Source: an uncultured virus (IMG/VR IMGVR_UViG_3300007345_000031)
Taxonomy: Duplodnaviria; Heunggongvirae; Uroviricota; Caudoviricetes
IMG/VR virus record: IMGVR_UViG_3300007345_000031
Strand: one strand, 5' to 3'
DNA: 64,000 nucleotides
A program made the translations under genes and the position numbers. Shown in pieces: positions 1 to 64,000 of this stretch; position 1 is the stretch's first letter, and every line of letters starts with the position of its first letter. The notes beneath the pieces were generated by a model that searched no databases, was not told where the DNA came from, and worked only from the letters and a program-made list of their open reading frames with translations.

Positions 1-175
1 AAATCTTATGAGTGTAACTCCTCAAATTCGGGGAAACCTGTAAAATGGCAATCCCGAGCCAAGCATCGCAAGATGAAGGTGTAGAGACTAGACGGGGAGC
101 ACCTAAACCGAAAGGTATGGTGAAGGGATAGTCCAGACCACAAACCGTAAGGGCAAGGAAACTTGTAGTGGTAAG
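1..175 (+). ncRNA. Group I intron (trnL-type) in tRNA-Leu(UAA); 5' end lies upstream of the window
   Basis: Core elements in order: P AAATTCGGGGAAACC (24-38), Q AATCCCGAGC (50-59), R GTGTAGAGACTAGACGGG (79-96), S GAAGGGATAGTCC (122-134). P3 CTCCTC/GGGGAG, several GNRA-capped hairpins, terminal G175 directly followed by a tRNA 3' half. Confidence 0.88.
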
Positions 176-225
176 AAAATCTGTTGACCATTGCGGTCGT
201 GGGAGTTCAAGTCTCCCTACTCGCA
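176..225 (+). tRNA. trnL: tRNA-Leu(UAA) 3' exon
   Basis: AAAA-TCTGT (rest of anticodon loop and stem), long variable arm GACC-attgc-GGTC, T arm GGGAG-TTCAAGT-CTCCC, acceptor strand TACTCGC, discriminator A, no encoded CCA. U^AA anticodon inferred from the group I splice rule. Confidence 0.85.
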
Positions 226-255
226 TTAAAATAAATAAGACAAAACGGTAAGTAT

Positions 256-567
256 ATGTCTTATCAATACAAAATCACCAGTTCATATTGTTGGTATAAT
301 AATGGCAGTATGATTGTGAAAATGTATTTCATAAATGGCCTTCCATTTACTTTTGATGAACTTCCAGATGGACATTTACGCGATAAAGAATTAATTAAAG
401 AAGCAAATAAATCAATATCTTATGAACCAGATGAAATGTATCGATATTCATTTTATCTGATTGATGAAGAAATGCATCCGATGCTTTTTCCTGTTGATTT
501 GGAAAATCCGGAAGATATGCCAGACCAAGAAATAGAACTTTGTGATGAGCAAGATTTTATGCGATAA
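256..567 (+). CDS. Hypothetical acidic phage protein
   Basis: 103-aa ORF downstream of late-type ATAAATA (231-237). Confidence 0.7.
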   Translation: MSYQYKITSSYCWYNNGSMIVKMYFINGLPFTFDELPDGHLRDKELIKEANKSISYEPDEMYRYSFYLIDEEMHPMLFPVDLENPEDMPDQEIELCDEQDFMR

Positions 568-570
568 ATA
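564..570 (+). promoter_or_regulatory. T4 gp55-type late promoter ((A/C)TAAATA); further copies at 231, 6426, 12578, 15792, 20239, 23249, 23621, 37262, 52947, 63040
   Basis: TAAATA boxes sit shortly upstream of structural gene starts, matching the T4 late consensus TATAAATA. Confidence 0.75.
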
Positions 571-600
571 AAATATAAGGAATTACTTGCAGAAAATAAA

Positions 601-3600
601 ATGGGTCTCTCAAGATTAGAGAATTTTATCAAGAATGTTCGTGGCAATATTTTGTATGTGAGTCCCAATGATTTGGACTCTACTGATAGTATTGAAAATA
701 GTGGAAATTCACTCACTCGACCATTCAAAACAATACAAAGAGCACTGGTTGAAGCATCTAGATTTTCATATCAAAAAGGATTGAATAATGATAGATTCAA
801 TCAAACAACTATTTTAGTATATCCTGGTGAGCATACTATTGATAATAGGCCTGGATATATTCCTGATGGTTTGGGTACATTTAAAACTAGAAGTGGATTT
901 AACGCTGAAGATTTTACAGCATGGGATGGAAACACTGTATATGATTTAAATACCGAGAACAATGCACTATACAAATTAAATAGTGTTCATGGTGGTGTTA
1001 TTGTTCCTCGTGGTGTATCAATTATTGGTATTGATTTAAGAAAAACGAAAATAAGACCAAAATATATTCCAAATCCAACTGATAGTAATATTCCAAGTTC
1101 TGCCGTGTTCAGATTAACCGGTGGTTCTTATGTACAAAATTTTACTATTTTAGATGGTGATCCAAATAGCACATCATATAGAGATTATTTGAACAGTGAC
1201 TTTATTCCTAATTTTTCTCACCATAAATTAACCTGTTTTGAATATGTTGATGGTACAAATAATGTAAAAATAAGTGATACTTTCTTAACATATGAATCAA
1301 CCAGAACAGACCTTGATATGTATTATGAAAAGGTCGGATTGGTCTATGGTACTGCAAGCGGAAGAGAAATTCAACCAGATTATCCGTCCACTGGTTTAGA
1401 CATTGAACCTAAAGTTGATGAGTATCGTCTTGTTGGTCCTACTGGCCAATCTGTAGAAATTTCTGCCATACAAGCAGGTAATGGTGTTGTTGCCACAACA
1501 ACTATCACAGTTACAACGGCAACTGCAATTGATGGTTTAGATGTAGATAATGTTATAGTTATTGATGGATTAGCAGATACAGAATATAATGGAAGATATA
1601 CTGTTACTGAAAAAATTAATTCAACACAATTTAAATATATTACAAATAATCCTCCTGTAGACCCAAATCCATCATCAACTGCAACTGCAACAGCATCTAT
1701 TGTCGTTGATAATATAACATCAGCATCTCCGTATATCAATACAATCACATTGAAATCTGTTTATGGAATGTGTGGTGTTCTTGCAGATGGATCAAAATCT
1801 TCAGGATTTAAATCAATTGTTATTTCGGAATTTTCAGGTATCTCTCTTCAGAAAGATGAAAATGCCTTTGTAAAATTTAATAAGACCAGTGGTGTATACG
1901 AAGATACTACAATTCCTGGTAATGAGAACTTAAGTTCTGATATAGATGCAGTTTATAAACCAGCATATTCAAATTTCCATATTAAAGGAACTGGAGATAC
2001 TTATATTCAAGCAGTATCTTGTTTTGCTATCGGTTTTTCAGAGCAATTTGTTTCTATTGATGGAGCAAATTTATCGTTAAGTAATTGTAATTCAAATTTT
2101 GGAGCTAAATCATTATCTTCATCTGGTTTCAAAAATACTGCAACAAGTACTGAAGATTTAGGATACATTTCTCATATTCTTCCACCAAGAGAAGTGGATG
2201 AAGATGAAATTAGTGTATCTTTTGCTCCAATTGATATTAAAACCACTATTGGAATTGGTACAACTAATGAAAGATTATATTTGTATGATCAAAAAAATGT
2301 AGACTCTATACCATCAAGTGAGTTCAATGGATATAAAATTGGTGCAAAAGCATCTGATAAACTTTATATTTTAACCTCAAATGGTGAGCAAAAGGTAGAG
2401 CATTTTTCAAGAATTGTAATGTCTAATTCTCAGTCTAGTTCTGAAAAAGTATTTAATGTTCTCAAAACAAATGTTGGTATCAATAGTATTGTTTCTAATA
2501 CCATTACATTAACAGAAAATCATACTTTCCAGAATGCAGAATCGGTGAGAGTTATCAGTGAAGATGGTTCTCTTCCAGATGGAATAGAATCAAACACCGT
2601 ATATTATGCAATTACCTCTGGAGTAGATCCTGACGAGATTAAACTTGCGAGTAGTGAAGCTAATGCAAGAACTTTAAGTGCGATTTCATTTAATAATTTT
2701 GGAGGTTCTTTAAAGATTGTCAGTAGGGTATCTGATAAAAAATCTGGTGATGTTGGCCACCCAATCCAATATGATACTGGTTCTAGTCAATGGTATATTA
2801 AGGTAGCAACTGCTAATACAGAGAACTTAATTTATTCAAATGTAATTGTTGGTTTAGGAACAACTGCATTTAATAATGACGCATCACCTAAAACATATGT
2901 GAAGAGAACACCTGATAATAGGCAATTAAAGGATTCAATTTATCGTCTTCGTTATGTTATACCTGAAGTTGATTCAACAGTGGCAAAACCACCATCTATT
3001 GGAGCAGTTATTCAAGAATCAAGTACTTCAATTGGTAGCACAGCAATAGAAGTAGGAAAATATTTTGGTTCCGGCACACTGACTAATTCAAATCAATTAA
3101 GAAATTTTAAAATTATATCTGATGTTTCATGGGATACTGAATTAGCATATTTCACAACAGAAGTTCCACACAAGTTGAATGTGGGATCACAAGTTCAAAT
3201 TAATAATGTAAAGAGCACCTTGAATGTTGCTGGAGTAGGAAATTCAGGATTTAATAGAACTTATTCTGTTGTTGGGGTAGGAAGTGCTAAACAATTTAGT
3301 GTAGGATTATCAACAGATCCAGGATCTTTTACGAGTGATATTACAGTAAGAGATACAAATCTTCCAAACTTCTCAAGAAAAAGATATAGAAATACTTATT
3401 ATGTGCAAAATGTTGAAGAAGTTCAAGAATATATTAGTGGAGTTCAACCTGGAGTTTATTATCTAACAGTTTTGAATTCTACTAATTCTCCATCAATATC
3501 ACCATTCACTGGAGAAAGTTTCTCTCAACCAATACAGAATCTTTATCCAGAAATTGATAGAGATAATTTATTGTCTGACATAAATGCTACAATTTCTGTA

Positions 3601-6426
3601 GCTTCACCATCTCCAATTGGAAAAGTTACTGTTGATGATTCGAAAAATAGCATTACAAGAGAAACATCTGATAAATTTATATCCGATATCAATATTGGTG
3701 TGGGATTAACTGATATTTTAACAAATGTTGTCGGTACTGGTGGAACTATTCATGAATTACGTACAAAAATTGACCATGGACTTAATGGTGCAATAAAAGT
3801 TAGCATTGCTTCCAGTGGTGCAAATTATGGTACGGGTTCTGCTTCTGAAGTCATTTATTATGGCGCAAAACTAGTTGCATCTGCATCATCAACTGGACCA
3901 ACAGGAAAACATGCATCTGCTAGAGTTACTGTAGATGCAAATGATGGCGGAATTACTGAAGTATTAATAACTGATGGTGGAAGTGGATATTTCCCAGGAA
4001 ATCAATGCAAAATTGTTAGTGTAGCAACTACAACAGGACATAGTGCGGCAGAAGTAGTAATTGAAAAAGTCAATGATAATGTTGGAGATGTTGTTAAGAT
4101 TGTAGGAGTTTCTTCCGATACTTATGAACCATATAATACATTATACAGAATTACTTCTGTTGGTATTGGTTCCGAAAAAGATTTTAGAGCCGAGTCTATT
4201 TCTGAAATTAGTGGGGTTACAACCACCGGAATTGGTGCAACTGTTCTATCAAATGCAGTTTTATATAATGTTGGAAAATCTGTTGGCATTTCAAGTATCA
4301 ATTATTTTTCAAGCACTGGTATTGCAACAGTCACAACAAATTCTAATCATGGATTTGGCGTAAACAATAAAGTTAGAATTGTTACTGGTATTGCAACAAT
4401 GCCAGAATTTGATGGTGAATTTATCATCAAAAAAGATGAAAGTCTTACATCATTCTCATTTAATTTGGGTATTGGTGTCACAGACCAACCTGTTGCTATG
4501 GGTTCATCTATGTTTGTACTTCCAACAGGATGGACATCAAATGCAGGGACACTTGGTGAAAAGGATAGTAGTGTTAATGCTAGAATGGTTTCAAATTATG
4601 CTGGAATTACAACAACACTTTCATCTGGTATTGCCAATGCCACAACCGATGAAGTATCATTAACAAACGTTGGTGATTTAAATCTTGCCGCAGGTGATTA
4701 TCTATCCATTGATAATGAAATAGTAAGAATCAAAACAAATCCATCAAATCCGTTAAGCAATCCACTTTTAGTCTTTAGAGGGGTTCTTGGATCAAAAGCA
4801 ACATCTCATGATTCTGGATCAATTGTTCGTAAAATACAACCACTTCCAATTGAATTTAGAACACCATCTAAAAATGTAGCTCAAAGTCATGTTTGGGAAC
4901 ATGTTGGTTTTGGACCAGGAAATTATTCTACAGGTCTTCCTAGTAATCAAACTCGTGGAAAAACACCTGAAGAAGAAATATTATCACAGTCATATAAGAA
5001 GGATGGTGGTCTTAATTTCTTTGATGGAATTGATAATGAAGGATCTAGTTACTTTGGAAATAAGAAAATTAATAATATTTCTGGAGAAGAGGAAGTATTT
5101 GATGGACCAAATCTTAATAGTGAAACTGTAATCAATACAAAATCAACTACATTTGAAGGAAAATTAACTTCAACTTCAGATGAAGGTGTTGAGGCAAAAA
5201 ATATACTATTAAAAGGAAATGTAGACCTTGCCAAAAAACATACTGTAGAAAAAGAAGCACCATCATATACAGGAAATCCTGGCGACATTGTTTATTCGGA
5301 TCTTCCAATTGAGGGTCAAAATTCTGCCTGGATATATGCAAATGATAAGAGTTGGAAGAGAACAGGACCAATAGCATTGTCAGCTGACACCGATTCTTAC
5401 CTATTCAGTAGTGTAGGTATTGGAACTACAACGTTATCTCTAAAAGATCATATTGTGCAAATTGGTTCTGGTTCAAGTATTGTTACCATTGGACCAAATG
5501 GAAGTGTTGGTGTTGGATCAACAGGGCATATATTTAAGTTCAGAGTAGAAGGTACATCACATTTCTCCGGTAGTGTTTCTGCAGGTGATGCTATTACTGC
5601 GAGTAGCTTTATTGGTGATGGCTCTGGTCTAACAAATCTGAACGTATCGGCAACTGGATGGGCACAAGTTGAAGCTGGACTTGGAACTGGTATTTACAAT
5701 ACTCAACTAAACAGAGTTGGTATTAATACTGCTGCTCCACAAGTTGTTCTTGATGTTGGTAGTCCCACATCTGGTGTTGGTGGAACAGATTTAAGAGTAC
5801 GTAACATTGCAAAATTTGATAGTTCAGTAGTTGCACAAAATATTAGTGTAGGTGGTATTCTTACGTCAACAAATTATCGTCTTGATAGTACGTTATCTAG
5901 AATTAGATCAGGGATTGTAACTACATCCACATTAGTTGTTGGTACTGCTGGAACTGTTATTACAACAAACTCTTCCCAGAATATTGGTATTGGAACACTT
6001 GCAGCAAGAACTAAATTGGATGTTGAAGGAAGATTGAGAACTAAATCTCATTCCGAAAATATTGAAGTCGTATCTGTTTCTGCTGGAAACGTTAATATTG
6101 ATTTGAACAAAGCAACAATATTTGATTTAGATCTTTCAACTTCTGGCACTGATGTTACCCAATTTACCCTTCTTGGAACTCCAGATTCTGCAGCTTCTTC
6201 GGAGTTTGTTATTAGAATTAAATCAAATGGTTCTAATTCTGTTGGTATCAATACATTCAAGAATCAATCTGGAACTAATTTGAGAGTATATTGGCCATCA
6301 TCTGTTCCCAATGTTTCAATATCTACAGATAAGTATGATTTCTATAGATTTAGAACTTTCTCAAGGTCTGGAGCGATTGACGTATTTGGTTTTGTTGATG
6401 GACAAAACATGGGATATCAATACTGA
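601..6426 (+). CDS. Large virion structural/fibre protein (beta-rich, pectin-lyase-like N-terminal region)
   Basis: 1941 aa. N-terminus MGLSRLENFIKN...LYVSP...PFKTIQRAL is typical of cyanomyophage fibre proteins; many GIGTT/VGIGT motifs; late promoter upstream. Confidence 0.75.
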   Translation: MGLSRLENFIKNVRGNILYVSPNDLDSTDSIENSGNSLTRPFKTIQRALVEASRFSYQKGLNNDRFNQTTILVYPGEHTIDNRPGYIPDGLGTFKTRSGFNAEDFTAWDGNTVYDLNTENNALYKLNSVHGGVIVPRGVSIIGIDLRKTKIRPKYIPNPTDSNIPSSAVFRLTGGSYVQNFTILDGDPNSTSYRDYLNSDFIPNFSHHKLTCFEYVDGTNNVKISDTFLTYESTRTDLDMYYEKVGLVYGTASGREIQPDYPSTGLDIEPKVDEYRLVGPTGQSVEISAIQAGNGVVATTTITVTTATAIDGLDVDNVIVIDGLADTEYNGRYTVTEKINSTQFKYITNNPPVDPNPSSTATATASIVVDNITSASPYINTITLKSVYGMCGVLADGSKSSGFKSIVISEFSGISLQKDENAFVKFNKTSGVYEDTTIPGNENLSSDIDAVYKPAYSNFHIKGTGDTYIQAVSCFAIGFSEQFVSIDGANLSLSNCNSNFGAKSLSSSGFKNTATSTEDLGYISHILPPREVDEDEISVSFAPIDIKTTIGIGTTNERLYLYDQKNVDSIPSSEFNGYKIGAKASDKLYILTSNGEQKVEHFSRIVMSNSQSSSEKVFNVLKTNVGINSIVSNTITLTENHTFQNAESVRVISEDGSLPDGIESNTVYYAITSGVDPDEIKLASSEANARTLSAISFNNFGGSLKIVSRVSDKKSGDVGHPIQYDTGSSQWYIKVATANTENLIYSNVIVGLGTTAFNNDASPKTYVKRTPDNRQLKDSIYRLRYVIPEVDSTVAKPPSIGAVIQESSTSIGSTAIEVGKYFGSGTLTNSNQLRNFKIISDVSWDTELAYFTTEVPHKLNVGSQVQINNVKSTLNVAGVGNSGFNRTYSVVGVGSAKQFSVGLSTDPGSFTSDITVRDTNLPNFSRKRYRNTYYVQNVEEVQEYISGVQPGVYYLTVLNSTNSPSISPFTGESFSQPIQNLYPEIDRDNLLSDINATISVASPSPIGKVTVDDSKNSITRETSDKFISDINIGVGLTDILTNVVGTGGTIHELRTKIDHGLNGAIKVSIASSGANYGTGSASEVIYYGAKLVASASSTGPTGKHASARVTVDANDGGITEVLITDGGSGYFPGNQCKIVSVATTTGHSAAEVVIEKVNDNVGDVVKIVGVSSDTYEPYNTLYRITSVGIGSEKDFRAESISEISGVTTTGIGATVLSNAVLYNVGKSVGISSINYFSSTGIATVTTNSNHGFGVNNKVRIVTGIATMPEFDGEFIIKKDESLTSFSFNLGIGVTDQPVAMGSSMFVLPTGWTSNAGTLGEKDSSVNARMVSNYAGITTTLSSGIANATTDEVSLTNVGDLNLAAGDYLSIDNEIVRIKTNPSNPLSNPLLVFRGVLGSKATSHDSGSIVRKIQPLPIEFRTPSKNVAQSHVWEHVGFGPGNYSTGLPSNQTRGKTPEEEILSQSYKKDGGLNFFDGIDNEGSSYFGNKKINNISGEEEVFDGPNLNSETVINTKSTTFEGKLTSTSDEGVEAKNILLKGNVDLAKKHTVEKEAPSYTGNPGDIVYSDLPIEGQNSAWIYANDKSWKRTGPIALSADTDSYLFSSVGIGTTTLSLKDHIVQIGSGSSIVTIGPNGSVGVGSTGHIFKFRVEGTSHFSGSVSAGDAITASSFIGDGSGLTNLNVSATGWAQVEAGLGTGIYNTQLNRVGINTAAPQVVLDVGSPTSGVGGTDLRVRNIAKFDSSVVAQNISVGGILTSTNYRLDSTLSRIRSGIVTTSTLVVGTAGTVITTNSSQNIGIGTLAARTKLDVEGRLRTKSHSENIEVVSVSAGNVNIDLNKATIFDLDLSTSGTDVTQFTLLGTPDSAASSEFVIRIKSNGSNSVGINTFKNQSGTNLRVYWPSSVPNVSISTDKYDFYRFRTFSRSGAIDVFGFVDGQNMGYQY

Positions 6427-6469
6427 TAAATAATAAAAAAAGTAGTATTCTGGGGGAGAGTGAACCCAA

Positions 6470-9400
6470 ATGGCAGGAATTAATAAGAATTTTGTTATTA
6501 AGAATGGCATTGAGGTCAACACTAATTTAATTGTAGGTAATACTGAATTAGGTCGAGTTGGTATTGGAACCACTCAACCTCTTCAAAATTTACATGTTGT
6601 CGGTGGTATTGGTGCAACATCCATCGATGTTACTGGGGTTGCAACCATTCGAACATTGAATGTCCTTGGAGTTACAACTCTCCCACAATTGGTTCTTGGT
6701 GCTGGAGATCCTGTCATAACAGGAACACCAAATCAGATATTAGCTGTTTATGATGGTGTACATATTGAGGGAAATACTGGTATTGGTATCACCTTACCAA
6801 ATGCCAGATTAGATGTTGTTCCACCATCAGATAAAAGTGCAGGTATATTTTCAGGATCATCTTCTGAAGGGATGGTTCATATTGTTCAGAAAGGTGAGGG
6901 GGATGCATTAAGAGTTGAGAGTATTCCTGCAGGTATCAACACAACTGCTTTTGTCGTAACAGGAGTCGGAACAGTTGGTGTAGGAACCACTAATCCAGAT
7001 GTTAAACTTACTGTTTGGACATCAGTATCTACAGGAACCACTGCAATTTATGCAAGAGGTGATGTTGTTGGCACTGGTATTGGTTCCTTTATTAGTTTGC
7101 AATCAGAGACTGCAAATGTTGCTATTGGAACGATTGGTAAATTAGTAGGTCAGTCTTTAAATTATAGTGGAATTAATACATTAACAAGCATTGAATCTAC
7201 AGAACTAACAGTAAGTGGATTCTCTACGTTAGGTAGTGCCAAGTTATCAAATACAATTCTTGCTGGTGTTAATACTGGATTGTATGCTCCAGGTATTTCT
7301 ACATTAACTTATCTAACAGGTCAATCTGCAAACTATAGTGGAATTTCTACATTAACTTCTCTTGATGGAGTATCATTAAATTATACTGGTATTTCTACTA
7401 TTAGTCATGTAAGTGGAACAACTTTGGTTGTTTCTGGATTCTCTACATTAGGTAGTGCCAAGTTATCAAATACAATTCTTGCTGGTGTTAATACTGGCCT
7501 CTATGCTCCAGGTATTTCTACATTAACTTATCTAACAGGTCAATCTGCAAACTATAGCGGTATCAATACTCTTGGTTTTGTCGAGTCAATAACCTTAAAT
7601 GTTTCTGGATTTAGTACTCTTGGTGCTACTTCTGCATCATTATTAAGTGTTTCTGGTGTCTCTACACTTACTGGAGGTGTTAATGCTGATGCAGGTATTA
7701 AGGCCGCAAGATTAAGTGTTGCTGGAATTTCTACATTAGGACAAACCACAACTGCAGGTCTCAAGAACACTGGAATTTCTACATTAGGTAATGCAACAGC
7801 AGACACATTAGTTGTTTCTGGATTTAGTACTCTTGGTGCTACTTCTGCATCATTATTAAGTGTTTCTGGTGTTTCTACACTTACTGGTGGAGTAAATGCT
7901 GATGAAGGTATTAAGGCCGCAAGATTAAGTGTTACTGGAATTTCAACATTAAGTGATGCAACATCAACTAACCTTGTTGTATCTGGATTTAGTACTCTTG
8001 GTGGTTCATCTGCAACATTATTGAGTGTTTCTGGTGTCTCTACACTCACTGGTGGAGTAAACGCCGATGAAGGTATTAAGGCCGCAAGATTAAGTGTTAC
8101 CGGTATTACTACATTAGGTCAAACTACAGCAACAGGATTAAAAGTTACTGGAATTTCTACATTAGATCAAACTACCACAACTGGTCTTAAGAACACTGGA
8201 ATTTCTACATTAGGGAATGCAACAGCAGACACTTTAGTTGTTTCTGGATTTAGTACTCTTGGTGGTTCATCTGCAACATTATTAAATGTATCTGGATTTA
8301 GTACTTTTGGATCTATTAGTGCAATAAATGCAAACTTCACGGGCGTTACCAGTATAACATCACTTGCTCTTGGTGAACAATTAGCATTAAGTTCTTTCAG
8401 TGTAAGTTCAGAATTTGTTAGTACTGCAGGTGTTAGTACACTTTCTGCCACACAAATATCAACATTAGAAGTCACTGGCATTTCCACATTAGGTCAAACC
8501 ACAACTGCAGGTCTTAAGAATACTGGAATTTCAACATTAGGTAATGCAACAGCAGACACTTTAGTTGTCTCTGGATTTAGTACTTTTGGTGGTTCATCTG
8601 CAACTTTACTTAACATTTCTGGTGTCTCTACACTTACTGGAGGTGTTAATGCTGATGCAGGTATTAAGGCCGCAAGATTAAGTGTTACCGGTATTACTAC
8701 ATTAGGTCAAACTACAACTACTGGCTTTAAGAACACTGGAATTTCTACATTAGGGAATGCAACAGCAGACACTTTAGTTGTTTCTGGTGTCTCTACACTC
8801 ACTGGTGGAGTAAATGCTGATGCTGGAATTAAGGCTGCCAGATTAAACGTTACTGGTATTACTACTTTAGGTCAAACTACAGCATCAGGATTAAATGTTG
8901 CTGGTATTACTACATTAGGTCAAACCACAACTGCAGGTCTTAAGAACACTGGCATTTCCACTTTAGGTAATGCTACGTCAGATACTTTAGTTGTTACCGG
9001 TATTACTACATTAGGTCAAACCACAACTGTTGGTCTCAAGAACACAGGCATTTCTACATTAGGAAATGCAACAGCAGATACATTATCTGTCTCTGGTGTT
9101 GCTACTGCAAGTTCCTTCAGTGGTTCTGGTTCTGGTTTAAGTGATGGAACTGTACCAATTGCATCTCTTGATATTGATGGTGGTACAGAACTATCATCTC
9201 TGGCTAATGAAGATTTATTCATTGTTGATGATGGTGCAGGTGGAACTAATCGTAAAATTACTGCAAGCAACGTAAGTGCATATGTTCTTGGTGGTGCATC
9301 AGGAAGTGTTAATTTCCAGAACTTGAATGTGAGTGGTATTGGTACAATAGTTAATCTTATATCAACTAATGCAAATATTAGTGGAGTATTAACAGCTACT

Positions 9401-12400
9401 AATATTGAAGGTAATGGTGATGGAATTACTTCAATTCGTGCAGGTATTCTGACCGGTTCTCTTCCTCCGATTGATGGAAGTCAACTGACAGGAATTGTTG
9501 CAACTGGTACTGGTGTTCAAATATTTGATGGATATGGTGGTTCTTATGGATATGGTGCTGTTTATTCGGGTATTGGTATTACTTTTGTATATAATACTGA
9601 TAACGTTACTGTAGATTTCAATGCAGGAATAACAACAATTGGCCTTTCAACCTCTGTGAGCATTGGAGGTTCAATGACTGCAACATCATTCCATGGTGAT
9701 GGTGCGGGTCTTACAAATGCTGGTGCTTTCAACTATGATAACACCACAAATATTTTTGCACAAAATATTACATCATTACCAAATAGAACTGATGGTGCTG
9801 ATAACTTCTTTGCAGGTAGATCTGCAGGACATAATATTACTAGTGCAGACAACAATATTGCAATAGGATCTTCTAGTGGTTTAAACCTTACATCCGGACA
9901 CAATAATATATTCCTTGGTGCTTGTGCAGGATGTAATACTGATACTGCATATCATAATGTATTCCTTGGTGCATGTGCAGGATGTAACAATAGCGGTGGC
10001 GATTATAATACCTTCATTGGTCAGCATTCGGGACGTGATAACACATCTGGAAATTATAATACTTTCATTGGTCGTTCTGCAGGATACAACAACAATACTG
10101 GCGATTACAATACCTTCATTGGATATTGTGCAGGATATGACAATTGCAATGCTTCAAACAATACCTTCATTGGATATCTTGCAGGAAGGTGCAACAGCAC
10201 TGGAGCTGGTAATTTCTTCGTTGGTCAGTGTGCAGGACATTTCAGTTGTAGTGGATTTTACAATAACTTCCTTGGTGATAGTGCAGGATATTGCAACACC
10301 TCTGGAACCAATAATAACTTCCTTGGTAGATGTGCAGGATGTAGTAATACCTCCGGATCTTATAATAACTTCTTTGGACATGATGCAGGATGCAAAAACA
10401 CCACTGGAAGTTGTAATAACTTCATAGGCGAGTGTGCAGGATTCTGCAACACCGATACTAATGGCTCAGTAGCAATTGGACAATCAGCAGGATATCATAA
10501 TGATGCTTCTGATAATGTCTTCTTGGGAAGAAATGCTGGATTTACTACTGTTACTCGTTCTTCAAGTGACCTTATTACGGGTTCTCATAACTTCATATCG
10601 GGTGTTGGAGCTGGTTCCTCATTAACCACTGGATGCAATAATACCTTCATTGGTAATAGAGTAGGAAGATACAACACCACTGGAGATTACAATAACTTTC
10701 TTGGCAATTTTGCAGGAGGAAATAACACCACTGGAGGTTGTAATAACTTCTTTGGTAATCAGGCAGGATACTACAATACCACTGCAAATAATAATAACTT
10801 CCTTGGTAGTTCTGCCGGATACAAAAACACCACTGGAAGTCATAATAACTTCCTTGGTGATAGTGCAGGATATTGCAACAATTCTGGAAGTAATAATAAC
10901 TTCATTGGTGAGCGTGCAGGATTCTGCAGCGTCGATGGATGTCACAACAACTTCTTTGGTTGTCGAGCAGGATGCAAAACCACTGGAGTTTGTAATAACT
11001 TCTTTGGTGCAGCTGCAGGTGTAAGTAACACCTCTGGAAGTAATAATAACTTCTTTGGTAATGCAGGAGGAAATAATACCACTGGAAGTTATAATAACTT
11101 CTTTGGTCAGTCTGCAGGATGGGTCAACTCTTGTGGATGCCATAATAACTTCTTTGGTTGTTGTGCAGGATACAGCAACAGCACTGGATGTTATAATAAC
11201 TTCTTTGGTCCTTTTGCAGGAAGATGCAACACCACTGGTTATGATAACGTAGCAATTGGCCGATGTGCAGCACATTGCAGAACCACTGGTCATAGTAATG
11301 TTTCTATAGGTAATTCTGCAGGTTACTTTAGTACTGGTAATAATAATACCTTTATTGGTGTCCTTGCAGGTTCAGGTTTTGCTAGTGCATCTGGTTCGTA
11401 TAACATATTCTTTGGACATTGTTCAGGTCGTTCAAATACTAGTGGAGCATGTAACCTTTTTGCAGGTTTAAGAAGTGGTGCATGTAATACAACAGGAGAA
11501 TTCAATATCTTCTTTGGACATTGTGCAGGACATTGCAACACTGATGGAGATTGCAACATTGTTGCTGGTTATAAGGCAGGTTTCTCAAATGAAACAGGTT
11601 GTCATAATGTCTTCCTTGGTTGGTGTGCTGGTGCCACAAGCACTAAAGGAGAACAGGTTGCAATTGGATATAATGCAAGAGTTGCTGCACCTACAGAAAG
11701 CACCCAATTAGCAATTGGTATTGGTAATACAAATTGGATTGATGGTAATGAGTCATACTTTGTTGGATTTGGAATTACTAATCCAACACAAAGAGTTGAT
11801 GTTGGTGGAAACATAAAGGTTTCTGGAGAACTTCATGGTCCAACTAACTTCGTCATTGATCCAGCGGCAGTTGGTGATAATACTGGTTCGGTAAGAATTA
11901 AAGGAGACCTTTATGTTGATGGTGATAACTTTGTTGTCAATTCGGAAACAATTACTCTTGGTGATTTTGTAGTTGGTATCGCATCCACAGTTCCAAATCG
12001 CACTGAATTGGATGGTGCAGGAATTGGAATTGGCAGTGATGTTACTTTCCTTTATGATGATACAAATACTGCACTTAAATCTAATGTAAATCTGAATCTT
12101 TCTTCTGCTGATAAAACATATAAGATTAATGGAACTGATGTTCTGTCTGCAACAACGCTTGGATCTGGAGTTGTTAATTCTTCACTAACATCTGTTGGAA
12201 ATCTTACATCATTAACTGTTAGTGGGGATGTTAGTGTCAATGGTAGTGGAGGTATTTCGGTTGTCGGTGTTGTAACTGCATCTGACTTCAATTCAACTTC
12301 TGATCAAAAACTGAAGACAAACATACAGAGAGTTGAAAATGCAGTTGATAAGGTACAACAAATTGATGGTGTATCATTCAATTGGATTGAAAATAATAAA

Positions 12401-12574
12401 CCTTCTATGGGTGTTATTGCTGACCAGGTTGAAAAAGTTCTGCCTGAACTGGTAAGTAATACCGATCCGAAGACGGTTAATTACAACGGATTGATAGGTC
12501 TTCTGATTGAGGTTGTAAAAGAACAACAAACACAAATTAATGATTTGAACGAAAGACTATCAAGACTTGAGTGA
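6470..12574 (+). CDS. Long tail fibre with STLG repeats, Cys-rich 14-aa repeats and C-terminal peptidase S74 intramolecular chaperone
   Basis: 2034 aa. C-terminus SDQKLKTNI...GVSFNW...GVIADQVEKVLPELV...VNYNGLIGLLIEVVKE followed by a coiled coil is the S74 signature. Confidence 0.85.
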   Translation: MAGINKNFVIKNGIEVNTNLIVGNTELGRVGIGTTQPLQNLHVVGGIGATSIDVTGVATIRTLNVLGVTTLPQLVLGAGDPVITGTPNQILAVYDGVHIEGNTGIGITLPNARLDVVPPSDKSAGIFSGSSSEGMVHIVQKGEGDALRVESIPAGINTTAFVVTGVGTVGVGTTNPDVKLTVWTSVSTGTTAIYARGDVVGTGIGSFISLQSETANVAIGTIGKLVGQSLNYSGINTLTSIESTELTVSGFSTLGSAKLSNTILAGVNTGLYAPGISTLTYLTGQSANYSGISTLTSLDGVSLNYTGISTISHVSGTTLVVSGFSTLGSAKLSNTILAGVNTGLYAPGISTLTYLTGQSANYSGINTLGFVESITLNVSGFSTLGATSASLLSVSGVSTLTGGVNADAGIKAARLSVAGISTLGQTTTAGLKNTGISTLGNATADTLVVSGFSTLGATSASLLSVSGVSTLTGGVNADEGIKAARLSVTGISTLSDATSTNLVVSGFSTLGGSSATLLSVSGVSTLTGGVNADEGIKAARLSVTGITTLGQTTATGLKVTGISTLDQTTTTGLKNTGISTLGNATADTLVVSGFSTLGGSSATLLNVSGFSTFGSISAINANFTGVTSITSLALGEQLALSSFSVSSEFVSTAGVSTLSATQISTLEVTGISTLGQTTTAGLKNTGISTLGNATADTLVVSGFSTFGGSSATLLNISGVSTLTGGVNADAGIKAARLSVTGITTLGQTTTTGFKNTGISTLGNATADTLVVSGVSTLTGGVNADAGIKAARLNVTGITTLGQTTASGLNVAGITTLGQTTTAGLKNTGISTLGNATSDTLVVTGITTLGQTTTVGLKNTGISTLGNATADTLSVSGVATASSFSGSGSGLSDGTVPIASLDIDGGTELSSLANEDLFIVDDGAGGTNRKITASNVSAYVLGGASGSVNFQNLNVSGIGTIVNLISTNANISGVLTATNIEGNGDGITSIRAGILTGSLPPIDGSQLTGIVATGTGVQIFDGYGGSYGYGAVYSGIGITFVYNTDNVTVDFNAGITTIGLSTSVSIGGSMTATSFHGDGAGLTNAGAFNYDNTTNIFAQNITSLPNRTDGADNFFAGRSAGHNITSADNNIAIGSSSGLNLTSGHNNIFLGACAGCNTDTAYHNVFLGACAGCNNSGGDYNTFIGQHSGRDNTSGNYNTFIGRSAGYNNNTGDYNTFIGYCAGYDNCNASNNTFIGYLAGRCNSTGAGNFFVGQCAGHFSCSGFYNNFLGDSAGYCNTSGTNNNFLGRCAGCSNTSGSYNNFFGHDAGCKNTTGSCNNFIGECAGFCNTDTNGSVAIGQSAGYHNDASDNVFLGRNAGFTTVTRSSSDLITGSHNFISGVGAGSSLTTGCNNTFIGNRVGRYNTTGDYNNFLGNFAGGNNTTGGCNNFFGNQAGYYNTTANNNNFLGSSAGYKNTTGSHNNFLGDSAGYCNNSGSNNNFIGERAGFCSVDGCHNNFFGCRAGCKTTGVCNNFFGAAAGVSNTSGSNNNFFGNAGGNNTTGSYNNFFGQSAGWVNSCGCHNNFFGCCAGYSNSTGCYNNFFGPFAGRCNTTGYDNVAIGRCAAHCRTTGHSNVSIGNSAGYFSTGNNNTFIGVLAGSGFASASGSYNIFFGHCSGRSNTSGACNLFAGLRSGACNTTGEFNIFFGHCAGHCNTDGDCNIVAGYKAGFSNETGCHNVFLGWCAGATSTKGEQVAIGYNARVAAPTESTQLAIGIGNTNWIDGNESYFVGFGITNPTQRVDVGGNIKVSGELHGPTNFVIDPAAVGDNTGSVRIKGDLYVDGDNFVVNSETITLGDFVVGIASTVPNRTELDGAGIGIGSDVTFLYDDTNTALKSNVNLNLSSADKTYKINGTDVLSATTLGSGVVNSSLTSVGNLTSLTVSGDVSVNGSGGISVVGVVTASDFNSTSDQKLKTNIQRVENAVDKVQQIDGVSFNWIENNKPSMGVIADQVEKVLPELVSNTDPKTVNYNGLIGLLIEVVKEQQTQINDLNERLSRLE
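7150..9120 (+). repeat. Intragenic repeat array (~15-aa units xLxVSGxSTLG) with near-identical DNA blocks
   Basis: About 125 bp near-identical at 7216 and 7435 (offset 219). GGVNAD(A/E)GIKAARL occurs 5 times; LKNTGISTLGNATADTL recurs. Confidence 0.9.
9810..11630 (+). repeat. 14-aa (42-nt) tandem repeats NNFFGxxAGxxNTTG, Cys-rich
   Basis: Recurring aataacttc(c/t)ttggt...gcagga...aacaccactgga units. Confidence 0.9.
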
Positions 12575-12618
12575 TTACTAAATAATAAAAAACTACCCAG
12601 TATATACGAGGACGGTAG

Positions 12619-15600
12619 ATGGCTATTAAAATTTCCAATTCTACTATTATCGATGATAATAGAGATATTCTAAATGCTGGAACCACGGGTGTTGGAACTA
12701 TAACCGTTGGTTCTGGCGTTACAATTTACAATGAGGGTGGTGGTAGTGCATACATTGGATTTGCAACTCATAATGTTAGAATTGGAGATAGCACAACAGG
12801 TCAATCATTAACAAGCGGAAAAAATAATACTTTTATTGGTGTTGGTGCAGGACGTAGCAACACCTCTGGAACTAATAATATCTTCTTTGGTCAACAATCA
12901 GGATTCTGTAATACTTATTCTAATGGTTCTGTAGCAATTGGTGCATCAGCAGGATATCATAATAATGGTGATGACAATGTTTTTATTGGCCGAAATGCTG
13001 GATTTACTACTGCTACTCGTTTTTCAGGTAATCTCATTTCAGGTTCTAATAATTTTATATCAGGTGTTGGAGCTGGTTCATCATTAACCTTTTCAAACCA
13101 TAATGTCTTTATTGGTCTTTGTGCAGGACACTATACCACTACCGGAAGTTATAATATATTCCTTGGAAAATTTTCAGGATGTAGCAACACTACCGGAGGA
13201 TATAATAATTTCTTTGGGGCATGTGCAGGATATTCTAACACTAGTGGATGTCATAATAACTTCTTTGGACACTATGCAGGATGTTCTAACACCAGTGGAA
13301 AGTATAACAATTTCCTAGGCCTCAGTGCAGGATGTAATAATACCGAAGGATGGTATAACAACTTCCTTGGTATTTGTGCAGGATTCAAAAACACCACTGG
13401 ATGTGATAACAACTTCCTTGGTCAGTGTGCAGGAGTTTGTAACACCACTGGATGTAATAACAACTTCCTTGGTGAGTGTGCAGGATTAAAAAACACCACT
13501 GGATGTGATAATAACTTCCTTGGTCTTCGTGCAGGAGTTTGTAACACTGAAGGATGTCATAATAACTTCCTTGGTGAGTGTGCAGGATTCAAAAACACTA
13601 CCGGATCATATAATAACTTCCTTGGTCCCTCTGCAGGCAAATGTAATACTACTGGAGGTTCAAATAATTTCTTCGGAGTTCTTGCAGGATTCCGTAATAC
13701 TGTTGAGTGTGGAAATGTTTATATTGGGGAATGTGCAGGATATAATTCACAGGGACATACTGCATGGGATAGTGTTGATGCAAGTGAGCAATATAACACC
13801 TTTATAGGATATAGAGCTGGATTCTCTACAGCATCTCCATATGGATTTTCGCGTAGAAACGTTGCAATCGGATATTGTGCAGCTGGTTCTATAGGAGTAG
13901 CTTTCCCTCAACAAGGTGGAATAGATTATTGCCCAATTTCCAACATATTCATTGGAGAATGTGCTGGTTATAATGCTAATGGCGACATGTATGATAACGT
14001 TTTCCTTGGAAGATATGCAGGGGAAAAAGCTTCAGGTTGTGTCACCAATAACGTTGCTATTGGACGTAGTGCTCTTGGTTATGCTGAAAATAATTTATGG
14101 AATGCCTTGTCCAAATCCGAGCATAATATAGCAATTGGATATTTTGCTGGTTATTTATCTCGTGATGGATGTTATAATAACTTCCAGGGATATCAGGCAG
14201 GATGTAGTAACACTACTGGATGGCATAATAACTTCTTTGGACAACAAGCAGGATTGTGCAACACCACTGGATGCTATAATAACTTCCTTGGACGATGGGC
14301 AGGATGCTTCAACACCACTGGAAGTGTTAATAACTTCATTGGTTATTGTGCAGGATGTAGCAACACCACTGGATCCAATAATAACTTTCTTGGACAAGGT
14401 GCAGGAAAGTGCAACACCTGTGGAGGTTGTAATAACTTCATTGGATGTGCTGCAGGACGGTCCAACACCACTGGATGTTATAATAACTTCTTTGGCAGAA
14501 GGGCAGGATACGGTAACACCACTGGATTCCATAATAATTTTATTGGTCATATGGCAGGATGTAATAACCTCTCTGGAAATTCCAATAACTTCATTGGATA
14601 TCAGGCAGGCCTGAACAACACCTCTGGAGATTGTAATAACTTCTTTGGATCTATGGCAGGAAGAGCCAACACCACTGCATGTCATAATAACTTCATTGGT
14701 TCATGTGCAGGATGCAGAGTCAACACCGGAGGTTATAATAATTTCTTTGGTAATTTTGCAGGAAGGTATATCACTACTGGATGTCATAATAACATCCTTG
14801 GCCATTGTGCAGGACATGGCACCTTTGCAATTGGAGAAACAATAAATGGATGCCATAACAACTTCTTTGGACAATATGCAGGGATCTCGATTACTTCCGC
14901 AAGTTATAATAACTTTATTGGTTTTCGTGCAGGTGAAGGTCAGAAAAATGTATTATTTTACAGTAATTGTGCGACAGGGTGCCATAATAACTTCTTTGGA
15001 AGTTATGCTGGTCGTTATAATCTCTCTGGTTCTAGCAATATTTTCCTAGGTCAATGTGCAGGTAACACAAATACCACTGGTTCTTGTAATATTGCCATTG
15101 GTAGGGATGTAGAGCTTCCATCTGCAACTGGTGACAAACAACTTGCAATCGGTGATGGAACTGATCGTTGGATTAGTGGTGATAGTGATTTCATTGTAAC
15201 TGCAAATGTAAGAGGATCCACACGTCAGATTGTTGGTTATAGCACTGATGCTACTTTTACACAACCAATAACTGCAGCCCAATTTAACACTATTGATGAT
15301 ATGGCTATTGAGATTACTCTTAACAGTGCTTCAAATAAAGTTCTTGTTACTTTTGATCTTACTGGAGAATTTGCTAATACCGCTAGTAATTATGATACTG
15401 GCATTTCTATTCAAAGACATAGTGGCAATTATGCAGGTGGATTCATAGATGTGGCACCAGGAGAGACCGCTGCCGGATATCATAATTCTGCTGGAAGCAG
15501 AAATCGTGGAATAACAACACCAGTTGTGAATTATTCTCAAGACGCTGCCAGCACTGCAGAAAAACTATCAATTATCAATTTCCTGGATAGTCCAAATACA

Positions 15601-15741
15601 ACTGGTATTGTGACATATTACCCAACAATTTATCCAAGAATCACCGACACTTGGTATGGTAATAGAACGGTCGCTGATACTGACGGCAATCAACATGAAA
15701 GATTTATTTCATACATCACTCTTCAAGAAATTGTTGGTTGA
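12619..15741 (+). CDS. Fibre/adhesin-like protein with Cys-rich 14-aa beta-roll repeats
   Basis: 1040 aa with the same repeat as the upstream fibre and more than 40 Cys; unique C-terminal domain; late promoter at 12578. Confidence 0.8.
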   Translation: MAIKISNSTIIDDNRDILNAGTTGVGTITVGSGVTIYNEGGGSAYIGFATHNVRIGDSTTGQSLTSGKNNTFIGVGAGRSNTSGTNNIFFGQQSGFCNTYSNGSVAIGASAGYHNNGDDNVFIGRNAGFTTATRFSGNLISGSNNFISGVGAGSSLTFSNHNVFIGLCAGHYTTTGSYNIFLGKFSGCSNTTGGYNNFFGACAGYSNTSGCHNNFFGHYAGCSNTSGKYNNFLGLSAGCNNTEGWYNNFLGICAGFKNTTGCDNNFLGQCAGVCNTTGCNNNFLGECAGLKNTTGCDNNFLGLRAGVCNTEGCHNNFLGECAGFKNTTGSYNNFLGPSAGKCNTTGGSNNFFGVLAGFRNTVECGNVYIGECAGYNSQGHTAWDSVDASEQYNTFIGYRAGFSTASPYGFSRRNVAIGYCAAGSIGVAFPQQGGIDYCPISNIFIGECAGYNANGDMYDNVFLGRYAGEKASGCVTNNVAIGRSALGYAENNLWNALSKSEHNIAIGYFAGYLSRDGCYNNFQGYQAGCSNTTGWHNNFFGQQAGLCNTTGCYNNFLGRWAGCFNTTGSVNNFIGYCAGCSNTTGSNNNFLGQGAGKCNTCGGCNNFIGCAAGRSNTTGCYNNFFGRRAGYGNTTGFHNNFIGHMAGCNNLSGNSNNFIGYQAGLNNTSGDCNNFFGSMAGRANTTACHNNFIGSCAGCRVNTGGYNNFFGNFAGRYITTGCHNNILGHCAGHGTFAIGETINGCHNNFFGQYAGISITSASYNNFIGFRAGEGQKNVLFYSNCATGCHNNFFGSYAGRYNLSGSSNIFLGQCAGNTNTTGSCNIAIGRDVELPSATGDKQLAIGDGTDRWISGDSDFIVTANVRGSTRQIVGYSTDATFTQPITAAQFNTIDDMAIEITLNSASNKVLVTFDLTGEFANTASNYDTGISIQRHSGNYAGGFIDVAPGETAAGYHNSAGSRNRGITTPVVNYSQDAASTAEKLSIINFLDSPNTTGIVTYYPTIYPRITDTWYGNRTVADTDGNQHERFISYITLQEIVG

Positions 15742-15827
15742 TCTCTTTTTATAGAGAATGTTATAGTGTAATTGAGGTTATTGATTAAGAACTAAATACA
15801 GTATGATTGATTGAGTTGTATTATTCT

Positions 15828-16736
15828 ATGGCATTTCTTTCACAATTGAGCAACAAGAATAAGTCAGGTTCAGAAAGAAAGTTTTACTTTATGGCAGGTC
15901 TTCCACGTTCTGGAAGTAGTTTATTATCTGCACTATTGAATCAAAATCCAAGATTTTATTCTGGACCTTCAAGTCCTGTTCTTTCAACAATGTATTCAAT
16001 TGAAAATCATCTGGCAAATGATGAATTATATCATGGTTATCCAAAAGAACAACAGGCATTTGAATTGATTTCTAGTGTCATTCATCACTTCTATAGTGAT
16101 GTATCTGACCCAGTGATTATAGATAAAAATCGTGCATGGCCTGCAAGAGTATCATATATTGAAGGGTATATTGGACATAAAGCAAAGATTATTTGTCCTG
16201 TAAGAGACATTGATGAGATTCTGACATCAATGATTACGATGATTCGTCGTAATCCTTACAAAGAGGGACAATCAAGAATTAACTTTATTGATGAACAATT
16301 GGTTAAACTCAATATTCCAATCAGTGATGATAATCGTTGCGAGTATATTGCAGGTCCTGAAGGTATTTTGGGACAATCACTCAATGCAATGATGGAAGGT
16401 GTAAATCAAGGATTTGCAGATAGATTGCATTTTGTAGAGTATAAAGACCTCGTAAATAAACCTCAAGAAACACTTAATCAAGTGTATGAATTTCTTGAAG
16501 AAGAACCATTTGAGCACACATTTGATAATCTTAAGAATGAAAATCAAGAGAATGATTTGAATACTTATGGGCTTGCAGATATGCACCATGTTCGTGCAGA
16601 ACTTAAATCAACAGCATCAAATCCAGAAGAGATTCTTTCTCTAGATGTTAGAAAAAGATGTGAAGGCATGGACATTTGGCGTCAAATCAATTATAATCAG
16701 AATGAACAAGTTGTACCTAATGTAATTAAGATATAA
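15828..16736 (+). CDS. Sulfotransferase-family protein
   Basis: 5'-PSB-like loop FMAGLPRSGSSLLSALLNQNP, IIDKNR, ICPVRD..EILTS (3'-PB-like), VEYKDLV..P..TL..VYEFL. Confidence 0.85.
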   Translation: MAFLSQLSNKNKSGSERKFYFMAGLPRSGSSLLSALLNQNPRFYSGPSSPVLSTMYSIENHLANDELYHGYPKEQQAFELISSVIHHFYSDVSDPVIIDKNRAWPARVSYIEGYIGHKAKIICPVRDIDEILTSMITMIRRNPYKEGQSRINFIDEQLVKLNIPISDDNRCEYIAGPEGILGQSLNAMMEGVNQGFADRLHFVEYKDLVNKPQETLNQVYEFLEEEPFEHTFDNLKNENQENDLNTYGLADMHHVRAELKSTASNPEEILSLDVRKRCEGMDIWRQINYNQNEQVVPNVIKI

Positions 16737-16737
16737 A

Positions 16738-17652
16738 ATGAAAGAAAAGTATTGTATTTTTCATGTTCAAGGTGGACTTGGAAAGCACATTGCATCTACA
16801 GCAGTTGCAAAGTGTATTAAAAATAATTATCCAGAACGAAAACTCATCGTAGTTGCCGTTTATACTGACGTATATCTTAATCTTCCCTTCATTGATAGGG
16901 TATATCAATTAGGAAATACGAATTATTTTTACCAAAACTATATTGAAAATAAGGACTCTTTGATTTTTCATAATGAGCCTTATTTTACAACAGATCATGT
17001 TCATAAACGTCTTCCACTAATTCAAACTTGGTGCAAGATGTATGGTTTGAATTATCGTGGAGAGATGCCACAAATTAAATTCAATCCACTACAAAAGAAA
17101 ATTTCCAAAGATGTATGGAAAAAAGGTGATAAACCAATGATGGTTATTCACACTAATGGTGGATTGATTGAACCAAATGCAAGACCATATCTATGGGCAC
17201 GAGATATGCCCATAGATATTGCACAAGAAATTGTTGACAAATACCATAAAGATTATACGATTTATCAGTGCACAAAGGTCAATTCAGAAAAATGTATCAA
17301 TGCCGAAATCATTGAATTCGGATTTGAACAAGGTAGTATGCAGTTAGGAATCCTTGAGTTTTTGAGTATTATTTTACATAGTGACAAGAGGATTCTGATT
17401 GATAGTTCACTACAACATGCTGCAGCTGCACTGAAACTTCCATCATTGGTTCTTTGGAATGGAACAAGTCCAAAGGTATTTGGATATGATATGCACACAA
17501 ACCTTGAAACTATCAAACCACAAAACTTCAAACTTCCCGGAAGTTATTTGTTTGATTTTGATTTCAATGGTCCAGAGCATGAATATCCATTTGATGAGGA
17601 TGAGAAGTTATTTGATACTGACAAAATTTTTCAATACATAGAAGAGAAGTAA
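16738..17652 (+). CDS. Glycosyltransferase, GT9 (heptosyltransferase)-like
   Basis: N-terminal GGLGKHI..TAV...IK..YP and C-terminal IDSSLQHAAAALKLPSLVLW..TSP..FGY match GT9 motifs. Confidence 0.75.
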   Translation: MKEKYCIFHVQGGLGKHIASTAVAKCIKNNYPERKLIVVAVYTDVYLNLPFIDRVYQLGNTNYFYQNYIENKDSLIFHNEPYFTTDHVHKRLPLIQTWCKMYGLNYRGEMPQIKFNPLQKKISKDVWKKGDKPMMVIHTNGGLIEPNARPYLWARDMPIDIAQEIVDKYHKDYTIYQCTKVNSEKCINAEIIEFGFEQGSMQLGILEFLSIILHSDKRILIDSSLQHAAAALKLPSLVLWNGTSPKVFGYDMHTNLETIKPQNFKLPGSYLFDFDFNGPEHEYPFDEDEKLFDTDKIFQYIEEK

Positions 17653-17664
17653 AGGAGTAAAGTT

Positions 17665-17898
17665 ATGCCTTCAGAAGAAATGACCCCAGAAGAAATCGCA
17701 GGAACATACAATGCTGCGATGGACAGTGTAAATCTCATCAATAGAATTGTAGAGCAAGAAATTCTTTCAGAAGATGATGAAGATACTGTTAGTCGTAATG
17801 TAGAACATCTTAAGATTCAAGTAGGAAAAGATTTTTGGACTACAGAAGATCTAACACCATTCAATGATGCGATCACAGCTGGTGAAGCAGTTCTCTGA
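17665..17898 (+). CDS. Small acidic protein, possibly fibre-associated
   Basis: 77 aa, strong SD (AAGGAG), last gene before the terminator. Confidence 0.7.
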   Translation: MPSEEMTPEEIAGTYNAAMDSVNLINRIVEQEILSEDDEDTVSRNVEHLKIQVGKDFWTTEDLTPFNDAITAGEAVL

Positions 17899-17919
17899 TT
17901 ATCATTCGTAACAACACTT

Positions 17920-17951
17920 ACCTCTTGAACTTTTGTTTCAGGAGGTTTTTT
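17920..17951 (+). terminator. Rho-independent terminator
   Basis: Imperfect stem ACCTCTTGAAC...GTTTCAGGAGGT followed by a T-run. Confidence 0.65.
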
Positions 17952-17956
17952 AATGC

Positions 17957-17985
17957 TTGACAAACACTTAAAATATGTGTACAAT
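17957..17985 (+). promoter_or_regulatory. Sigma70-type promoter; similar ones at 18579, 20511, 21785, 23225, 23605, 24281, 34104, 35001
   Basis: TTGACA-17-TACAAT here. The others are TTGAC(A/G/T)-16/17-TATACT, TATAAT, TAAGAT or TATAAA. Confidence 0.7.
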
Positions 17986-18038
17986 TACCTTTGTGGAGGT
18001 TGATAAAAATAAAAGCTAAATATTTCTTTTAGATACTT

Positions 18039-18518
18039 ATGAAAACGATTGAAAGACACAGATACAAAGACAAGGAGATATTTGAGACACGCACTCTAAA
18101 GTTTAGACCATTTGAATATAAAGATATTGATTTGGTGATGTTAATGATTGCAGAGAATCTCACACCAAAGATGGTATCAAAAAAATATAGAGAAGAGAAT
18201 AAAGATAATCCAATGTTTGGACATTGCTATCATTCTTCTCAAGCATTATATTATCTTATGAATACAGATGTATTGGAACAAATGAGTGCAATTGATTATC
18301 ATGATGAAGCACATTGGTGGTTAAGAGATAAGTATACGCATGAAGTGTATGATATTACTGCAGATCAATACTATTCAGTCAATCAAGTTCCACCATATGC
18401 ACAAGGTAAAAAGAAAGCTTGGTATGGATGGAAACAGAGACCACATCAAAGAACATTAGATTTGATGGTAAAGGTTTTAAGTAATAGACTTATTTCAGAT
18501 GAAGTGTTGACATATTAA
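18039..18518 (+). CDS. Hypothetical protein, possible Cys-His-Asp (papain/transglutaminase-like) fold
   Basis: GHCYH...HWWL...YDITADQY residue spacing; fold call is tentative. Confidence 0.55.
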   Translation: MKTIERHRYKDKEIFETRTLKFRPFEYKDIDLVMLMIAENLTPKMVSKKYREENKDNPMFGHCYHSSQALYYLMNTDVLEQMSAIDYHDEAHWWLRDKYTHEVYDITADQYYSVNQVPPYAQGKKKAWYGWKQRPHQRTLDLMVKVLSNRLISDEVLTY

Positions 18519-18667
18519 ACTGGGCCCTGTAAAGTGTCCTAGTGATGTGAGGGAGAGCAATCAACTTCACAACACCAGTTGACAACGGTTCTCCGATTTG
18601 TTATACTGACCTCATCAAACGAAACACTGTTTGATCTCGTATCCTTCTTCTAACATATTGAAGAAGT

Positions 18668-19906
18668 ATGCAAAAACCCACACTTTTTCAAACTTCAATT
18701 ATGCAGACCAATCAAAATTTTATGATCCCGCTCAAGGAGCCTATTAGTCTTCTTGAATATGCTTACCTTCTGCTTAAGACCCGTAAGTTTTGTGCTCCAG
18801 AGCAATTCCAACGCCCTGAAGCATGGCAAGTAAAGGATCGTAAATCATTTTTTCAATCAGTGTTGATGAATCGTGCAGAAGGCACTCTTGTCTTGGTTGA
18901 TATTCAACAATGTATCGAACGTATGGAATATGGCGGAGATACAAGTAGCGATACTTATAAATTTTTCAAAAAATACTTTAATGAAGGGTTCAAGTATTTT
19001 GTTCTAGATGGTAACAACCGTCTGTGCTTTATCACTTCTCTTCTAGAAGATAATTATCTTATTCCCGAAGGGACTTACGAATTTATCAGTGATGAAGTCA
19101 ACGGAAACATTTCATCATTTACTGTTCGCAAGGGAAAGCAAAAGTTCTCTGACCTGCCTACACGAGTTCAACGTGTTATTCAATCTCGAAAGTCTGTGTT
19201 GAGTGTCTATACTCAAATTACCTTGGAAGGTATGTCTGAAGTGTTCCAAAATGTGAACTCTGGTGTTCCTCTTAACGCACAAGAACTTCGCAACGCATAT
19301 TCTTCTCCTTGGGCTGAGTTTTTTCGCGATCTTTCAAAGGAGGTTGCACCTCTTCTTGGTTACACTCACAAAGACCCCATTTTCCGTCTTAAGGGTCAAG
19401 AATGGTTGGTTGATTGTATTGCCATGGCAATTGATGGAATTGCAATCAATGAAGTTACTGGAGAACTTCAATTTACTGGAGTTACACAAACATCTAAAAA
19501 CAAACTGTATAAGAGCACTTTCTTTACTCAAGAGGAGCAAAACTTCTATACTAATAAATTCATTGAATTGATGGATTTCATTTCTCAAATGCTCCATGAT
19601 GAAATTCTTGAAGAAAAATCTCTCAAGCAAAAATCTAAAATCCAAAATCTTTATTGGATGATGACAACTGTTGATGGAATTGAGACCTATGATCAAGCAG
19701 TTGCAGCTGTTGAAAAGCAAGAAATTGCTTATCTTGACAAGCAACGTAAGTTTGGTGAAGAGGACAAAACCTTCCGTCAATGTTGTGAAGGCATGAATGC
19801 TGAAAACTTGGAGGTTCGATACACAATTCTTACCGAAATTCTTACCGAAGTGGTCGGTGAGCGCAATGATTTCTCTACTCTCAATGAAGTTTTTGAAAGT
19901 GTCTGA
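18668..19906 (+). CDS. DUF262/ParB-like (GmrSD N-terminal type) protein
   Basis: FQRPEAW, VLDGNNRL and VFQNVNSGVPLNAQELRNA correspond to the DUF262 QR / DGQQR / FxxxN motifs. Confidence 0.75.
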   Translation: MQKPTLFQTSIMQTNQNFMIPLKEPISLLEYAYLLLKTRKFCAPEQFQRPEAWQVKDRKSFFQSVLMNRAEGTLVLVDIQQCIERMEYGGDTSSDTYKFFKKYFNEGFKYFVLDGNNRLCFITSLLEDNYLIPEGTYEFISDEVNGNISSFTVRKGKQKFSDLPTRVQRVIQSRKSVLSVYTQITLEGMSEVFQNVNSGVPLNAQELRNAYSSPWAEFFRDLSKEVAPLLGYTHKDPIFRLKGQEWLVDCIAMAIDGIAINEVTGELQFTGVTQTSKNKLYKSTFFTQEEQNFYTNKFIELMDFISQMLHDEILEEKSLKQKSKIQNLYWMMTTVDGIETYDQAVAAVEKQEIAYLDKQRKFGEEDKTFRQCCEGMNAENLEVRYTILTEILTEVVGERNDFSTLNEVFESV

Positions 19907-19995
19907 ACCTTGCGTTAGTTAGGAAGGAGTTTCAAGGGTTCTTTGAGTAATCATTGGGCCCTTCAAAGTGTTTTAGTTCTGTAACCATCTATTCT

Positions 19996-20187
19996 ATGAA
20001 ACGAGAATTTATCTGCGTTCAACCAAAATCCAATAAAGCAAAGAATCGTTTTGCTAATGAGATGGATAAACTTCATTCTTGTGTTGTTGAACAACGCACA
20101 GGAGGAAAGGTGTTTCTATCTTCTATCAGTGGAAAATACTCTTTTTGGATGAGTGAATCCTCTGATGATAACTGGGACGTTATTTAG
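19996..20187 (+). CDS. Hypothetical protein
   Basis: ATG just downstream of repeat copy 2; MKREFICVQPKS... Confidence 0.65.
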   Translation: MKREFICVQPKSNKAKNRFANEMDKLHSCVVEQRTGGKVFLSSISGKYSFWMSESSDDNWDVI

Positions 20188-20317
20188 CACTAGGCATAAA
20201 TTTTTGTTGCCAAATGTCCTGATTTTCACACATTTTTGATAAATAGTGATAGAATTATGAGGTACACCCATGAATCCGTATTCTACATTATGATGTTCAA
20301 TGTGCTTGGAGGATATT

Positions 20318-20494
20318 ATGCACAATCTTATTTCTTACAATCAACTTGCGGGTTGGAAGCAATTTGAAACGACACTGAATCATTTCAATGAGCAAAGCGA
20401 TGTCATCAATGATTACTACCAATGTTTAATAGAATGTGATGACAAACAGCATATCTGCAAAAAAATTTGTAAGGAGGTGCTCAATCAAGAATAA
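20318..20494 (+). CDS. Small protein with two CxxxC motifs
   Basis: GGAGG SD; MHNLISYNQLAGW...DYYQCLIECDDKQHICKKIC. Confidence 0.7.
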   Translation: MHNLISYNQLAGWKQFETTLNHFNEQSDVINDYYQCLIECDDKQHICKKICKEVLNQE

Positions 20495-20547
20495 TAATAA
20501 TACATAGCCCTTGACGTAACCCGTCAGGGGTTTTATACTAAAACTGG

Positions 20548-20985
20548 ATGGTAAATCTCATGAAACTGCAACCTCTTCTTCTGGCATTAACTGTTTTTTG
20601 TTCTGCTGCTCCTGCAAGTGCAGAGGTTTATATGTATCATGAATCATATTGCTATGAGAATATAGAAGAATATGTGCCAGGGTATCGTAATCGTTGGGGA
20701 AGATATGTTGGTGGTTATGTAAAGACAACTAGATCTAGAGTTCCATGCCACAGACATAGAAGTTATAGATCTGAACATCATCACTATCATTCCAATAACA
20801 ACAATAATCAAAGCAAATCTAATGGAAAGAAAGACGATAATTCATGTATTGAAGGAAGTATATTAGGTGGTATTGCTGGTGGTGGTGCCGGTGCAGCTTT
20901 GTCTAGAGGAGATGGACGCTTTTGGGCGATTCCTACAGGCATTGTAGCTGGTGCATTAGTTGGATGTCAAATTGATGGCGGCTAA
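20548..20985 (+). CDS. Secreted/membrane protein with C-terminal glycine zipper
   Basis: Signal peptide ending AAPASA; GSILGGIAGGGAGAALS...GIVAGALVGC. Confidence 0.75.
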   Translation: MVNLMKLQPLLLALTVFCSAAPASAEVYMYHESYCYENIEEYVPGYRNRWGRYVGGYVKTTRSRVPCHRHRSYRSEHHHYHSNNNNNQSKSNGKKDDNSCIEGSILGGIAGGGAGAALSRGDGRFWAIPTGIVAGALVGCQIDGG

Positions 20986-21249
20986 ACAAAAAAACATAGT
21001 CACTTATGTAACCATGAATCTGGGGCAAGACAATACGTTTTGCAAATATCCTGGTAAAATGGTTACTATAGGAACGATGTCAATTGCACTATACTGGTTA
21101 GTAATGCTTGGTATGGTTGTAAACGCATATTATCATCATCACATCAACGTTGATATTGTTACAAAGTGTTAAGCAAATAAAAAGAGAATCTTAAAAAAAC
21201 GGATCAGGTCAAAAATTCATAGTAAAATATTTTGAATCACACATAATCA

Positions 21250-21411
21250 ATGACCCGACCATCAAAATCCACCGAACTCACTCAAGAAGAGTGGAACGAT
21301 ATGAAAGCAATCCGAAATGCTATCAAAGAAAGACCACATTCAGTTCATCCTGATAAGATGGAGGCATTTACAGAGTATTTGATTCGTAGCATGAGGGGAA
21401 TGGATTGTTGA
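21250..21411 (+). CDS. Hypothetical 53-aa protein (absent from ORF track)
   Basis: MTRPSKSTELTQEEW...; stop lies 3 nt before repeat copy 3. Confidence 0.6.
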   Translation: MTRPSKSTELTQEEWNDMKAIRNAIKERPHSVHPDKMEAFTEYLIRSMRGMDC

Positions 21412-21462
21412 AACTGGGCCCTTCAAAGTGTTCTGTTAATGTAAGCACCATTCCAATGTAGC

Positions 21463-21645
21463 ATGATAGATTTAGATAAACTTTCGCACGAAGAAAAGGA
21501 AGCCCTTGCAGAAGATTGTGAGGACTATCTTTTACATCGTAACATTCCTCTCTTTTCGCATTCATATGATAACATCATTTTACATGCGTTAAGAGAGGGT
21601 TATCAGATAAAAAAGTTCGATCGTTTCACGAATAAACCACAATGA
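21463..21645 (+). CDS. Hypothetical protein
   Basis: First ORF after repeat copy 3; ATGA overlap with a 48-aa ORF at 21642-21788. Confidence 0.6.
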   Translation: MIDLDKLSHEEKEALAEDCEDYLLHRNIPLFSHSYDNIILHALREGYQIKKFDRFTNKPQ

Positions 21646-21836
21646 ACAATAAAAAAACAAACAAATCAAATCGTCAAGAAGAAAAATTTTGGAATCAAAT
21701 TGAAAAGGAAGCTTCAAAGTATGAAGTAACCGTTGATTATTATTTGGATGAATTTGTTATTGATAATCAATACTTCATGAAAGATTGACAAGGACTTCAT
21801 TTTTTATTATACTTTTGAGGTAATCTAACCAAATCA

Positions 21837-22073
21837 ATGACAAAGTATTTCTACACTGTTGACCACTTCATTCCCTTTCCCCGTTCTGAATATGGTGGAG
21901 TGTGGGTTGTTGTTGCCGAAAATGATGAAGAATGTTTTGATCTGATCACTGCTGAAGATGAAGGAGCGAACGATGACTATTATGGTCGTCTTCGTGAAAA
22001 CATCATGAAGGCACCAACATATGCTCTTGCTGAAGAGTATGATTCTGGTATTGTGGAGCAATTTACGACATGA
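21837..22073 (+). CDS. Hypothetical acidic protein
   Basis: Follows the promoter at 21785; GAGG SD. Confidence 0.7.
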   Translation: MTKYFYTVDHFIPFPRSEYGGVWVVVAENDEECFDLITAEDEGANDDYYGRLRENIMKAPTYALAEEYDSGIVEQFTT

Positions 22074-22357
22074 ATCTCAAAGATATTGAATTTGGTCATA
22101 AACCACCAAAAGGATTTCGGTATGAGGTAAGAGATTTCAAACGTAATGTTATTTCTATTTGGTTATGTCATCCAAATGTATACACATACAAATCTGAACC
22201 CATAAAAACAATCTGGGGATTTTATGATACCAAGAAAAAACAATATCTTGCTCCTAAAGATTGTAAAACTGTAGGTAAAGTTGTAGATTTTGCAGATACA
22301 AGAAATTATACTGCGATGCAACTCAATCTAAATCCTCTAGAGAGAGCTTTTTTATGA
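22070..22357 (+). CDS. Hypothetical protein
   Basis: ATGA-coupled to both neighbours. Confidence 0.7.
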   Translation: MNLKDIEFGHKPPKGFRYEVRDFKRNVISIWLCHPNVYTYKSEPIKTIWGFYDTKKKQYLAPKDCKTVGKVVDFADTRNYTAMQLNLNPLERAFL

Positions 22358-22626
22358 CATATACGCCAAAGGTTAATGATTATGTAAAATGGCATCATGG
22401 CGAATTTATTGATGAAGGATGGGTTTATTTTCGATGTAGTGATTACATCACAATTGAAGTTGGAACAAAGGATAAACCAGATACATTAGTTGATATTCAC
22501 AAGAAGACTCACATTCTTGTTGTATGTCAAAACTGGTATTGGCACGAGTTAGAGTATCTCCACAGTCGTGGGGATATTGGTGTAAGTGAGTATAAATCTC
22601 AAGAACATAGACCCATTGACCCTTAA
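22354..22626 (+). CDS. Hypothetical protein
   Basis: ATGA-coupled; followed by a 47-aa ORF at 22630-22773 ending 3 nt before repeat copy 4. Confidence 0.7.
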   Translation: MTYTPKVNDYVKWHHGEFIDEGWVYFRCSDYITIEVGTKDKPDTLVDIHKKTHILVVCQNWYWHELEYLHSRGDIGVSEYKSQEHRPIDP

Positions 22627-22823
22627 ATCATGTATCAAGTGAATTATCTTAAACCTAAAAAGAAAGGTTTTGCAAATCATTCAGCATCTTTCATCAAAAT
22701 TGAAGATGCTATTTTTTGGGAGAAACTCAAAAAGACAGAGGGATGTAAGGATTTTCAAATTCTGGTTAAGTAAAACTGGGCCCTCTAAAGTGTTCCACTA
22801 TTGTAATCAACGATTCACACAAA

Positions 22824-22964
22824 ATGGATTGGTTCGACGACATTCAAATTGAAGAACTTTCTAACTTTGATTATCAAGAAGATCCTCTCGAAGAGGAACT
22901 CTTTGAAGAAAACAATGATGAGAAAGCTTTTCAAGCATTTCTAAAGTCTAACTGGGATTTTTGA
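22824..22964 (+). CDS. Very acidic 46-aa protein (absent from ORF track)
   Basis: MDWFDDIQIEELSNFDYQEDPLEEELFEENNDEKAFQAFLKSNWDF; first ORF after repeat copy 4. Confidence 0.6.
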   Translation: MDWFDDIQIEELSNFDYQEDPLEEELFEENNDEKAFQAFLKSNWDF

Positions 22965-23003
22965 TCTAAACATTTATAACTTTTCACCTCAACTGTACTC
23001 AAA

Positions 23004-23183
23004 ATGAACTCTTCTAGCACTCTTTACGAACTCCAAGAACTCAAGAAACTCTGGAGGAATCAATCTTTCTACTTTTCTCAAGAGCAAAAGAAACGTTATG
23101 AAGAACTTACGAAACTTCGTCATGCTCGTGTCAAAGAATTGTATGAAAATGATATGGTCTTCAAACCTGGAGTAACTAAATAA
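23004..23183 (+). CDS. Hypothetical 59-aa protein
   Basis: MNSSSTLYELQELKKLW...; open frame in the strand and style of its neighbours. Confidence 0.6.
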   Translation: MNSSSTLYELQELKKLWRNQSFYFSQEQKKRYEELTKLRHARVKELYENDMVFKPGVTK

Positions 23184-23277
23184 TCTGAATATATGTGGGC
23201 AGTCAACGCTGCAGGGGTGTAATGTTGACGTAAGTCCCACTTTATGTTATAAATAATGATACCCCTGCAAAAGAATT

Positions 23278-23586
23278 ATGAAAGATGTATTCGCGTCCCT
23301 GCAAGAAATGGAGTGGGACGACTATATCCCACCCGAAGATATTATCTCCATTCATGATACCGACTTCACAAAACTTCCACGCTGCGAATGGAAGACTAAA
23401 AGGTATTGGTGGAATAATGGAGTTGATGAAACATTGCAAGAAAAATGTCCTCCTGGATGGAAAAGGGGCAGGGCAATGAGTGAAGAGCATAAAAATAAAT
23501 TTAAATGTCAACCTGGCAGGCAAAAAGGTATCCCAAAAAATACAAACAGAAAAAGAGACAGTAAAGGGAGAGTTTGTGGCAGTTGA
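23278..23586 (+). CDS. NUMOD-type DNA-binding protein or homing endonuclease remnant
   Basis: YWWNNGVDE...PPGWKRGR and MSEEHKNK motifs; no nuclease domain visible. Confidence 0.55.
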   Translation: MKDVFASLQEMEWDDYIPPEDIISIHDTDFTKLPRCEWKTKRYWWNNGVDETLQEKCPPGWKRGRAMSEEHKNKFKCQPGRQKGIPKNTNRKRDSKGRVCGS

Positions 23587-23653
23587 AGAGGTGTCCCTGA
23601 CCCCTTGACTTCTAGCGGCAATAAATATAAGATATGAGTAGTCAAGAACACCA

Positions 23654-24223
23654 ATGAAAACCTTTTCTTCTTTTTTAGCAGAAGTTTATGATCGTGATGT
23701 CATGGGTTCTTCACAAATTCGCAAACAAGGCGAAGGTGGAAGAGTTGGAGCTGATCGTAGAAAGACAGAAGCTGAAAAGCGTCGCACCAAGTTAGGACCA
23801 GGAGGAACAAGAGTTCCTGCTAAATCTTACAAACCAAGAAAAGATATTGGTACGCAAAGACAAGCATCTACAAGATTGCAGCAACCAGAGAAAGAAAGAG
23901 GTGCTGCTGATGTAAAAGCAAGAGCAGCTGCAGCAGCAAAGGAAGAAAGAAAGAAAGCAGCACAGGCAAGAATTGCTGCAAGAAAAGCAGGCAAACCTGC
24001 ACCAACAGCACAAAAACCAAAATCAAAAGATGCTGAAAAGGAAGGCACTAAATTACTCTCAAAAAAAGGGACTACTCAAAAGAAAACTGGTGAGAAAATT
24101 GAAAGAACAACTTCACGCCAATACACCAGAGATGAAAAGAAAAGAATGGTAAGAGCTGGCAAGAGATTGCAAAAAGATTTGCAAAAAGGAGTTGATAGAC
24201 CTGCTTCACATTACCAACCATAA
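23654..24223 (+). CDS. Highly basic protein, candidate internal head protein
   Basis: N-terminus MKTFSSFLAE resembles the T4 capsid-targeting sequence; K/R/A-rich; late promoter at 23621. Confidence 0.65.
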   Translation: MKTFSSFLAEVYDRDVMGSSQIRKQGEGGRVGADRRKTEAEKRRTKLGPGGTRVPAKSYKPRKDIGTQRQASTRLQQPEKERGAADVKARAAAAAKEERKKAAQARIAARKAGKPAPTAQKPKSKDAEKEGTKLLSKKGTTQKKTGEKIERTTSRQYTRDEKKRMVRAGKRLQKDLQKGVDRPASHYQP

Positions 24224-24331
24224 TCTCACTGGGCCCTTCAAAGTGTCCTTGTAGTGAGTCCATAATCGTCCATAACACCCTTGACACTGACGTTGAGGGT
24301 GTTATACTATCTTTATCGTAATTCTATTTTG

Positions 24332-25522
24332 ATGGTCACACTTCGTCCTCATCAGCAACGTATTCTTGATCGTATGCTTGCCTATGATAAGGGTCAAATT
24401 ATTGTGCCTACTGGTGGTGGCAAAACTATCTGTATGATTCAAGATGTTGCAGAGAATTGTAAGCACATTGATAACGGAATGACCACGGTTGTGGTTGCTC
24501 CTCGTATTCTTCTTGCAGAACAACTTTGCAGCGAGTTTCTGGAGATTATTGATACAAATTACAATCACATTATGCACGTTCATAGTGGTGAGACACATCA
24601 CTTCTCTACCACTAATCCAGAGAAGATTGCATTGTTTGCTAACACTGCTCGCACAGCTGGTGAGAATGTAATCATCTTCACCACCTATCATTCTCTGGAC
24701 AGAGTTCGTCAAGCAGATATTGAAGTTAATAACATTTACTTTGATGAAGCACACAATTCTGTTCAACGAAACTTCTTTCCTTCTACAGAGTTTTTCTCTC
24801 ATGATGCTGATCGTTGCTATTTCTTTACTGCGACTCCGAAACATTCTCTTACGGTGAGCAAACCAGGGATGAATGACCCAGAAGTTTATGGTCAAGTCCT
24901 GGTCAATGTTCCTGCTCCAGAGCTTGTTGATGGTGGATACATTCTCCCTCCCAAAGTTGTTGTAAAGCAACTTGATATGGTTCAGGATAAGTTCAAGATT
25001 TGGTCTCGTGATTGTGACTTTCTGATGCAGACCATTGATGACCAGCAAACTGATAAAGTTCTGGTCTGTGCTCGCACTACCAAACAGATTGTTGGTCTTA
25101 TCGGTGAGAGTGATTTTGCACTTGAATGTGCCAAACGTGGCATGTCTTGGATGACAATCACCAGCAAGACTGGTGCTATCATTGACGGTCAGAAAGTGAA
25201 CCGTGAGGTATTTTTTGACACTCTCAATGCTTGGGGTAAAGATTCCAACAAGAAGTTTGTGGTTCTTCATCACTCTATTCTATCTGAAGGTATCAACGTA
25301 AATGGTTTAGAGTCGGTAATTTTCCTCCGCAACATGGACTTTATAGGTATTAGCCAGTCTATTGGACGAGTTATACGTCTAGGAGGCAGCCACAAGACCT
25401 TTGGATTGGTCTGTGTGCCCGTTTATGACTCTGTGGGTATCTCTACCTCCCGCAAGGTTCAGGCAGTCGTTGACACCGTATTTGAGCAAGGTTTGCCAGC
25501 AGTTTCGGAGATCCGCAGATGA
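24332..25522 (+). CDS. Superfamily 2 (DEAH, ResIII-like) helicase
   Basis: LRPHQ, PTGGGKT (motif I), FDEAH (II), TATP (III), LSEGIN (V), QSIGRVIR (VI). Confidence 0.9.
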   Translation: MVTLRPHQQRILDRMLAYDKGQIIVPTGGGKTICMIQDVAENCKHIDNGMTTVVVAPRILLAEQLCSEFLEIIDTNYNHIMHVHSGETHHFSTTNPEKIALFANTARTAGENVIIFTTYHSLDRVRQADIEVNNIYFDEAHNSVQRNFFPSTEFFSHDADRCYFFTATPKHSLTVSKPGMNDPEVYGQVLVNVPAPELVDGGYILPPKVVVKQLDMVQDKFKIWSRDCDFLMQTIDDQQTDKVLVCARTTKQIVGLIGESDFALECAKRGMSWMTITSKTGAIIDGQKVNREVFFDTLNAWGKDSNKKFVVLHHSILSEGINVNGLESVIFLRNMDFIGISQSIGRVIRLGGSHKTFGLVCVPVYDSVGISTSRKVQAVVDTVFEQGLPAVSEIRR

Positions 25523-25761
25523 GTTATCAACCAACAAATTCTTATATTCTTGAACCACAACAATCCCCACTAGGTTTTATTGTTGGTAACTGGAATGACC
25601 CTAATGTTTATGCAGCAGTGCCATTGTCTGGTAGTAAAACACAATTAGTTGTTATACATCGCGGGAGACAAATTAAAACATGTCGCAATCGCCAATCAGC
25701 AATCAACTTTATTGAAAAACATAGAAAAGGTAAAAGTGTAGCAAAACTGCCCATTGATTGA
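25519..25761 (+). CDS. Hypothetical protein
   Basis: ATGA-coupled to the helicase; stop 3 nt before repeat copy 6. Confidence 0.65.
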   Translation: MSYQPTNSYILEPQQSPLGFIVGNWNDPNVYAAVPLSGSKTQLVVIHRGRQIKTCRNRQSAINFIEKHRKGKSVAKLPID

Positions 25762-25790
25762 TAGTGGGCCCTTCAAAGTGTCCTTATAGT

Positions 25791-26690
25791 ATGCAGAACA
25801 AACACATCGAACACCCCGAAGATTTTATTCTCACTGGTGACTTATCTGTTTTGGATTGGTTTTGTGAGGATGACAGTTATGTTTCTCTCAAGATTGATGG
25901 TGCTCCCGCTATTGTTTGGGGTATCAATCCTGCCACCAATCAATTCTTTGTAGGAACCAAATCAGTTTTCAACAAGAAACTAATTAAAATCAATGAAACG
26001 CATGATGACATTGATCAGAATCATTCTGGCAATGTTGCTAACATATTACACCATTGTTTTGATTACCTTCCTCGTATCAACGGGATTATTCAAGGTGATT
26101 TTATTGGGTTCGGTGGTAGTGATACTTTTCAGCCCAATACGATTACTTACAAGTTTCCGGAGACGATAACTCAAAACATTATCATTGCTCCACACACTTT
26201 TTATACGGCAGAGCATGATCTTCGAGATGCTATTGCACAACCATTGAAGTTCACTATCACTGACACAATGTATTGTAAGATTGTGCATCCTGATGCGTGG
26301 ATTCTTGATGACATTGATTTGCACAAGTCTGCACGATTTGCACGTCAGATGTCAACTCTGGTTGAATTTGCGACACCAAAGCAACTTCCACTCATCAAGA
26401 AAGTTCTCAATACCTACTTCAAGATTGGTGCAGAGATTGATGAGGATGAAATTGCATATATTGCACAATGTGATGTCAACCTGATTCGGCTTTGGAAGTT
26501 GGTAAGGTCTATCAAACAGGATATGCTTTACATGTGTCAGAATGATTCTGATATGCAATGTGAAATCAATGATGAAGAAGTTGATCATGAAGGTTATGTT
26601 TGCACAAATCAGTTTGGTACATACAAACTGGTAGATCGCGAGGTCTTTAGTCGCCAAAATTTTATTAACGATAAAGTATGGGCCCCTTAA
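25791..26690 (+). CDS. Conserved phage protein with ligase/nucleotidyltransferase-like motifs
   Basis: KHIEHPED, KIDG (KxDG), QGDFIG, HEGYV, KLVDR. Start codon lies at the end of repeat 6; stop lies inside repeat 7. Confidence 0.65.
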   Translation: MQNKHIEHPEDFILTGDLSVLDWFCEDDSYVSLKIDGAPAIVWGINPATNQFFVGTKSVFNKKLIKINETHDDIDQNHSGNVANILHHCFDYLPRINGIIQGDFIGFGGSDTFQPNTITYKFPETITQNIIIAPHTFYTAEHDLRDAIAQPLKFTITDTMYCKIVHPDAWILDDIDLHKSARFARQMSTLVEFATPKQLPLIKKVLNTYFKIGAEIDEDEIAYIAQCDVNLIRLWKLVRSIKQDMLYMCQNDSDMQCEINDEEVDHEGYVCTNQFGTYKLVDREVFSRQNFINDKVWAP

Positions 26691-26719
26691 AGTGTCCTAT
26701 TGATGAGAACGAAATTATC

Positions 26720-27295
26720 ATGAATCTAACTGCAATCGTTGAACTCTATGAGACTGAAGTTGATCAACTTCCCCAGACTCATTTTGAGTTAGGTGGTGGT
26801 GCTGCTCGTTCTGAATCTGGTTTGGTTTATGAGAACCTGATTGAACGTACTTGTAATGAACTGGCTTTAGATGCCCGCAAAAATGATTACAAAAGCACTG
26901 AAGTAGTTGATGGCACTTGCCTGAAGAATCTTCAAGTTGATAAGCACATCTATCGTAATGGTGTGATGGTAAAAGCAGTAGAATCTAAAACATATTTGGA
27001 TGCTTGCTATCTGAAACGTGCTGTAATGGATTTCATCGAACTGGAGCAATCTCCTGAAGTTCCTGAATGGGTAGAGTACGCAATCTTTGCAGGACAAAAT
27101 GCTTGTGGTAAAGATGCTTTTGCATACTATCAAGCATTTTTCAAAAAGATTACTGGCAAAGAAGTAAAGATCTTCTTTGTGAATCCTTCCCGCAAGCGTT
27201 CATCTTCTCGCCCCATCTACAAGGAAGAGTATCGTGAAGATTTTAAGCTTGACTCTGTAGTGTATAATGAGTTTGTGGAATGGTTGAACAAGTGA
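26720..27295 (+). CDS. PD-(D/E)XK nuclease, putative type II restriction endonuclease
   Basis: GLVYE...LQVDKH...AVESKTYLD catalytic pattern; directly abuts the MTase gene. Confidence 0.65.
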   Translation: MNLTAIVELYETEVDQLPQTHFELGGGAARSESGLVYENLIERTCNELALDARKNDYKSTEVVDGTCLKNLQVDKHIYRNGVMVKAVESKTYLDACYLKRAVMDFIELEQSPEVPEWVEYAIFAGQNACGKDAFAYYQAFFKKITGKEVKIFFVNPSRKRSSSRPIYKEEYREDFKLDSVVYNEFVEWLNK

Positions 27296-28032
27296 TGCTG
27301 TATAACGATGATATGTTCAATGTTCTGGGCAATCTTGAACCCCAGAGCATTGATCTTTTGCTGACAGATTTTCCCTATGGCACACTCAACAAGTCCCGTA
27401 ATCAATGGGATCGTGTGATTGATTATGAAAAGTTCTGGGAGATTGTTGATATTATCTGCAAACCAAATTGTGCTATCATTTCTACAGCAGCACAACCATT
27501 TACATCGGTATTGATCTCTACAAATTATAGGGATTTTAAGTATTGCTTGGTATGGGAAAAAAGTAAAGCAACTGGATACCTGAATGCTAAAAAGCAACCG
27601 ATGAGAGCACATGAAGATATTGTAGTTTTTTACAAGAAACAACCAATCTACAATCCCCAGATGACAAAAGGTACTCCATATGATAAGGGTAAAGCTGTGA
27701 GGGATGCAGAACAATATGGAAAGCAAACTAAAGCTGTGCATGTCAAAAATGAAGATGGGACAAGATACCCTCGCAGTGTACTATATTTTAAGACAGCAGA
27801 AGATGAGGGTAAATTGCATCCTACACAGAAACCTGTTGCACTCTATGAATATCTGATTCGCACATATTCTAATGAAGGTGATACTGTGCTCGATCCTTGT
27901 ATGGGTAGTGGCACCACTGGAATTGCTGCTTTTAATACTAATAGAAACTTTATTGGAATTGAACGTGAAAAGAAATACTTTGATGCTGCACAGGAAAGGT
28001 TAAATCTACCACTATTGAATGCGATGGCATAA
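27280..28032 (+). CDS. DNA N4-C/N6-A methyltransferase (beta class)
   Basis: LLTDFPYG (motif IV variant), HPTQKP, VLDPCMGSGTTG (motif I), FIGIE. Confidence 0.9.
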   Translation: MVEQVMLYNDDMFNVLGNLEPQSIDLLLTDFPYGTLNKSRNQWDRVIDYEKFWEIVDIICKPNCAIISTAAQPFTSVLISTNYRDFKYCLVWEKSKATGYLNAKKQPMRAHEDIVVFYKKQPIYNPQMTKGTPYDKGKAVRDAEQYGKQTKAVHVKNEDGTRYPRSVLYFKTAEDEGKLHPTQKPVALYEYLIRTYSNEGDTVLDPCMGSGTTGIAAFNTNRNFIGIEREKKYFDAAQERLNLPLLNAMA

Positions 28033-28072
28033 TTGGGCCCCTTAAAGTGTCCTATTGATGTAGGTAAAGATT

Positions 28073-28588
28073 ATGATTTCACTTCCTAACCCAAACAGAA
28101 CCATGATTGTTGAATCTACCAATTCTGAAACTTTTTCTGATTTCTGTGCTCAACGTGATGCACAGAATACCATTCAGTTGAATGTCACAAAGTATTGTTT
28201 TATGCTTTGTGATGCACTGCTGAAGAATTTCATTGATTACAGCATCAAGTCTCATCAACGTGCGATTGCTAACTACAACTACACTTATGGTAATGATGAT
28301 TCAACTCAATCAAATTATCATCAGGCATGTATTGAAGACCTGAAGAATGGTCAATGTGGTTATGAGTTCACTGTAGAGTCTGGTCGTAAGTATCACAAAA
28401 TTATGATGAGTGCCAATGGTTCTCGTTCCGTTCATGCTTTTGTTGATAGAAAGACTGGCGAAGTTTACAAACCTGCCAGTATCAAAGCTCCTGCCAAAGG
28501 TGTTCGTTATGACTTGCGATTGATTGAACAACGTGAATGGTTGTTTGAAAATGCAGATTGGGCAGGAGGGTATCTTTATAAGAGGTAA
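28073..28588 (+). CDS. Conserved phage hypothetical protein
   Basis: GRKYHKI...SVHAFVD..TGEVYKPAS.KAPAKGVRY. Confidence 0.7.
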   Translation: MISLPNPNRTMIVESTNSETFSDFCAQRDAQNTIQLNVTKYCFMLCDALLKNFIDYSIKSHQRAIANYNYTYGNDDSTQSNYHQACIEDLKNGQCGYEFTVESGRKYHKIMMSANGSRSVHAFVDRKTGEVYKPASIKAPAKGVRYDLRLIEQREWLFENADWAGGYLYKR

Positions 28589-28624
28589 TGTGCTATACTG
28601 AACATGTTCAATTAAGAGGTTATT

Positions 28625-28985
28625 ATGAACGATCAACGTCATTATCATACTGAAAGTGAGCGTAAACAACTTGATGGAGTTGTCACTGATTCTGATATAA
28701 ATGGGTGGAACATTTCTAAATTGAATCGCATGAAAGTTCGTGCAAACAATCTTCCTGATGACTCTCTGATTATTGATGATGAACTACACTAAACAACAAC
28801 TTGTTGATGCACTTCAACATGAATATGAGTACATGATTCATGATGATTATGATCCTGATGTTGATATGACTCTGGAAGAACATCTTGAATGGTTACATAC
28901 ACTGACCATTCAAGAATTGGTTGAAGAAACATCAACCGATGAAGATTATTATACGCTTGATCAATTCATGTATAATCATTCATGA
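28625..28985 (+). CDS. Two small overlapping hypothetical ORFs (28625-28792 and acidic ~28776-28985)
   Basis: GAGG SD before 28625; second ORF is D/E-rich. Confidence 0.55.
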
Positions 28986-29116
28986 CAAGTAAAGAAAAAC
29001 TTCTGTTCATTTCATCATTCGTTTGGTTTCTACACTGGGGAACATGTCTAGCATCTACACTTCTGGATACGGTTATTCTAAAAAGCTCTGTGAGAGTGTT
29101 ACCTCTTGGTTTTTGA
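28982..29116 (+). CDS. 44-aa hydrophobic peptide overlapping the next gene
   Basis: MTSKEKLLFISSFVWFLHWGTCLASTLLDTVILKSSVRVLPLGF; ATGA-coupled to the upstream stop. Confidence 0.5.
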   Translation: MTSKEKLLFISSFVWFLHWGTCLASTLLDTVILKSSVRVLPLGF

Positions 29117-29466
29117 AGAAGTATTATCCACGTCATAAGATTGATGTGGATATTTTACATCGTGGATTGAGACGTGAAAATGTACTGGGGTATTGTGATG
29201 TAGTTGGTCCTTCTTATCGACCAAGACATTTCCTGATTGAACTTCAGACCGATATGTGTAAGGAGTTGTATATAAAAACTCTTTTACATGAATTGACTCA
29301 TCTTGCACAATGGGTAAGAGGTGATCTACGACACCGATATGGAAAATTGTGTTATTCACAAGAACCAGTGGAAATCTATGACTATGAAGATCAACCACAT
29401 GAAATTGAAGCACGAGAGGAAGAAGAAAGACTCTACAATCTGTACTGTAATGAAATCTTAACATAG
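29044..29466 (+). CDS. Zincin-like (HExxH) metallopeptidase domain protein
   Basis: TLLHELTHLAQ ... QPHEIEA. Confidence 0.75.
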   Translation: MSSIYTSGYGYSKKLCESVTSWFLKKYYPRHKIDVDILHRGLRRENVLGYCDVVGPSYRPRHFLIELQTDMCKELYIKTLLHELTHLAQWVRGDLRHRYGKLCYSQEPVEIYDYEDQPHEIEAREEEERLYNLYCNEILT

Positions 29467-29503
29467 TTGCACTTAAGAATTTCTTCAACTACAATAAAGA
29501 AAA

Positions 29504-29695
29504 ATGGAAAATGGTCAAGAGATGCAAGCTATCAGGGACTTTCTAACAGATGAGCAGTGGCACATTGTGATTGATGCTATCGAACAAGAAGCATTTTTAT
29601 TGGATGAAAGTGAGGAGTATTTTGATAAGTGTGAGGACATTATAAACAGAATCCATTCATTGCTTCACATTACTGGGCCCTCTAAAGTGTCCTAG
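29504..29695 (+). CDS. Acidic hypothetical protein whose C-terminus reads through repeat 9
   Basis: Ends ITGPSKVS*. Confidence 0.55.
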   Translation: MENGQEMQAIRDFLTDEQWHIVIDAIEQEAFLLDESEEYFDKCEDIINRIHSLLHITGPSKVS

Positions 29696-29699
29696 TTGT

Positions 29700-30044
29700 A
29701 TGAAGACCACTATGAAAGAAAACAAGATGACAACACTTTTCCGTCAAGGAATCAAATTTGAAGAGTATTGGGGCACTGAAGTTCGTGCTCATCATATGAA
29801 CACTCGTTCTGTTTATCGTCTGCTGGAAGATGATGACATTGCGATCACACATTCCGCACCATATGTTGATGGTGAAAGTGTTGATCAATTTGCTGTAACT
29901 TTCACCGAAGTTACTGCATATCATGAGAATGGAAATGTGTTATCATCAACCACAAAAACACTTGGAGTTTATGATAACTGGTTGGATGCTTATTACCGAG
30001 CATTCTCTATTCTAAACAAGAAAACATTAGCACAACTTGTGTGA
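29700..30044 (+). CDS. Hypothetical protein
   Basis: First ATG falls at repeat position 27; alternative starts at 29712 and 29727. Confidence 0.65.
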   Translation: MKTTMKENKMTTLFRQGIKFEEYWGTEVRAHHMNTRSVYRLLEDDDIAITHSAPYVDGESVDQFAVTFTEVTAYHENGNVLSSTTKTLGVYDNWLDAYYRAFSILNKKTLAQLV

Positions 30045-30046
30045 TC

Positions 30047-30277
30047 ATGAGAATTGACATTGTAGGTCGAATTATCGGAAGCTTTCTGGTTGTTTCTGCT
30101 TATTTTGTTGTTTTACATGTAAATGTAACATTTGGAGTTCTGATGCACTTCATTGCCGATGCAATTTCCATTCCATTCTTTATACGAACAAAGTCATGGG
30201 ATGTTGTAATTATGTTGGCATTTCTTTTAATCATTTCAACTAGCAAACTGTTCAATTTGGGAGGAATCGTATCATGA
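30047..30277 (+). CDS. Small membrane protein
   Basis: Three hydrophobic segments. Confidence 0.7.
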   Translation: MRIDIVGRIIGSFLVVSAYFVVLHVNVTFGVLMHFIADAISIPFFIRTKSWDVVIMLAFLLIISTSKLFNLGGIVS

Positions 30278-30417
30278 AATGGGATGTGAAACTGTATGTT
30301 GCCGGAAAGGTATTTACCGAAGAAGTTTATGCCCGAGATGCACAAGATGCAAGGGAGACAGCATTAGCACGAAATCCCACTGCTAAAGTTATTGGAGTGA
30401 ATGGGAGTTTCAAATAG
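30274..30417 (+). CDS. 47-aa hypothetical protein (absent from ORF track)
   Basis: MKWDVKLYVAGKVFTEEVYARD...ALARNPTAKVI; GGAGG SD; stop abuts repeat 10. Confidence 0.7.
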   Translation: MKWDVKLYVAGKVFTEEVYARDAQDARETALARNPTAKVIGVNGSFK

Positions 30418-30462
30418 TGGGCCCCTTAAAGTGTCTCATTAGTGTAAGCACAGTTCAGAAAA

Positions 30463-32627
30463 ATGCAAGAATCAAAGTTCCTTCTTCACGGTCAACATCA
30501 TCGTTCTAATGGTTGGGTGATGAATGATTGTTTAGGTTACATCAAAGAAACAAAAGAGGATGCGATTGCTACATGTAATCGACTCAATCCTAACTTTGTG
30601 ATTCACTCTATCACTGTTGAAGAATGACCAAAGCAACACACAAACGATTCACACACATCTTTTGATTATGAACGAAACTGAACTCGAAGCTCTTGAAGTG
30701 ATGGAAACCATTGAGGATTCCGTTGAATATATTTGTAATGAGTATATGTTAAGTGGAGAGAAAGTTTGGACTATGATTGCAGCACTTGCTGATGCAAAGA
30801 TTGCACAATTTCCTGATTGATAATGAGTGGGCCCTTGAAAGTGTTTCAGTAGTGTAAGTCGTTCGTTATTTCAGTCATGCAACTCACTTCCAAAGATGGT
30901 AACATGGTTGTTGATTTCTATCCCGTCAAATTTGCAGACGGTGGGATTCACAATCGTTTGATGCTCAAAGTTGTGACTTTTATTGGTGCAACTCAATCCA
31001 AATCTTACATCAACAAGAAAGATTTTCAGCATGAGGTTGATTCTCGTGTGAAGGGTTATGGTTATCAAGTCACTGATGATTCGATGATTCCACAACTCTT
31101 TAACTCTGCAATGTGTCTTGCTTGCTGATGTCAATTATTCAATCTTATCTTCACAATAAAATGATGGATCGTCTTGAAATGCTTTCTCAACGTGAACAAT
31201 TGATGGAGGACATTGATTGTATTGTATCGGCACAATATGGTCAAGGAAATGAAGAACTTGCTGATGAAATGATTAAGTTGTTATGTGATGCTGTTTGCAA
31301 AAACTTTCCTGCTAACTGATGTCATTTGTTTCCACCTTTGATCATACTAATTCCATGACTGACAACATCATCAACCGTGACGAATTGCAGGACAATCTTA
31401 TTCATCAGATTCTGGATGATATGGATTTGAAGACGATGTATGCTTGCTTATATGATTACATGTCTGAAAGCTATGACAAGTATTCAGTTGATGAAATTGT
31501 CGAAGAAGTCGAAGAGTATTACCCACAATTGTTGGAGGATGCAGATAACTCTTAAAACATGTCAATTTACAAAGATTACTGGACTAAACCAAAACCAACG
31601 AAAGAACCCAAATCAAAAGAATCCAAATGAAAACATCATTTTGTAATGGCAATTCATGGTCTAAATTTGATGCTTACTATCATGATGATAGTGAACAATG
31701 GACTTATGAATTGATTGATGGACATCACCGCACAAGTTTAATTTACGAGGATAATGATGATGAAATTCTACAAGATTACTGATATTGAGTTTGATTTTGA
31801 TTATGAAGACATTACATTGGAGGAACAGAATGAAGTGATCGAAGGTGCCAAAGCTTGTCTATGGGATGCAACAAATGAGGATGATCTTTGTGATGTCATT
31901 AGTGACAACACCGGATGGTTTGTGAAGTCATTCTCTTATGATGTTATTCGATAACAAACACTGGGCCCCTTAAAGTGTTTCAGTAGTGTAGAAACGAAAC
32001 AACTCTCTCAAATGTCTCAACAACTCAATGCTTCTATCTATCGTCAACTCTTCACTGATTGTGAGTGGGATGCTATCTCTTCTGCAATGAAAGATTATGC
32101 TGATTATGGTGACGAAGAAGCAAACATTGCTGATTCGATTGATGCAAAGATCACTCAAATTTTCAAACTTACTGCCTGATTATGTTACATCAACTCCCTA
32201 ACGGTAAAATCATCATGCACGATGGATTAATCCGTGAACTTGCTATTCAACGAATGGAAACTTATGATCGTTGGATACAAGACAATCGTGAACAATTAAA
32301 GATCGAATCTCAACAACTTTTCGATGATATGTTCGGAGGTTAATTCTTTCAATGACTCCGAAATCTTCCGAGGTTTTCCGAGTCGAGTCACGCCCCTAAT
32401 TTTATCAAAAAACTATGATTCTTCTGACATCTGATTCTCACGGTTGTGTGTATACTATTGACAGTGAAGGTTGTTTATACTATATGCCCAAACATCTTGA
32501 TGGATCAATTAACTTTGAAGAACTTGCAGAAGTTGAATCTGTTGATGAATTAGATGATGAAGATACTTCTCAAATTCATTCTCAATTGATTACAATGTCC
32601 AAATCAATTGGTCATTACTTCTGTTAG
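30463..32627 (+). CDS. Cluster of small, mostly acidic ORFs (30463-30627, 30668-30820, 30877-31128, ~31140-31319, 31319-31555, 31754-31954, 32012-32179, 32182-32343, 32415-32627)
   Basis: Tightly packed + strand ORFs of about 50-85 aa between repeats 10 and 13. Confidence 0.6.
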
Positions 32628-32672
32628 TGGGCCCCTGAAAGTGTTTCAATAGTATAGGATACCATTTCTCTC

Positions 32673-33017
32673 ATGCGTAAGATCGAACAACAAATGAACA
32701 ATGCCATTTCTAACAACAAGTCCTGGCAATCTGCAAACACCAGTGTTGTTTGTGATGACAATGGTGTCTCTCATGTGTATCTTCATGGCAACAAGATTGC
32801 AGAGGTTGGTGATGACTTTGTTCAGATCTTTGATGGTGGTTGTCAATCCAATACCACCAAATCCCGTCTGAATGCTATTCTCAAAGAACATGCAATTGAT
32901 GGTGAGTGTGTGTATCAAAAGAACTTCAAATGGTATGTTGATAAGTTCATTGGATGTGCCGGAACTTTCAAGGTTTATAACACTTTCGAGTTCACTGATG
33001 GTTTCATGTTTGCCTGA
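32673..33017 (+). CDS. Conserved phage hypothetical protein
   Basis: MRKIEQQM...VYLHGNKIA...SNTTKSRLNA. Confidence 0.7.
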   Translation: MRKIEQQMNNAISNNKSWQSANTSVVCDDNGVSHVYLHGNKIAEVGDDFVQIFDGGCQSNTTKSRLNAILKEHAIDGECVYQKNFKWYVDKFIGCAGTFKVYNTFEFTDGFMFA

Positions 33018-33022
33018 TTGAT

Positions 33023-33826
33023 TTAACTCTCTTCTCTATACCATCTGCAACCCTTCCAACTATATCTGGAAGGGTTTTTTAATGCCTTCGTTACACCTGT
33101 AGCTTTGCCGCTACCTAACACTCTACCCGCTTCTCTTATACTATCAAAGTGATATATGATTTTCCCGTCTAATATACGCTTGCCATAGATTTTATGGGAG
33201 TAAGGTCTATTATCTAATTTCTCCCACTTATATCCATATGCCACAATCTTCTGTTTGATTGCTCTACTGATGTTGCCAGAACCTCCTTTGATTCCTATAC
33301 TCTTCCGCGCTTCAGTTATGCTATCAAATTCAAGAACTTCTCCCGTCTCGACATTAGTTGCTCTGACTTTTCTCCTAGCATGTTTACCATCACCGCTCTT
33401 ATCTCCGAATGGATTAACCCCTTGATATTTGTCTTTTAGAGTATTACGTATTGAAGCAATATGTTCAGGAGACTTTTCTTTCCCTTGCATAGTTGTTGAT
33501 ATTCTATCCCGAACTTCTTCGCTTATCTCTTTTGCTTGTTCTCCGCCTGTTGTTAGATTGTATCCGTTGTTAAATGTATCAAACTGTTCTATCCAATATC
33601 TCTCCCTATCCGAGAGTTGCGCCGCTGGGATATTAGTTTCTATTTCACGGACAGTAAACATAGAGACGCCATATTTCTTGATTGCTCTATACAATGGTCT
33701 GTGTGATTTACTCTTCGATTCTGTTATATGATGCCGCCATCTTTCGCCCACGGTCTTGATAGTCTGACCGATATATCTCTTGCCATTTACCTTACAAATG
33801 ATTGAGTAGATTGTCCCAGTTGTCAT
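33023..33826 (-). mobile_element. Free-standing GIY-YIG homing endonuclease with NUMOD3/NUMOD1 modules
   Basis: GTIYSI...NGKRYIGQT, RWRHH, ERYWI, GYNLTTGG; KSPEHIASI; two FDSI(T/R)EA HTH-like modules. Only credible minus-strand gene. Confidence 0.88.
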
Positions 33827-34001
33827 AAGATAGCGTGTGATAGAAGGCTTTACTATGTATGATAAAATGCCCCGCTAAATGGTGTCTATATAAAGGTTTA
33901 GCGAATTTATTGTTAGTAACTCCGAATGCACTGTGTAGTTACTTTGGGGCGTATTTACAGTGTTTTTAATGTGTCTAGGAGTAGTGATTTTAGACTGCCC
34001 C

Positions 34002-34132
34002 AGCTTATCACACCACCGAGAAATTGTCAACCCCCCGATGTCAGAATTTCCAGAAATAAGACTTACAAAAATCACACTGATTCTGATAAATACCTGCAAT
34101 GACTTGACAGAAATGCTCTGTTAGATTATACT
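34002..34132. promoter_or_regulatory. Divergent sigma70-type promoter pair
   Basis: Minus strand TTGACA (34030-34025)-17-TAAGCT faces the endonuclease; plus strand TTGACA (34104)-17-TATACT. Confidence 0.65.
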
Positions 34133-34161
34133 ATAAAAGTCACTCAAATCCCCCCAAAGAT

Positions 34162-34335
34162 ATGTCAGTTGCTTATCGCCAGGCACAGAAACAGCGTTAT
34201 CGCATTACTCTTGAGCTTGATGTAATGCATGACTTCGACCCGCACCAGCTTGATTGGGAGAAACTCTTTGAGCTGGAACCGGCAGAGAAGGTGACAGCTT
34301 ATGTGGAGGACTTGAGCACACCGGACTTTTGGTGA
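34162..34335 (+). CDS. 57-aa hypothetical protein (absent from ORF track)
   Basis: MSVAYRQAQKQRYRITLELDV...; follows the promoter at 34104. Confidence 0.65.
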   Translation: MSVAYRQAQKQRYRITLELDVMHDFDPHQLDWEKLFELEPAEKVTAYVEDLSTPDFW

Positions 34336-34464
34336 GTTATAAACAGTGGGCCCTGTAAAGTGTTCTAGTAGTATAAGGGACGCAATCGGACGGACCCACT
34401 GACACCTCACCGATTGAATCTCAAGATCAGATCTGATCATCAGTCAACGTTAATCATCAGTCTT

Positions 34465-34740
34465 ATGACATCAACTTTGCAGTCTAATCTCACCGATACC
34501 ACTTACAACGGGTGGGCGAATTATGAGACCTGGAACGTATCACTCTGGATCGGTAATGATGAGTTTCTTTATAACACTGCCAAGGCATGTGTAAAGTACG
34601 TGAGTGATAACGAAACACCCTACGATAGGTTCGTTCGTTGTATGCACAATAACGAAGATTTCGTCACTGGTGATAACGTGCGTTGGGATGATGATAACAT
34701 CGACCGTGATGAAATTATGGAGATGATGGAAGAACTCTGA
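34465..34740 (+). CDS. Conserved phage hypothetical protein
   Basis: TYNGWANYETWNVSLWIGND motif. Confidence 0.7.
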   Translation: MTSTLQSNLTDTTYNGWANYETWNVSLWIGNDEFLYNTAKACVKYVSDNETPYDRFVRCMHNNEDFVTGDNVRWDDDNIDRDEIMEMMEEL

Positions 34741-34822
34741 TCCGTCAGCTACCAGTCTAACAAATTGACCTGGAGATGTCAATAAACTCTCTGTCAGTTC
34801 TTTACACTTTTCTCTCGTTATT

Positions 34823-34978
34823 ATGTCTCGCGAAGTTGCACTCGGTCTTCTCCGTCAAGGTAACACTGGCAGTGAAATTCTGTCGATTCTGGATGTGATC
34901 GTCTCTGATATTGAAGATGCTAATATTCAGGATTGTGCAGAGCATTATGCTGCTATCAGTGCTGATTTTGCGTTCTGA
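34823..34978 (+). CDS. 51-aa hypothetical protein
   Basis: MSREVALGLLRQGNTGSEILSILD... Confidence 0.55.
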   Translation: MSREVALGLLRQGNTGSEILSILDVIVSDIEDANIQDCAEHYAAISADFAF

Positions 34979-35177
34979 TTGATAGTTACCGTGCGGGGAG
35001 TTGACATCAGTCTCTTCCCGTATTATAATGAGTTTATATCAGTGAATGAGCAGTGTTTTGCGCGGTTCGTTGATATCGCCCGGCGGGCGTTGTCCCCGTA
35101 TATAAAAATCCATCACTACCCTAACCTACAGAGGTGACAAAATGCGAGCTAAATATAAAAACTGAAAAAAAATTTTG

Positions 35178-35200
35178 AGGGGCTGAGAAGTCCCTTTTTT
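35178..35200 (+). terminator. Rho-independent terminator
   Basis: AGGGGCT-GAGA-AGTCCCT-TTTTT. Confidence 0.65.
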
Positions 35201-35284
35201 AGTTTTTTATAAAATTTGATATATAATTTTAAGATGTAAAACAAATTGAGTAAAAAAATTTCCGAAAAAATTTTTGAGGACCCT

Positions 35285-35491
35285 ATGGAAAAAATATATC
35301 ACATATATGCAAAGAATAAATGTATATTTCATTCATTAAAGGAAGAGGAGTTTCGAAGGACTTGGAATCAATTGAATAGTATGGTAGGATTAATGAAGAC
35401 AGATTATACAACGGAAGATTTAAGTTATGAGGAGGCTGTATTTTTAAGTGAACATGGTGGAGGAGGATCTTTCGAATCACCTTCGTATTGA
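35285..35491 (+). CDS. Hypothetical protein
   Basis: GAGG SD; MEKIYHIYAK... Confidence 0.65.
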   Translation: MEKIYHIYAKNKCIFHSLKEEEFRRTWNQLNSMVGLMKTDYTTEDLSYEEAVFLSEHGGGGSFESPSY

Positions 35492-35555
35492 CGCCCTTGG
35501 GTATTGACTGAACATATATAATCTGTTAGAATTGAACTGAAAGTTTATTTCCATT

Positions 35556-36326
35556 ATGGCAAAAGGATTTACTGTAAAAACTGTAGCACCAAAGAAGGAA
35601 TCAAAACCTGATTTTGACATTCCTGCGATTAAGGAACGTATGAAAGGGAAGACGATTGTATTTTGTCTTCCAGGAAGGGGATGTTCATATATCTTTCTGA
35701 AGAACTTTGTACAACTATGTTTTGATATGGTACAGAATGGTATGGCCATTCAGATCAGTCAAGATTATAGTTCAATGGTTAACTTTGCACGTTGCAAGGT
35801 ATTGGGAGCAAATGTACTTCGTGGACCAAAGCAAATTCCTTGGGATGGTAAGTTGGAGTATGACTATCAGTTATGGATTGATAGTGATATTGTATTTGAC
35901 ACTAACAAGTTCTGGCAGTTGTGTGATCTTGCATTATCTGAAGATGGCACAGAACGAGAGATTACTGCTGGGTGGTATGCCACAGAGGATGGTCAAACTA
36001 CATCTGTCGCACACTGGTTAGAAGAGGATGATTTCCGTAAGAATGGTGGAGTGATGAATCACGAAACTGTCGAATCAATGTCCAAGCGTAAGAAGCCATT
36101 CACGGTGGACTACACAGGATTTGGATGGGTATTGATTAAGAAGGGAGTTTTTGAGAATCTTGAGTATCCATGGTTTGCACCGAAGATGCAAGTCTTTGAA
36201 TCTGGAAATGTACAAGACATGTGTGGTGAGGATGTCTCATTCTGTCTTGATGCAAAGGATGAAGGATTTGAGATTTGGTGTGATCCTCGAATTCGTGTTG
36301 GACATGAAAAAACTCGTATTATTTGA
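35556..36326 (+). CDS. GT-A fold (GT2-like) glycosyltransferase
   Basis: NFARC, LWIDSDIVF (DxD), VDYTGFGWVLIKKGVFE, GEDVSFC, VGHEK. Confidence 0.8.
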   Translation: MAKGFTVKTVAPKKESKPDFDIPAIKERMKGKTIVFCLPGRGCSYIFLKNFVQLCFDMVQNGMAIQISQDYSSMVNFARCKVLGANVLRGPKQIPWDGKLEYDYQLWIDSDIVFDTNKFWQLCDLALSEDGTEREITAGWYATEDGQTTSVAHWLEEDDFRKNGGVMNHETVESMSKRKKPFTVDYTGFGWVLIKKGVFENLEYPWFAPKMQVFESGNVQDMCGEDVSFCLDAKDEGFEIWCDPRIRVGHEKTRII

Positions 36327-36350
36327 TTTTTATTTACAGGAGAAAGTATT

Positions 36351-36485
36351 ATGGCAATGATGAAAGGTGGTTCTTATGTTGAAGGTAAGCCTAAAAAAAC
36401 TCGTCAAGGCTCGTCTCAATATACTAAACTCGCAGCGTCTTCTCGTAATGGTAAAAAGAAGAGGTATAGGGGTCAAGGAAAATGA
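36351..36485 (+). CDS. Small basic 44-aa protein (absent from ORF track)
   Basis: AGGAG SD; PKKTRQG...RNGKKKRYRGQGK. Confidence 0.7.
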   Translation: MAMMKGGSYVEGKPKKTRQGSSQYTKLAASSRNGKKKRYRGQGK

Positions 36486-37246
36486 GTGAGTTAATTGTAA
36501 ATCTACCTGCACAAAAAGTATGGGTTCGTAAGGAATACTTACGTGATTTACAAGATGGACATGGTGAATTTGTAGAAGGCGTTTGGGTATCGGCAAAGTC
36601 CATACCTGGACGCACTTTTTATTTTGAGACTTATTTACCAGAGTATGCGGCAATGTTTGATAAATTGCCTATCAGTGCCTTCTGTAGTCGCCCTGAGCTG
36701 CCTTCTCCTGACCTTGACTTACCCAACCTTCAGTTTTGGAATTGTATGGATTATGGAGTCACTAATATTCATAAGCAATTTACTGGTTCAATGCGTTGGG
36801 AAATTAGAACAAGGAATTTTGGATCACTTAATGGGTCATATATTTGCACTTTAGACAATTATCATCATAGTGCGAATGAGATTGACTACAGTACAAGTGA
36901 GATTCCACAGGAACATAAGTCATTTAACCTCATTGAACTTGAAAATGGGCAATATGCACTATATCCAAACAACCGTTGTCGCATTTATGACATCTCATTA
37001 ACACCATCAGAAGCTAAAATACCTGATTTTAAGGTATCTACGGAGTATTATGAGGTCGAAAATGATATTGACTGGGGTCGATTAGGTGATACTGATGAAT
37101 ATTTTTGGGAAACACCCGAAGAAAAGTTAAAAAAAGAAGTAGAAATGCTTGAAAATGGTCCAATTTCTTGTGGCCCGGGTCATTTTACTCAAGGATATGG
37201 ATTTTTTGGAAAAACAAATCAAAATAATTCAGAATCTCAAAAATAA
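36482..37246 (+). CDS. Conserved hypothetical protein
   Basis: 254 aa, ATGA-coupled; ELENGQYALYPNNR motif. Confidence 0.7.
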   Translation: MSELIVNLPAQKVWVRKEYLRDLQDGHGEFVEGVWVSAKSIPGRTFYFETYLPEYAAMFDKLPISAFCSRPELPSPDLDLPNLQFWNCMDYGVTNIHKQFTGSMRWEIRTRNFGSLNGSYICTLDNYHHSANEIDYSTSEIPQEHKSFNLIELENGQYALYPNNRCRIYDISLTPSEAKIPDFKVSTEYYEVENDIDWGRLGDTDEYFWETPEEKLKKEVEMLENGPISCGPGHFTQGYGFFGKTNQNNSESQK

Positions 37247-37299
37247 CTCAATAAATCCTTAATAAATAAGGTAAGATTTGCTGTAAAAACAACAAAAAA

Positions 37300-37710
37300 A
37301 TGCCATTAGAACGGGTCAGTCGGGGATTTAAGGATGTGAGTTTGGCTTTTTCGCCAAATCCAGTCACTAATGACTTGATTGTACTCAATAATGAAAGAGC
37401 AATTGCAAGATCTATTCGTAATCTAATATTTACACAAACTGGGGAAAAATTTTTCAATCCAGATCTTGGCACTCATACATTAAATCCAAATTTTCCACTA
37501 TTTGAAATCATTGATAATATCAATGCGACCGAATTTAGGGAAAATCTTCTCAATTTGATACAAAATTATGAACCAAGGGTTTCTGTTATAAATGTATTAG
37601 TAGAACCTGATTGGGATAATAATGGATATAATATTACAATTTCATACAGAATCATAGGAGCAGATATTGTTCCGCAGCAATTAGAATTTGCAATTTTACC
37701 AACAAGATAA
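37300..37710 (+). CDS. gp25: Baseplate wedge subunit gp25-like
   Basis: AIARSIRNLIFT..GEKFFNP..G, NYEPRV; located before gp6. Confidence 0.88.
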   Translation: MPLERVSRGFKDVSLAFSPNPVTNDLIVLNNERAIARSIRNLIFTQTGEKFFNPDLGTHTLNPNFPLFEIIDNINATEFRENLLNLIQNYEPRVSVINVLVEPDWDNNGYNITISYRIIGADIVPQQLEFAILPTR

Positions 37711-37719
37711 GTGCTTTAA

Positions 37720-39648
37720 ATGGCCCTCCAAAATTTTACTGGTCTAGATTTTGACCAAATAAAAACAACACTTATAGATTACATAAGATCAAATTCCAAT
37801 TTTACGGATTATGATTTTGAGGGATCTAATCTATCGACAATTATTGATCTGTTAGCATATAACACCTATATTACTTCATATAATGCCAATATGGTATCAA
37901 ATGAGGTATTTTTGGATAGTGCGACATTGAGAGAAAATGTTGTTTCACTTGCTAGAAATATTGGATATGTCCCAAGATCAAAGAAAGCTTCTAAAACAAA
38001 TATAAATTTTTCAGTTGATACTACGTTAATATCACCAAAACCAACATCTTTGTTACTGAATAAAGGTGTGGTTGCAGTATCACAGAATCAATTTGCAAAT
38101 CAATCATTTACTTTTATAATTCCTGAAGATGTAACGGTTCCAGTAATAGATAACACTGCAAGATTTGATAATATTGAAATTTTTGAAGGCACATTACTTA
38201 AGCAATCTTTTACAGTAAATTATAGAAATCTCAAACAAAGATTTATATTACCAAATACGGGAATTGATATTGACACCTTGAGAGTAAAGGTAAGATCTAG
38301 TGAATCATCTAGTGTTGCGACAACTTATTATAAAAAGGATAATCTTTTTGATAATAATTTGAATAGCGTTTTAAATGAAGAATCGACCATATTTTTCCTT
38401 CAAGAAGTAGAAGGTGAGCAATATGAATTAATATTTGGCGATGGTGTATTTGGTAAAAAACTTGAAGATGGAAGTATTATAGATGTTACATATGCAGTAA
38501 CATCTGGAGAATCTGCAAATGGTGTTAGTAATCTTGATTTTAGTGGAAAGTTATCTTATGTAAGAAATTCTATAGATTATACAGTTGTAAGTGGAATTAG
38601 TTTTTTAACTTTAGATAATGTTACTACTGGTGGGGAATCTATCGAAAGTGTAGATTCTATTAGAAAATATGCTCCTCAAATATATTCAACTCAAAATAGA
38701 GCTTTAACTGCATCAGACTATGAAACTTTAATACCAAGAAAAATTTATACTGAAGCAGAATCAGTATCAGTATTTGGTGGTGAAGATCTTGTTCCACCAC
38801 AATATGGAAAAGTTTTTATCAGTATAAAACCAAGAACTGGAGATTTTGTTCCCAATTCAATTAAACAAAATATCAAAAATCAACTTAGAAGTTATGCAGT
38901 AGCAGGAATTGTCCCTGAAATTTTAGATTTAAAATATCTTTTCCTTGAAACAGATAGTAAAATTTATTATAATCCAAATTTAGTTGAAAGTTCTAGTTTT
39001 TTATCATCATTAATCCAGTCAAATATCAATAAGTACGGAGAATCTGCAGAGTTAAATAGATATGGTGCAAGATTCAAATATAGTAAATTTTTAGGTATTA
39101 TTGATCAAAGCCATGAAGCAGTTTCATCTAATATTACAAGTGTTAAGATGAGAAGAGACTTAGGTCTTGCTATTAATTCATTTGCCGAATATACAATTGA
39201 CTTTGGAAATGAATTTCACATTCAATCTATGAATGGTTTCAATATTAAGTCAAGTGCTTTTAGAGTTTTAAATATTTCTGATGATGTTTATCTTTATGAT
39301 GTTCCATCTACAAATAGAACAACTGGAACAATTTCTTTATATTCTGGCAAATTCACTGATCCGGTTATAAGAAGAAGAAATGTTGGTACAATTGACTATA
39401 TGAAAGGCAGAATTACTCTTAGACCTATTAACATAGTTTCTGGAAAGAGTAAAAATGATCAACAAATTATGGAAATTACTGCTTGCCCACACTCCAATGA
39501 TGTTATAGGACTACAGGACTTGTTTATTCAACTAGATAGAGTTGATGTTGAAATGATTGCCGATCCAATTTCTTCTGGAAATGATCTTTCTGGTTCAACA
39601 TTTACTTCATCATCTAGTTATGTAAACGTAAACAATAATCCATATTAA
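37720..39648 (+). CDS. gp6: Baseplate wedge protein gp6
   Basis: LDFDQIK, FTDYDFEGS, EVFLDSATLRENVVSLA, FGDG..GK, QNRALTASDY. Confidence 0.92.
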   Translation: MALQNFTGLDFDQIKTTLIDYIRSNSNFTDYDFEGSNLSTIIDLLAYNTYITSYNANMVSNEVFLDSATLRENVVSLARNIGYVPRSKKASKTNINFSVDTTLISPKPTSLLLNKGVVAVSQNQFANQSFTFIIPEDVTVPVIDNTARFDNIEIFEGTLLKQSFTVNYRNLKQRFILPNTGIDIDTLRVKVRSSESSSVATTYYKKDNLFDNNLNSVLNEESTIFFLQEVEGEQYELIFGDGVFGKKLEDGSIIDVTYAVTSGESANGVSNLDFSGKLSYVRNSIDYTVVSGISFLTLDNVTTGGESIESVDSIRKYAPQIYSTQNRALTASDYETLIPRKIYTEAESVSVFGGEDLVPPQYGKVFISIKPRTGDFVPNSIKQNIKNQLRSYAVAGIVPEILDLKYLFLETDSKIYYNPNLVESSSFLSSLIQSNINKYGESAELNRYGARFKYSKFLGIIDQSHEAVSSNITSVKMRRDLGLAINSFAEYTIDFGNEFHIQSMNGFNIKSSAFRVLNISDDVYLYDVPSTNRTTGTISLYSGKFTDPVIRRRNVGTIDYMKGRITLRPINIVSGKSKNDQQIMEITACPHSNDVIGLQDLFIQLDRVDVEMIADPISSGNDLSGSTFTSSSSYVNVNNNPY

Positions 39649-39660
39649 TAGAAAAAAACA

Positions 39661-42600
39661 ATGGCAGAACAAAGAGTTAAGGTTAGTCAAATTGTTTCTA
39701 ATCAACTTCCCGAATATGTAAGACTACAATATCCACAATTTGTTCAATTTTTGACGCAGTATTATCAGGGTCAGGAATATCCAGGAGCTCCTCTTGACTT
39801 AATACAAAATATAGATTCATATATTAAAATAAATGAGAATGGAAATACTGTTGGTTTTACGTCTCTTTCTAATGATATTGATGTTATTGACAATTCCATT
39901 CAAGTAGATAATACTAGTGGATTTCCTGAAAAATATGGATTATTAAAAATTAATGATGAAATTATCACATATTCTGGAACAACTTCAACTTCATTTACTG
40001 GTTGTGTACGTGGATTTAGTGGTATTACTTCATTTACATCATCAGACAATATAGAAGATCTTGTATTTTCAAATTCAGAGGCATCTTCACATTCTGAGGG
40101 CGATAATGTTGAGAATTTAAGTAGATTATTCTTACAAGAATTTTTTAAAAAGATAAAAAAACAATATCTATATGGACTAGGTGATCAAAAATTAACGGAT
40201 AATTTAAATAAATCCCAATTTATCAGGAGTGCGAAAGATTTTTATTCAATAAAAGGAACTGATGCTTCGTTTAAAATTCTTTTTAAAGCACTTTTTGGCG
40301 AAAACGTTGAAATAGTTAGGCCATCGGACTATGTTATTTCACCTTCAAATGCCATTTATCAAAAAACAAAGGATTTAGTAGCAGAATTTATATCTGGAGA
40401 TCCATATGATTTAGTTAATAAAACTCTTTATCAAAGTGGTGATGAAAATATACCGGAAGCATATTCGCCAGTTTCAAATGTAGAGAAAATATCTACTGGT
40501 TCATTAAATAAGGATTATTATCGAATAACCATAGATGGTTCTTATCTCAAAAAAGAGGGATCAAATACAGAATCAATATATGATAATTTTTCAATACACC
40601 CAAAAACAAAATGTATTGGTGAGATTGGTATTGGACAAACATTCATAGATGTTGACTCTACAGTAGGATTTCCAAATTCTGGCTCTTTAGATGTTGTATA
40701 TAATGATTTCACTACGGATACTATCACATATTCAAACAAGACAATTAATCAATTTTTGGATGTATCAGTAATATCTAAAAGAATTTTAGATGGTTCTGAT
40801 ATAGATTATTCATCCTTTGCATATTCTGCTGGATTAGGTAGAACTGATGGGATTAAATTAAGAATAAGATCGGTGATAGGTGGATATAATATTCCAAAAG
40901 TAACTTATCAACAAAATATTGGTTCTAAGATAAAAATAAAATCTTTAGGAAAAATTGGCAATAAACTTAAAGAAAATAATTGGATATTTAACAATTCCCA
41001 ATCATATAATGTGGAGTCTTTGGAATTAATTGACTCTAGAAATTTCGTTTATAGATTAACAACTATTGATGATAATATTCTAAGAGTTGGCGATACTTTG
41101 AGATTAAAATCACTAAATGATGTATTTTTAACTGATGATTTTACAGTTACAACGATAATTAATAATAAAATTTCTTTAATACGTGGAAGTGACGTTGAAA
41201 ATCCCAACGGAATAGTAAGTGTTAATAGAATTTTAAATAAAGTTAAAACTAATATACACCCACAACTTAGTAAATTTACTGCAAATGTTCAAAATGTTTA
41301 TATCGATAATGATGATGATAGTGTTTTAGTAGCTTCAAATTCTTTGCCGTATTTTGAGTCACCTACAAATCCAGATATTCAAAAAATAATTCTTTCTGGT
41401 TTAGTTGCAAATAATCAAACTACACTTAAAGTTACTGAAGATTTTGATCATAATTTTTTCACTGGAGATTCAATTTATTATACTCCAAATAAAGATAATA
41501 ATGGTAATGTGATTAGTAAAATTTTTGATGAAGGTTTATATTTTGTTCATAGAGTTGATTCTAATAATGTAAAGTTGGCAAAAAGTGGATCTGATTTATA
41601 TAACGAAAAATATGTTACAATTGATGATCTTTCCGGAAAAGCAAACGTAGATATTACTAATCATATTATAGAAAAATATGCATTTAATGGGAAGATTATT
41701 GAGCCGCAAAAATTAATCAGAAAAATTCCCAATATCCATAATCAGAGAGATGATGAAGTAAATGAAAAGTCACTTGCCACTAAAGCAGGGGCTACTGGAA
41801 TTTTTATAAATGGTGTTGAAATTTTAAATTATAAGTCTCATAGTTATGTGCATTATGGAGAAATTGAAGAAATTAATCTTACCTCCCCTGGTTTTGGATA
41901 CGATGTGATTAACCCACCACTATTATCAATTTCAGATTCTGTTGGTAGTGGAGCCACTGGAGTCTGTGGCGTGAAAGGAAACTTTGTAGATATTGATTTA
42001 ATCGATGGGGGATTTGATTATCTTGATATTCCATCTATTCAAATAACCGGTGGAAATGGAAAATCAGCCAAAGCATCTGCAAATACAACGTTTGTAGATC
42101 ATACACTCTCATTTGATTCCTCCAATCTACTCGACATTTCTGTAGATTTTGAATTGAGATCTGGTTTTGGTGGAATTTCAACTGAAACATCAAAAATTGG
42201 ATTTTCAACATATCATAGATTTAAGAATGGAGAATCTGTAGTATATAAAACTCTTGGAGGAAATGCAGTCACAGGATTGTCAACGGATTCAACATATTAT
42301 GTAAATGTAGTTAATGATTATGATATAAAGTTACATTTATCTAAAGGAGATGCATTAGCATCCTCTGGAACTGGTATTAATACAATTTCTTTATCGGATT
42401 TTGGAACGGGTAATCATTCTTTTACTGCAATACCAAAACTATCAGTTTCTTCAATAAGAATTATTGATCCTGGATTTGATTATGAAAATAAAAAGAGAAT
42501 GTGTTCATCAGCGGGTATTAATACTTCCATCAATACGATAGATATACTAAATCATGGGTATAAAACTGGCGAAATAATTAGATATTCTTTTAATGAAACA

Positions 42601-45600
42601 TCTATTGGAGGTCTTTCTACAACAAAGGATTATATAGTAACAACTATTAATAATGATTCCTTTAAATTATCTGATGTTGGAATCGGTTCTGATTTAAAAT
42701 ATTTGTATTTTAATAGAAACGTCTTTAAAAATTTAACGTCTTCTGGTTCGGGATTACACACTTTCAATTATCCAGAAATTTCTGTAAAAGTTATTGGAAA
42801 AGTTGGAGTAACTTCTATAGGTGAAGATACTTTTGAAGCTAAAGTTCAACCAATAGTTCGTGGTGAGTTAACTTCAATACATTTAACTAATAATGGACAA
42901 AATTATGGAACTAGTAGAATCTTAAACCTTAAAAGATTGCCAAAGGTAAGTTTAATTAGTGGAACTGATGCTGCACTAAAACCTGTCATACTAAATGGAC
43001 AAATTGTCAATGTCGTAATTTTAAATTCTGGAAAAGATTATACATCTATACCAGATTTGATTGTACGTGGTACAGGAACATCTGGAAAATTAGTACCGAT
43101 ATTAAAAGATGGTGCTATTGTTGATGTTAAAATATCCAGACCTGGCGTTGGATATGAGCAAAATTCCACATCAATTGAAGTGTTGCCGGCCGGCAATAAT
43201 GCAGAATTTGAATCAGTAATTCAATCGTGGAGAGTGAATGAGGTTCGAAAAAATCTATCAAATGTCAAGGATGATGATATTTTTGTTTCTCCTAGTATGA
43301 ATGATGGCAAAGGATTGCAGTGTTATTTTGCTTATGGCCCAAGAAATTTAAGAAAATTAGTATATTCCACTGATAGGGGTGGGAGAATTTTGTATGGTAG
43401 AAATGATCTAAGAATTGTGAATGGATTAGAGTCTAGCAATATAAACCACTCACCAATTATTGGATGGGCATATGATGGAAGTCCGATATATGGTCCATAT
43501 GGATACAAGACAAATAAAGGAACTGGAGGAGTAACACAACTTAAGAGTGGTTATACATTAAAGTTATCCCCCAATAGACCTCCATTAGTAAATTTTCCTG
43601 AAGGATTTTTTGTTGAGGACTTTGAGTGGAGTTATTCTTCTTCTGAAGATACTCTTGATGAAAATAATGGAAGATTTTGCATAACACCAGAATTTCCAAA
43701 TGGAATCTATGCGTATTTTACAACTTTTGACGCAATACCATCAGAGGATGGGGTATTTAAAAATTTTAAAGCACCCACATTTCCATATGTAATTGGAAAT
43801 TCATATCATAAAACTCCAGATGAGTTTAATTTCAAAAAAAGATCAAATCAGGATGATATAAATTTAAATGATTTTAATATAAGTAGAAATACATATCCAT
43901 ATTTGCTGTCTAATGATAATAGTGGTTATGATTATCTGGTAGAATCTTACAAATTTACCGATCAAGATCCTACTATTACATCAGTAAATAGGGGAAATAT
44001 TACATCAATTGGTATTGTTAGTGAAGGTATAAATTATCAAGTTGATGATACAGTCGTTCTTGACGCATCGACCACCTCTAGAGATTTTGGGCAAAGTAAC
44101 AAAGTTTCTCTGATAGGAGGAGTTGGTGTATCTTCAATATCTTGCGAAACCTTTATCGTACCAAACTTAGAATTTTATCCAAATGGAAGCACTGTAGTAG
44201 CTGTACACACTACTAACCATAATATTAGTAATAATGAGGCATTGAATGTAGTTGGACTGAGCACTGAAAAATACATTAAACCGGGTCAGTATACTGTTGG
44301 TATTTCTTCATTAACATTTGAACTGCAAAATACTTTAAATGCTCAAAATATAACCGGAATTGTTACTTACATAAACATTAAGGCTAATACAACTTCATTT
44401 TTCTCAGACTTAAAGTTTGTAGAACCAAATGATGTATATAATTTATATGCAAATAAGACGTATACTGAATCAGTTCGTGTTCTTCTCCCACAGGTCGGAA
44501 CTGCAATTACAAGCAAGGCTTTGGATCCTGAAAGCAATCCTACAAGATTTACCGATGCTGCCGTATATGACTATATATGGGATAATTATGATGAATTTGA
44601 TGTTGATGGTGATGGAGTAGTTTCTTTTAATGATGCGATAGTTATAGTAAGACACCTGTATGGAGACGAGGTTAAGGAAAGGGGTGCTTTTTCTGGAAAT
44701 CGTATTTTTTCTACAGGTGGCGGTATTAGTGGAATTGGTTATAGTGGTGTGCCGGCCGCCGCCACAAGAACTACCAACAGAGAAGTGAGAGATTTCTTGG
44801 ATTTCAGATCTTTTCATTCTAGGGAAGGTAATATTGGAGTTTCTACAAATGTAATTACTGGTATACAAACGGGATATCTTTTTTATGGATCAGATCCAGA
44901 TAATGTTGTTCGTGGAAAAGTTAGTATTGGCCAATCCGTCAACAGTACATTTGTGGCTGCTGGCACTACAGTGACTGCTATTGGTAAAAATTCTATTACT
45001 ATCAGCAACACTACAACAAATACAGAAACTCAAGTAGGAACTTCAATTACATTTGGAAATGGATTGTATGATGTTGATGGTAATGGTCAAATAACTGTTT
45101 TTAGTGATGGCATAATGATAGCTAGAGTTTTTGGCCCTAGTGAATTTAAAAATCCATCTGATAATGGCATAGCTGGTTTTGCTACTGATAATACAATTTT
45201 TGATACTCTTAAGGTTTTAAATATAGATCCAGATTTGGGAAGAATTAGAGTATTACGAACAGGTAATGGAACATATAGTGGTGTATTTGGTTCTAACAGT
45301 GAACTTGTAGAAAGATCTAGAAAAGTAGAGATTCCATTCATTGGAATTTCAACAGTTAATGACTCAAGAAAAACCTATGAGTATTATTTTAATCCTACAG
45401 AATCCATAGGAATAGGGGAAGACATTAGTGCAGGTGCAGGTACTACAATTACATTTACGAATCCTGGTGCTGGCCAAACTCAGGTCTTTGTTCCAACCAG
45501 AGCAATTTATCTTCCATATCATACATTAAGAACTGGTGATAAAGTTGTATATAAGACAAATATTGGAGATACAATAGGTGTATCTACTGTTAGTGGAGGT

Positions 45601-48600
45601 TCTAGTGTACCTCTTACCCAATATTCCGAGTTATATGTTGGAAAAATAAATGACAACTTTATTGGACTTTCTACAGTAAAAGTTTCTGCGGGAACAACGG
45701 ATGGAATTTTTGTTGGGGTTACACCAGAAACAGAGCATCATGAATTGCTCTATTTTGTTGGGTTGGGGACAGGTGTATATCACAGTTTAACATTTAATAA
45801 TCCAGACACAGTAACTGGTAATTTAGAAAAGAACATCGTTACTGTTTCAACTTCAAGTACGCATGGATTATCTCTTCTTGATAATGTTTTTGTTGAAGTA
45901 AAACCAAATATTAATGAAACAATAAAAGTAAAATATAACAAGAGTATTAGAAAATTAATTGTCAATGAATATGATTATGTCACATCAGGAATTTCTTCCG
46001 AAAATAGAACAATTTCTATAACAGATCATAAACTTTCAACAGGCCAAAAAGTTATTAATTTTTTAAATACATCTATTAATGATGATTCTTTTAAAGATGA
46101 GGGAGAATATTATGTATACGTTGTTGATAGAAATACAATCAAGTTAACAAATGAAAAATATGAATTATTCGAAAAAACTCCATCATTTATTGGACTTTCT
46201 ACTCTTTCTTCAGGATCTTTATCTTTAATAAATCCCCCCTTAAATCTAGTTAAAAATTCTACGGTTAAATTTGATTTATCGGATTCTTCGTTATCTTATG
46301 TTCAAAATAATATTTCATATTCAGCGTTTAGATTTGATTTTTATAGAGATTCTAGTTATAAAGACATATATGTTACTAATGAGTTAAATTCATTATTCGC
46401 AGTATCTTCTGAAGGACAAATTGGAGTAACTGCAGGTGCAAATTATACATTGACAGTCAATGATAATACTCCAAATAGACTTTACTATAAATTAACTCCC
46501 ATTGATTTAAATCAAAATGTAATAGAAAATAAACAAATTTCCGTAGATAAAGAAGTAGAATTTTTTAATTCTATTTTTCCAATAGATAGTGATTATTCTG
46601 GAAAGCATACGGTTACTGGAATTGGATCTACATCTTTTTCATATTTACTTTCAGTAAAACCAGAAGCATCTGCTTATATTTCAACAAACACATCACTATC
46701 ATATAATACTACATCATCTAGTGCATATGGACCAATAAAAAATATATCTGTTGGTAATGGGGGCAAATATTATTCAGAAATTCCAGGAATTTCTGAAATA
46801 GTGACTGGAATAGGAACTGGAGCTATTCTTAATGTCTTCAGTGACAGTATTGGTAAAATTAATTCAGTAAGAATTGATGATATTGGATTTGATTACCCAT
46901 CAGATTTAACTTTAAAACCTGAAGTATACATTCCACAAATATTAAGAGTTGAACAATTATCAAAGTTTAAGTCAATTAGTATAATCACAGATACTCAAGG
47001 TGCTACAGGGCCCACTAATATTTTTAGACACAATATACCACCAAAACTTGTTGTAGTTGATGGAATTACTAACAAAGTTGTGGATGATGCAATTTTGAAA
47101 ATGAATCTACCTGAAAAAAAGGTAGACATTCTTCAAAATACATTTTCATTATCTGATGCTATACCAAAATTAATTCCTACAGAAAATGTAACTGGAATTG
47201 GATTCACTTCTTTAACATATGACATTTCAACCAAGGAAGTCACTGTTTCTTTGACTAACGCTCAAGGACCAAAATTTGCAAATCTCAATCAAAATACCAC
47301 CGAAGATTTTGTAAATATTAGAGTTGGTGATAATGTTTTAGTAGAAAACGTAAGTGTTGGAGTAGGAACTACTGGAACTGGATATAATTCTTCAAATTAT
47401 AATTACAAATTATTCCCAGTGGTAGGTGTTACTACTGCAACAGGAATTGTTACATTTAGTATGAGTAGTGTTATTGAGGACGATTATAATCCAGGTAAAT
47501 TTATTAGTAATTTATCTTCACCTTCATTATTACCAGAAAGACTATTTCCAAAGTTCTCTATAGAGTTAGATAAAACTGGATTTAAAGAATCCGAAATTGT
47601 GAAGTCTGGTTCTAAGACAGGAAAGGTAATAAAATTTGATAGTTTCAATAAATTAGTTCATATTGAAAGCGCAGACGAATTTTTTATCAATGATACGTTA
47701 ATTTCAGAATCCTTCGGAACAAAAGCTATAGTAAAAGATAATACTTTCTTTGAAAGTAGATTAGATTTAGACTATTATTCTATAATTGGAAGAAAATGGT
47801 CAAACACCACAGGTTTTATAAGTGATAATTTGCAAAGGGTACATGACAACGACTACTATCAATATTTTTCATATGCAGTAAAATCTAAAATTGGTATTGA
47901 TAAGTGGGATGAAAGTGTAAGTACTCTTAATCATGCTGCAGGATTTAAAAAGTTTAGTGATTTACAAATTGAATCTTCGGTCCCAACTTCTTTGAGTATG
48001 AAACCAACGATTGAAGAAGTTACTACCGTGTTTATTACTCTCGATAATATTGTAGATTTGAACTGCTATGATAACTTTGATTTAGTTCATGAAAATTTAC
48101 TTATTTCTGATGGTAATAGGACATTTTCAAATGAAATTAATTTTACATCCACAATCTTAACAGATTATGATGAATCTATTTCAAATAGAGTAGTTAATAT
48201 TGATGATGTCAGTGGAGAGTTTAATAGTAATCCAAGATCAACACCATTTTCGGAAATATTCAGAACATTAACAGAAGACACAAGATCTCAAAAATTTATC
48301 ACATACGTTAGAGATAGAACTTTTGTTGGAGAAAGGCAATTGATGGTGGCCACTGTTCTAACTGATACTGATCGCGCCTTAGGCATGATTAATCAATATG
48401 GAACTGTCTATACTCAATCTGATTTAGGATCTCTCGATTATGTGATTGACGGCAATGATGGTGTGCTTCGTTTTTATCCGACAAAATATCAATATAATAA
48501 TTATAATGTTTCGTTCTTTGCATATTCTTTAGAAGATATAGTATCAATATCAACAGTATCTTCATCGCATACTGTAGGAATTTCTTCAGAATTAGCAGGA

Positions 48601-51600
48601 AAACCTCAAGGAAGTATAGCCAGTATAGGATCTTCCGAAATACTTACAGTTGGTACTGCGGTTACAAATTTAGTGGTCATTTCGGGTATTGGAACTACCC
48701 TTCCTAGTGTTAGGTCTGCAAAAGTTTTAGTCAATATTGAAGTCGATGATGGTCAAACTGAATTTAATGAACTTAATGTTATTCATAATGGAACAGATGC
48801 ACATCTATTAGAATTTGGTCAACTAAATGCACATTCAATTGATACTTTTGGATCATCTGGTCTTGGAACATATGGTGCATCAGTTTCTAGTGATAATGAA
48901 TTGATAATTGAGTTCACTCCATCAGTAGGACTTGGAACAACTGCAGTAATTAGTGCAAATACTATTACTGTGGGTCTCTCTACAGAAATCTATAATAATC
49001 AAAATTCTGGACTTGGTTCTGAGTCTACATTAAGTTCGGGAACATTAATAACAAAATGTACAGAATTAATAGGTGGTTCTGCAGAGTCTGTTGCAGAATT
49101 TTCAAGTGAGTTTGATGCTGCGTATTCAATTATTCAAGTTGCAGATCTTGATAATGATATGTATCAAATGTCAGAGGCTATCATTGTTTCTGATGGAACA
49201 GATGCTCACATTACAGAATTTGGAAATGTAGAAACTAATCATAGTTTGGGTGAAATGACTGGAGGTGTTAATTCAGGAATAACCCAGATTACATTCACTC
49301 CTGCTGCTGGAGTTGGAGATCTTCATGTCAAATCATTTACACATGCAATTAAAGTGGATACTGGAACTGATTCTGGAGAAATTGATTTAGATAACTCCAA
49401 ATTGATAACAAATTCAGGAACTTACACTGGAACTGAATTAGATGTTAGAAAAGATTTTGAAATTCTCCATAAAACATATCCAGTATTTAAGAGAGTATTT
49501 GATGGATCTGACAGCAGTTTTGTTGATGTGGTCAATAATAAAATTATTCTACCATACCATTTCTTTACAACAGGAGAGAAAGTAGAATACAGACCTAAAA
49601 CAGGAATTGGTACTAATAGTATAGGTATTGATGATATAACTGTTGGAAGTGGTACTACAGATAAATTACCAACTACAGTATATGTAATTAAATTAAGTGA
49701 AAGTGAAATTAGATTTGCACAAACCGCTGAAAATGCCCTTAAACCTTTCCCAGAACCAATTACAATAACTTCAGTTGGAATTAATAGTGATCATAGCATA
49801 ACTTCAACTAATCAAAATCAGAGAGTATTAATTTCTATTGATAATTATATACAGTCTCCTATAGTTTCTACATCAGTAACAACATCTTTAGCAGATCAAG
49901 TTTTGATAACAGAGGATTCCGTCAAATTCTCGGGAATAACTTCGTTCTTTAGTGGTGATTATATTAAGATTGATGATGAAATCATGAGAATACGTGGAGT
50001 TGGTATTGGTTCCACTAATGCAATTACGGTCTTTAGAGCCTGGGCAGGAACCTCACTTGCTGGACACTCTACGGATAGTTTAGTTACAAAGATCAAAGGA
50101 AATTATAATATTATTGGAAATACACTAAACTTTATTGAAGCTCCTTTTGGCAATAATCCAATAAGTTCTACAACTAATGCACCATCTGAAAGAGATTGGG
50201 AAGGTATTACTACATCATCTTCATTCCATGCAAGAGCGTTTATGAAAACGGGTGTTGTTGGAGCTACCACAGACACATATGCAGGAAACTACATATTTGA
50301 CGACATTTCTCAAAACTTTAGTGGAAGTGAGGACACTTATATAATAACTTCAGGAAATTCAAATGTTGTAGGAATCTCTACTAATAATGCGATAGTATTG
50401 ATAAATGGTATTTTACAAGAACCAGGACTTAATAATGATTTTACTATAACTGAAGATTCTGATGTTGGAATAAGTTCTATTAAATTTACGGGAACAGCGA
50501 GTGCCACTTCTACTGATCCAAATTCACTTAATGTTCCTGTAGGAGGTATTATAGTTTCTGTAGCCTCATCTAGAGGACTTGGATATCAACCTTTAATATC
50601 TGCAGGTGCAACTGCTGTAATTTCAGTTGGAAATACTGTTGAATCTATTACTATTGGAAATACTGGTTCTGGTTATAGATCAAATAACATTTATGAAATT
50701 GAAACAACAACAAAATATTCTGTTGGTGTAGGATCTACTAACATTTTACTTTCAAATACTAATAGTGCCCTTAATGTTATTAATTTGAACACAAGTTCTA
50801 CTAATACTATTGCAATTGGTACATACATTAAAGAAACAACATCTATTGTTTCTATAGCAAATACATTTGTTGGTATTGGTTCCACTTCTCCATATGAAAT
50901 ACCTGCAGGCACTTCAGTGAAGATTCAGATAGAGAATCCGGATGTCGGTATTGTAAATGTTGGTGTTGCTACGACTTCTTTGGGTATTGTGAATGTAACT
51001 CATGTCGGTTTTAGTACAATAAATGCAGGATTTGTTACGTCTGTGACAATAACAAATGGTGGAGATGGATTCTCATCAACAAATCCCCCATATGTAATAT
51101 TTGATGAACCTCTCCCATATTCCAACATACCTTTAGTTTATAGTGAAACTTCTGTTGGAAGTGGAGGAACACAGGCAAAAGTTAATATTACTGTTGGACA
51201 AGGTTCTAGTGTGATTGATTTTGAAATCATTAATCAAGGTTATGGATATGGTCAAGGACATGTGCTTACCATTCCTACAGGAGGTATTACCGGTATTCCT
51301 ACAGATTCTTCAATTGGAACATCATTTGAAGAATTTAAATTGACAATACAAGAAACATTAACTGATGAATTTTCTGCATGGTTTATCGGTGAAATAGAAC
51401 CACTTGATGATTTCTCCGATCTTTTTGATGGATCCAGAAAAACATTCTCATTATTTAGATCTGGAAATAGATTGTCAGTTCAGTCTGATTATGGATCAAT
51501 TGTAAACGTTGATGATGTCTTAATTGTTTTCATTAATGATATTTTACAAATTCCTGGCGATTCCTATACATTTAGTAGTGGAAGCACAATTACTTTTAGT

Positions 51601-52950
51601 GAAGCTCCAAAATCCGGAGATAGATTAAAGGTATTGTTCTATAAAGGAACGAGTGGAACTGATGTATTGCCAAAAGAAGTTACTAATGAAGTGCATGAGG
51701 GTGATGAGTTAATAATAAATTATGATAAATCTTTAAATCAAAACAAATTTAATCAACAAGACAATAGATCTGTTTATAGTGTACTTAGTTCTGGAACAGT
51801 TAAAACAAATTCATATTATGGTCCAGGACTATTATCAGACTCTTCTATTCATAGACCTGTTACTCTTTGCAAGCAAACTGAAGATAAAATGATCGAAGGG
51901 TTTGTAGTAAATAAAGATCGTGAGCAGTATGAACCAATCATTTTCCCCACAGCACATTTAATTACTAATATTGGAATAGGTTCTACAATAGCATTTGTTG
52001 ATAATATTCGACCATTCTTCAATCCATCAAATGAAGCATCTAATTTAGATTTCCAAAATGATATAATTATTGTAGAAAATGGAGAAAAGGTTTCTGCAGC
52101 TGCTACTGCAATAGTTGGAGATGACACTCTAATTCAATCTATTGTTATTTCTGAAAATGGTGTTGGTTATAGTACAGCAACTGTGAGCATTGCAAGCACT
52201 GATGGTACTTTGGGTGTTGGAACAACAGCAGTAGCTAAAGCATACGCTATTATAAGTATTGGTGGAACAATAAATTCCATAGCTATTACAACATCTGGAA
52301 TAGGTTATACGAATACAAATCCACCATCAGTGTTAATTTCGCCACCACAATTTGAACAAGAAACTAATAAAGTTGTATCTTTTGAAGGCGATTTTGGTAT
52401 TATTGTTGGTGTTGGAACAACTAATGTTGGGGTTTCTACTGGAATAGCATTTGATTTAATAATACCTCAAGATTCTTATTTGAGAGATACTTCAATTGTC
52501 GGAACTGCAACAACATTAACAGGATTAAAAGAGGGTTATTACTTTACTGTCTTTAATTCAAACGTTGGATATGGTGTGACTTCACTTGATGAAAATAATG
52601 AAATAGTTGGAATTGGAACCACTTGTTTAGATAATGTTTATAGAGTTTCTGGAATCACCACTGCTCTTGAAAGAGATATAATAGGATATGGTTCAACTTA
52701 TGTGACACGAGTTATTGTTAGCATTTCGACTTATTATGGATTGGATAGTGATATTCCATCTCCAGATCAAGTTGTTTCCGGATTTACCACAGATTTCTTT
52801 GGTAAATATAGTTGGGGAAGGTTAATGCTTTCTCAAAGAACTGGAGTAATAACTTATTCAGCACAAACAAATAATGGTGTTGTTGGAATTAATACTGGAT
52901 CTTTTGTGAGGAGAAAAAATTCTTTAAAATTTAGAAATTATACCACATAA
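39661..52950 (+). CDS. gp7: Giant baseplate wedge initiator gp7-like protein (4429 aa) with a YHYH-like domain
   Basis: Lies between gp6 and gp8. KGT..SF..LFK.LF, HSPIIGWAYDG.PIYGPYG, LDENNGRF..TPEFPNG.YAYF, DNDYYQYFSY, HAAGFK. Confidence 0.8.
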   Translation: MAEQRVKVSQIVSNQLPEYVRLQYPQFVQFLTQYYQGQEYPGAPLDLIQNIDSYIKINENGNTVGFTSLSNDIDVIDNSIQVDNTSGFPEKYGLLKINDEIITYSGTTSTSFTGCVRGFSGITSFTSSDNIEDLVFSNSEASSHSEGDNVENLSRLFLQEFFKKIKKQYLYGLGDQKLTDNLNKSQFIRSAKDFYSIKGTDASFKILFKALFGENVEIVRPSDYVISPSNAIYQKTKDLVAEFISGDPYDLVNKTLYQSGDENIPEAYSPVSNVEKISTGSLNKDYYRITIDGSYLKKEGSNTESIYDNFSIHPKTKCIGEIGIGQTFIDVDSTVGFPNSGSLDVVYNDFTTDTITYSNKTINQFLDVSVISKRILDGSDIDYSSFAYSAGLGRTDGIKLRIRSVIGGYNIPKVTYQQNIGSKIKIKSLGKIGNKLKENNWIFNNSQSYNVESLELIDSRNFVYRLTTIDDNILRVGDTLRLKSLNDVFLTDDFTVTTIINNKISLIRGSDVENPNGIVSVNRILNKVKTNIHPQLSKFTANVQNVYIDNDDDSVLVASNSLPYFESPTNPDIQKIILSGLVANNQTTLKVTEDFDHNFFTGDSIYYTPNKDNNGNVISKIFDEGLYFVHRVDSNNVKLAKSGSDLYNEKYVTIDDLSGKANVDITNHIIEKYAFNGKIIEPQKLIRKIPNIHNQRDDEVNEKSLATKAGATGIFINGVEILNYKSHSYVHYGEIEEINLTSPGFGYDVINPPLLSISDSVGSGATGVCGVKGNFVDIDLIDGGFDYLDIPSIQITGGNGKSAKASANTTFVDHTLSFDSSNLLDISVDFELRSGFGGISTETSKIGFSTYHRFKNGESVVYKTLGGNAVTGLSTDSTYYVNVVNDYDIKLHLSKGDALASSGTGINTISLSDFGTGNHSFTAIPKLSVSSIRIIDPGFDYENKKRMCSSAGINTSINTIDILNHGYKTGEIIRYSFNETSIGGLSTTKDYIVTTINNDSFKLSDVGIGSDLKYLYFNRNVFKNLTSSGSGLHTFNYPEISVKVIGKVGVTSIGEDTFEAKVQPIVRGELTSIHLTNNGQNYGTSRILNLKRLPKVSLISGTDAALKPVILNGQIVNVVILNSGKDYTSIPDLIVRGTGTSGKLVPILKDGAIVDVKISRPGVGYEQNSTSIEVLPAGNNAEFESVIQSWRVNEVRKNLSNVKDDDIFVSPSMNDGKGLQCYFAYGPRNLRKLVYSTDRGGRILYGRNDLRIVNGLESSNINHSPIIGWAYDGSPIYGPYGYKTNKGTGGVTQLKSGYTLKLSPNRPPLVNFPEGFFVEDFEWSYSSSEDTLDENNGRFCITPEFPNGIYAYFTTFDAIPSEDGVFKNFKAPTFPYVIGNSYHKTPDEFNFKKRSNQDDINLNDFNISRNTYPYLLSNDNSGYDYLVESYKFTDQDPTITSVNRGNITSIGIVSEGINYQVDDTVVLDASTTSRDFGQSNKVSLIGGVGVSSISCETFIVPNLEFYPNGSTVVAVHTTNHNISNNEALNVVGLSTEKYIKPGQYTVGISSLTFELQNTLNAQNITGIVTYINIKANTTSFFSDLKFVEPNDVYNLYANKTYTESVRVLLPQVGTAITSKALDPESNPTRFTDAAVYDYIWDNYDEFDVDGDGVVSFNDAIVIVRHLYGDEVKERGAFSGNRIFSTGGGISGIGYSGVPAAATRTTNREVRDFLDFRSFHSREGNIGVSTNVITGIQTGYLFYGSDPDNVVRGKVSIGQSVNSTFVAAGTTVTAIGKNSITISNTTTNTETQVGTSITFGNGLYDVDGNGQITVFSDGIMIARVFGPSEFKNPSDNGIAGFATDNTIFDTLKVLNIDPDLGRIRVLRTGNGTYSGVFGSNSELVERSRKVEIPFIGISTVNDSRKTYEYYFNPTESIGIGEDISAGAGTTITFTNPGAGQTQVFVPTRAIYLPYHTLRTGDKVVYKTNIGDTIGVSTVSGGSSVPLTQYSELYVGKINDNFIGLSTVKVSAGTTDGIFVGVTPETEHHELLYFVGLGTGVYHSLTFNNPDTVTGNLEKNIVTVSTSSTHGLSLLDNVFVEVKPNINETIKVKYNKSIRKLIVNEYDYVTSGISSENRTISITDHKLSTGQKVINFLNTSINDDSFKDEGEYYVYVVDRNTIKLTNEKYELFEKTPSFIGLSTLSSGSLSLINPPLNLVKNSTVKFDLSDSSLSYVQNNISYSAFRFDFYRDSSYKDIYVTNELNSLFAVSSEGQIGVTAGANYTLTVNDNTPNRLYYKLTPIDLNQNVIENKQISVDKEVEFFNSIFPIDSDYSGKHTVTGIGSTSFSYLLSVKPEASAYISTNTSLSYNTTSSSAYGPIKNISVGNGGKYYSEIPGISEIVTGIGTGAILNVFSDSIGKINSVRIDDIGFDYPSDLTLKPEVYIPQILRVEQLSKFKSISIITDTQGATGPTNIFRHNIPPKLVVVDGITNKVVDDAILKMNLPEKKVDILQNTFSLSDAIPKLIPTENVTGIGFTSLTYDISTKEVTVSLTNAQGPKFANLNQNTTEDFVNIRVGDNVLVENVSVGVGTTGTGYNSSNYNYKLFPVVGVTTATGIVTFSMSSVIEDDYNPGKFISNLSSPSLLPERLFPKFSIELDKTGFKESEIVKSGSKTGKVIKFDSFNKLVHIESADEFFINDTLISESFGTKAIVKDNTFFESRLDLDYYSIIGRKWSNTTGFISDNLQRVHDNDYYQYFSYAVKSKIGIDKWDESVSTLNHAAGFKKFSDLQIESSVPTSLSMKPTIEEVTTVFITLDNIVDLNCYDNFDLVHENLLISDGNRTFSNEINFTSTILTDYDESISNRVVNIDDVSGEFNSNPRSTPFSEIFRTLTEDTRSQKFITYVRDRTFVGERQLMVATVLTDTDRALGMINQYGTVYTQSDLGSLDYVIDGNDGVLRFYPTKYQYNNYNVSFFAYSLEDIVSISTVSSSHTVGISSELAGKPQGSIASIGSSEILTVGTAVTNLVVISGIGTTLPSVRSAKVLVNIEVDDGQTEFNELNVIHNGTDAHLLEFGQLNAHSIDTFGSSGLGTYGASVSSDNELIIEFTPSVGLGTTAVISANTITVGLSTEIYNNQNSGLGSESTLSSGTLITKCTELIGGSAESVAEFSSEFDAAYSIIQVADLDNDMYQMSEAIIVSDGTDAHITEFGNVETNHSLGEMTGGVNSGITQITFTPAAGVGDLHVKSFTHAIKVDTGTDSGEIDLDNSKLITNSGTYTGTELDVRKDFEILHKTYPVFKRVFDGSDSSFVDVVNNKIILPYHFFTTGEKVEYRPKTGIGTNSIGIDDITVGSGTTDKLPTTVYVIKLSESEIRFAQTAENALKPFPEPITITSVGINSDHSITSTNQNQRVLISIDNYIQSPIVSTSVTTSLADQVLITEDSVKFSGITSFFSGDYIKIDDEIMRIRGVGIGSTNAITVFRAWAGTSLAGHSTDSLVTKIKGNYNIIGNTLNFIEAPFGNNPISSTTNAPSERDWEGITTSSSFHARAFMKTGVVGATTDTYAGNYIFDDISQNFSGSEDTYIITSGNSNVVGISTNNAIVLINGILQEPGLNNDFTITEDSDVGISSIKFTGTASATSTDPNSLNVPVGGIIVSVASSRGLGYQPLISAGATAVISVGNTVESITIGNTGSGYRSNNIYEIETTTKYSVGVGSTNILLSNTNSALNVINLNTSSTNTIAIGTYIKETTSIVSIANTFVGIGSTSPYEIPAGTSVKIQIENPDVGIVNVGVATTSLGIVNVTHVGFSTINAGFVTSVTITNGGDGFSSTNPPYVIFDEPLPYSNIPLVYSETSVGSGGTQAKVNITVGQGSSVIDFEIINQGYGYGQGHVLTIPTGGITGIPTDSSIGTSFEEFKLTIQETLTDEFSAWFIGEIEPLDDFSDLFDGSRKTFSLFRSGNRLSVQSDYGSIVNVDDVLIVFINDILQIPGDSYTFSSGSTITFSEAPKSGDRLKVLFYKGTSGTDVLPKEVTNEVHEGDELIINYDKSLNQNKFNQQDNRSVYSVLSSGTVKTNSYYGPGLLSDSSIHRPVTLCKQTEDKMIEGFVVNKDREQYEPIIFPTAHLITNIGIGSTIAFVDNIRPFFNPSNEASNLDFQNDIIIVENGEKVSAAATAIVGDDTLIQSIVISENGVGYSTATVSIASTDGTLGVGTTAVAKAYAIISIGGTINSIAITTSGIGYTNTNPPSVLISPPQFEQETNKVVSFEGDFGIIVGVGTTNVGVSTGIAFDLIIPQDSYLRDTSIVGTATTLTGLKEGYYFTVFNSNVGYGVTSLDENNEIVGIGTTCLDNVYRVSGITTALERDIIGYGSTYVTRVIVSISTYYGLDSDIPSPDQVVSGFTTDFFGKYSWGRLMLSQRTGVITYSAQTNNGVVGINTGSFVRRKNSLKFRNYTT

Positions 52951-52968
52951 ATAACTAAAAACATAAAA

Positions 52969-54519
52969 ATGGCTGCAATTGTAACAGACAAGATTAGAAT
53001 ATTAAATGCGAAAAATTTTGTAGCAGGTATTTTGACTACTACAAATTCATACTATACTTTTGTGGGATTACCAAATCCCACATCTATTCAAAGTGACTGG
53101 AATGAAGACCCTCCATCTCCTGTAGATAATTTTGATAATGAGTCTGATATTTGGGATACGGCAATAGCACTTAAAAAGATAACAACGAATGATGTCAGAC
53201 AAGTTGTCAATAAAAATACTTGGGAATCTGGAACGACTTACGATTACTATCGTCCAGATTATAGTGCTTCAAACCCACCAAAAAATTCAAATGGAACATC
53301 TTTATACACAGCAAATTATTACGTAATTAATAGTGATAATCGTGTTTATATTTGTCTTCAGAATGGAACTGCACCAGAAACTCCTGATGGAAAACCATCA
53401 CTAGATGAACCACAATTTGTGGATTTAGAACCTAGATCCGCAGGCACTAGTGGAGATGGTTATATATGGAAATATCTTTATACTATAAAACCATCAGAAT
53501 TAATTAAGTTTGATTCTACAAGTTATATGCCAGTCCCATTAAACTGGCAAACTGATAGTGAGCATGATGCAGTGAGAAATAATGCTGTTGATGGGAGTAT
53601 TAAAGTTGTCGTAATTCAAAATAGAGGTGTAGGAGTAGGCACTGCAAATAGAACTTATCGTAGAGTTCCAATTAAGGGAGATGGTTCAGGTGCTGAATGT
53701 ACTGTTACTGTAAATAATGATCAAGAAATAGAAAGTGTAACTATTTCTAATCAAGGTTCTGGATATACTTTTGGAAATGTTGATTTAAAGTCTGGAGGAG
53801 TTCCTGATGCTTCAACAATACCAGTTTTAGATGTAGTAGCAACTCCTGCTGGAGGTCATGGTTATGATATCTACAATGAGCTTGGTGCATCTAATGTGCT
53901 TTTATACACTAGAATAGAAAATGATTTGGAAAATCCAGATTTCATTACAGGAAATGAAATATCTAGAATAGGTGTTGTTGAAAATCCACTTTCATTTGGT
54001 TCAAATCAACTATTGAATTCAGATAAGGCAAGTGCCGTTTATGCAATTCGTTTAACTGGTATTGGTTATAGTTCGGCAGTTTTTACTGCAGATTCTACTA
54101 TAACTCAAACTGTTGGAACCGGAGTTACTGCTGCTGGAAAAGTTATTAATTACGATAAAGAAACTGGGGTGCTAAAGTATTGGCAGGATAGAACATTAGC
54201 TGGGTTTAACACGGTTGGAACTTCCCAAACTAATCCACAATATGGATATAACCTAACAAGATTCACGGCATCTCCAACTTCTGGAGGAAGTTTTTTGATT
54301 AATGGTGGAAGTGTAACTTTATCAATTAGTACCTCTTTTAGTGGTTTCTCGACCACAATAAATAATAGAACATATTTCCTTGGGCAATCTTTCGAAAATG
54401 GATTATCAAATCCAGAAGTAAAAAAACATTCTGGAAATATTATCTACATCGATAACAGACCCGCTATAACAAGATCTTCAAATCAAAAAGAAGATGTCAA
54501 GATTATTTTGCAATTCTAA
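52969..54519 (+). CDS. gp8: Baseplate wedge protein gp8
   Basis: W..GTTYDYY, VYICL.N, DGYIWKYLYTI, SGNIIYIDNR.AI.RS.NQKEDVKIILQF. Confidence 0.9.
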   Translation: MAAIVTDKIRILNAKNFVAGILTTTNSYYTFVGLPNPTSIQSDWNEDPPSPVDNFDNESDIWDTAIALKKITTNDVRQVVNKNTWESGTTYDYYRPDYSASNPPKNSNGTSLYTANYYVINSDNRVYICLQNGTAPETPDGKPSLDEPQFVDLEPRSAGTSGDGYIWKYLYTIKPSELIKFDSTSYMPVPLNWQTDSEHDAVRNNAVDGSIKVVVIQNRGVGVGTANRTYRRVPIKGDGSGAECTVTVNNDQEIESVTISNQGSGYTFGNVDLKSGGVPDASTIPVLDVVATPAGGHGYDIYNELGASNVLLYTRIENDLENPDFITGNEISRIGVVENPLSFGSNQLLNSDKASAVYAIRLTGIGYSSAVFTADSTITQTVGTGVTAAGKVINYDKETGVLKYWQDRTLAGFNTVGTSQTNPQYGYNLTRFTASPTSGGSFLINGGSVTLSISTSFSGFSTTINNRTYFLGQSFENGLSNPEVKKHSGNIIYIDNRPAITRSSNQKEDVKIILQF

Positions 54520-54534
54520 TATCCAATAACTCCC

Positions 54535-57500
54535 ATGGCTCAACAAACAAATTTAAATGTTTCTCCATATTTTGACGATTTTGATGCTGACAAGAATTAT
54601 CATAAAATTCTGTTTAAACCGGGATATCCTGTTCAAGCCAGAGAGTTAACAGGTGTTCAATCCATAATACAAAATCAAATTGATAGATTTGGGCAACATG
54701 TGTTTAAAGATGGTGCCAAAGTTATTCCCGGAAATTGGTCTTACTACTCAAACTATCCTGGAATTAGAATAAACAATACTCATCTTGGTGTTCCAGTATC
54801 ACTATATACTGATCAATTGGTTGGTAAAAGAATTATTGGTCAAACTTCAGGAATTACAGCTATAGTTGATTATGTATTACCTCCAGAACTATCTAGTACT
54901 GGAGATACTGTTTTATATGTTCAATATGCATCATCATCTGCAACCGATAAAGAAAGTGATACTTTTTTGGATGGAGAATTTTTAAATTTACAATCAGATG
55001 TTATCACGACAGAGTTAAATGATAATTTTATACCTCAAGGAGAGTCATTTGCATCAACAATATCGTCAAACTCTAATATCACAGGTTCATCATTTTCAAT
55101 AAATGATGGTGTTTATTTTATTAGAGGATATTTTGTAGATGTACAATCTGAAAGAATTTTGTTGGCAGAAAATAATGCTGATGTTGAAAGATTTAATGTA
55201 AGAATTGGATTTAGAATACTCGAAGAAATTGTAACTTCTGATTTTGATGAATCTTTAACAGACAATGCTAAAGGATTTAATAATTATGCAGCACCAGGAG
55301 CAGATAGATTTAAATTATCAGTGTCTCTTGCATATAAATCATTAACCGATTCCAATGATGCAGATTTTGTAGAATTAGCTAGAGTTGAAAACGATACTCT
55401 TCAAGAGATACAAAAATATACTGAGTATGATCATCTTGCTGACGAATTTGCTAGAAGAACATTTGAAGAATCTGGCGATTATTTTGTAAAAGATTTTGAT
55501 ATAAGTGTTTTAGAATCATTAAATAATGGTAACAATGGTGGTATTTTTTATGATGGAGAAACAACATATTCTGGTGGAACGCCAAATCCGAGCACTGCAA
55601 TATACAAAATTTCTCCTGGATGTGCTTATGTTAGAGGATACAGAATTGATAGAACTTCTCCAACATATTTGGATATTGCAAAACCAAGAACTACAAAAGA
55701 ATTAACAGGTCAAAGTATAGAATATAATACTGGAGCAACTTTTAAACTGAATAGAGTTAAAGGTGCTCCCACGATTGGAATTGGAAATACTTATATTGTA
55801 AGTTTAAGAGATCAACGTATAGATCCAAGAGCTGCTGGTTTGGGAACAGATCCTGTTTTGCCGAATAAAGAAATTGGTATTGCTAGAGTATATGATTTTG
55901 CATTGGAAGGTGGTTCTTATGATACTACTGATGGGGACATAAATCAATGGGATATTACATTATATGATATTCAAACGTTTACTGATATTAAATTAAATGA
56001 GCCAATAACTCTTAGTGTTCCTACCCATATTAAAGGAAAATATTCTGGAGCAACAGGATTTTTAAGAAGTCCTGTAAGTGCAGGAACAGCGATGACTGTA
56101 TATGACACAAAGGGTGATTTTGTTTTAAATGAACCATTCATATTTGATGGTGTAGAAAATAGTAGAATTGGTGTGGGTCTCACAATTCACAAACTATCTG
56201 ATGCAAAATCGATTATTGGTGGAGCAGGTTTATTAGGGGATGTTGGTTCTGGAGTTTCATTTACTGCAGATATTATGCTTTCCAGAATTGGTTATAATAT
56301 TGGTCTTGGAACTATTACTTCTTCCAGCATCAGCAATAGCGTGACGAGCTATCATCTTTTCGGTACTTTAGATCCTGACGGAAATCCTGGAGTATCTACA
56401 TTTATTGCCGAAAATATGAACGGACTTCTCAATAATGTGGAAGTTAATGATATTATCAGGTATACCACAACGGGTTCAAATGGTGGTTCTGATGTGCCTG
56501 ATGGTGGAAGAACCTGGTATAATAGAGTTGTCAAGATTGTAAGGACCGAAGAAGACACGGAAACTGCACCATCACCTGGATTAGCAGGTATGGGAAGTTT
56601 TGGAAGATATGGACAACACTTACTAGTAACTCCAATTCCGAATATTCCTGGTAGAGTAGAAGCTACTGGTCCAACTGTAAATAATATTGCCAGTGGTAGA
56701 AATCCGTACGGATTTGTAGGTCACTCTGGTAGAATACTTGGTGGAACTAATGCAACCTGGAATGTACAAGATGCAGTTATCTTAAAATCCCCCCTAATCA
56801 GTTCCACTAACAATACTTTATATACAAAAATACCAAAAAATAATATTTCCGATGTAACTTTAGATGATGCACAACTGGTTATTAGAAAAACATTTGATGT
56901 AACAATTGCTGATAACCAGTTGTCATCTGCATTGGTAGCAGGTGACAATGAAACATTTGAACCTTTTGATGAAGAAGATTATATTTTAATTCGCACTGAT
57001 GGTGATGATGGGGGAACAGAGGTTCTTACGGAAGATAAATTTGAGATAACTTCAGGCGGAAAATCTTTACAAATAAGAAATTTAAGTGACACTGGTGGTG
57101 CAGCAAAATTAATAGCAACTCTTCGTAAAGTAAAACCAACTTCAAAAATAAAAATAAAGAACAAAATTAATACTATTGTAATTGATAAATCAAATGATGT
57201 TGGTTCTGGAGCAGGGTCAACTACTCTCAATGATGGTTTAACATATGGAAATTATCCGTTTGGTACAAAAGTTCAAGATGAATCAATATCTTTAAATGTA
57301 CCAGATGTTGTGGAAGTTCTGGGAATTTTTGAATCAAAAGATACCTCAGCTCCATCGGCACCAAAATTAACATTGAATGCACTAACCGGTCCTTCTGGAA
57401 CAACGGACGATTTAATAATTGGTGAAAAGGTATTTGGTCAAACATCCAAAGCAGTTGCTATTGTTGCATCAAAATTATCATCAAATCAAATAGAATGTTT

Positions 57501-60500
57501 ATTTAAAACAGATGTCAAATTTGAAATTGGAGAGGTTTTACGATTCCAAGAATCGTCTGTTCGTGCTCTTCCGTCAGCATTAGATGAAACAAGTAAAAAT
57601 ATATCATCACATTATCTTTATAATAGTGGACAAACTGGTTCGATCTATAATTATTCTTCCATAAAAAGAAAACCAGGTTTTGAAAAACCAAAGAAACAAA
57701 TAAAAGTATATTTTTCAAATTTATATTTTAGTTCATCGGATGATGGCGATATTGTAACTGCAAGATCATATAGCACTGGAATAGATTATGCTAAAGATAT
57801 TAGAACGGTTAATGGAATAAGAAACACTGATATTATTGACATTAGACCAAGGGTTTCTACTTATGGTGTTGAAGTTGATAAGAGGTCTCCTCTAGAATTT
57901 TTTGGTAGAACTTTTAATCAAAGTGGAAATTCTGCTGCAAATATTTTAGCCTCAGATAAATCAATACTTATTGATTATACATTTTATCTTGGAAGAATTG
58001 ATAGGATTTATCTTTCAAAAACGGGAGCTATTACAGTTCAAAAAGGAGATCCATCAGAACATCCCAAAAAACCAGTTTCAATTGATGAAGCTTTAGAGTT
58101 AGGATTTATAAATCTTCCACCATATCTATATTCTTCTAGACAAGCAAAAGTTTCATTTTTAGAACATAAGAGATATAGAATGAAGGATATCTCTAAATTG
58201 GAAAATAGAATTAAAAATTTAGAATATTATACTTCTTTATCATTACTGGAAACGAATACTGAAAATCTATTTGTACCAGATGATGAAGGATTGAATAAAT
58301 TTAAATCTGGATTTTTTGTTGATAACTTCAAGACAAATCTCAATCAAGAGGGCAGTATTCCTCTTAAAAATAGTATTGATATTGGAAATAGTGAATTGCG
58401 CCCAAGACATTATACAAATTCTGTAGATTTAGAAATAGGACCTGTTGATGGAGTTTCTCCTGATACTGATGCTAGATGGAGTATTCCCGAAGGTACTAAT
58501 ATTGCAAGAAGTGCAAATAATTTATTAACATTGTCTTATAATGAATTACTCTGGAAAACACAACCATTTGGTACAAGAGAAGAAAGTGTAACCCCATATT
58601 TGATAGATGTATGGTATGGTAGATTAACTCTAGACCCATCATCAGATACCTGGGTAGATACTGTAAGAATAGATGCAAAAGTAATTCAAGTTGAAGGAAA
58701 TTATAATGATACGATTGCCATTCTTGGTGCAGATCCACAAACTGGGTTAGGGCCAATAATTTGGGATGCTCCAGAGACTGTTTGGACTGGCACGAGGACC
58801 AATTCATTCTCTGTTCAAAGAACCGAAGTTGGTAATTTTTCAATTGATACAGACCTTGAAACTAATATTAACACATCGCAAGATGCACTTAGAGCAGGTC
58901 AAACAACTACGGTGAATGGAAGTGTTTCTAGTACATTTGAGGTAGAACTATCAGGTACGGAAACAGTATTTGAAGATACTATTACAGAGACGTTCAATAC
59001 AGGTACAGAAACAAGGAATGGTGTAAGGGCTCTTATTACTGAAAGATATGATCAAGAATCTCAAGGAGATAAAGTTGTAAGTAGAGAGTTAATCACTTTC
59101 ATGAGGAGACGCAATATTACTTTTATTGGTTCTCAATTGAAACCACAGACTAAACTCTATGCGTATTTTGATGGCGTTAAAGTTGATAAGTATGTTACTC
59201 CAAAACTTTTACAAGTTGAAATGATTTCGGGGGTATTTCAAGTTGGAGAAACTGTTGCAACTGATATAGTTCCTGGTACATATACAAATCCTTATATAAA
59301 ATTTAGACTTGCAAGACCTGATCATAAAGAAGGTCCTTTCAATGATCCATCTAGGACATATACTTCAAATCCATATACTACTGTTGTTTCTACATCAACT
59401 GAAAGTTATTACGACTTAGCAGCTAGATCTGAACTTAATGCCATTCCATCTTCATACTCATCAACTTCAGATATATTAAATATTGACCTATTATCTTTAT
59501 CAAGTCGTGGTAATGGATTCTTTGGTTATGCTTCAGTTGGAATGATATTGAAGGGTCAAACTAGTGGTGCCATTGCTCGTGTAACAGCTAAAGATTTAAT
59601 AACTGATATTGCTTCTACAATATATGGAGATTTACGTATTCCAAATCCAAATTTTGCATCTAATTTGAAATTTGAAACTGGCAGTAAAGTTTTAACTTTA
59701 ACTGATAATCCAAATTCTTTCAGCTCATTTAATAAAACAAGTGCTCAAGCAGAATTTGTATCTTCTGGTACATTAGAAACGGTTCAAGAAGAAATTATCA
59801 GTACAAGAAATGCTCAAGTTCGATATCAAGAACTTCAAACTTCACGCACAGTTGAGGAATTTGTAGGATCTGACGTTGTGACAGAAGTTGTAAGCACTAC
59901 AAACTTTACAGATAATGGTTCAACTACTTCAAATGACACTTTTAGTCTTCAGATACCTCCAGGTGCACAAGGTGCCACAGGTGCACAAGGTGCCACAGGT
60001 GCCACAGGTGCACAAGGTGCACGAGGTGGAACAGGTGGTGGCGGCCGTGCTTTCTGGAATAATTTCGATCCTAGAACCCAGACTGGGTTCCACAACGTGC
60101 CGGTGCGGTGGAACAACGGCGGTGGTGGTGGTGGTGACCCCATCGCACAAACTTTCTTATGTGAAGAACCTAGTGGACTGTTCTTAACTTCTTTAGATGT
60201 CTTTTTCTCTCAAGTTGATCCTGATGGAATCCCTGTAATTTTTCAATTAAGAAATGTTGTCAACGGATATCCAGAATCTAATGTGTTTATACCAGGTTCT
60301 GAAGTATATATCGAACCATCAGAGATTCAGGTTTCACCAGATGGATCTATTCCCACAAGAATTAATTTGCCAGGTCCAGTTTATTTGAGTCCGGGAAAAG
60401 AATACGCTTTAATATTAATGTCAGCATCTACATCATATAAAGTTTTAATATCTAGAGTTAAAGAAAATGATTTAATAACTGATGAATTTGTTAGCACTCA

Positions 60501-62643
60501 ACCTACATTAGGATCACTATTCAAGTCACAAAATTCCACTGCATGGGAATCAAGTCAGTGGGAGGATCTCAAGTTCAATTTATATGTTGCCAATTTTGCC
60601 ACTAGTGGAACGGTTGAATTCTATAACCCAATCCTCTCTGATGCTGATGGCTATGTTCCTACGTTAATGAAAGATTCTGTGGTTGTAAATTCTAGGCAAG
60701 TACGAATTGGAATTGGATCAACTTTACAAGATGACAATATCCGCATAGGAAATACGGTAACGCAGGATGGAACTAGTGCTTCAGGAAATTTAAAAGGATT
60801 TGCTGGCTCTATAGACGGAGCATTTTCTATTGTCAATAGTGGAATTGGTTATACTCCCAATTCCGGATCTTTTACATTTACTGGTGTTGCAGTAACTGCT
60901 GTTACTGGATTTGGAAGAGATGCCACAGCAGAAATTACCGTTACTGATGGTGTAATCTCTTCAGCAACTGTAACAACAGGTGTTGAGGGAACAGGATATC
61001 AAGTCGGTGATGTTCTAGCTGTTCCAAAACTTGGAAATGAAAATGTTGGAGAAGTTGGAGCTAATGGAAGACTTTCAGTCGTTTCTATTGCTGCTACAAA
61101 TATGCTAATCCTTGATGATGTTCAGGGAGATTTCCAAACTGGAAGTTTTAATTCAGGAATTTCATCTGTTCGATATGATACCATTAAAGATGGTGTAGGA
61201 CTTTCTACAACATTAAATGGTGCAAATGATGTTGGTGGTGGTGTATACATCGATAATATTATTACGGTCAGTGATGGTTTGCATCTTAAAATAAACCATA
61301 AAAATCATGGTATGCACCATGAAATTAATAGAGTTGCTTTAAATAATGTAATTTCTGATGTGTCTCCAACAAAATTAAGTGCAGCGTATTCATCTTCTTC
61401 AACCGATTCTATTTCAATTGATGATAGTTCACAATTTGGAACATTTGAGAATGTTTCAGTTGCATCATCTATGCCAGGTTATGCTAGGATACAAAATGAA
61501 ATTATTTCGTATACTGGAGTTTCTGCAGGTCAACTTACTGGTATTACTAGAGGAGATTTGCCTGGAGATTATCCCTTAGGAACACCAGTTGAAAAGTATG
61601 AATTTCATGGAGTTTCTTTGAGAAGGATAAACAAAACACATTTACTTAGTGATGTGGATAAAACAATTATACCCAAACCCATTACATTTGATAGTTATCA
61701 TGTAAAACTTGATATGGGAATTGATGGAACCGATAGAAACACCAATGAAAACAGCTATCCAAAACTTTATCTCACAGAAACTTCTAGTGATGGTGGACTT
61801 ATAACTAATGCATCACAAAATATGCCTTTTGAAATTATTAAACCAATGGTCCAAAATATTTCTGTGAGTGGAGCATCAATTAAAGCTTCAATTAGAACAG
61901 TCTCTGGAACAAATCTTAATGATGGATCTGGAACTGGATCTGATCTTCCTTTTGTAGTTCAACCAAGAGTTCCTGTTACAATAAATGAAGTAAATTATCT
62001 CGATAATACCAGTATTATTTGTTCTAGAAATAATGAACTTGAAAATGCATCAATTTCTCAACTTCCAGGAGCAAGATCATTCAATCTTCAATTACAGTTA
62101 AATACTAATAATCAATTAGTATCTCCTGTTATTGATCTTGAAAGGATAAATGTTGTGTTAACCTCTAATAGAATTGATTCGCAAATTTCTGATTTTAATA
62201 CTGATAATAGAGTGAATACTTTATTAGAAGATCCATCTTCTTTCTCTTACATCACAAAAGAACTTCAACTAAAAAATTCATCAACTTCCATTCAAGTTCT
62301 TCTCGATGCACACCTCAATGTGTTCTCGGATTTAAGAGTGTTTTATGCTATCAGTGATAAATCTAATTTTGAACCAATATTCATTCCCTTCCCAGGATAT
62401 GATAATCTTGATCCACAAGGAAATATAATATCTTCACAAAATAATAGTGGTAGACCAGACAGCCGTGTTTCACCATCATCATATGGTTCATTTGAATCTC
62501 TTGATTTGGCCTTCAAGGAGCATAAATTTAGTGTTTCTAATTTGCCATCATTCAGATTCTATAGAATAAAACTGGTGGCAGCATCATCCAATCAGGTGTA
62601 TGTCCCCAGAATTCGTAACCTAAGAACCATTTGTTTTGCATAA
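54535..62643 (+). CDS. Large structural protein, VrlC/DUF4815-like
   Basis: TNLNVSPYFDDF, LFKPGYPVQARELT, APGADR, RRTFEESGDY, RYRMKDI..LE.RI..LEYYTSL, DPIAQTF. Confidence 0.85.
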   Translation: MAQQTNLNVSPYFDDFDADKNYHKILFKPGYPVQARELTGVQSIIQNQIDRFGQHVFKDGAKVIPGNWSYYSNYPGIRINNTHLGVPVSLYTDQLVGKRIIGQTSGITAIVDYVLPPELSSTGDTVLYVQYASSSATDKESDTFLDGEFLNLQSDVITTELNDNFIPQGESFASTISSNSNITGSSFSINDGVYFIRGYFVDVQSERILLAENNADVERFNVRIGFRILEEIVTSDFDESLTDNAKGFNNYAAPGADRFKLSVSLAYKSLTDSNDADFVELARVENDTLQEIQKYTEYDHLADEFARRTFEESGDYFVKDFDISVLESLNNGNNGGIFYDGETTYSGGTPNPSTAIYKISPGCAYVRGYRIDRTSPTYLDIAKPRTTKELTGQSIEYNTGATFKLNRVKGAPTIGIGNTYIVSLRDQRIDPRAAGLGTDPVLPNKEIGIARVYDFALEGGSYDTTDGDINQWDITLYDIQTFTDIKLNEPITLSVPTHIKGKYSGATGFLRSPVSAGTAMTVYDTKGDFVLNEPFIFDGVENSRIGVGLTIHKLSDAKSIIGGAGLLGDVGSGVSFTADIMLSRIGYNIGLGTITSSSISNSVTSYHLFGTLDPDGNPGVSTFIAENMNGLLNNVEVNDIIRYTTTGSNGGSDVPDGGRTWYNRVVKIVRTEEDTETAPSPGLAGMGSFGRYGQHLLVTPIPNIPGRVEATGPTVNNIASGRNPYGFVGHSGRILGGTNATWNVQDAVILKSPLISSTNNTLYTKIPKNNISDVTLDDAQLVIRKTFDVTIADNQLSSALVAGDNETFEPFDEEDYILIRTDGDDGGTEVLTEDKFEITSGGKSLQIRNLSDTGGAAKLIATLRKVKPTSKIKIKNKINTIVIDKSNDVGSGAGSTTLNDGLTYGNYPFGTKVQDESISLNVPDVVEVLGIFESKDTSAPSAPKLTLNALTGPSGTTDDLIIGEKVFGQTSKAVAIVASKLSSNQIECLFKTDVKFEIGEVLRFQESSVRALPSALDETSKNISSHYLYNSGQTGSIYNYSSIKRKPGFEKPKKQIKVYFSNLYFSSSDDGDIVTARSYSTGIDYAKDIRTVNGIRNTDIIDIRPRVSTYGVEVDKRSPLEFFGRTFNQSGNSAANILASDKSILIDYTFYLGRIDRIYLSKTGAITVQKGDPSEHPKKPVSIDEALELGFINLPPYLYSSRQAKVSFLEHKRYRMKDISKLENRIKNLEYYTSLSLLETNTENLFVPDDEGLNKFKSGFFVDNFKTNLNQEGSIPLKNSIDIGNSELRPRHYTNSVDLEIGPVDGVSPDTDARWSIPEGTNIARSANNLLTLSYNELLWKTQPFGTREESVTPYLIDVWYGRLTLDPSSDTWVDTVRIDAKVIQVEGNYNDTIAILGADPQTGLGPIIWDAPETVWTGTRTNSFSVQRTEVGNFSIDTDLETNINTSQDALRAGQTTTVNGSVSSTFEVELSGTETVFEDTITETFNTGTETRNGVRALITERYDQESQGDKVVSRELITFMRRRNITFIGSQLKPQTKLYAYFDGVKVDKYVTPKLLQVEMISGVFQVGETVATDIVPGTYTNPYIKFRLARPDHKEGPFNDPSRTYTSNPYTTVVSTSTESYYDLAARSELNAIPSSYSSTSDILNIDLLSLSSRGNGFFGYASVGMILKGQTSGAIARVTAKDLITDIASTIYGDLRIPNPNFASNLKFETGSKVLTLTDNPNSFSSFNKTSAQAEFVSSGTLETVQEEIISTRNAQVRYQELQTSRTVEEFVGSDVVTEVVSTTNFTDNGSTTSNDTFSLQIPPGAQGATGAQGATGATGAQGARGGTGGGGRAFWNNFDPRTQTGFHNVPVRWNNGGGGGGDPIAQTFLCEEPSGLFLTSLDVFFSQVDPDGIPVIFQLRNVVNGYPESNVFIPGSEVYIEPSEIQVSPDGSIPTRINLPGPVYLSPGKEYALILMSASTSYKVLISRVKENDLITDEFVSTQPTLGSLFKSQNSTAWESSQWEDLKFNLYVANFATSGTVEFYNPILSDADGYVPTLMKDSVVVNSRQVRIGIGSTLQDDNIRIGNTVTQDGTSASGNLKGFAGSIDGAFSIVNSGIGYTPNSGSFTFTGVAVTAVTGFGRDATAEITVTDGVISSATVTTGVEGTGYQVGDVLAVPKLGNENVGEVGANGRLSVVSIAATNMLILDDVQGDFQTGSFNSGISSVRYDTIKDGVGLSTTLNGANDVGGGVYIDNIITVSDGLHLKINHKNHGMHHEINRVALNNVISDVSPTKLSAAYSSSSTDSISIDDSSQFGTFENVSVASSMPGYARIQNEIISYTGVSAGQLTGITRGDLPGDYPLGTPVEKYEFHGVSLRRINKTHLLSDVDKTIIPKPITFDSYHVKLDMGIDGTDRNTNENSYPKLYLTETSSDGGLITNASQNMPFEIIKPMVQNISVSGASIKASIRTVSGTNLNDGSGTGSDLPFVVQPRVPVTINEVNYLDNTSIICSRNNELENASISQLPGARSFNLQLQLNTNNQLVSPVIDLERINVVLTSNRIDSQISDFNTDNRVNTLLEDPSSFSYITKELQLKNSSTSIQVLLDAHLNVFSDLRVFYAISDKSNFEPIFIPFPGYDNLDPQGNIISSQNNSGRPDSRVSPSSYGSFESLDLAFKEHKFSVSNLPSFRFYRIKLVAASSNQVYVPRIRNLRTICFA

Positions 62644-62649
62644 AGTATT

Positions 62650-62877
62650 ATGAGCGATTTAATTAAGGTGGAGGGTCATGCAAATTTGAGACGTGACCCT
62701 CATACAAATTCAATTATCAATACAGATAAATCTGGATATGATCAGTATATTGCACGTCGCAATAAAAAAAACGAAGAAAAACAAAAATCCTTGCAAATGG
62801 AGGAAGAAGTTGCTAATATGAAAAAAGATCTAGATGAAATTAAAACCTTACTAAGGAGATTAACTAATGGATCCTGA
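62650..62877 (+). CDS. Small coiled-coil protein
   Basis: KVEGH..L.RD....IIN; C-terminal heptads. Confidence 0.7.
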   Translation: MSDLIKVEGHANLRRDPHTNSIINTDKSGYDQYIARRNKKNEEKQKSLQMEEEVANMKKDLDEIKTLLRRLTNGS

Positions 62878-63043
62878 ATCAATTCAACTGGATAATATCA
62901 ATAAGCAATTTGAATATTTTAAAATTTCTAAAGAAGTTGATAATATTACTTGCATTGATTCTCTTAAGAATATGTTAAAAGCATATATTAAGTTATACTA
63001 TAAGCAACAAGAGGTATTAACCAACATGGCTAAAATGCCATAA
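62867..63043 (+). CDS. 58-aa protein, possibly NblA-like (absent from ORF track)
   Basis: AAGGAG SD; MDPESIQLDNINKQFEYFKISKEVDNITCIDSLKNMLKAYIKLYYKQQEVL... Confidence 0.55.
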   Translation: MDPESIQLDNINKQFEYFKISKEVDNITCIDSLKNMLKAYIKLYYKQQEVLTNMAKMP

Positions 63044-63067
63044 ATATTCAAAAAAGAGTCCATAGAT

Positions 63068-63910
63068 ATGGCGCAACCATCCACAAAACAAGAGTTAATA
63101 GATTATGCAAAAAGAAAACTGGGAGCGCCAGTTTTAGAAATTAATGTTGCGGATGAGCAAATTGATGACTTAATTGATGATGCTGTTCAATTTTTTCAAG
63201 AACGGCATTTTGATGGTGTATATCCTGCATTATTTAAATATCAAATAACAGAAGAAGACATAAATCGAGGAAAAGCAAAGGCCCCGACAGGTGTTGGTAT
63301 CGCTACGACTTCTGCCACAGAAACAATTGTTGGTACAGCAACAACTTTCAGTTATTATGAAAATTCAAATTATTTAAAAATTCCAAATTCTGTAATTGGT
63401 GTTACTAAAATATTTCATTTTGATGGATCTAATGCTGTTTCCAGCAATATGTTTAGTGCCAAATATCAATTATTTTTAAATGACGTTTATTATTGGGGTT
63501 CGACAGAACTTTTATCTTATTCAATGGTAAAAACATATCTTGAAGATATTAATTTTTTACTTACTACACAAAAACAAATTAGATATAATAAGAGACAAGA
63601 TAGACTTTATTTGGATATTGATTGGAATACGGTAAATGCCGGAGACTTTTTTATCATCGATTGTTTTTCTGTTTTAGATCCAAATTCATATTCTGAAGTA
63701 TGGAATGATTCTTTTTTGAAAAAATATGTGACTTCACTGATTAAGAAACAGTGGGGCCAAAATTTAATTAAATTTCAAGGCGTAAAACTTCCCGGTGGTG
63801 TGGAGCTTAATGGAAGACAGTTATATGATGATGCTCAAAAAGAAATAGACGACCTAATGGAAAAAATGTCAAATACATACGAACTTCCTCCATTAGATAT
63901 GATTGGTTAA
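63068..63910 (+). CDS. gp13: Neck protein gp13
   Basis: RKLGAPVLEINV, QWGQNLIKFQGVKLPGGVELNG. Confidence 0.92.
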   Translation: MAQPSTKQELIDYAKRKLGAPVLEINVADEQIDDLIDDAVQFFQERHFDGVYPALFKYQITEEDINRGKAKAPTGVGIATTSATETIVGTATTFSYYENSNYLKIPNSVIGVTKIFHFDGSNAVSSNMFSAKYQLFLNDVYYWGSTELLSYSMVKTYLEDINFLLTTQKQIRYNKRQDRLYLDIDWNTVNAGDFFIIDCFSVLDPNSYSEVWNDSFLKKYVTSLIKKQWGQNLIKFQGVKLPGGVELNGRQLYDDAQKEIDDLMEKMSNTYELPPLDMIG

Positions 63911-63914
63911 TGCT

Positions 63915-64000
63915 ATGCTAAATCCATTTTTTCTACAAGGGTCGCAAACAGAGCAAGGTCTGGTTCAAGATCTCATAAATGAGCAATTGAGAATGTATGG
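63915..64000 (+). CDS. gp14: Neck protein gp14, N-terminal fragment
   Basis: MLNPFFLQGS..EQ.LVQDLINEQLRMYG directly after gp13. Confidence 0.85.
   Translation, partial: MLNPFFLQGSQTEQGLVQDLINEQLRMY

Follow-up and report, generated by a model that had tools for sequence, protein, structure and literature searches.

Repeats and genes of the small-gene block

The window, by which we mean the whole 64-kb stretch of DNA that was analyzed, belongs to a T4-like cyanomyovirus and carries, between its fibre genes and the gp25/gp6 baseplate genes, a block of small genes in which 14 copies of a 29-nt repeat that opens with TGGGCCC-N3-AAAGTGT occur, all on the + strand. These copies lie at 18521..18549, 19955..19983, 21415..21443, 22777..22805, 24230..24258, 25765..25793, 26679..26707, 28034..28062, 29674..29702, 30418..30446, 30828..30856, 31962..31990, 32628..32656, and 34347..34375, and every one of them is on the coding strand, in or at a gene junction; the first reads TGGGCCC-TGT-AAAGTGT-CCTAG-TGAT-G. 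The original prediction had given the same 14 coordinates, strand, and N3, N5, and N4 letters, all of which agree exactly with the sequence, and the invariance that it described for T at positions 23 and 26 and for a purine at position 27 holds in 14/14 copies, while position 24 is A in only 8/14. The repeats are real, exact, and far above chance, as each of 100 dinucleotide-preserving shuffles gave 0 matches to TGGGCCC-N3-AAAGTGT. No copy with one or two mismatches was found on either strand of the window, and allowing up to three mismatches adds a single 3-mismatch match, on the minus strand, which overlaps the palindromic part of the copy at 29674. The observation that the structural genes on either side lack the repeat also stands, in that the 89-kb record containing the window (G001) has the same 14 copies only, at up to one mismatch.

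The first seven nucleotides of the repeat (hereafter the box) begin 0–11 nt past the end of the upstream ORF in 11/14 copies, and two copies are entered by the upstream ORF, both as predicted: that at 26679, where the ORF stops 12 nt inside, and that at 29674. The upstream ORF of the copy at 19955 ends 32 nt before the box, and the next ATG is 19 nt past position 23. The DUF6267 gene starts with an ATG at position 27 of the copy at 25765 (ATG at 25791), and an ORF (29700–30044) starts likewise at position 27 of the copy at 29674 (ATG at 29700). The copies at 32628 and 34347 are at the heads of a Kyano_Gp96-family gene and a DUF7249 gene, respectively. The copy at 24230 begins 6 nt past the stop codon of a gene (23654..24223, + strand) for a 189-aa protein, p189, a candidate reader of the box. 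A T4-type late-promoter-like motif, ATAAATA (23621..23627, + strand), lies 33 nt 5' of the p189 ATG.

Beside the repeat, the block holds a second promoter class, namely sigma-70 consensus promoters. One of these, TTGACA-N16-TATACT (24272..24308, + strand), follows the copy at 24230 and precedes the helicase gene, and its -35 element is within a hairpin with a 14-bp stem; others are found at 17957, 18579 (3' of the first repeat copy), 20511, 21785, 34104, 35001, and 35504, all on the + strand. The repeat itself has no -35/-10 pair and no stem-loop of its own, as had been stated earlier: a sigma-70 consensus scan flags 0/14 copies, bar two chance overlaps (18507 and 24237), AAGTGT (positions 12–17) is a poor match to a -10 element, and 60-nt windows around the copies show no fold that recurs among them or is unusually stable (z -1.5 to +1.6). 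No Rfam match was found in the window.

A shared core and a private box

The window repeats are the form taken, in one lineage, by a gene-start signal that a clade of T4-like cyanophages uses. The clade-wide form is [private 7–11-nt box]-N3-AAAGTGT-N5-TAGT-R, and the shared core also has a tail, for example GTAAGCAC or ATGAGCAC. The arrays consist of 12–15 co-oriented copies limited to one 14–16-kb small-gene block, and the first copy of each array is directly 3' of late structural genes. The complete genomes of SynMITS9220M01 (36.3–50.0 kb of 190 kb) and S-SM2 (42.7–58.5 kb of 191 kb) each have 12/12 copies on one strand. Among 257 unique copies from public viral contigs, position 23 is T at a frequency of 0.93, position 26 is T at 0.95, and position 27 is A or G at 0.97, and positions 23–28 are TAGTAT or TAGTGT (TAnnnT) in most.

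The box is constant within a genome and replaced between genomes. When 80 helicase-centred loci were searched with the core and its tail alone, so that the box played no part in the search, the upstream blocks, uniform per contig, were TGGGCCC, GCCGGCCY, ACTGAAGCC, ACTGTAGCY, GGGGGGACG, GGGGGGTCG, and TTACTCACC, with the same box in, for example, 12/12, 10/10, and 7/7 copies of three contigs (L271, L321, and L309, respectively); one contig with mixed boxes (L291) is an exception. Because N3 and N5 vary within the genomes in which the box stays constant, the box appears to be under selection rather than kept uniform by simple homogenisation of copies.

The 189-aa protein and its covariation with the box

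p189 is very basic, with a conserved N-terminal region of ~85 aa and a variable C-terminal region of ~45 aa. Its only confidently modeled part in AlphaFold is a C-terminal helix (residues 159–178, pLDDT about 90), the model being of low confidence elsewhere (mean pLDDT 64.6, pTM 0.23), and searches of Pfam and PHROG gave no match and no known DNA-binding domain. Across the 80 loci, p189 and the signal occur together in 21, the signal only in 2, the protein only in 6, and neither in 51. The sequence [ACT]TAAATA is found 28–34 nt 5' of the ATG of p189-family genes in 54/55 distinct upstream regions, against a background of 59/1147 (5.1%) of other ORF starts in the same loci. This late-promoter-like motif suggests that p189 is probably made late and may be virion-borne.

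The C-terminal tail of p189 changes with the box. In a first set of 17 distinct p189-family proteins (136 pairs), same-box pairs share 81.5% tail identity (minimum 53) and different-box pairs 26.5% (maximum 49), whereas N-domain identities overlap (74.7 vs. 69.1), and in 231/231 triplets the same-box partner has the closer tail despite the closer N-domain of the different-box partner. In a second set, sampled through the N-domain and comprising 55/62 distinct proteins, tails are 67.2% identical for same-box vs. 35.7% for different-box pairs, N-domains 65.2% vs. 63.4%, and 11,001/12,264 triplets have the same-box partner keeping the closer tail; as the sequences are related, these pair counts are not independent, and as the p189 gene sits inside the array, linkage contributes to the association. 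In the window itself, the helicase and DUF6267 proteins are nearer to those of other-box phages than to those of the same-box genomes G002 and G003, whereas the p189 tail is nearer to G002 and G003 (71 and 60%) than to other-box phages (18–42%). The covariation is imperfect: one-base box variants share tails (AGGGCCC/TGGGCCC; TGTAGCC/TGAAGCC, 75%), and for each of two boxes there is another tail class, unrelated to the first (TGAAGCC in L430 and L459; ACTCACC in L446).

A profile search with p189 in 10 complete phage genomes matched three, namely the two known carriers and P-TIM68. An array was predicted for P-TIM68 from the presence of p189 and was then found: GTTAGTTACC-TCT-AAATTGA... occurs at least 11 times in one orientation and 0 times on the opposite strand. 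Arrays were not found in the seven genomes lacking p189 by AAAGTGT-based and k-mer scans, which at first missed that of P-TIM68. Since the private box changes in step with the p189 tail, the C-terminal basic helix of p189 is the likely reader of the box, whether its target is DNA or RNA.

Gene starts and a proposed mechanism

In 132 copies from 12 genomes, positions 27–29 are ATG in 51, and in 49 of these 51 the ATG begins an ORF of 30 codons or more. Other gene starts are at variable distances, mostly 17–29 nt past position 23. For the DUF6267 gene of the window, the Pfam model begins at about the third residue. With an ATG exactly at position 27, transcripts, if they start at the signal, would begin at or before that position. 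Metatranscriptome data (two runs, 42 contig pieces) include one piece (X18, 21247–21474) that crosses the copy at 21415, so that the motif is present in some RNA, and the 16 listed X17/X18 pieces all begin away from the motifs.

We favor, at a probability of about 0.55, the reading that this is a phage-specific gene-start signal in which a conserved core is combined with a private box that would be read by the C-terminal helix of p189. Each signal, which we infer to be a promoter, would head a transcription unit of an early-type, hyperplastic small-gene block. The core (N3-AAAGTGT-N5-TAGT-R and tail) would be read by something conserved, most simply the host RNA polymerase, while the conserved N-terminal part of p189 would hold a conserved partner and its basic helix would bind the 7–11-nt box. 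Position 27, the invariant purine after an invariant T, is the best guess for the first transcribed base, and with a start there, the messages of the third of genes with ATG exactly at this position would be leaderless. p189, if made late, may travel in the virion and would then be present as DNA enters the next cell; for this packaging, the late-promoter-like motif is the evidence.

Alternatively, the motif could be an RNA-level signal within messages transcribed from upstream: a processing site between T26 and R27, an antitermination or stabilizing site, or a translation operator. Lambda nut sites consist of a conserved boxA and a phage-specific boxB, a layout that the shared and private parts of the motif resemble, and p189, being basic and mostly disordered with one confident helix, could then be an arginine/lysine-rich RNA-binding protein like lambda N. 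The RNA crossing the copy at 21415 and the lack of a sigma-70-type promoter in the motif agree with this, and the start codons at position 27 (49/132) are equally explained by a processing site or a translation signal. However, the motif has no conserved RNA structure, the variable distance of the other gene starts is easier to reconcile with a transcription start than with a translation operator, and the first copy of each array follows late structural genes directly; overall, we consider an RNA-level role unlikely, though credible.

It is more doubtful that the motif is a promoter read by the host alone, with TAGTAT (positions 23–28) as the -10 element of a host sigma factor, no phage reader, and a box homogenized by recombination. 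Marine picocyanobacterial promoters would, on this account, require no -35, most public copies fit TAnnnT, T4-like phages recombine heavily, and one cassette slot has breakpoints within the motif. However, position 24 is not A in all window copies, N3 and N5 vary beside a constant box, and the box tracks the p189 tail independently of the p189 N-domain and of neighboring genes. In addition, a start ~7 nt past position 28 would fall beyond the ATG at position 27 and cut the 49 genes that begin there.

The original prediction had proposed an integron-like or promoter-cassette system. Its shared, co-oriented, gene-proximal expression-type signal is retained, and the signal heading each unit is best read as an expression site; its recombination site is not, as indels among relatives are no commoner at the motif than at other gene junctions. 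In one slot only (L305/L308/L344/L346) have three different motif-bounded inserts been exchanged motif to motif, with breakpoints in the motifs or no more than 2 nt away, and in four further events one edge is 12 nt or less from a motif. Motif-bearing junctions are synteny breaks somewhat more often than others (747/857 vs. 1748/2252 pair-wise observations, odds ratio about 2), in a test that spurious small ORFs and the non-independence of the pairs inflate. However, among 13 independent indel or replacement events in close pairs, 5 have a motif no more than 12 nt from one edge or both and 8 have no motif near either edge, including all 3 indels that separate the window from its closest relative (L274, about 96% identical), none of which is within 160 nt of a motif. 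Of the 26 event edges, 6–7 (23–27%) are at motifs, which equals the proportion of motif-bearing gene junctions (143/605, 24%). The motif has no inverted repeat, and the 57 window ORFs scanned contain no recombinase domain, in line with the earlier remark that no recombinase is visible. An integron-like attachment site or PeSL-like seam serving mainly cassette gain, loss, and shuffling is thus very improbable, and recombination as the main function of the motif is largely refuted.

Comparison with known systems

Integron attC/attI arrays share with the window array co-oriented repeats between units of one to few genes; unlike them, the array has no integrase and no imperfect inverted repeat, its repeats are at the 5' ends of units and resemble expression signals, and the turnover of cassettes does not follow the repeats.

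PeSL (promoter-early stem-loop) cassettes of the T4-type phages RB49/phi1, T4/PST, and KVP40/nt-1 combine a sigma-70 promoter (TTGACA-N17-TATAAT-like) with a stem-loop; cyanophages are outside the scope of that paper, where "cyano" occurs 0 times (Comeau et al., 2014; PMC4122927). The window motif is likewise a short, conserved promoter-type repeat of a hyperplastic region and an occasional exchange point (one motif-to-motif swap), but it lacks a sigma-70 promoter and a stem-loop, and indels are not enriched at it beyond other junctions. The separate hairpin-embedded sigma-70 promoters of the window (24272–24308) appear to be the better analogue.

T7-group polymerase/promoter pairs have, like the present signal, long contiguous conservation up to the start base and a sub-block that varies among related phages together with a protein segment, and the motif seems to have some sequence likeness to SP6/T7 promoters. 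No T7-like polymerase domain was found in G001–G003, S-SM2, or SynMITS9220M01, in a search that gave no match in the control genomes either, nor did the giant virion ORFs match a polymerase.

T4 middle promoters depend on MotA/AsiA, which act by sigma appropriation, and on a MotA box (TGCTT). The outline is similar, in that the host polymerase would be redirected by a phage protein that recognizes a box lying 5' of a core promoter, and the candidate protein has two parts, one conserved and one that would read DNA. Unlike the T4 system, there is no TGCTT box, the box is private to a lineage, and the p189 gene looks late rather than early. No MotA_activ match was obtained, the same search also giving none in any control genome, and no sigma-70 region-4 match was found.

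Among published systems, the nearest is probably the early-gene element of cyanophages in Doron et al. (2016; ISME J 10:1437), so that an already characterized cyanophage early promoter probably corresponds to the motif in kind. That work, on Syn9 and P-TIM40, reportedly assigned control of the early genes of T4-like cyanophages to a non-sigma-70 element and that of middle genes to host-like promoters, such elements being said to be abundant in these phages; the window block likewise has two classes, the motif and consensus sigma-70 promoters. Syn9 differs from the window in having no AAAGTGT-type array and no p189, and it has a different four-copy element, ..GTG[TG][CG]CAC-N27-TCGTGTATTCTATAAGAGTCAAAG. 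What is new here is the co-occurrence of p189 with the signal and the match of its C-terminal helix classes, but not of its N-domain, to the box classes.

The repeat and its genomic setting

The repeat spans 29 nt and consists of an upstream block (the box, TGGGCCC), a core (AAAGTGT) after a three-nucleotide spacer and, after a further five nucleotides, the tail, TAGT in consensus, followed by a purine. An exact-pattern scan for TGGGCCC-N3-AAAGTGT finds 14 copies, every one of them on the + strand of the window, and no match in any of 100 dinucleotide-preserving shuffles of the window; allowing up to three mismatches adds a single match, on the minus strand, over the palindromic part of the copy at 29674. 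The 89-kb record G001, which includes the window, holds these 14 copies and no others. The original prediction had listed the copies by coordinate and letter by letter, and both agree with the sequence, as does the geometry it described, with 11 copies lying 0-11 nt past a stop codon, two entered by the upstream ORF and one at 32 nt. T23, T26 and the purine at position 27 are invariant in the window copies, and A stands at position 24 in 8 of the 14. That the motif has neither a -35/-10 pair nor a hairpin of its own is likewise borne out by promoter scanning and folding.

The source of the window is a T4-like cyanomyovirus of the Kyanoviridae type, with SynMITS9220M01, S-SM2, S-SCSM1 and Bellamy as its closest cultured relatives by DNA (~70% identity). 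The array occupies a block of mostly small genes without assigned function, with giant fibre-type ORFs and a sulfotransferase gene on one side and the gp25/gp6 baseplate genes on the other. Block genes include those for a GmrSD_N (DUF262)-type protein (18668-19906), a UvsW-like helicase, DUF6267, DUF7717 and Kyano_Gp96 proteins, a DUF7249 protein (34414-34740) and an N6/N4 DNA methylase (27280-28032), the last paired with a 205-aa protein of no assigned function (pair 26678-28032). A GIY-YIG/NUMOD1 homing endonuclease gene (33023-33826, minus strand) is among the few block genes on that strand and is the sole nuclease-type gene among the 57 window ORFs scanned. Because the methylase has no match in S-SM2 or SynMITS9220M01, the GmrSD_N gene and the 205-aa/methylase pair look like variable cargo. 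The giant ORFs flanking the block (39661-52950, 54535-62643 and 601-12574; sizes 4429, 2702, 1941 and 2034 aa) match only a Peptidase_S74 chaperone domain, YHYH, Gp8 and DUF4815 (solved relative 9euf), which suggests proteins of the fibre or baseplate. Of the words sampled from window positions 21001-31000, at least 60% are present in each of 16 public DNA runs; 15 of these runs are freshwater metagenomes and one is marine by label, in contrast to the nearest cultured relatives, which infect marine Synechococcus.

A shared core and a lineage-private box

The signal is common to a whole clade, and the window motif is the form that it takes in one lineage. The exact pattern occurs in at least 237 stretches of public viral contigs, co-oriented within each contig among the matches listed, and the same box is found in five larger contigs, in each of which 8-15 copies lie on a single strand; blastn of a 33-nt motif copy against a phage collection gave no relevant match. 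From 326 instances, reduced to 257 unique 110-nt windows with those having too little flank left out, the extended consensus is aC-TGGGCCC-YTK-AAAGTGT-CCYAG-TAGTAT-RA..A. The complete genomes of SynMITS9220M01 and S-SM2 have the same downstream half behind a different upstream block (TTACTCACC and GGGGGGTCG, respectively), in 12 copies each, on one strand and within a single 14-16-kb stretch before gp25. A box-independent search of 80 helicase-centred loci with core and tail only finds an upstream block that is uniform per contig, with at least seven types overall; within genomes the N3 and N5 spacers differ among copies and the box is constant. A uniform box, a shared core, co-oriented copies before gp25 and a gene of the p189 family, described next, are found together.

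The p189 protein as candidate reader of the box

Comparison of every block ORF of the window with same-box and other-box genomes singled out p189, a very basic protein of 189 aa (23654-24223, + strand) whose stop codon lies 6 nt before the copy at 24230 and which has no Pfam or PHROG match. Its homologues have in common an N-terminal domain of ~85 aa (~70% identity), and their last ~45 aa, the tail, fall into classes. At the 80 helicase loci, protein and motif occur together in 21, the motif only in two (short fragments), the protein only in six, four of which have a diverged motif, and neither in 51.

The tail covaries with the box. In a first set, comprising 17 of 22 distinct p189 proteins with the five lacking an assignable box left out, tail identity is 81.5% between same-box proteins (28 pairs, minimum 53) versus 26.5% between different-box proteins (108 pairs, maximum 49); N-domain identities overlap, at 74.7 versus 69.1%. 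The same-box partner has the closer tail in 231 of the 231 triplets in which the different-box partner has the closer N-domain. The N-domain of the window protein is 65-74% identical to other-box proteins versus 60 and 55% to those of the same-box genomes G002 and G003, and its tail is 71 and 60% identical to these two versus 18-42% to other-box proteins; the window helicase and DUF6267 side with other-box phages. A second set, sampled through the N-domain (80 loci with 62 distinct proteins, a box being assigned for 55), gives tail identities of 67.2% for same-box (419 pairs) versus 35.7% for different-box pairs (1066 pairs), with N-domain identities of 65.2 versus 63.4%, and the outcome of the triplet test is the same in 11,001 of 12,264 cases. 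The exceptions are that boxes one base apart have similar tails, that TGAAGCC (L430, L459) and ACTCACC (L446) each occur with a second, unrelated tail class, and that the boxes of contig L291 are mixed.

On this 7.8-kb IMG/VR contig the box takes three forms, ACCGAAGCY, TTACTCACC and GGAGTATCG, and its p189-family protein has yet another tail class, common to loci L292-L295, where the motif core has diverged (GTTACTCAGC-TGT-TGATCGT). L291 could be a transitional or recombinant state.

Other readers and guides were considered and rejected. The DNA methyltransferase has no tblastn match (E<=1e-5) in the array-bearing S-SM2 and SynMITS9220M01, the similarity of DUF6267 and of the helicase does not track the box, and the DUF7249 protein, which first seemed specific to same-box genomes, has homologues in L309 and L339. 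As for RNA guides to the box, no reverse complement of the 8-9-nt box occurs anywhere in the complete genomes of S-SM2 and SynMITS9220M01; as for a small RNA directed to the motif tail, no non-coding GTG[CG]TTAC cluster occurs in the window, in G001 1-47 kb, in S-SM2 or in SynMITS9220M01.

A p189-family profile run on ten complete cyanophage genomes matches three, namely SynMITS9220M01, S-SM2 and, unexpectedly, P-TIM68, and has no match in S-SM1, Bellamy, P-SSM2, S-SCSM1, Syn9, S-CAM9 and S-SKS1. In SynMITS9220M01 the p189 gene lies at 40815-41420. An AAAGTGT-based scan of P-TIM68 finds nothing; the presence of p189 predicted an array there, and k-mers reveal one, in which GTTAGTTACC-TCT-AAATTGA-N5-T.A.. 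occurs in at least 11 copies of one orientation between 47157 and 54834, with none on the other strand. The P-TIM68 p189 (AIR93418.1) has the tail class that accompanies the similar box ACTCACC. Since the AAAGTGT scan missed this array, its failure to find one in the seven genomes without a profile match is no rigorous evidence of absence; counting 10-mers across the examined parts of those seven finds coding repeats only.

Public data contain 2094 proteins of the p189 family at E<=0.001. All are unnamed and lack a Pfam domain, and the neighbours of p189 in ESM-Atlas are viral clusters that are likewise unnamed. A relaxed Pfam scan of 39 members yields nothing meaningful, with no helix-turn-helix and no sigma region 4. 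The AlphaFold model has low confidence throughout (mean pLDDT 64.6) save for a helix at residues 159-178 (pLDDT about 90), and it is here that the sequence varies with the box. The protein may bear some likeness to the recognition helix of sigma-70 region 4.2 and to the arginine-rich motif of lambda N.

The word [ACT]TAAATA stands 28-34 nt upstream of the p189 ATG in 54 of 55 distinct regions, and at 5.1% of other ORF starts of the same loci (n=1147). The same word forms the core of T4-type late promoters and, among the intergenic 7-mers of Syn9, is the commonest. A late-type gene for a basic protein within an early block suggests that the protein may be packaged.

Possible transcript starts and neighbouring promoters

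Positions 27-29 read ATG in 51 of 132 copies from 12 genomes, and the ORF that begins at this ATG is 30 codons or longer in 49 cases and 50 or longer in 48. The DUF6267 gene starts at position 27 in the window and in most relatives, and other gene starts cluster 17-29 nt past position 23. Because a third of the genes start at position 27, a transcript start 7 nt past TAGTAT, read as a '-10', would fall inside them. A first transcribed base at position 27 fits both the pyrimidine-purine step at 26/27 and start codons at 27 or at least 13 nt beyond, and would make the messages leaderless in about 37% of cases.

The RNA data are assembled contigs of two metatranscriptome runs with sparse cover, which match a few stretches of the window at 100% identity (20267-20908, 23649-24021 and 35537-36147 among them). 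One contig spans the copy at 21415, and none starts at a motif in the few covered segments, the uncovered parts being uninformative. Contigs from the two runs start 1 nt apart at 20267/20268, just downstream of a -10-like TAGAAT (20250), and 12 nt apart at 23649/23661, just downstream of the ATAAATA word preceding the p189 gene. The matches give a weak hint that segments 20267-20908 and 23649-24021 are expressed in nature.

A second promoter class, of sigma-70 consensus, is found on the + strand at 17957, 18579, 20511, 21785, 24272-24308, 34104, 35001 and 35504; these eight sites read TTGACA-N16/17-TATACT or close variants, several with the -35 hexamer in a hairpin. In most of 74 regions upstream of the helicase gene in relatives, as in the window, the -35 lies in a hairpin loop that is followed by a T-run and the -10 box, and this terminator/promoter composite looks like the true cyanophage analogue of the promoter-early stem-loop (PeSL) cassettes of T4-type phages.

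In phages without a private-box array, hairpin promoters are adjoined by a bipartite element, TGTG[AC]CAGT-N5-9-A[AG][AGC][GC]TG[TG][CG]CAC (L338-L341, L315, L326, S-SM1 at L252 18252 and 19931, and Syn9 at L352 6303-13067). Syn9, which has neither the AAAGTGT-type motif nor p189, carries four copies of ..GTG[TG][CG]CAC-N27-TCGTGTATTCTATAAGAGTCAAAG, and a k-mer search of it returns mostly coding repeats and the late-promoter word ATAAATA. The core of the GTG[TG][CG]CAC-type element resembles AAAGTGTCC, and the element may be an ancestral form.

Two further sources of promoter specificity were rejected: a hidden virion RNA polymerase, the giant ORFs having neither a polymerase domain nor a solved-structure match to one, and an extra sigma factor, each complete genome having only one Sigma70_r2-like ORF (167-181 aa, probably gp55-like) and no region-4 match. 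PF09114 (MotA) has no match in five records, nor in any of 14 control genomes, and is therefore uninformative; PF00940 (T7-like polymerase) has none in the five records or in any control genome.

Proposed mechanism and alternative explanations

We favour, with a probability of roughly 55%, the reading that the motif is a phage-specific transcription-start signal. The shared core would be used by the host polymerase and the private box would be read by the C-terminal helix of p189, which may come in with the DNA and turn the block on; p189 could just as well act to shut genes off, in the middle or late phase.

We put forward only tentatively a fuller scenario, a lineage-private transcription code, in which late-made p189 would be packed in the virion and injected, its helix would read the phage's own box and recruit the host polymerase to a core that is not of sigma-70 type, and the early genes would fire at once, many of them from leaderless messages. 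Box and helix would co-evolve in such a code, so that co-infecting relatives would be unable to read each other's early genes.

A site that acts at the RNA level and is read by p189 as nut is read by N strikes us as unlikely. The gene starts at position 27 and the contig across the copy at 21415 are compatible with such a site; the motif's want of a hairpin speaks against it. Less probable again is a plain promoter read by the host, its boxes homogenised by recombination, for which the breakpoints inside the motif in one slot, reported below, can be cited, and against which the covariation of the box with the p189 tail speaks.

The original prediction had favoured an integron-like or promoter-cassette system whose units can be gained, lost or shuffled. 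The closest relative of the window, L274 (~96% identical), differs from it by three indels (170, 136 and 512/64 nt), which correspond to whole small ORFs lost or gained and all lie more than 160 nt from any motif. Among 27 sources with at least three motif sites (megablast pieces with a minimum length of 200 nt and a minimum identity of 88%; pairs with L270-L272, which are identical to the window, left out), 13 independent indel or replacement events were found; eight have no edge near a motif and five have an edge within 12 nt of one, at one end in four and at both ends in one. Motifs account for 6-7 of the 26 event edges, no more than their share of gene junctions (143 of 605, 24%). The event with both edges at motifs is a slot (L305/L308/L344/L346) in which two motifs enclose three different inserts and the breakpoints fall within the motif. 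Synteny is broken at 747 of 857 motif junctions versus 1748 of 2252 others, a weak excess in a pair-wise test that is inflated by spurious small ORFs and non-independent pairs. Two of the events, indels between L298 and L338, have their breakpoints exactly inside hairpin-type sigma-70 promoters. Recombination at the motif therefore occurs and is unlikely to be its purpose; the integron-like reading is not supported, and we hold a recombination site to be very improbable. Part of the probability goes to none of these readings.

Significance and relation to known systems

A large fraction of the picocyanobacteria of seas and lakes is killed by T4-like cyanophages. To our knowledge these phages lack MotA/AsiA, which times transcription in T4, and we know of no mechanistic understanding of how their first genes are switched on. 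A cis-signal with a lineage-replaced specificity block and a named candidate reader (S-SM2 gene SSM2_065, P-TIM68 AIR93418.1, window 23654-24223) opens this early-gene question to bench work in cultured phages. It would also supply a rule by which true start codons and the units of early transcription could be annotated in uncultured cyanophage contigs, of which there are thousands, and, if the code is really private, would bear on co-infection, recombination barriers and host takeover.

A 'novel regulatory element' of cyanophage early genes was reportedly described by Doron et al. in 2016, and the present motif is probably of that kind. Literature phrase searches for a cyanophage early element gave nothing usable, and 'TGGGCCC' with 'phage' gave no relevant title among the matches listed. 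The motif is absent from the available passages of PMC5780444, PMC5082946, PMC11726456, PMC6708340, PMC7238727, PMC5931967 and PMC10976474. The parts of the literature reached, which comprise neither supplements nor Doron et al. 2016, contain no box/tail covariation, no late-promoter-like motif before p189, no statistics on ATG at position 27 and no P-TIM68 prediction.

The motif differs from the known systems nearest to it. PeSL cassettes have a sigma-70 -35/-10 pair with ~17-nt spacing and an adjacent or embedded stem-loop, whereas the motif copies lack the pair, save for chance overlaps at 18507 and 24237, and lack the stem-loop; where the window has stem-loop promoters, as at 24272-24308, these are separate elements. 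T4 middle promoters carry the MotA box TGCTT near -30, which the motif does not have. Integrons have intI beside the array, whereas the 57 window ORFs contain no recombinase or integrase Pfam domain, as the original prediction had noted for recombinases; the attC site of integrons is an imperfect inverted repeat that can fold into a hairpin, whereas the motif has no consistent fold in 14 of 14 copies (z -1.5 to +1.6). If the transcription code is lineage-private, its logic would be that of a virion-borne immediate-early activator, as with VP16 of herpesviruses, but in a phage.
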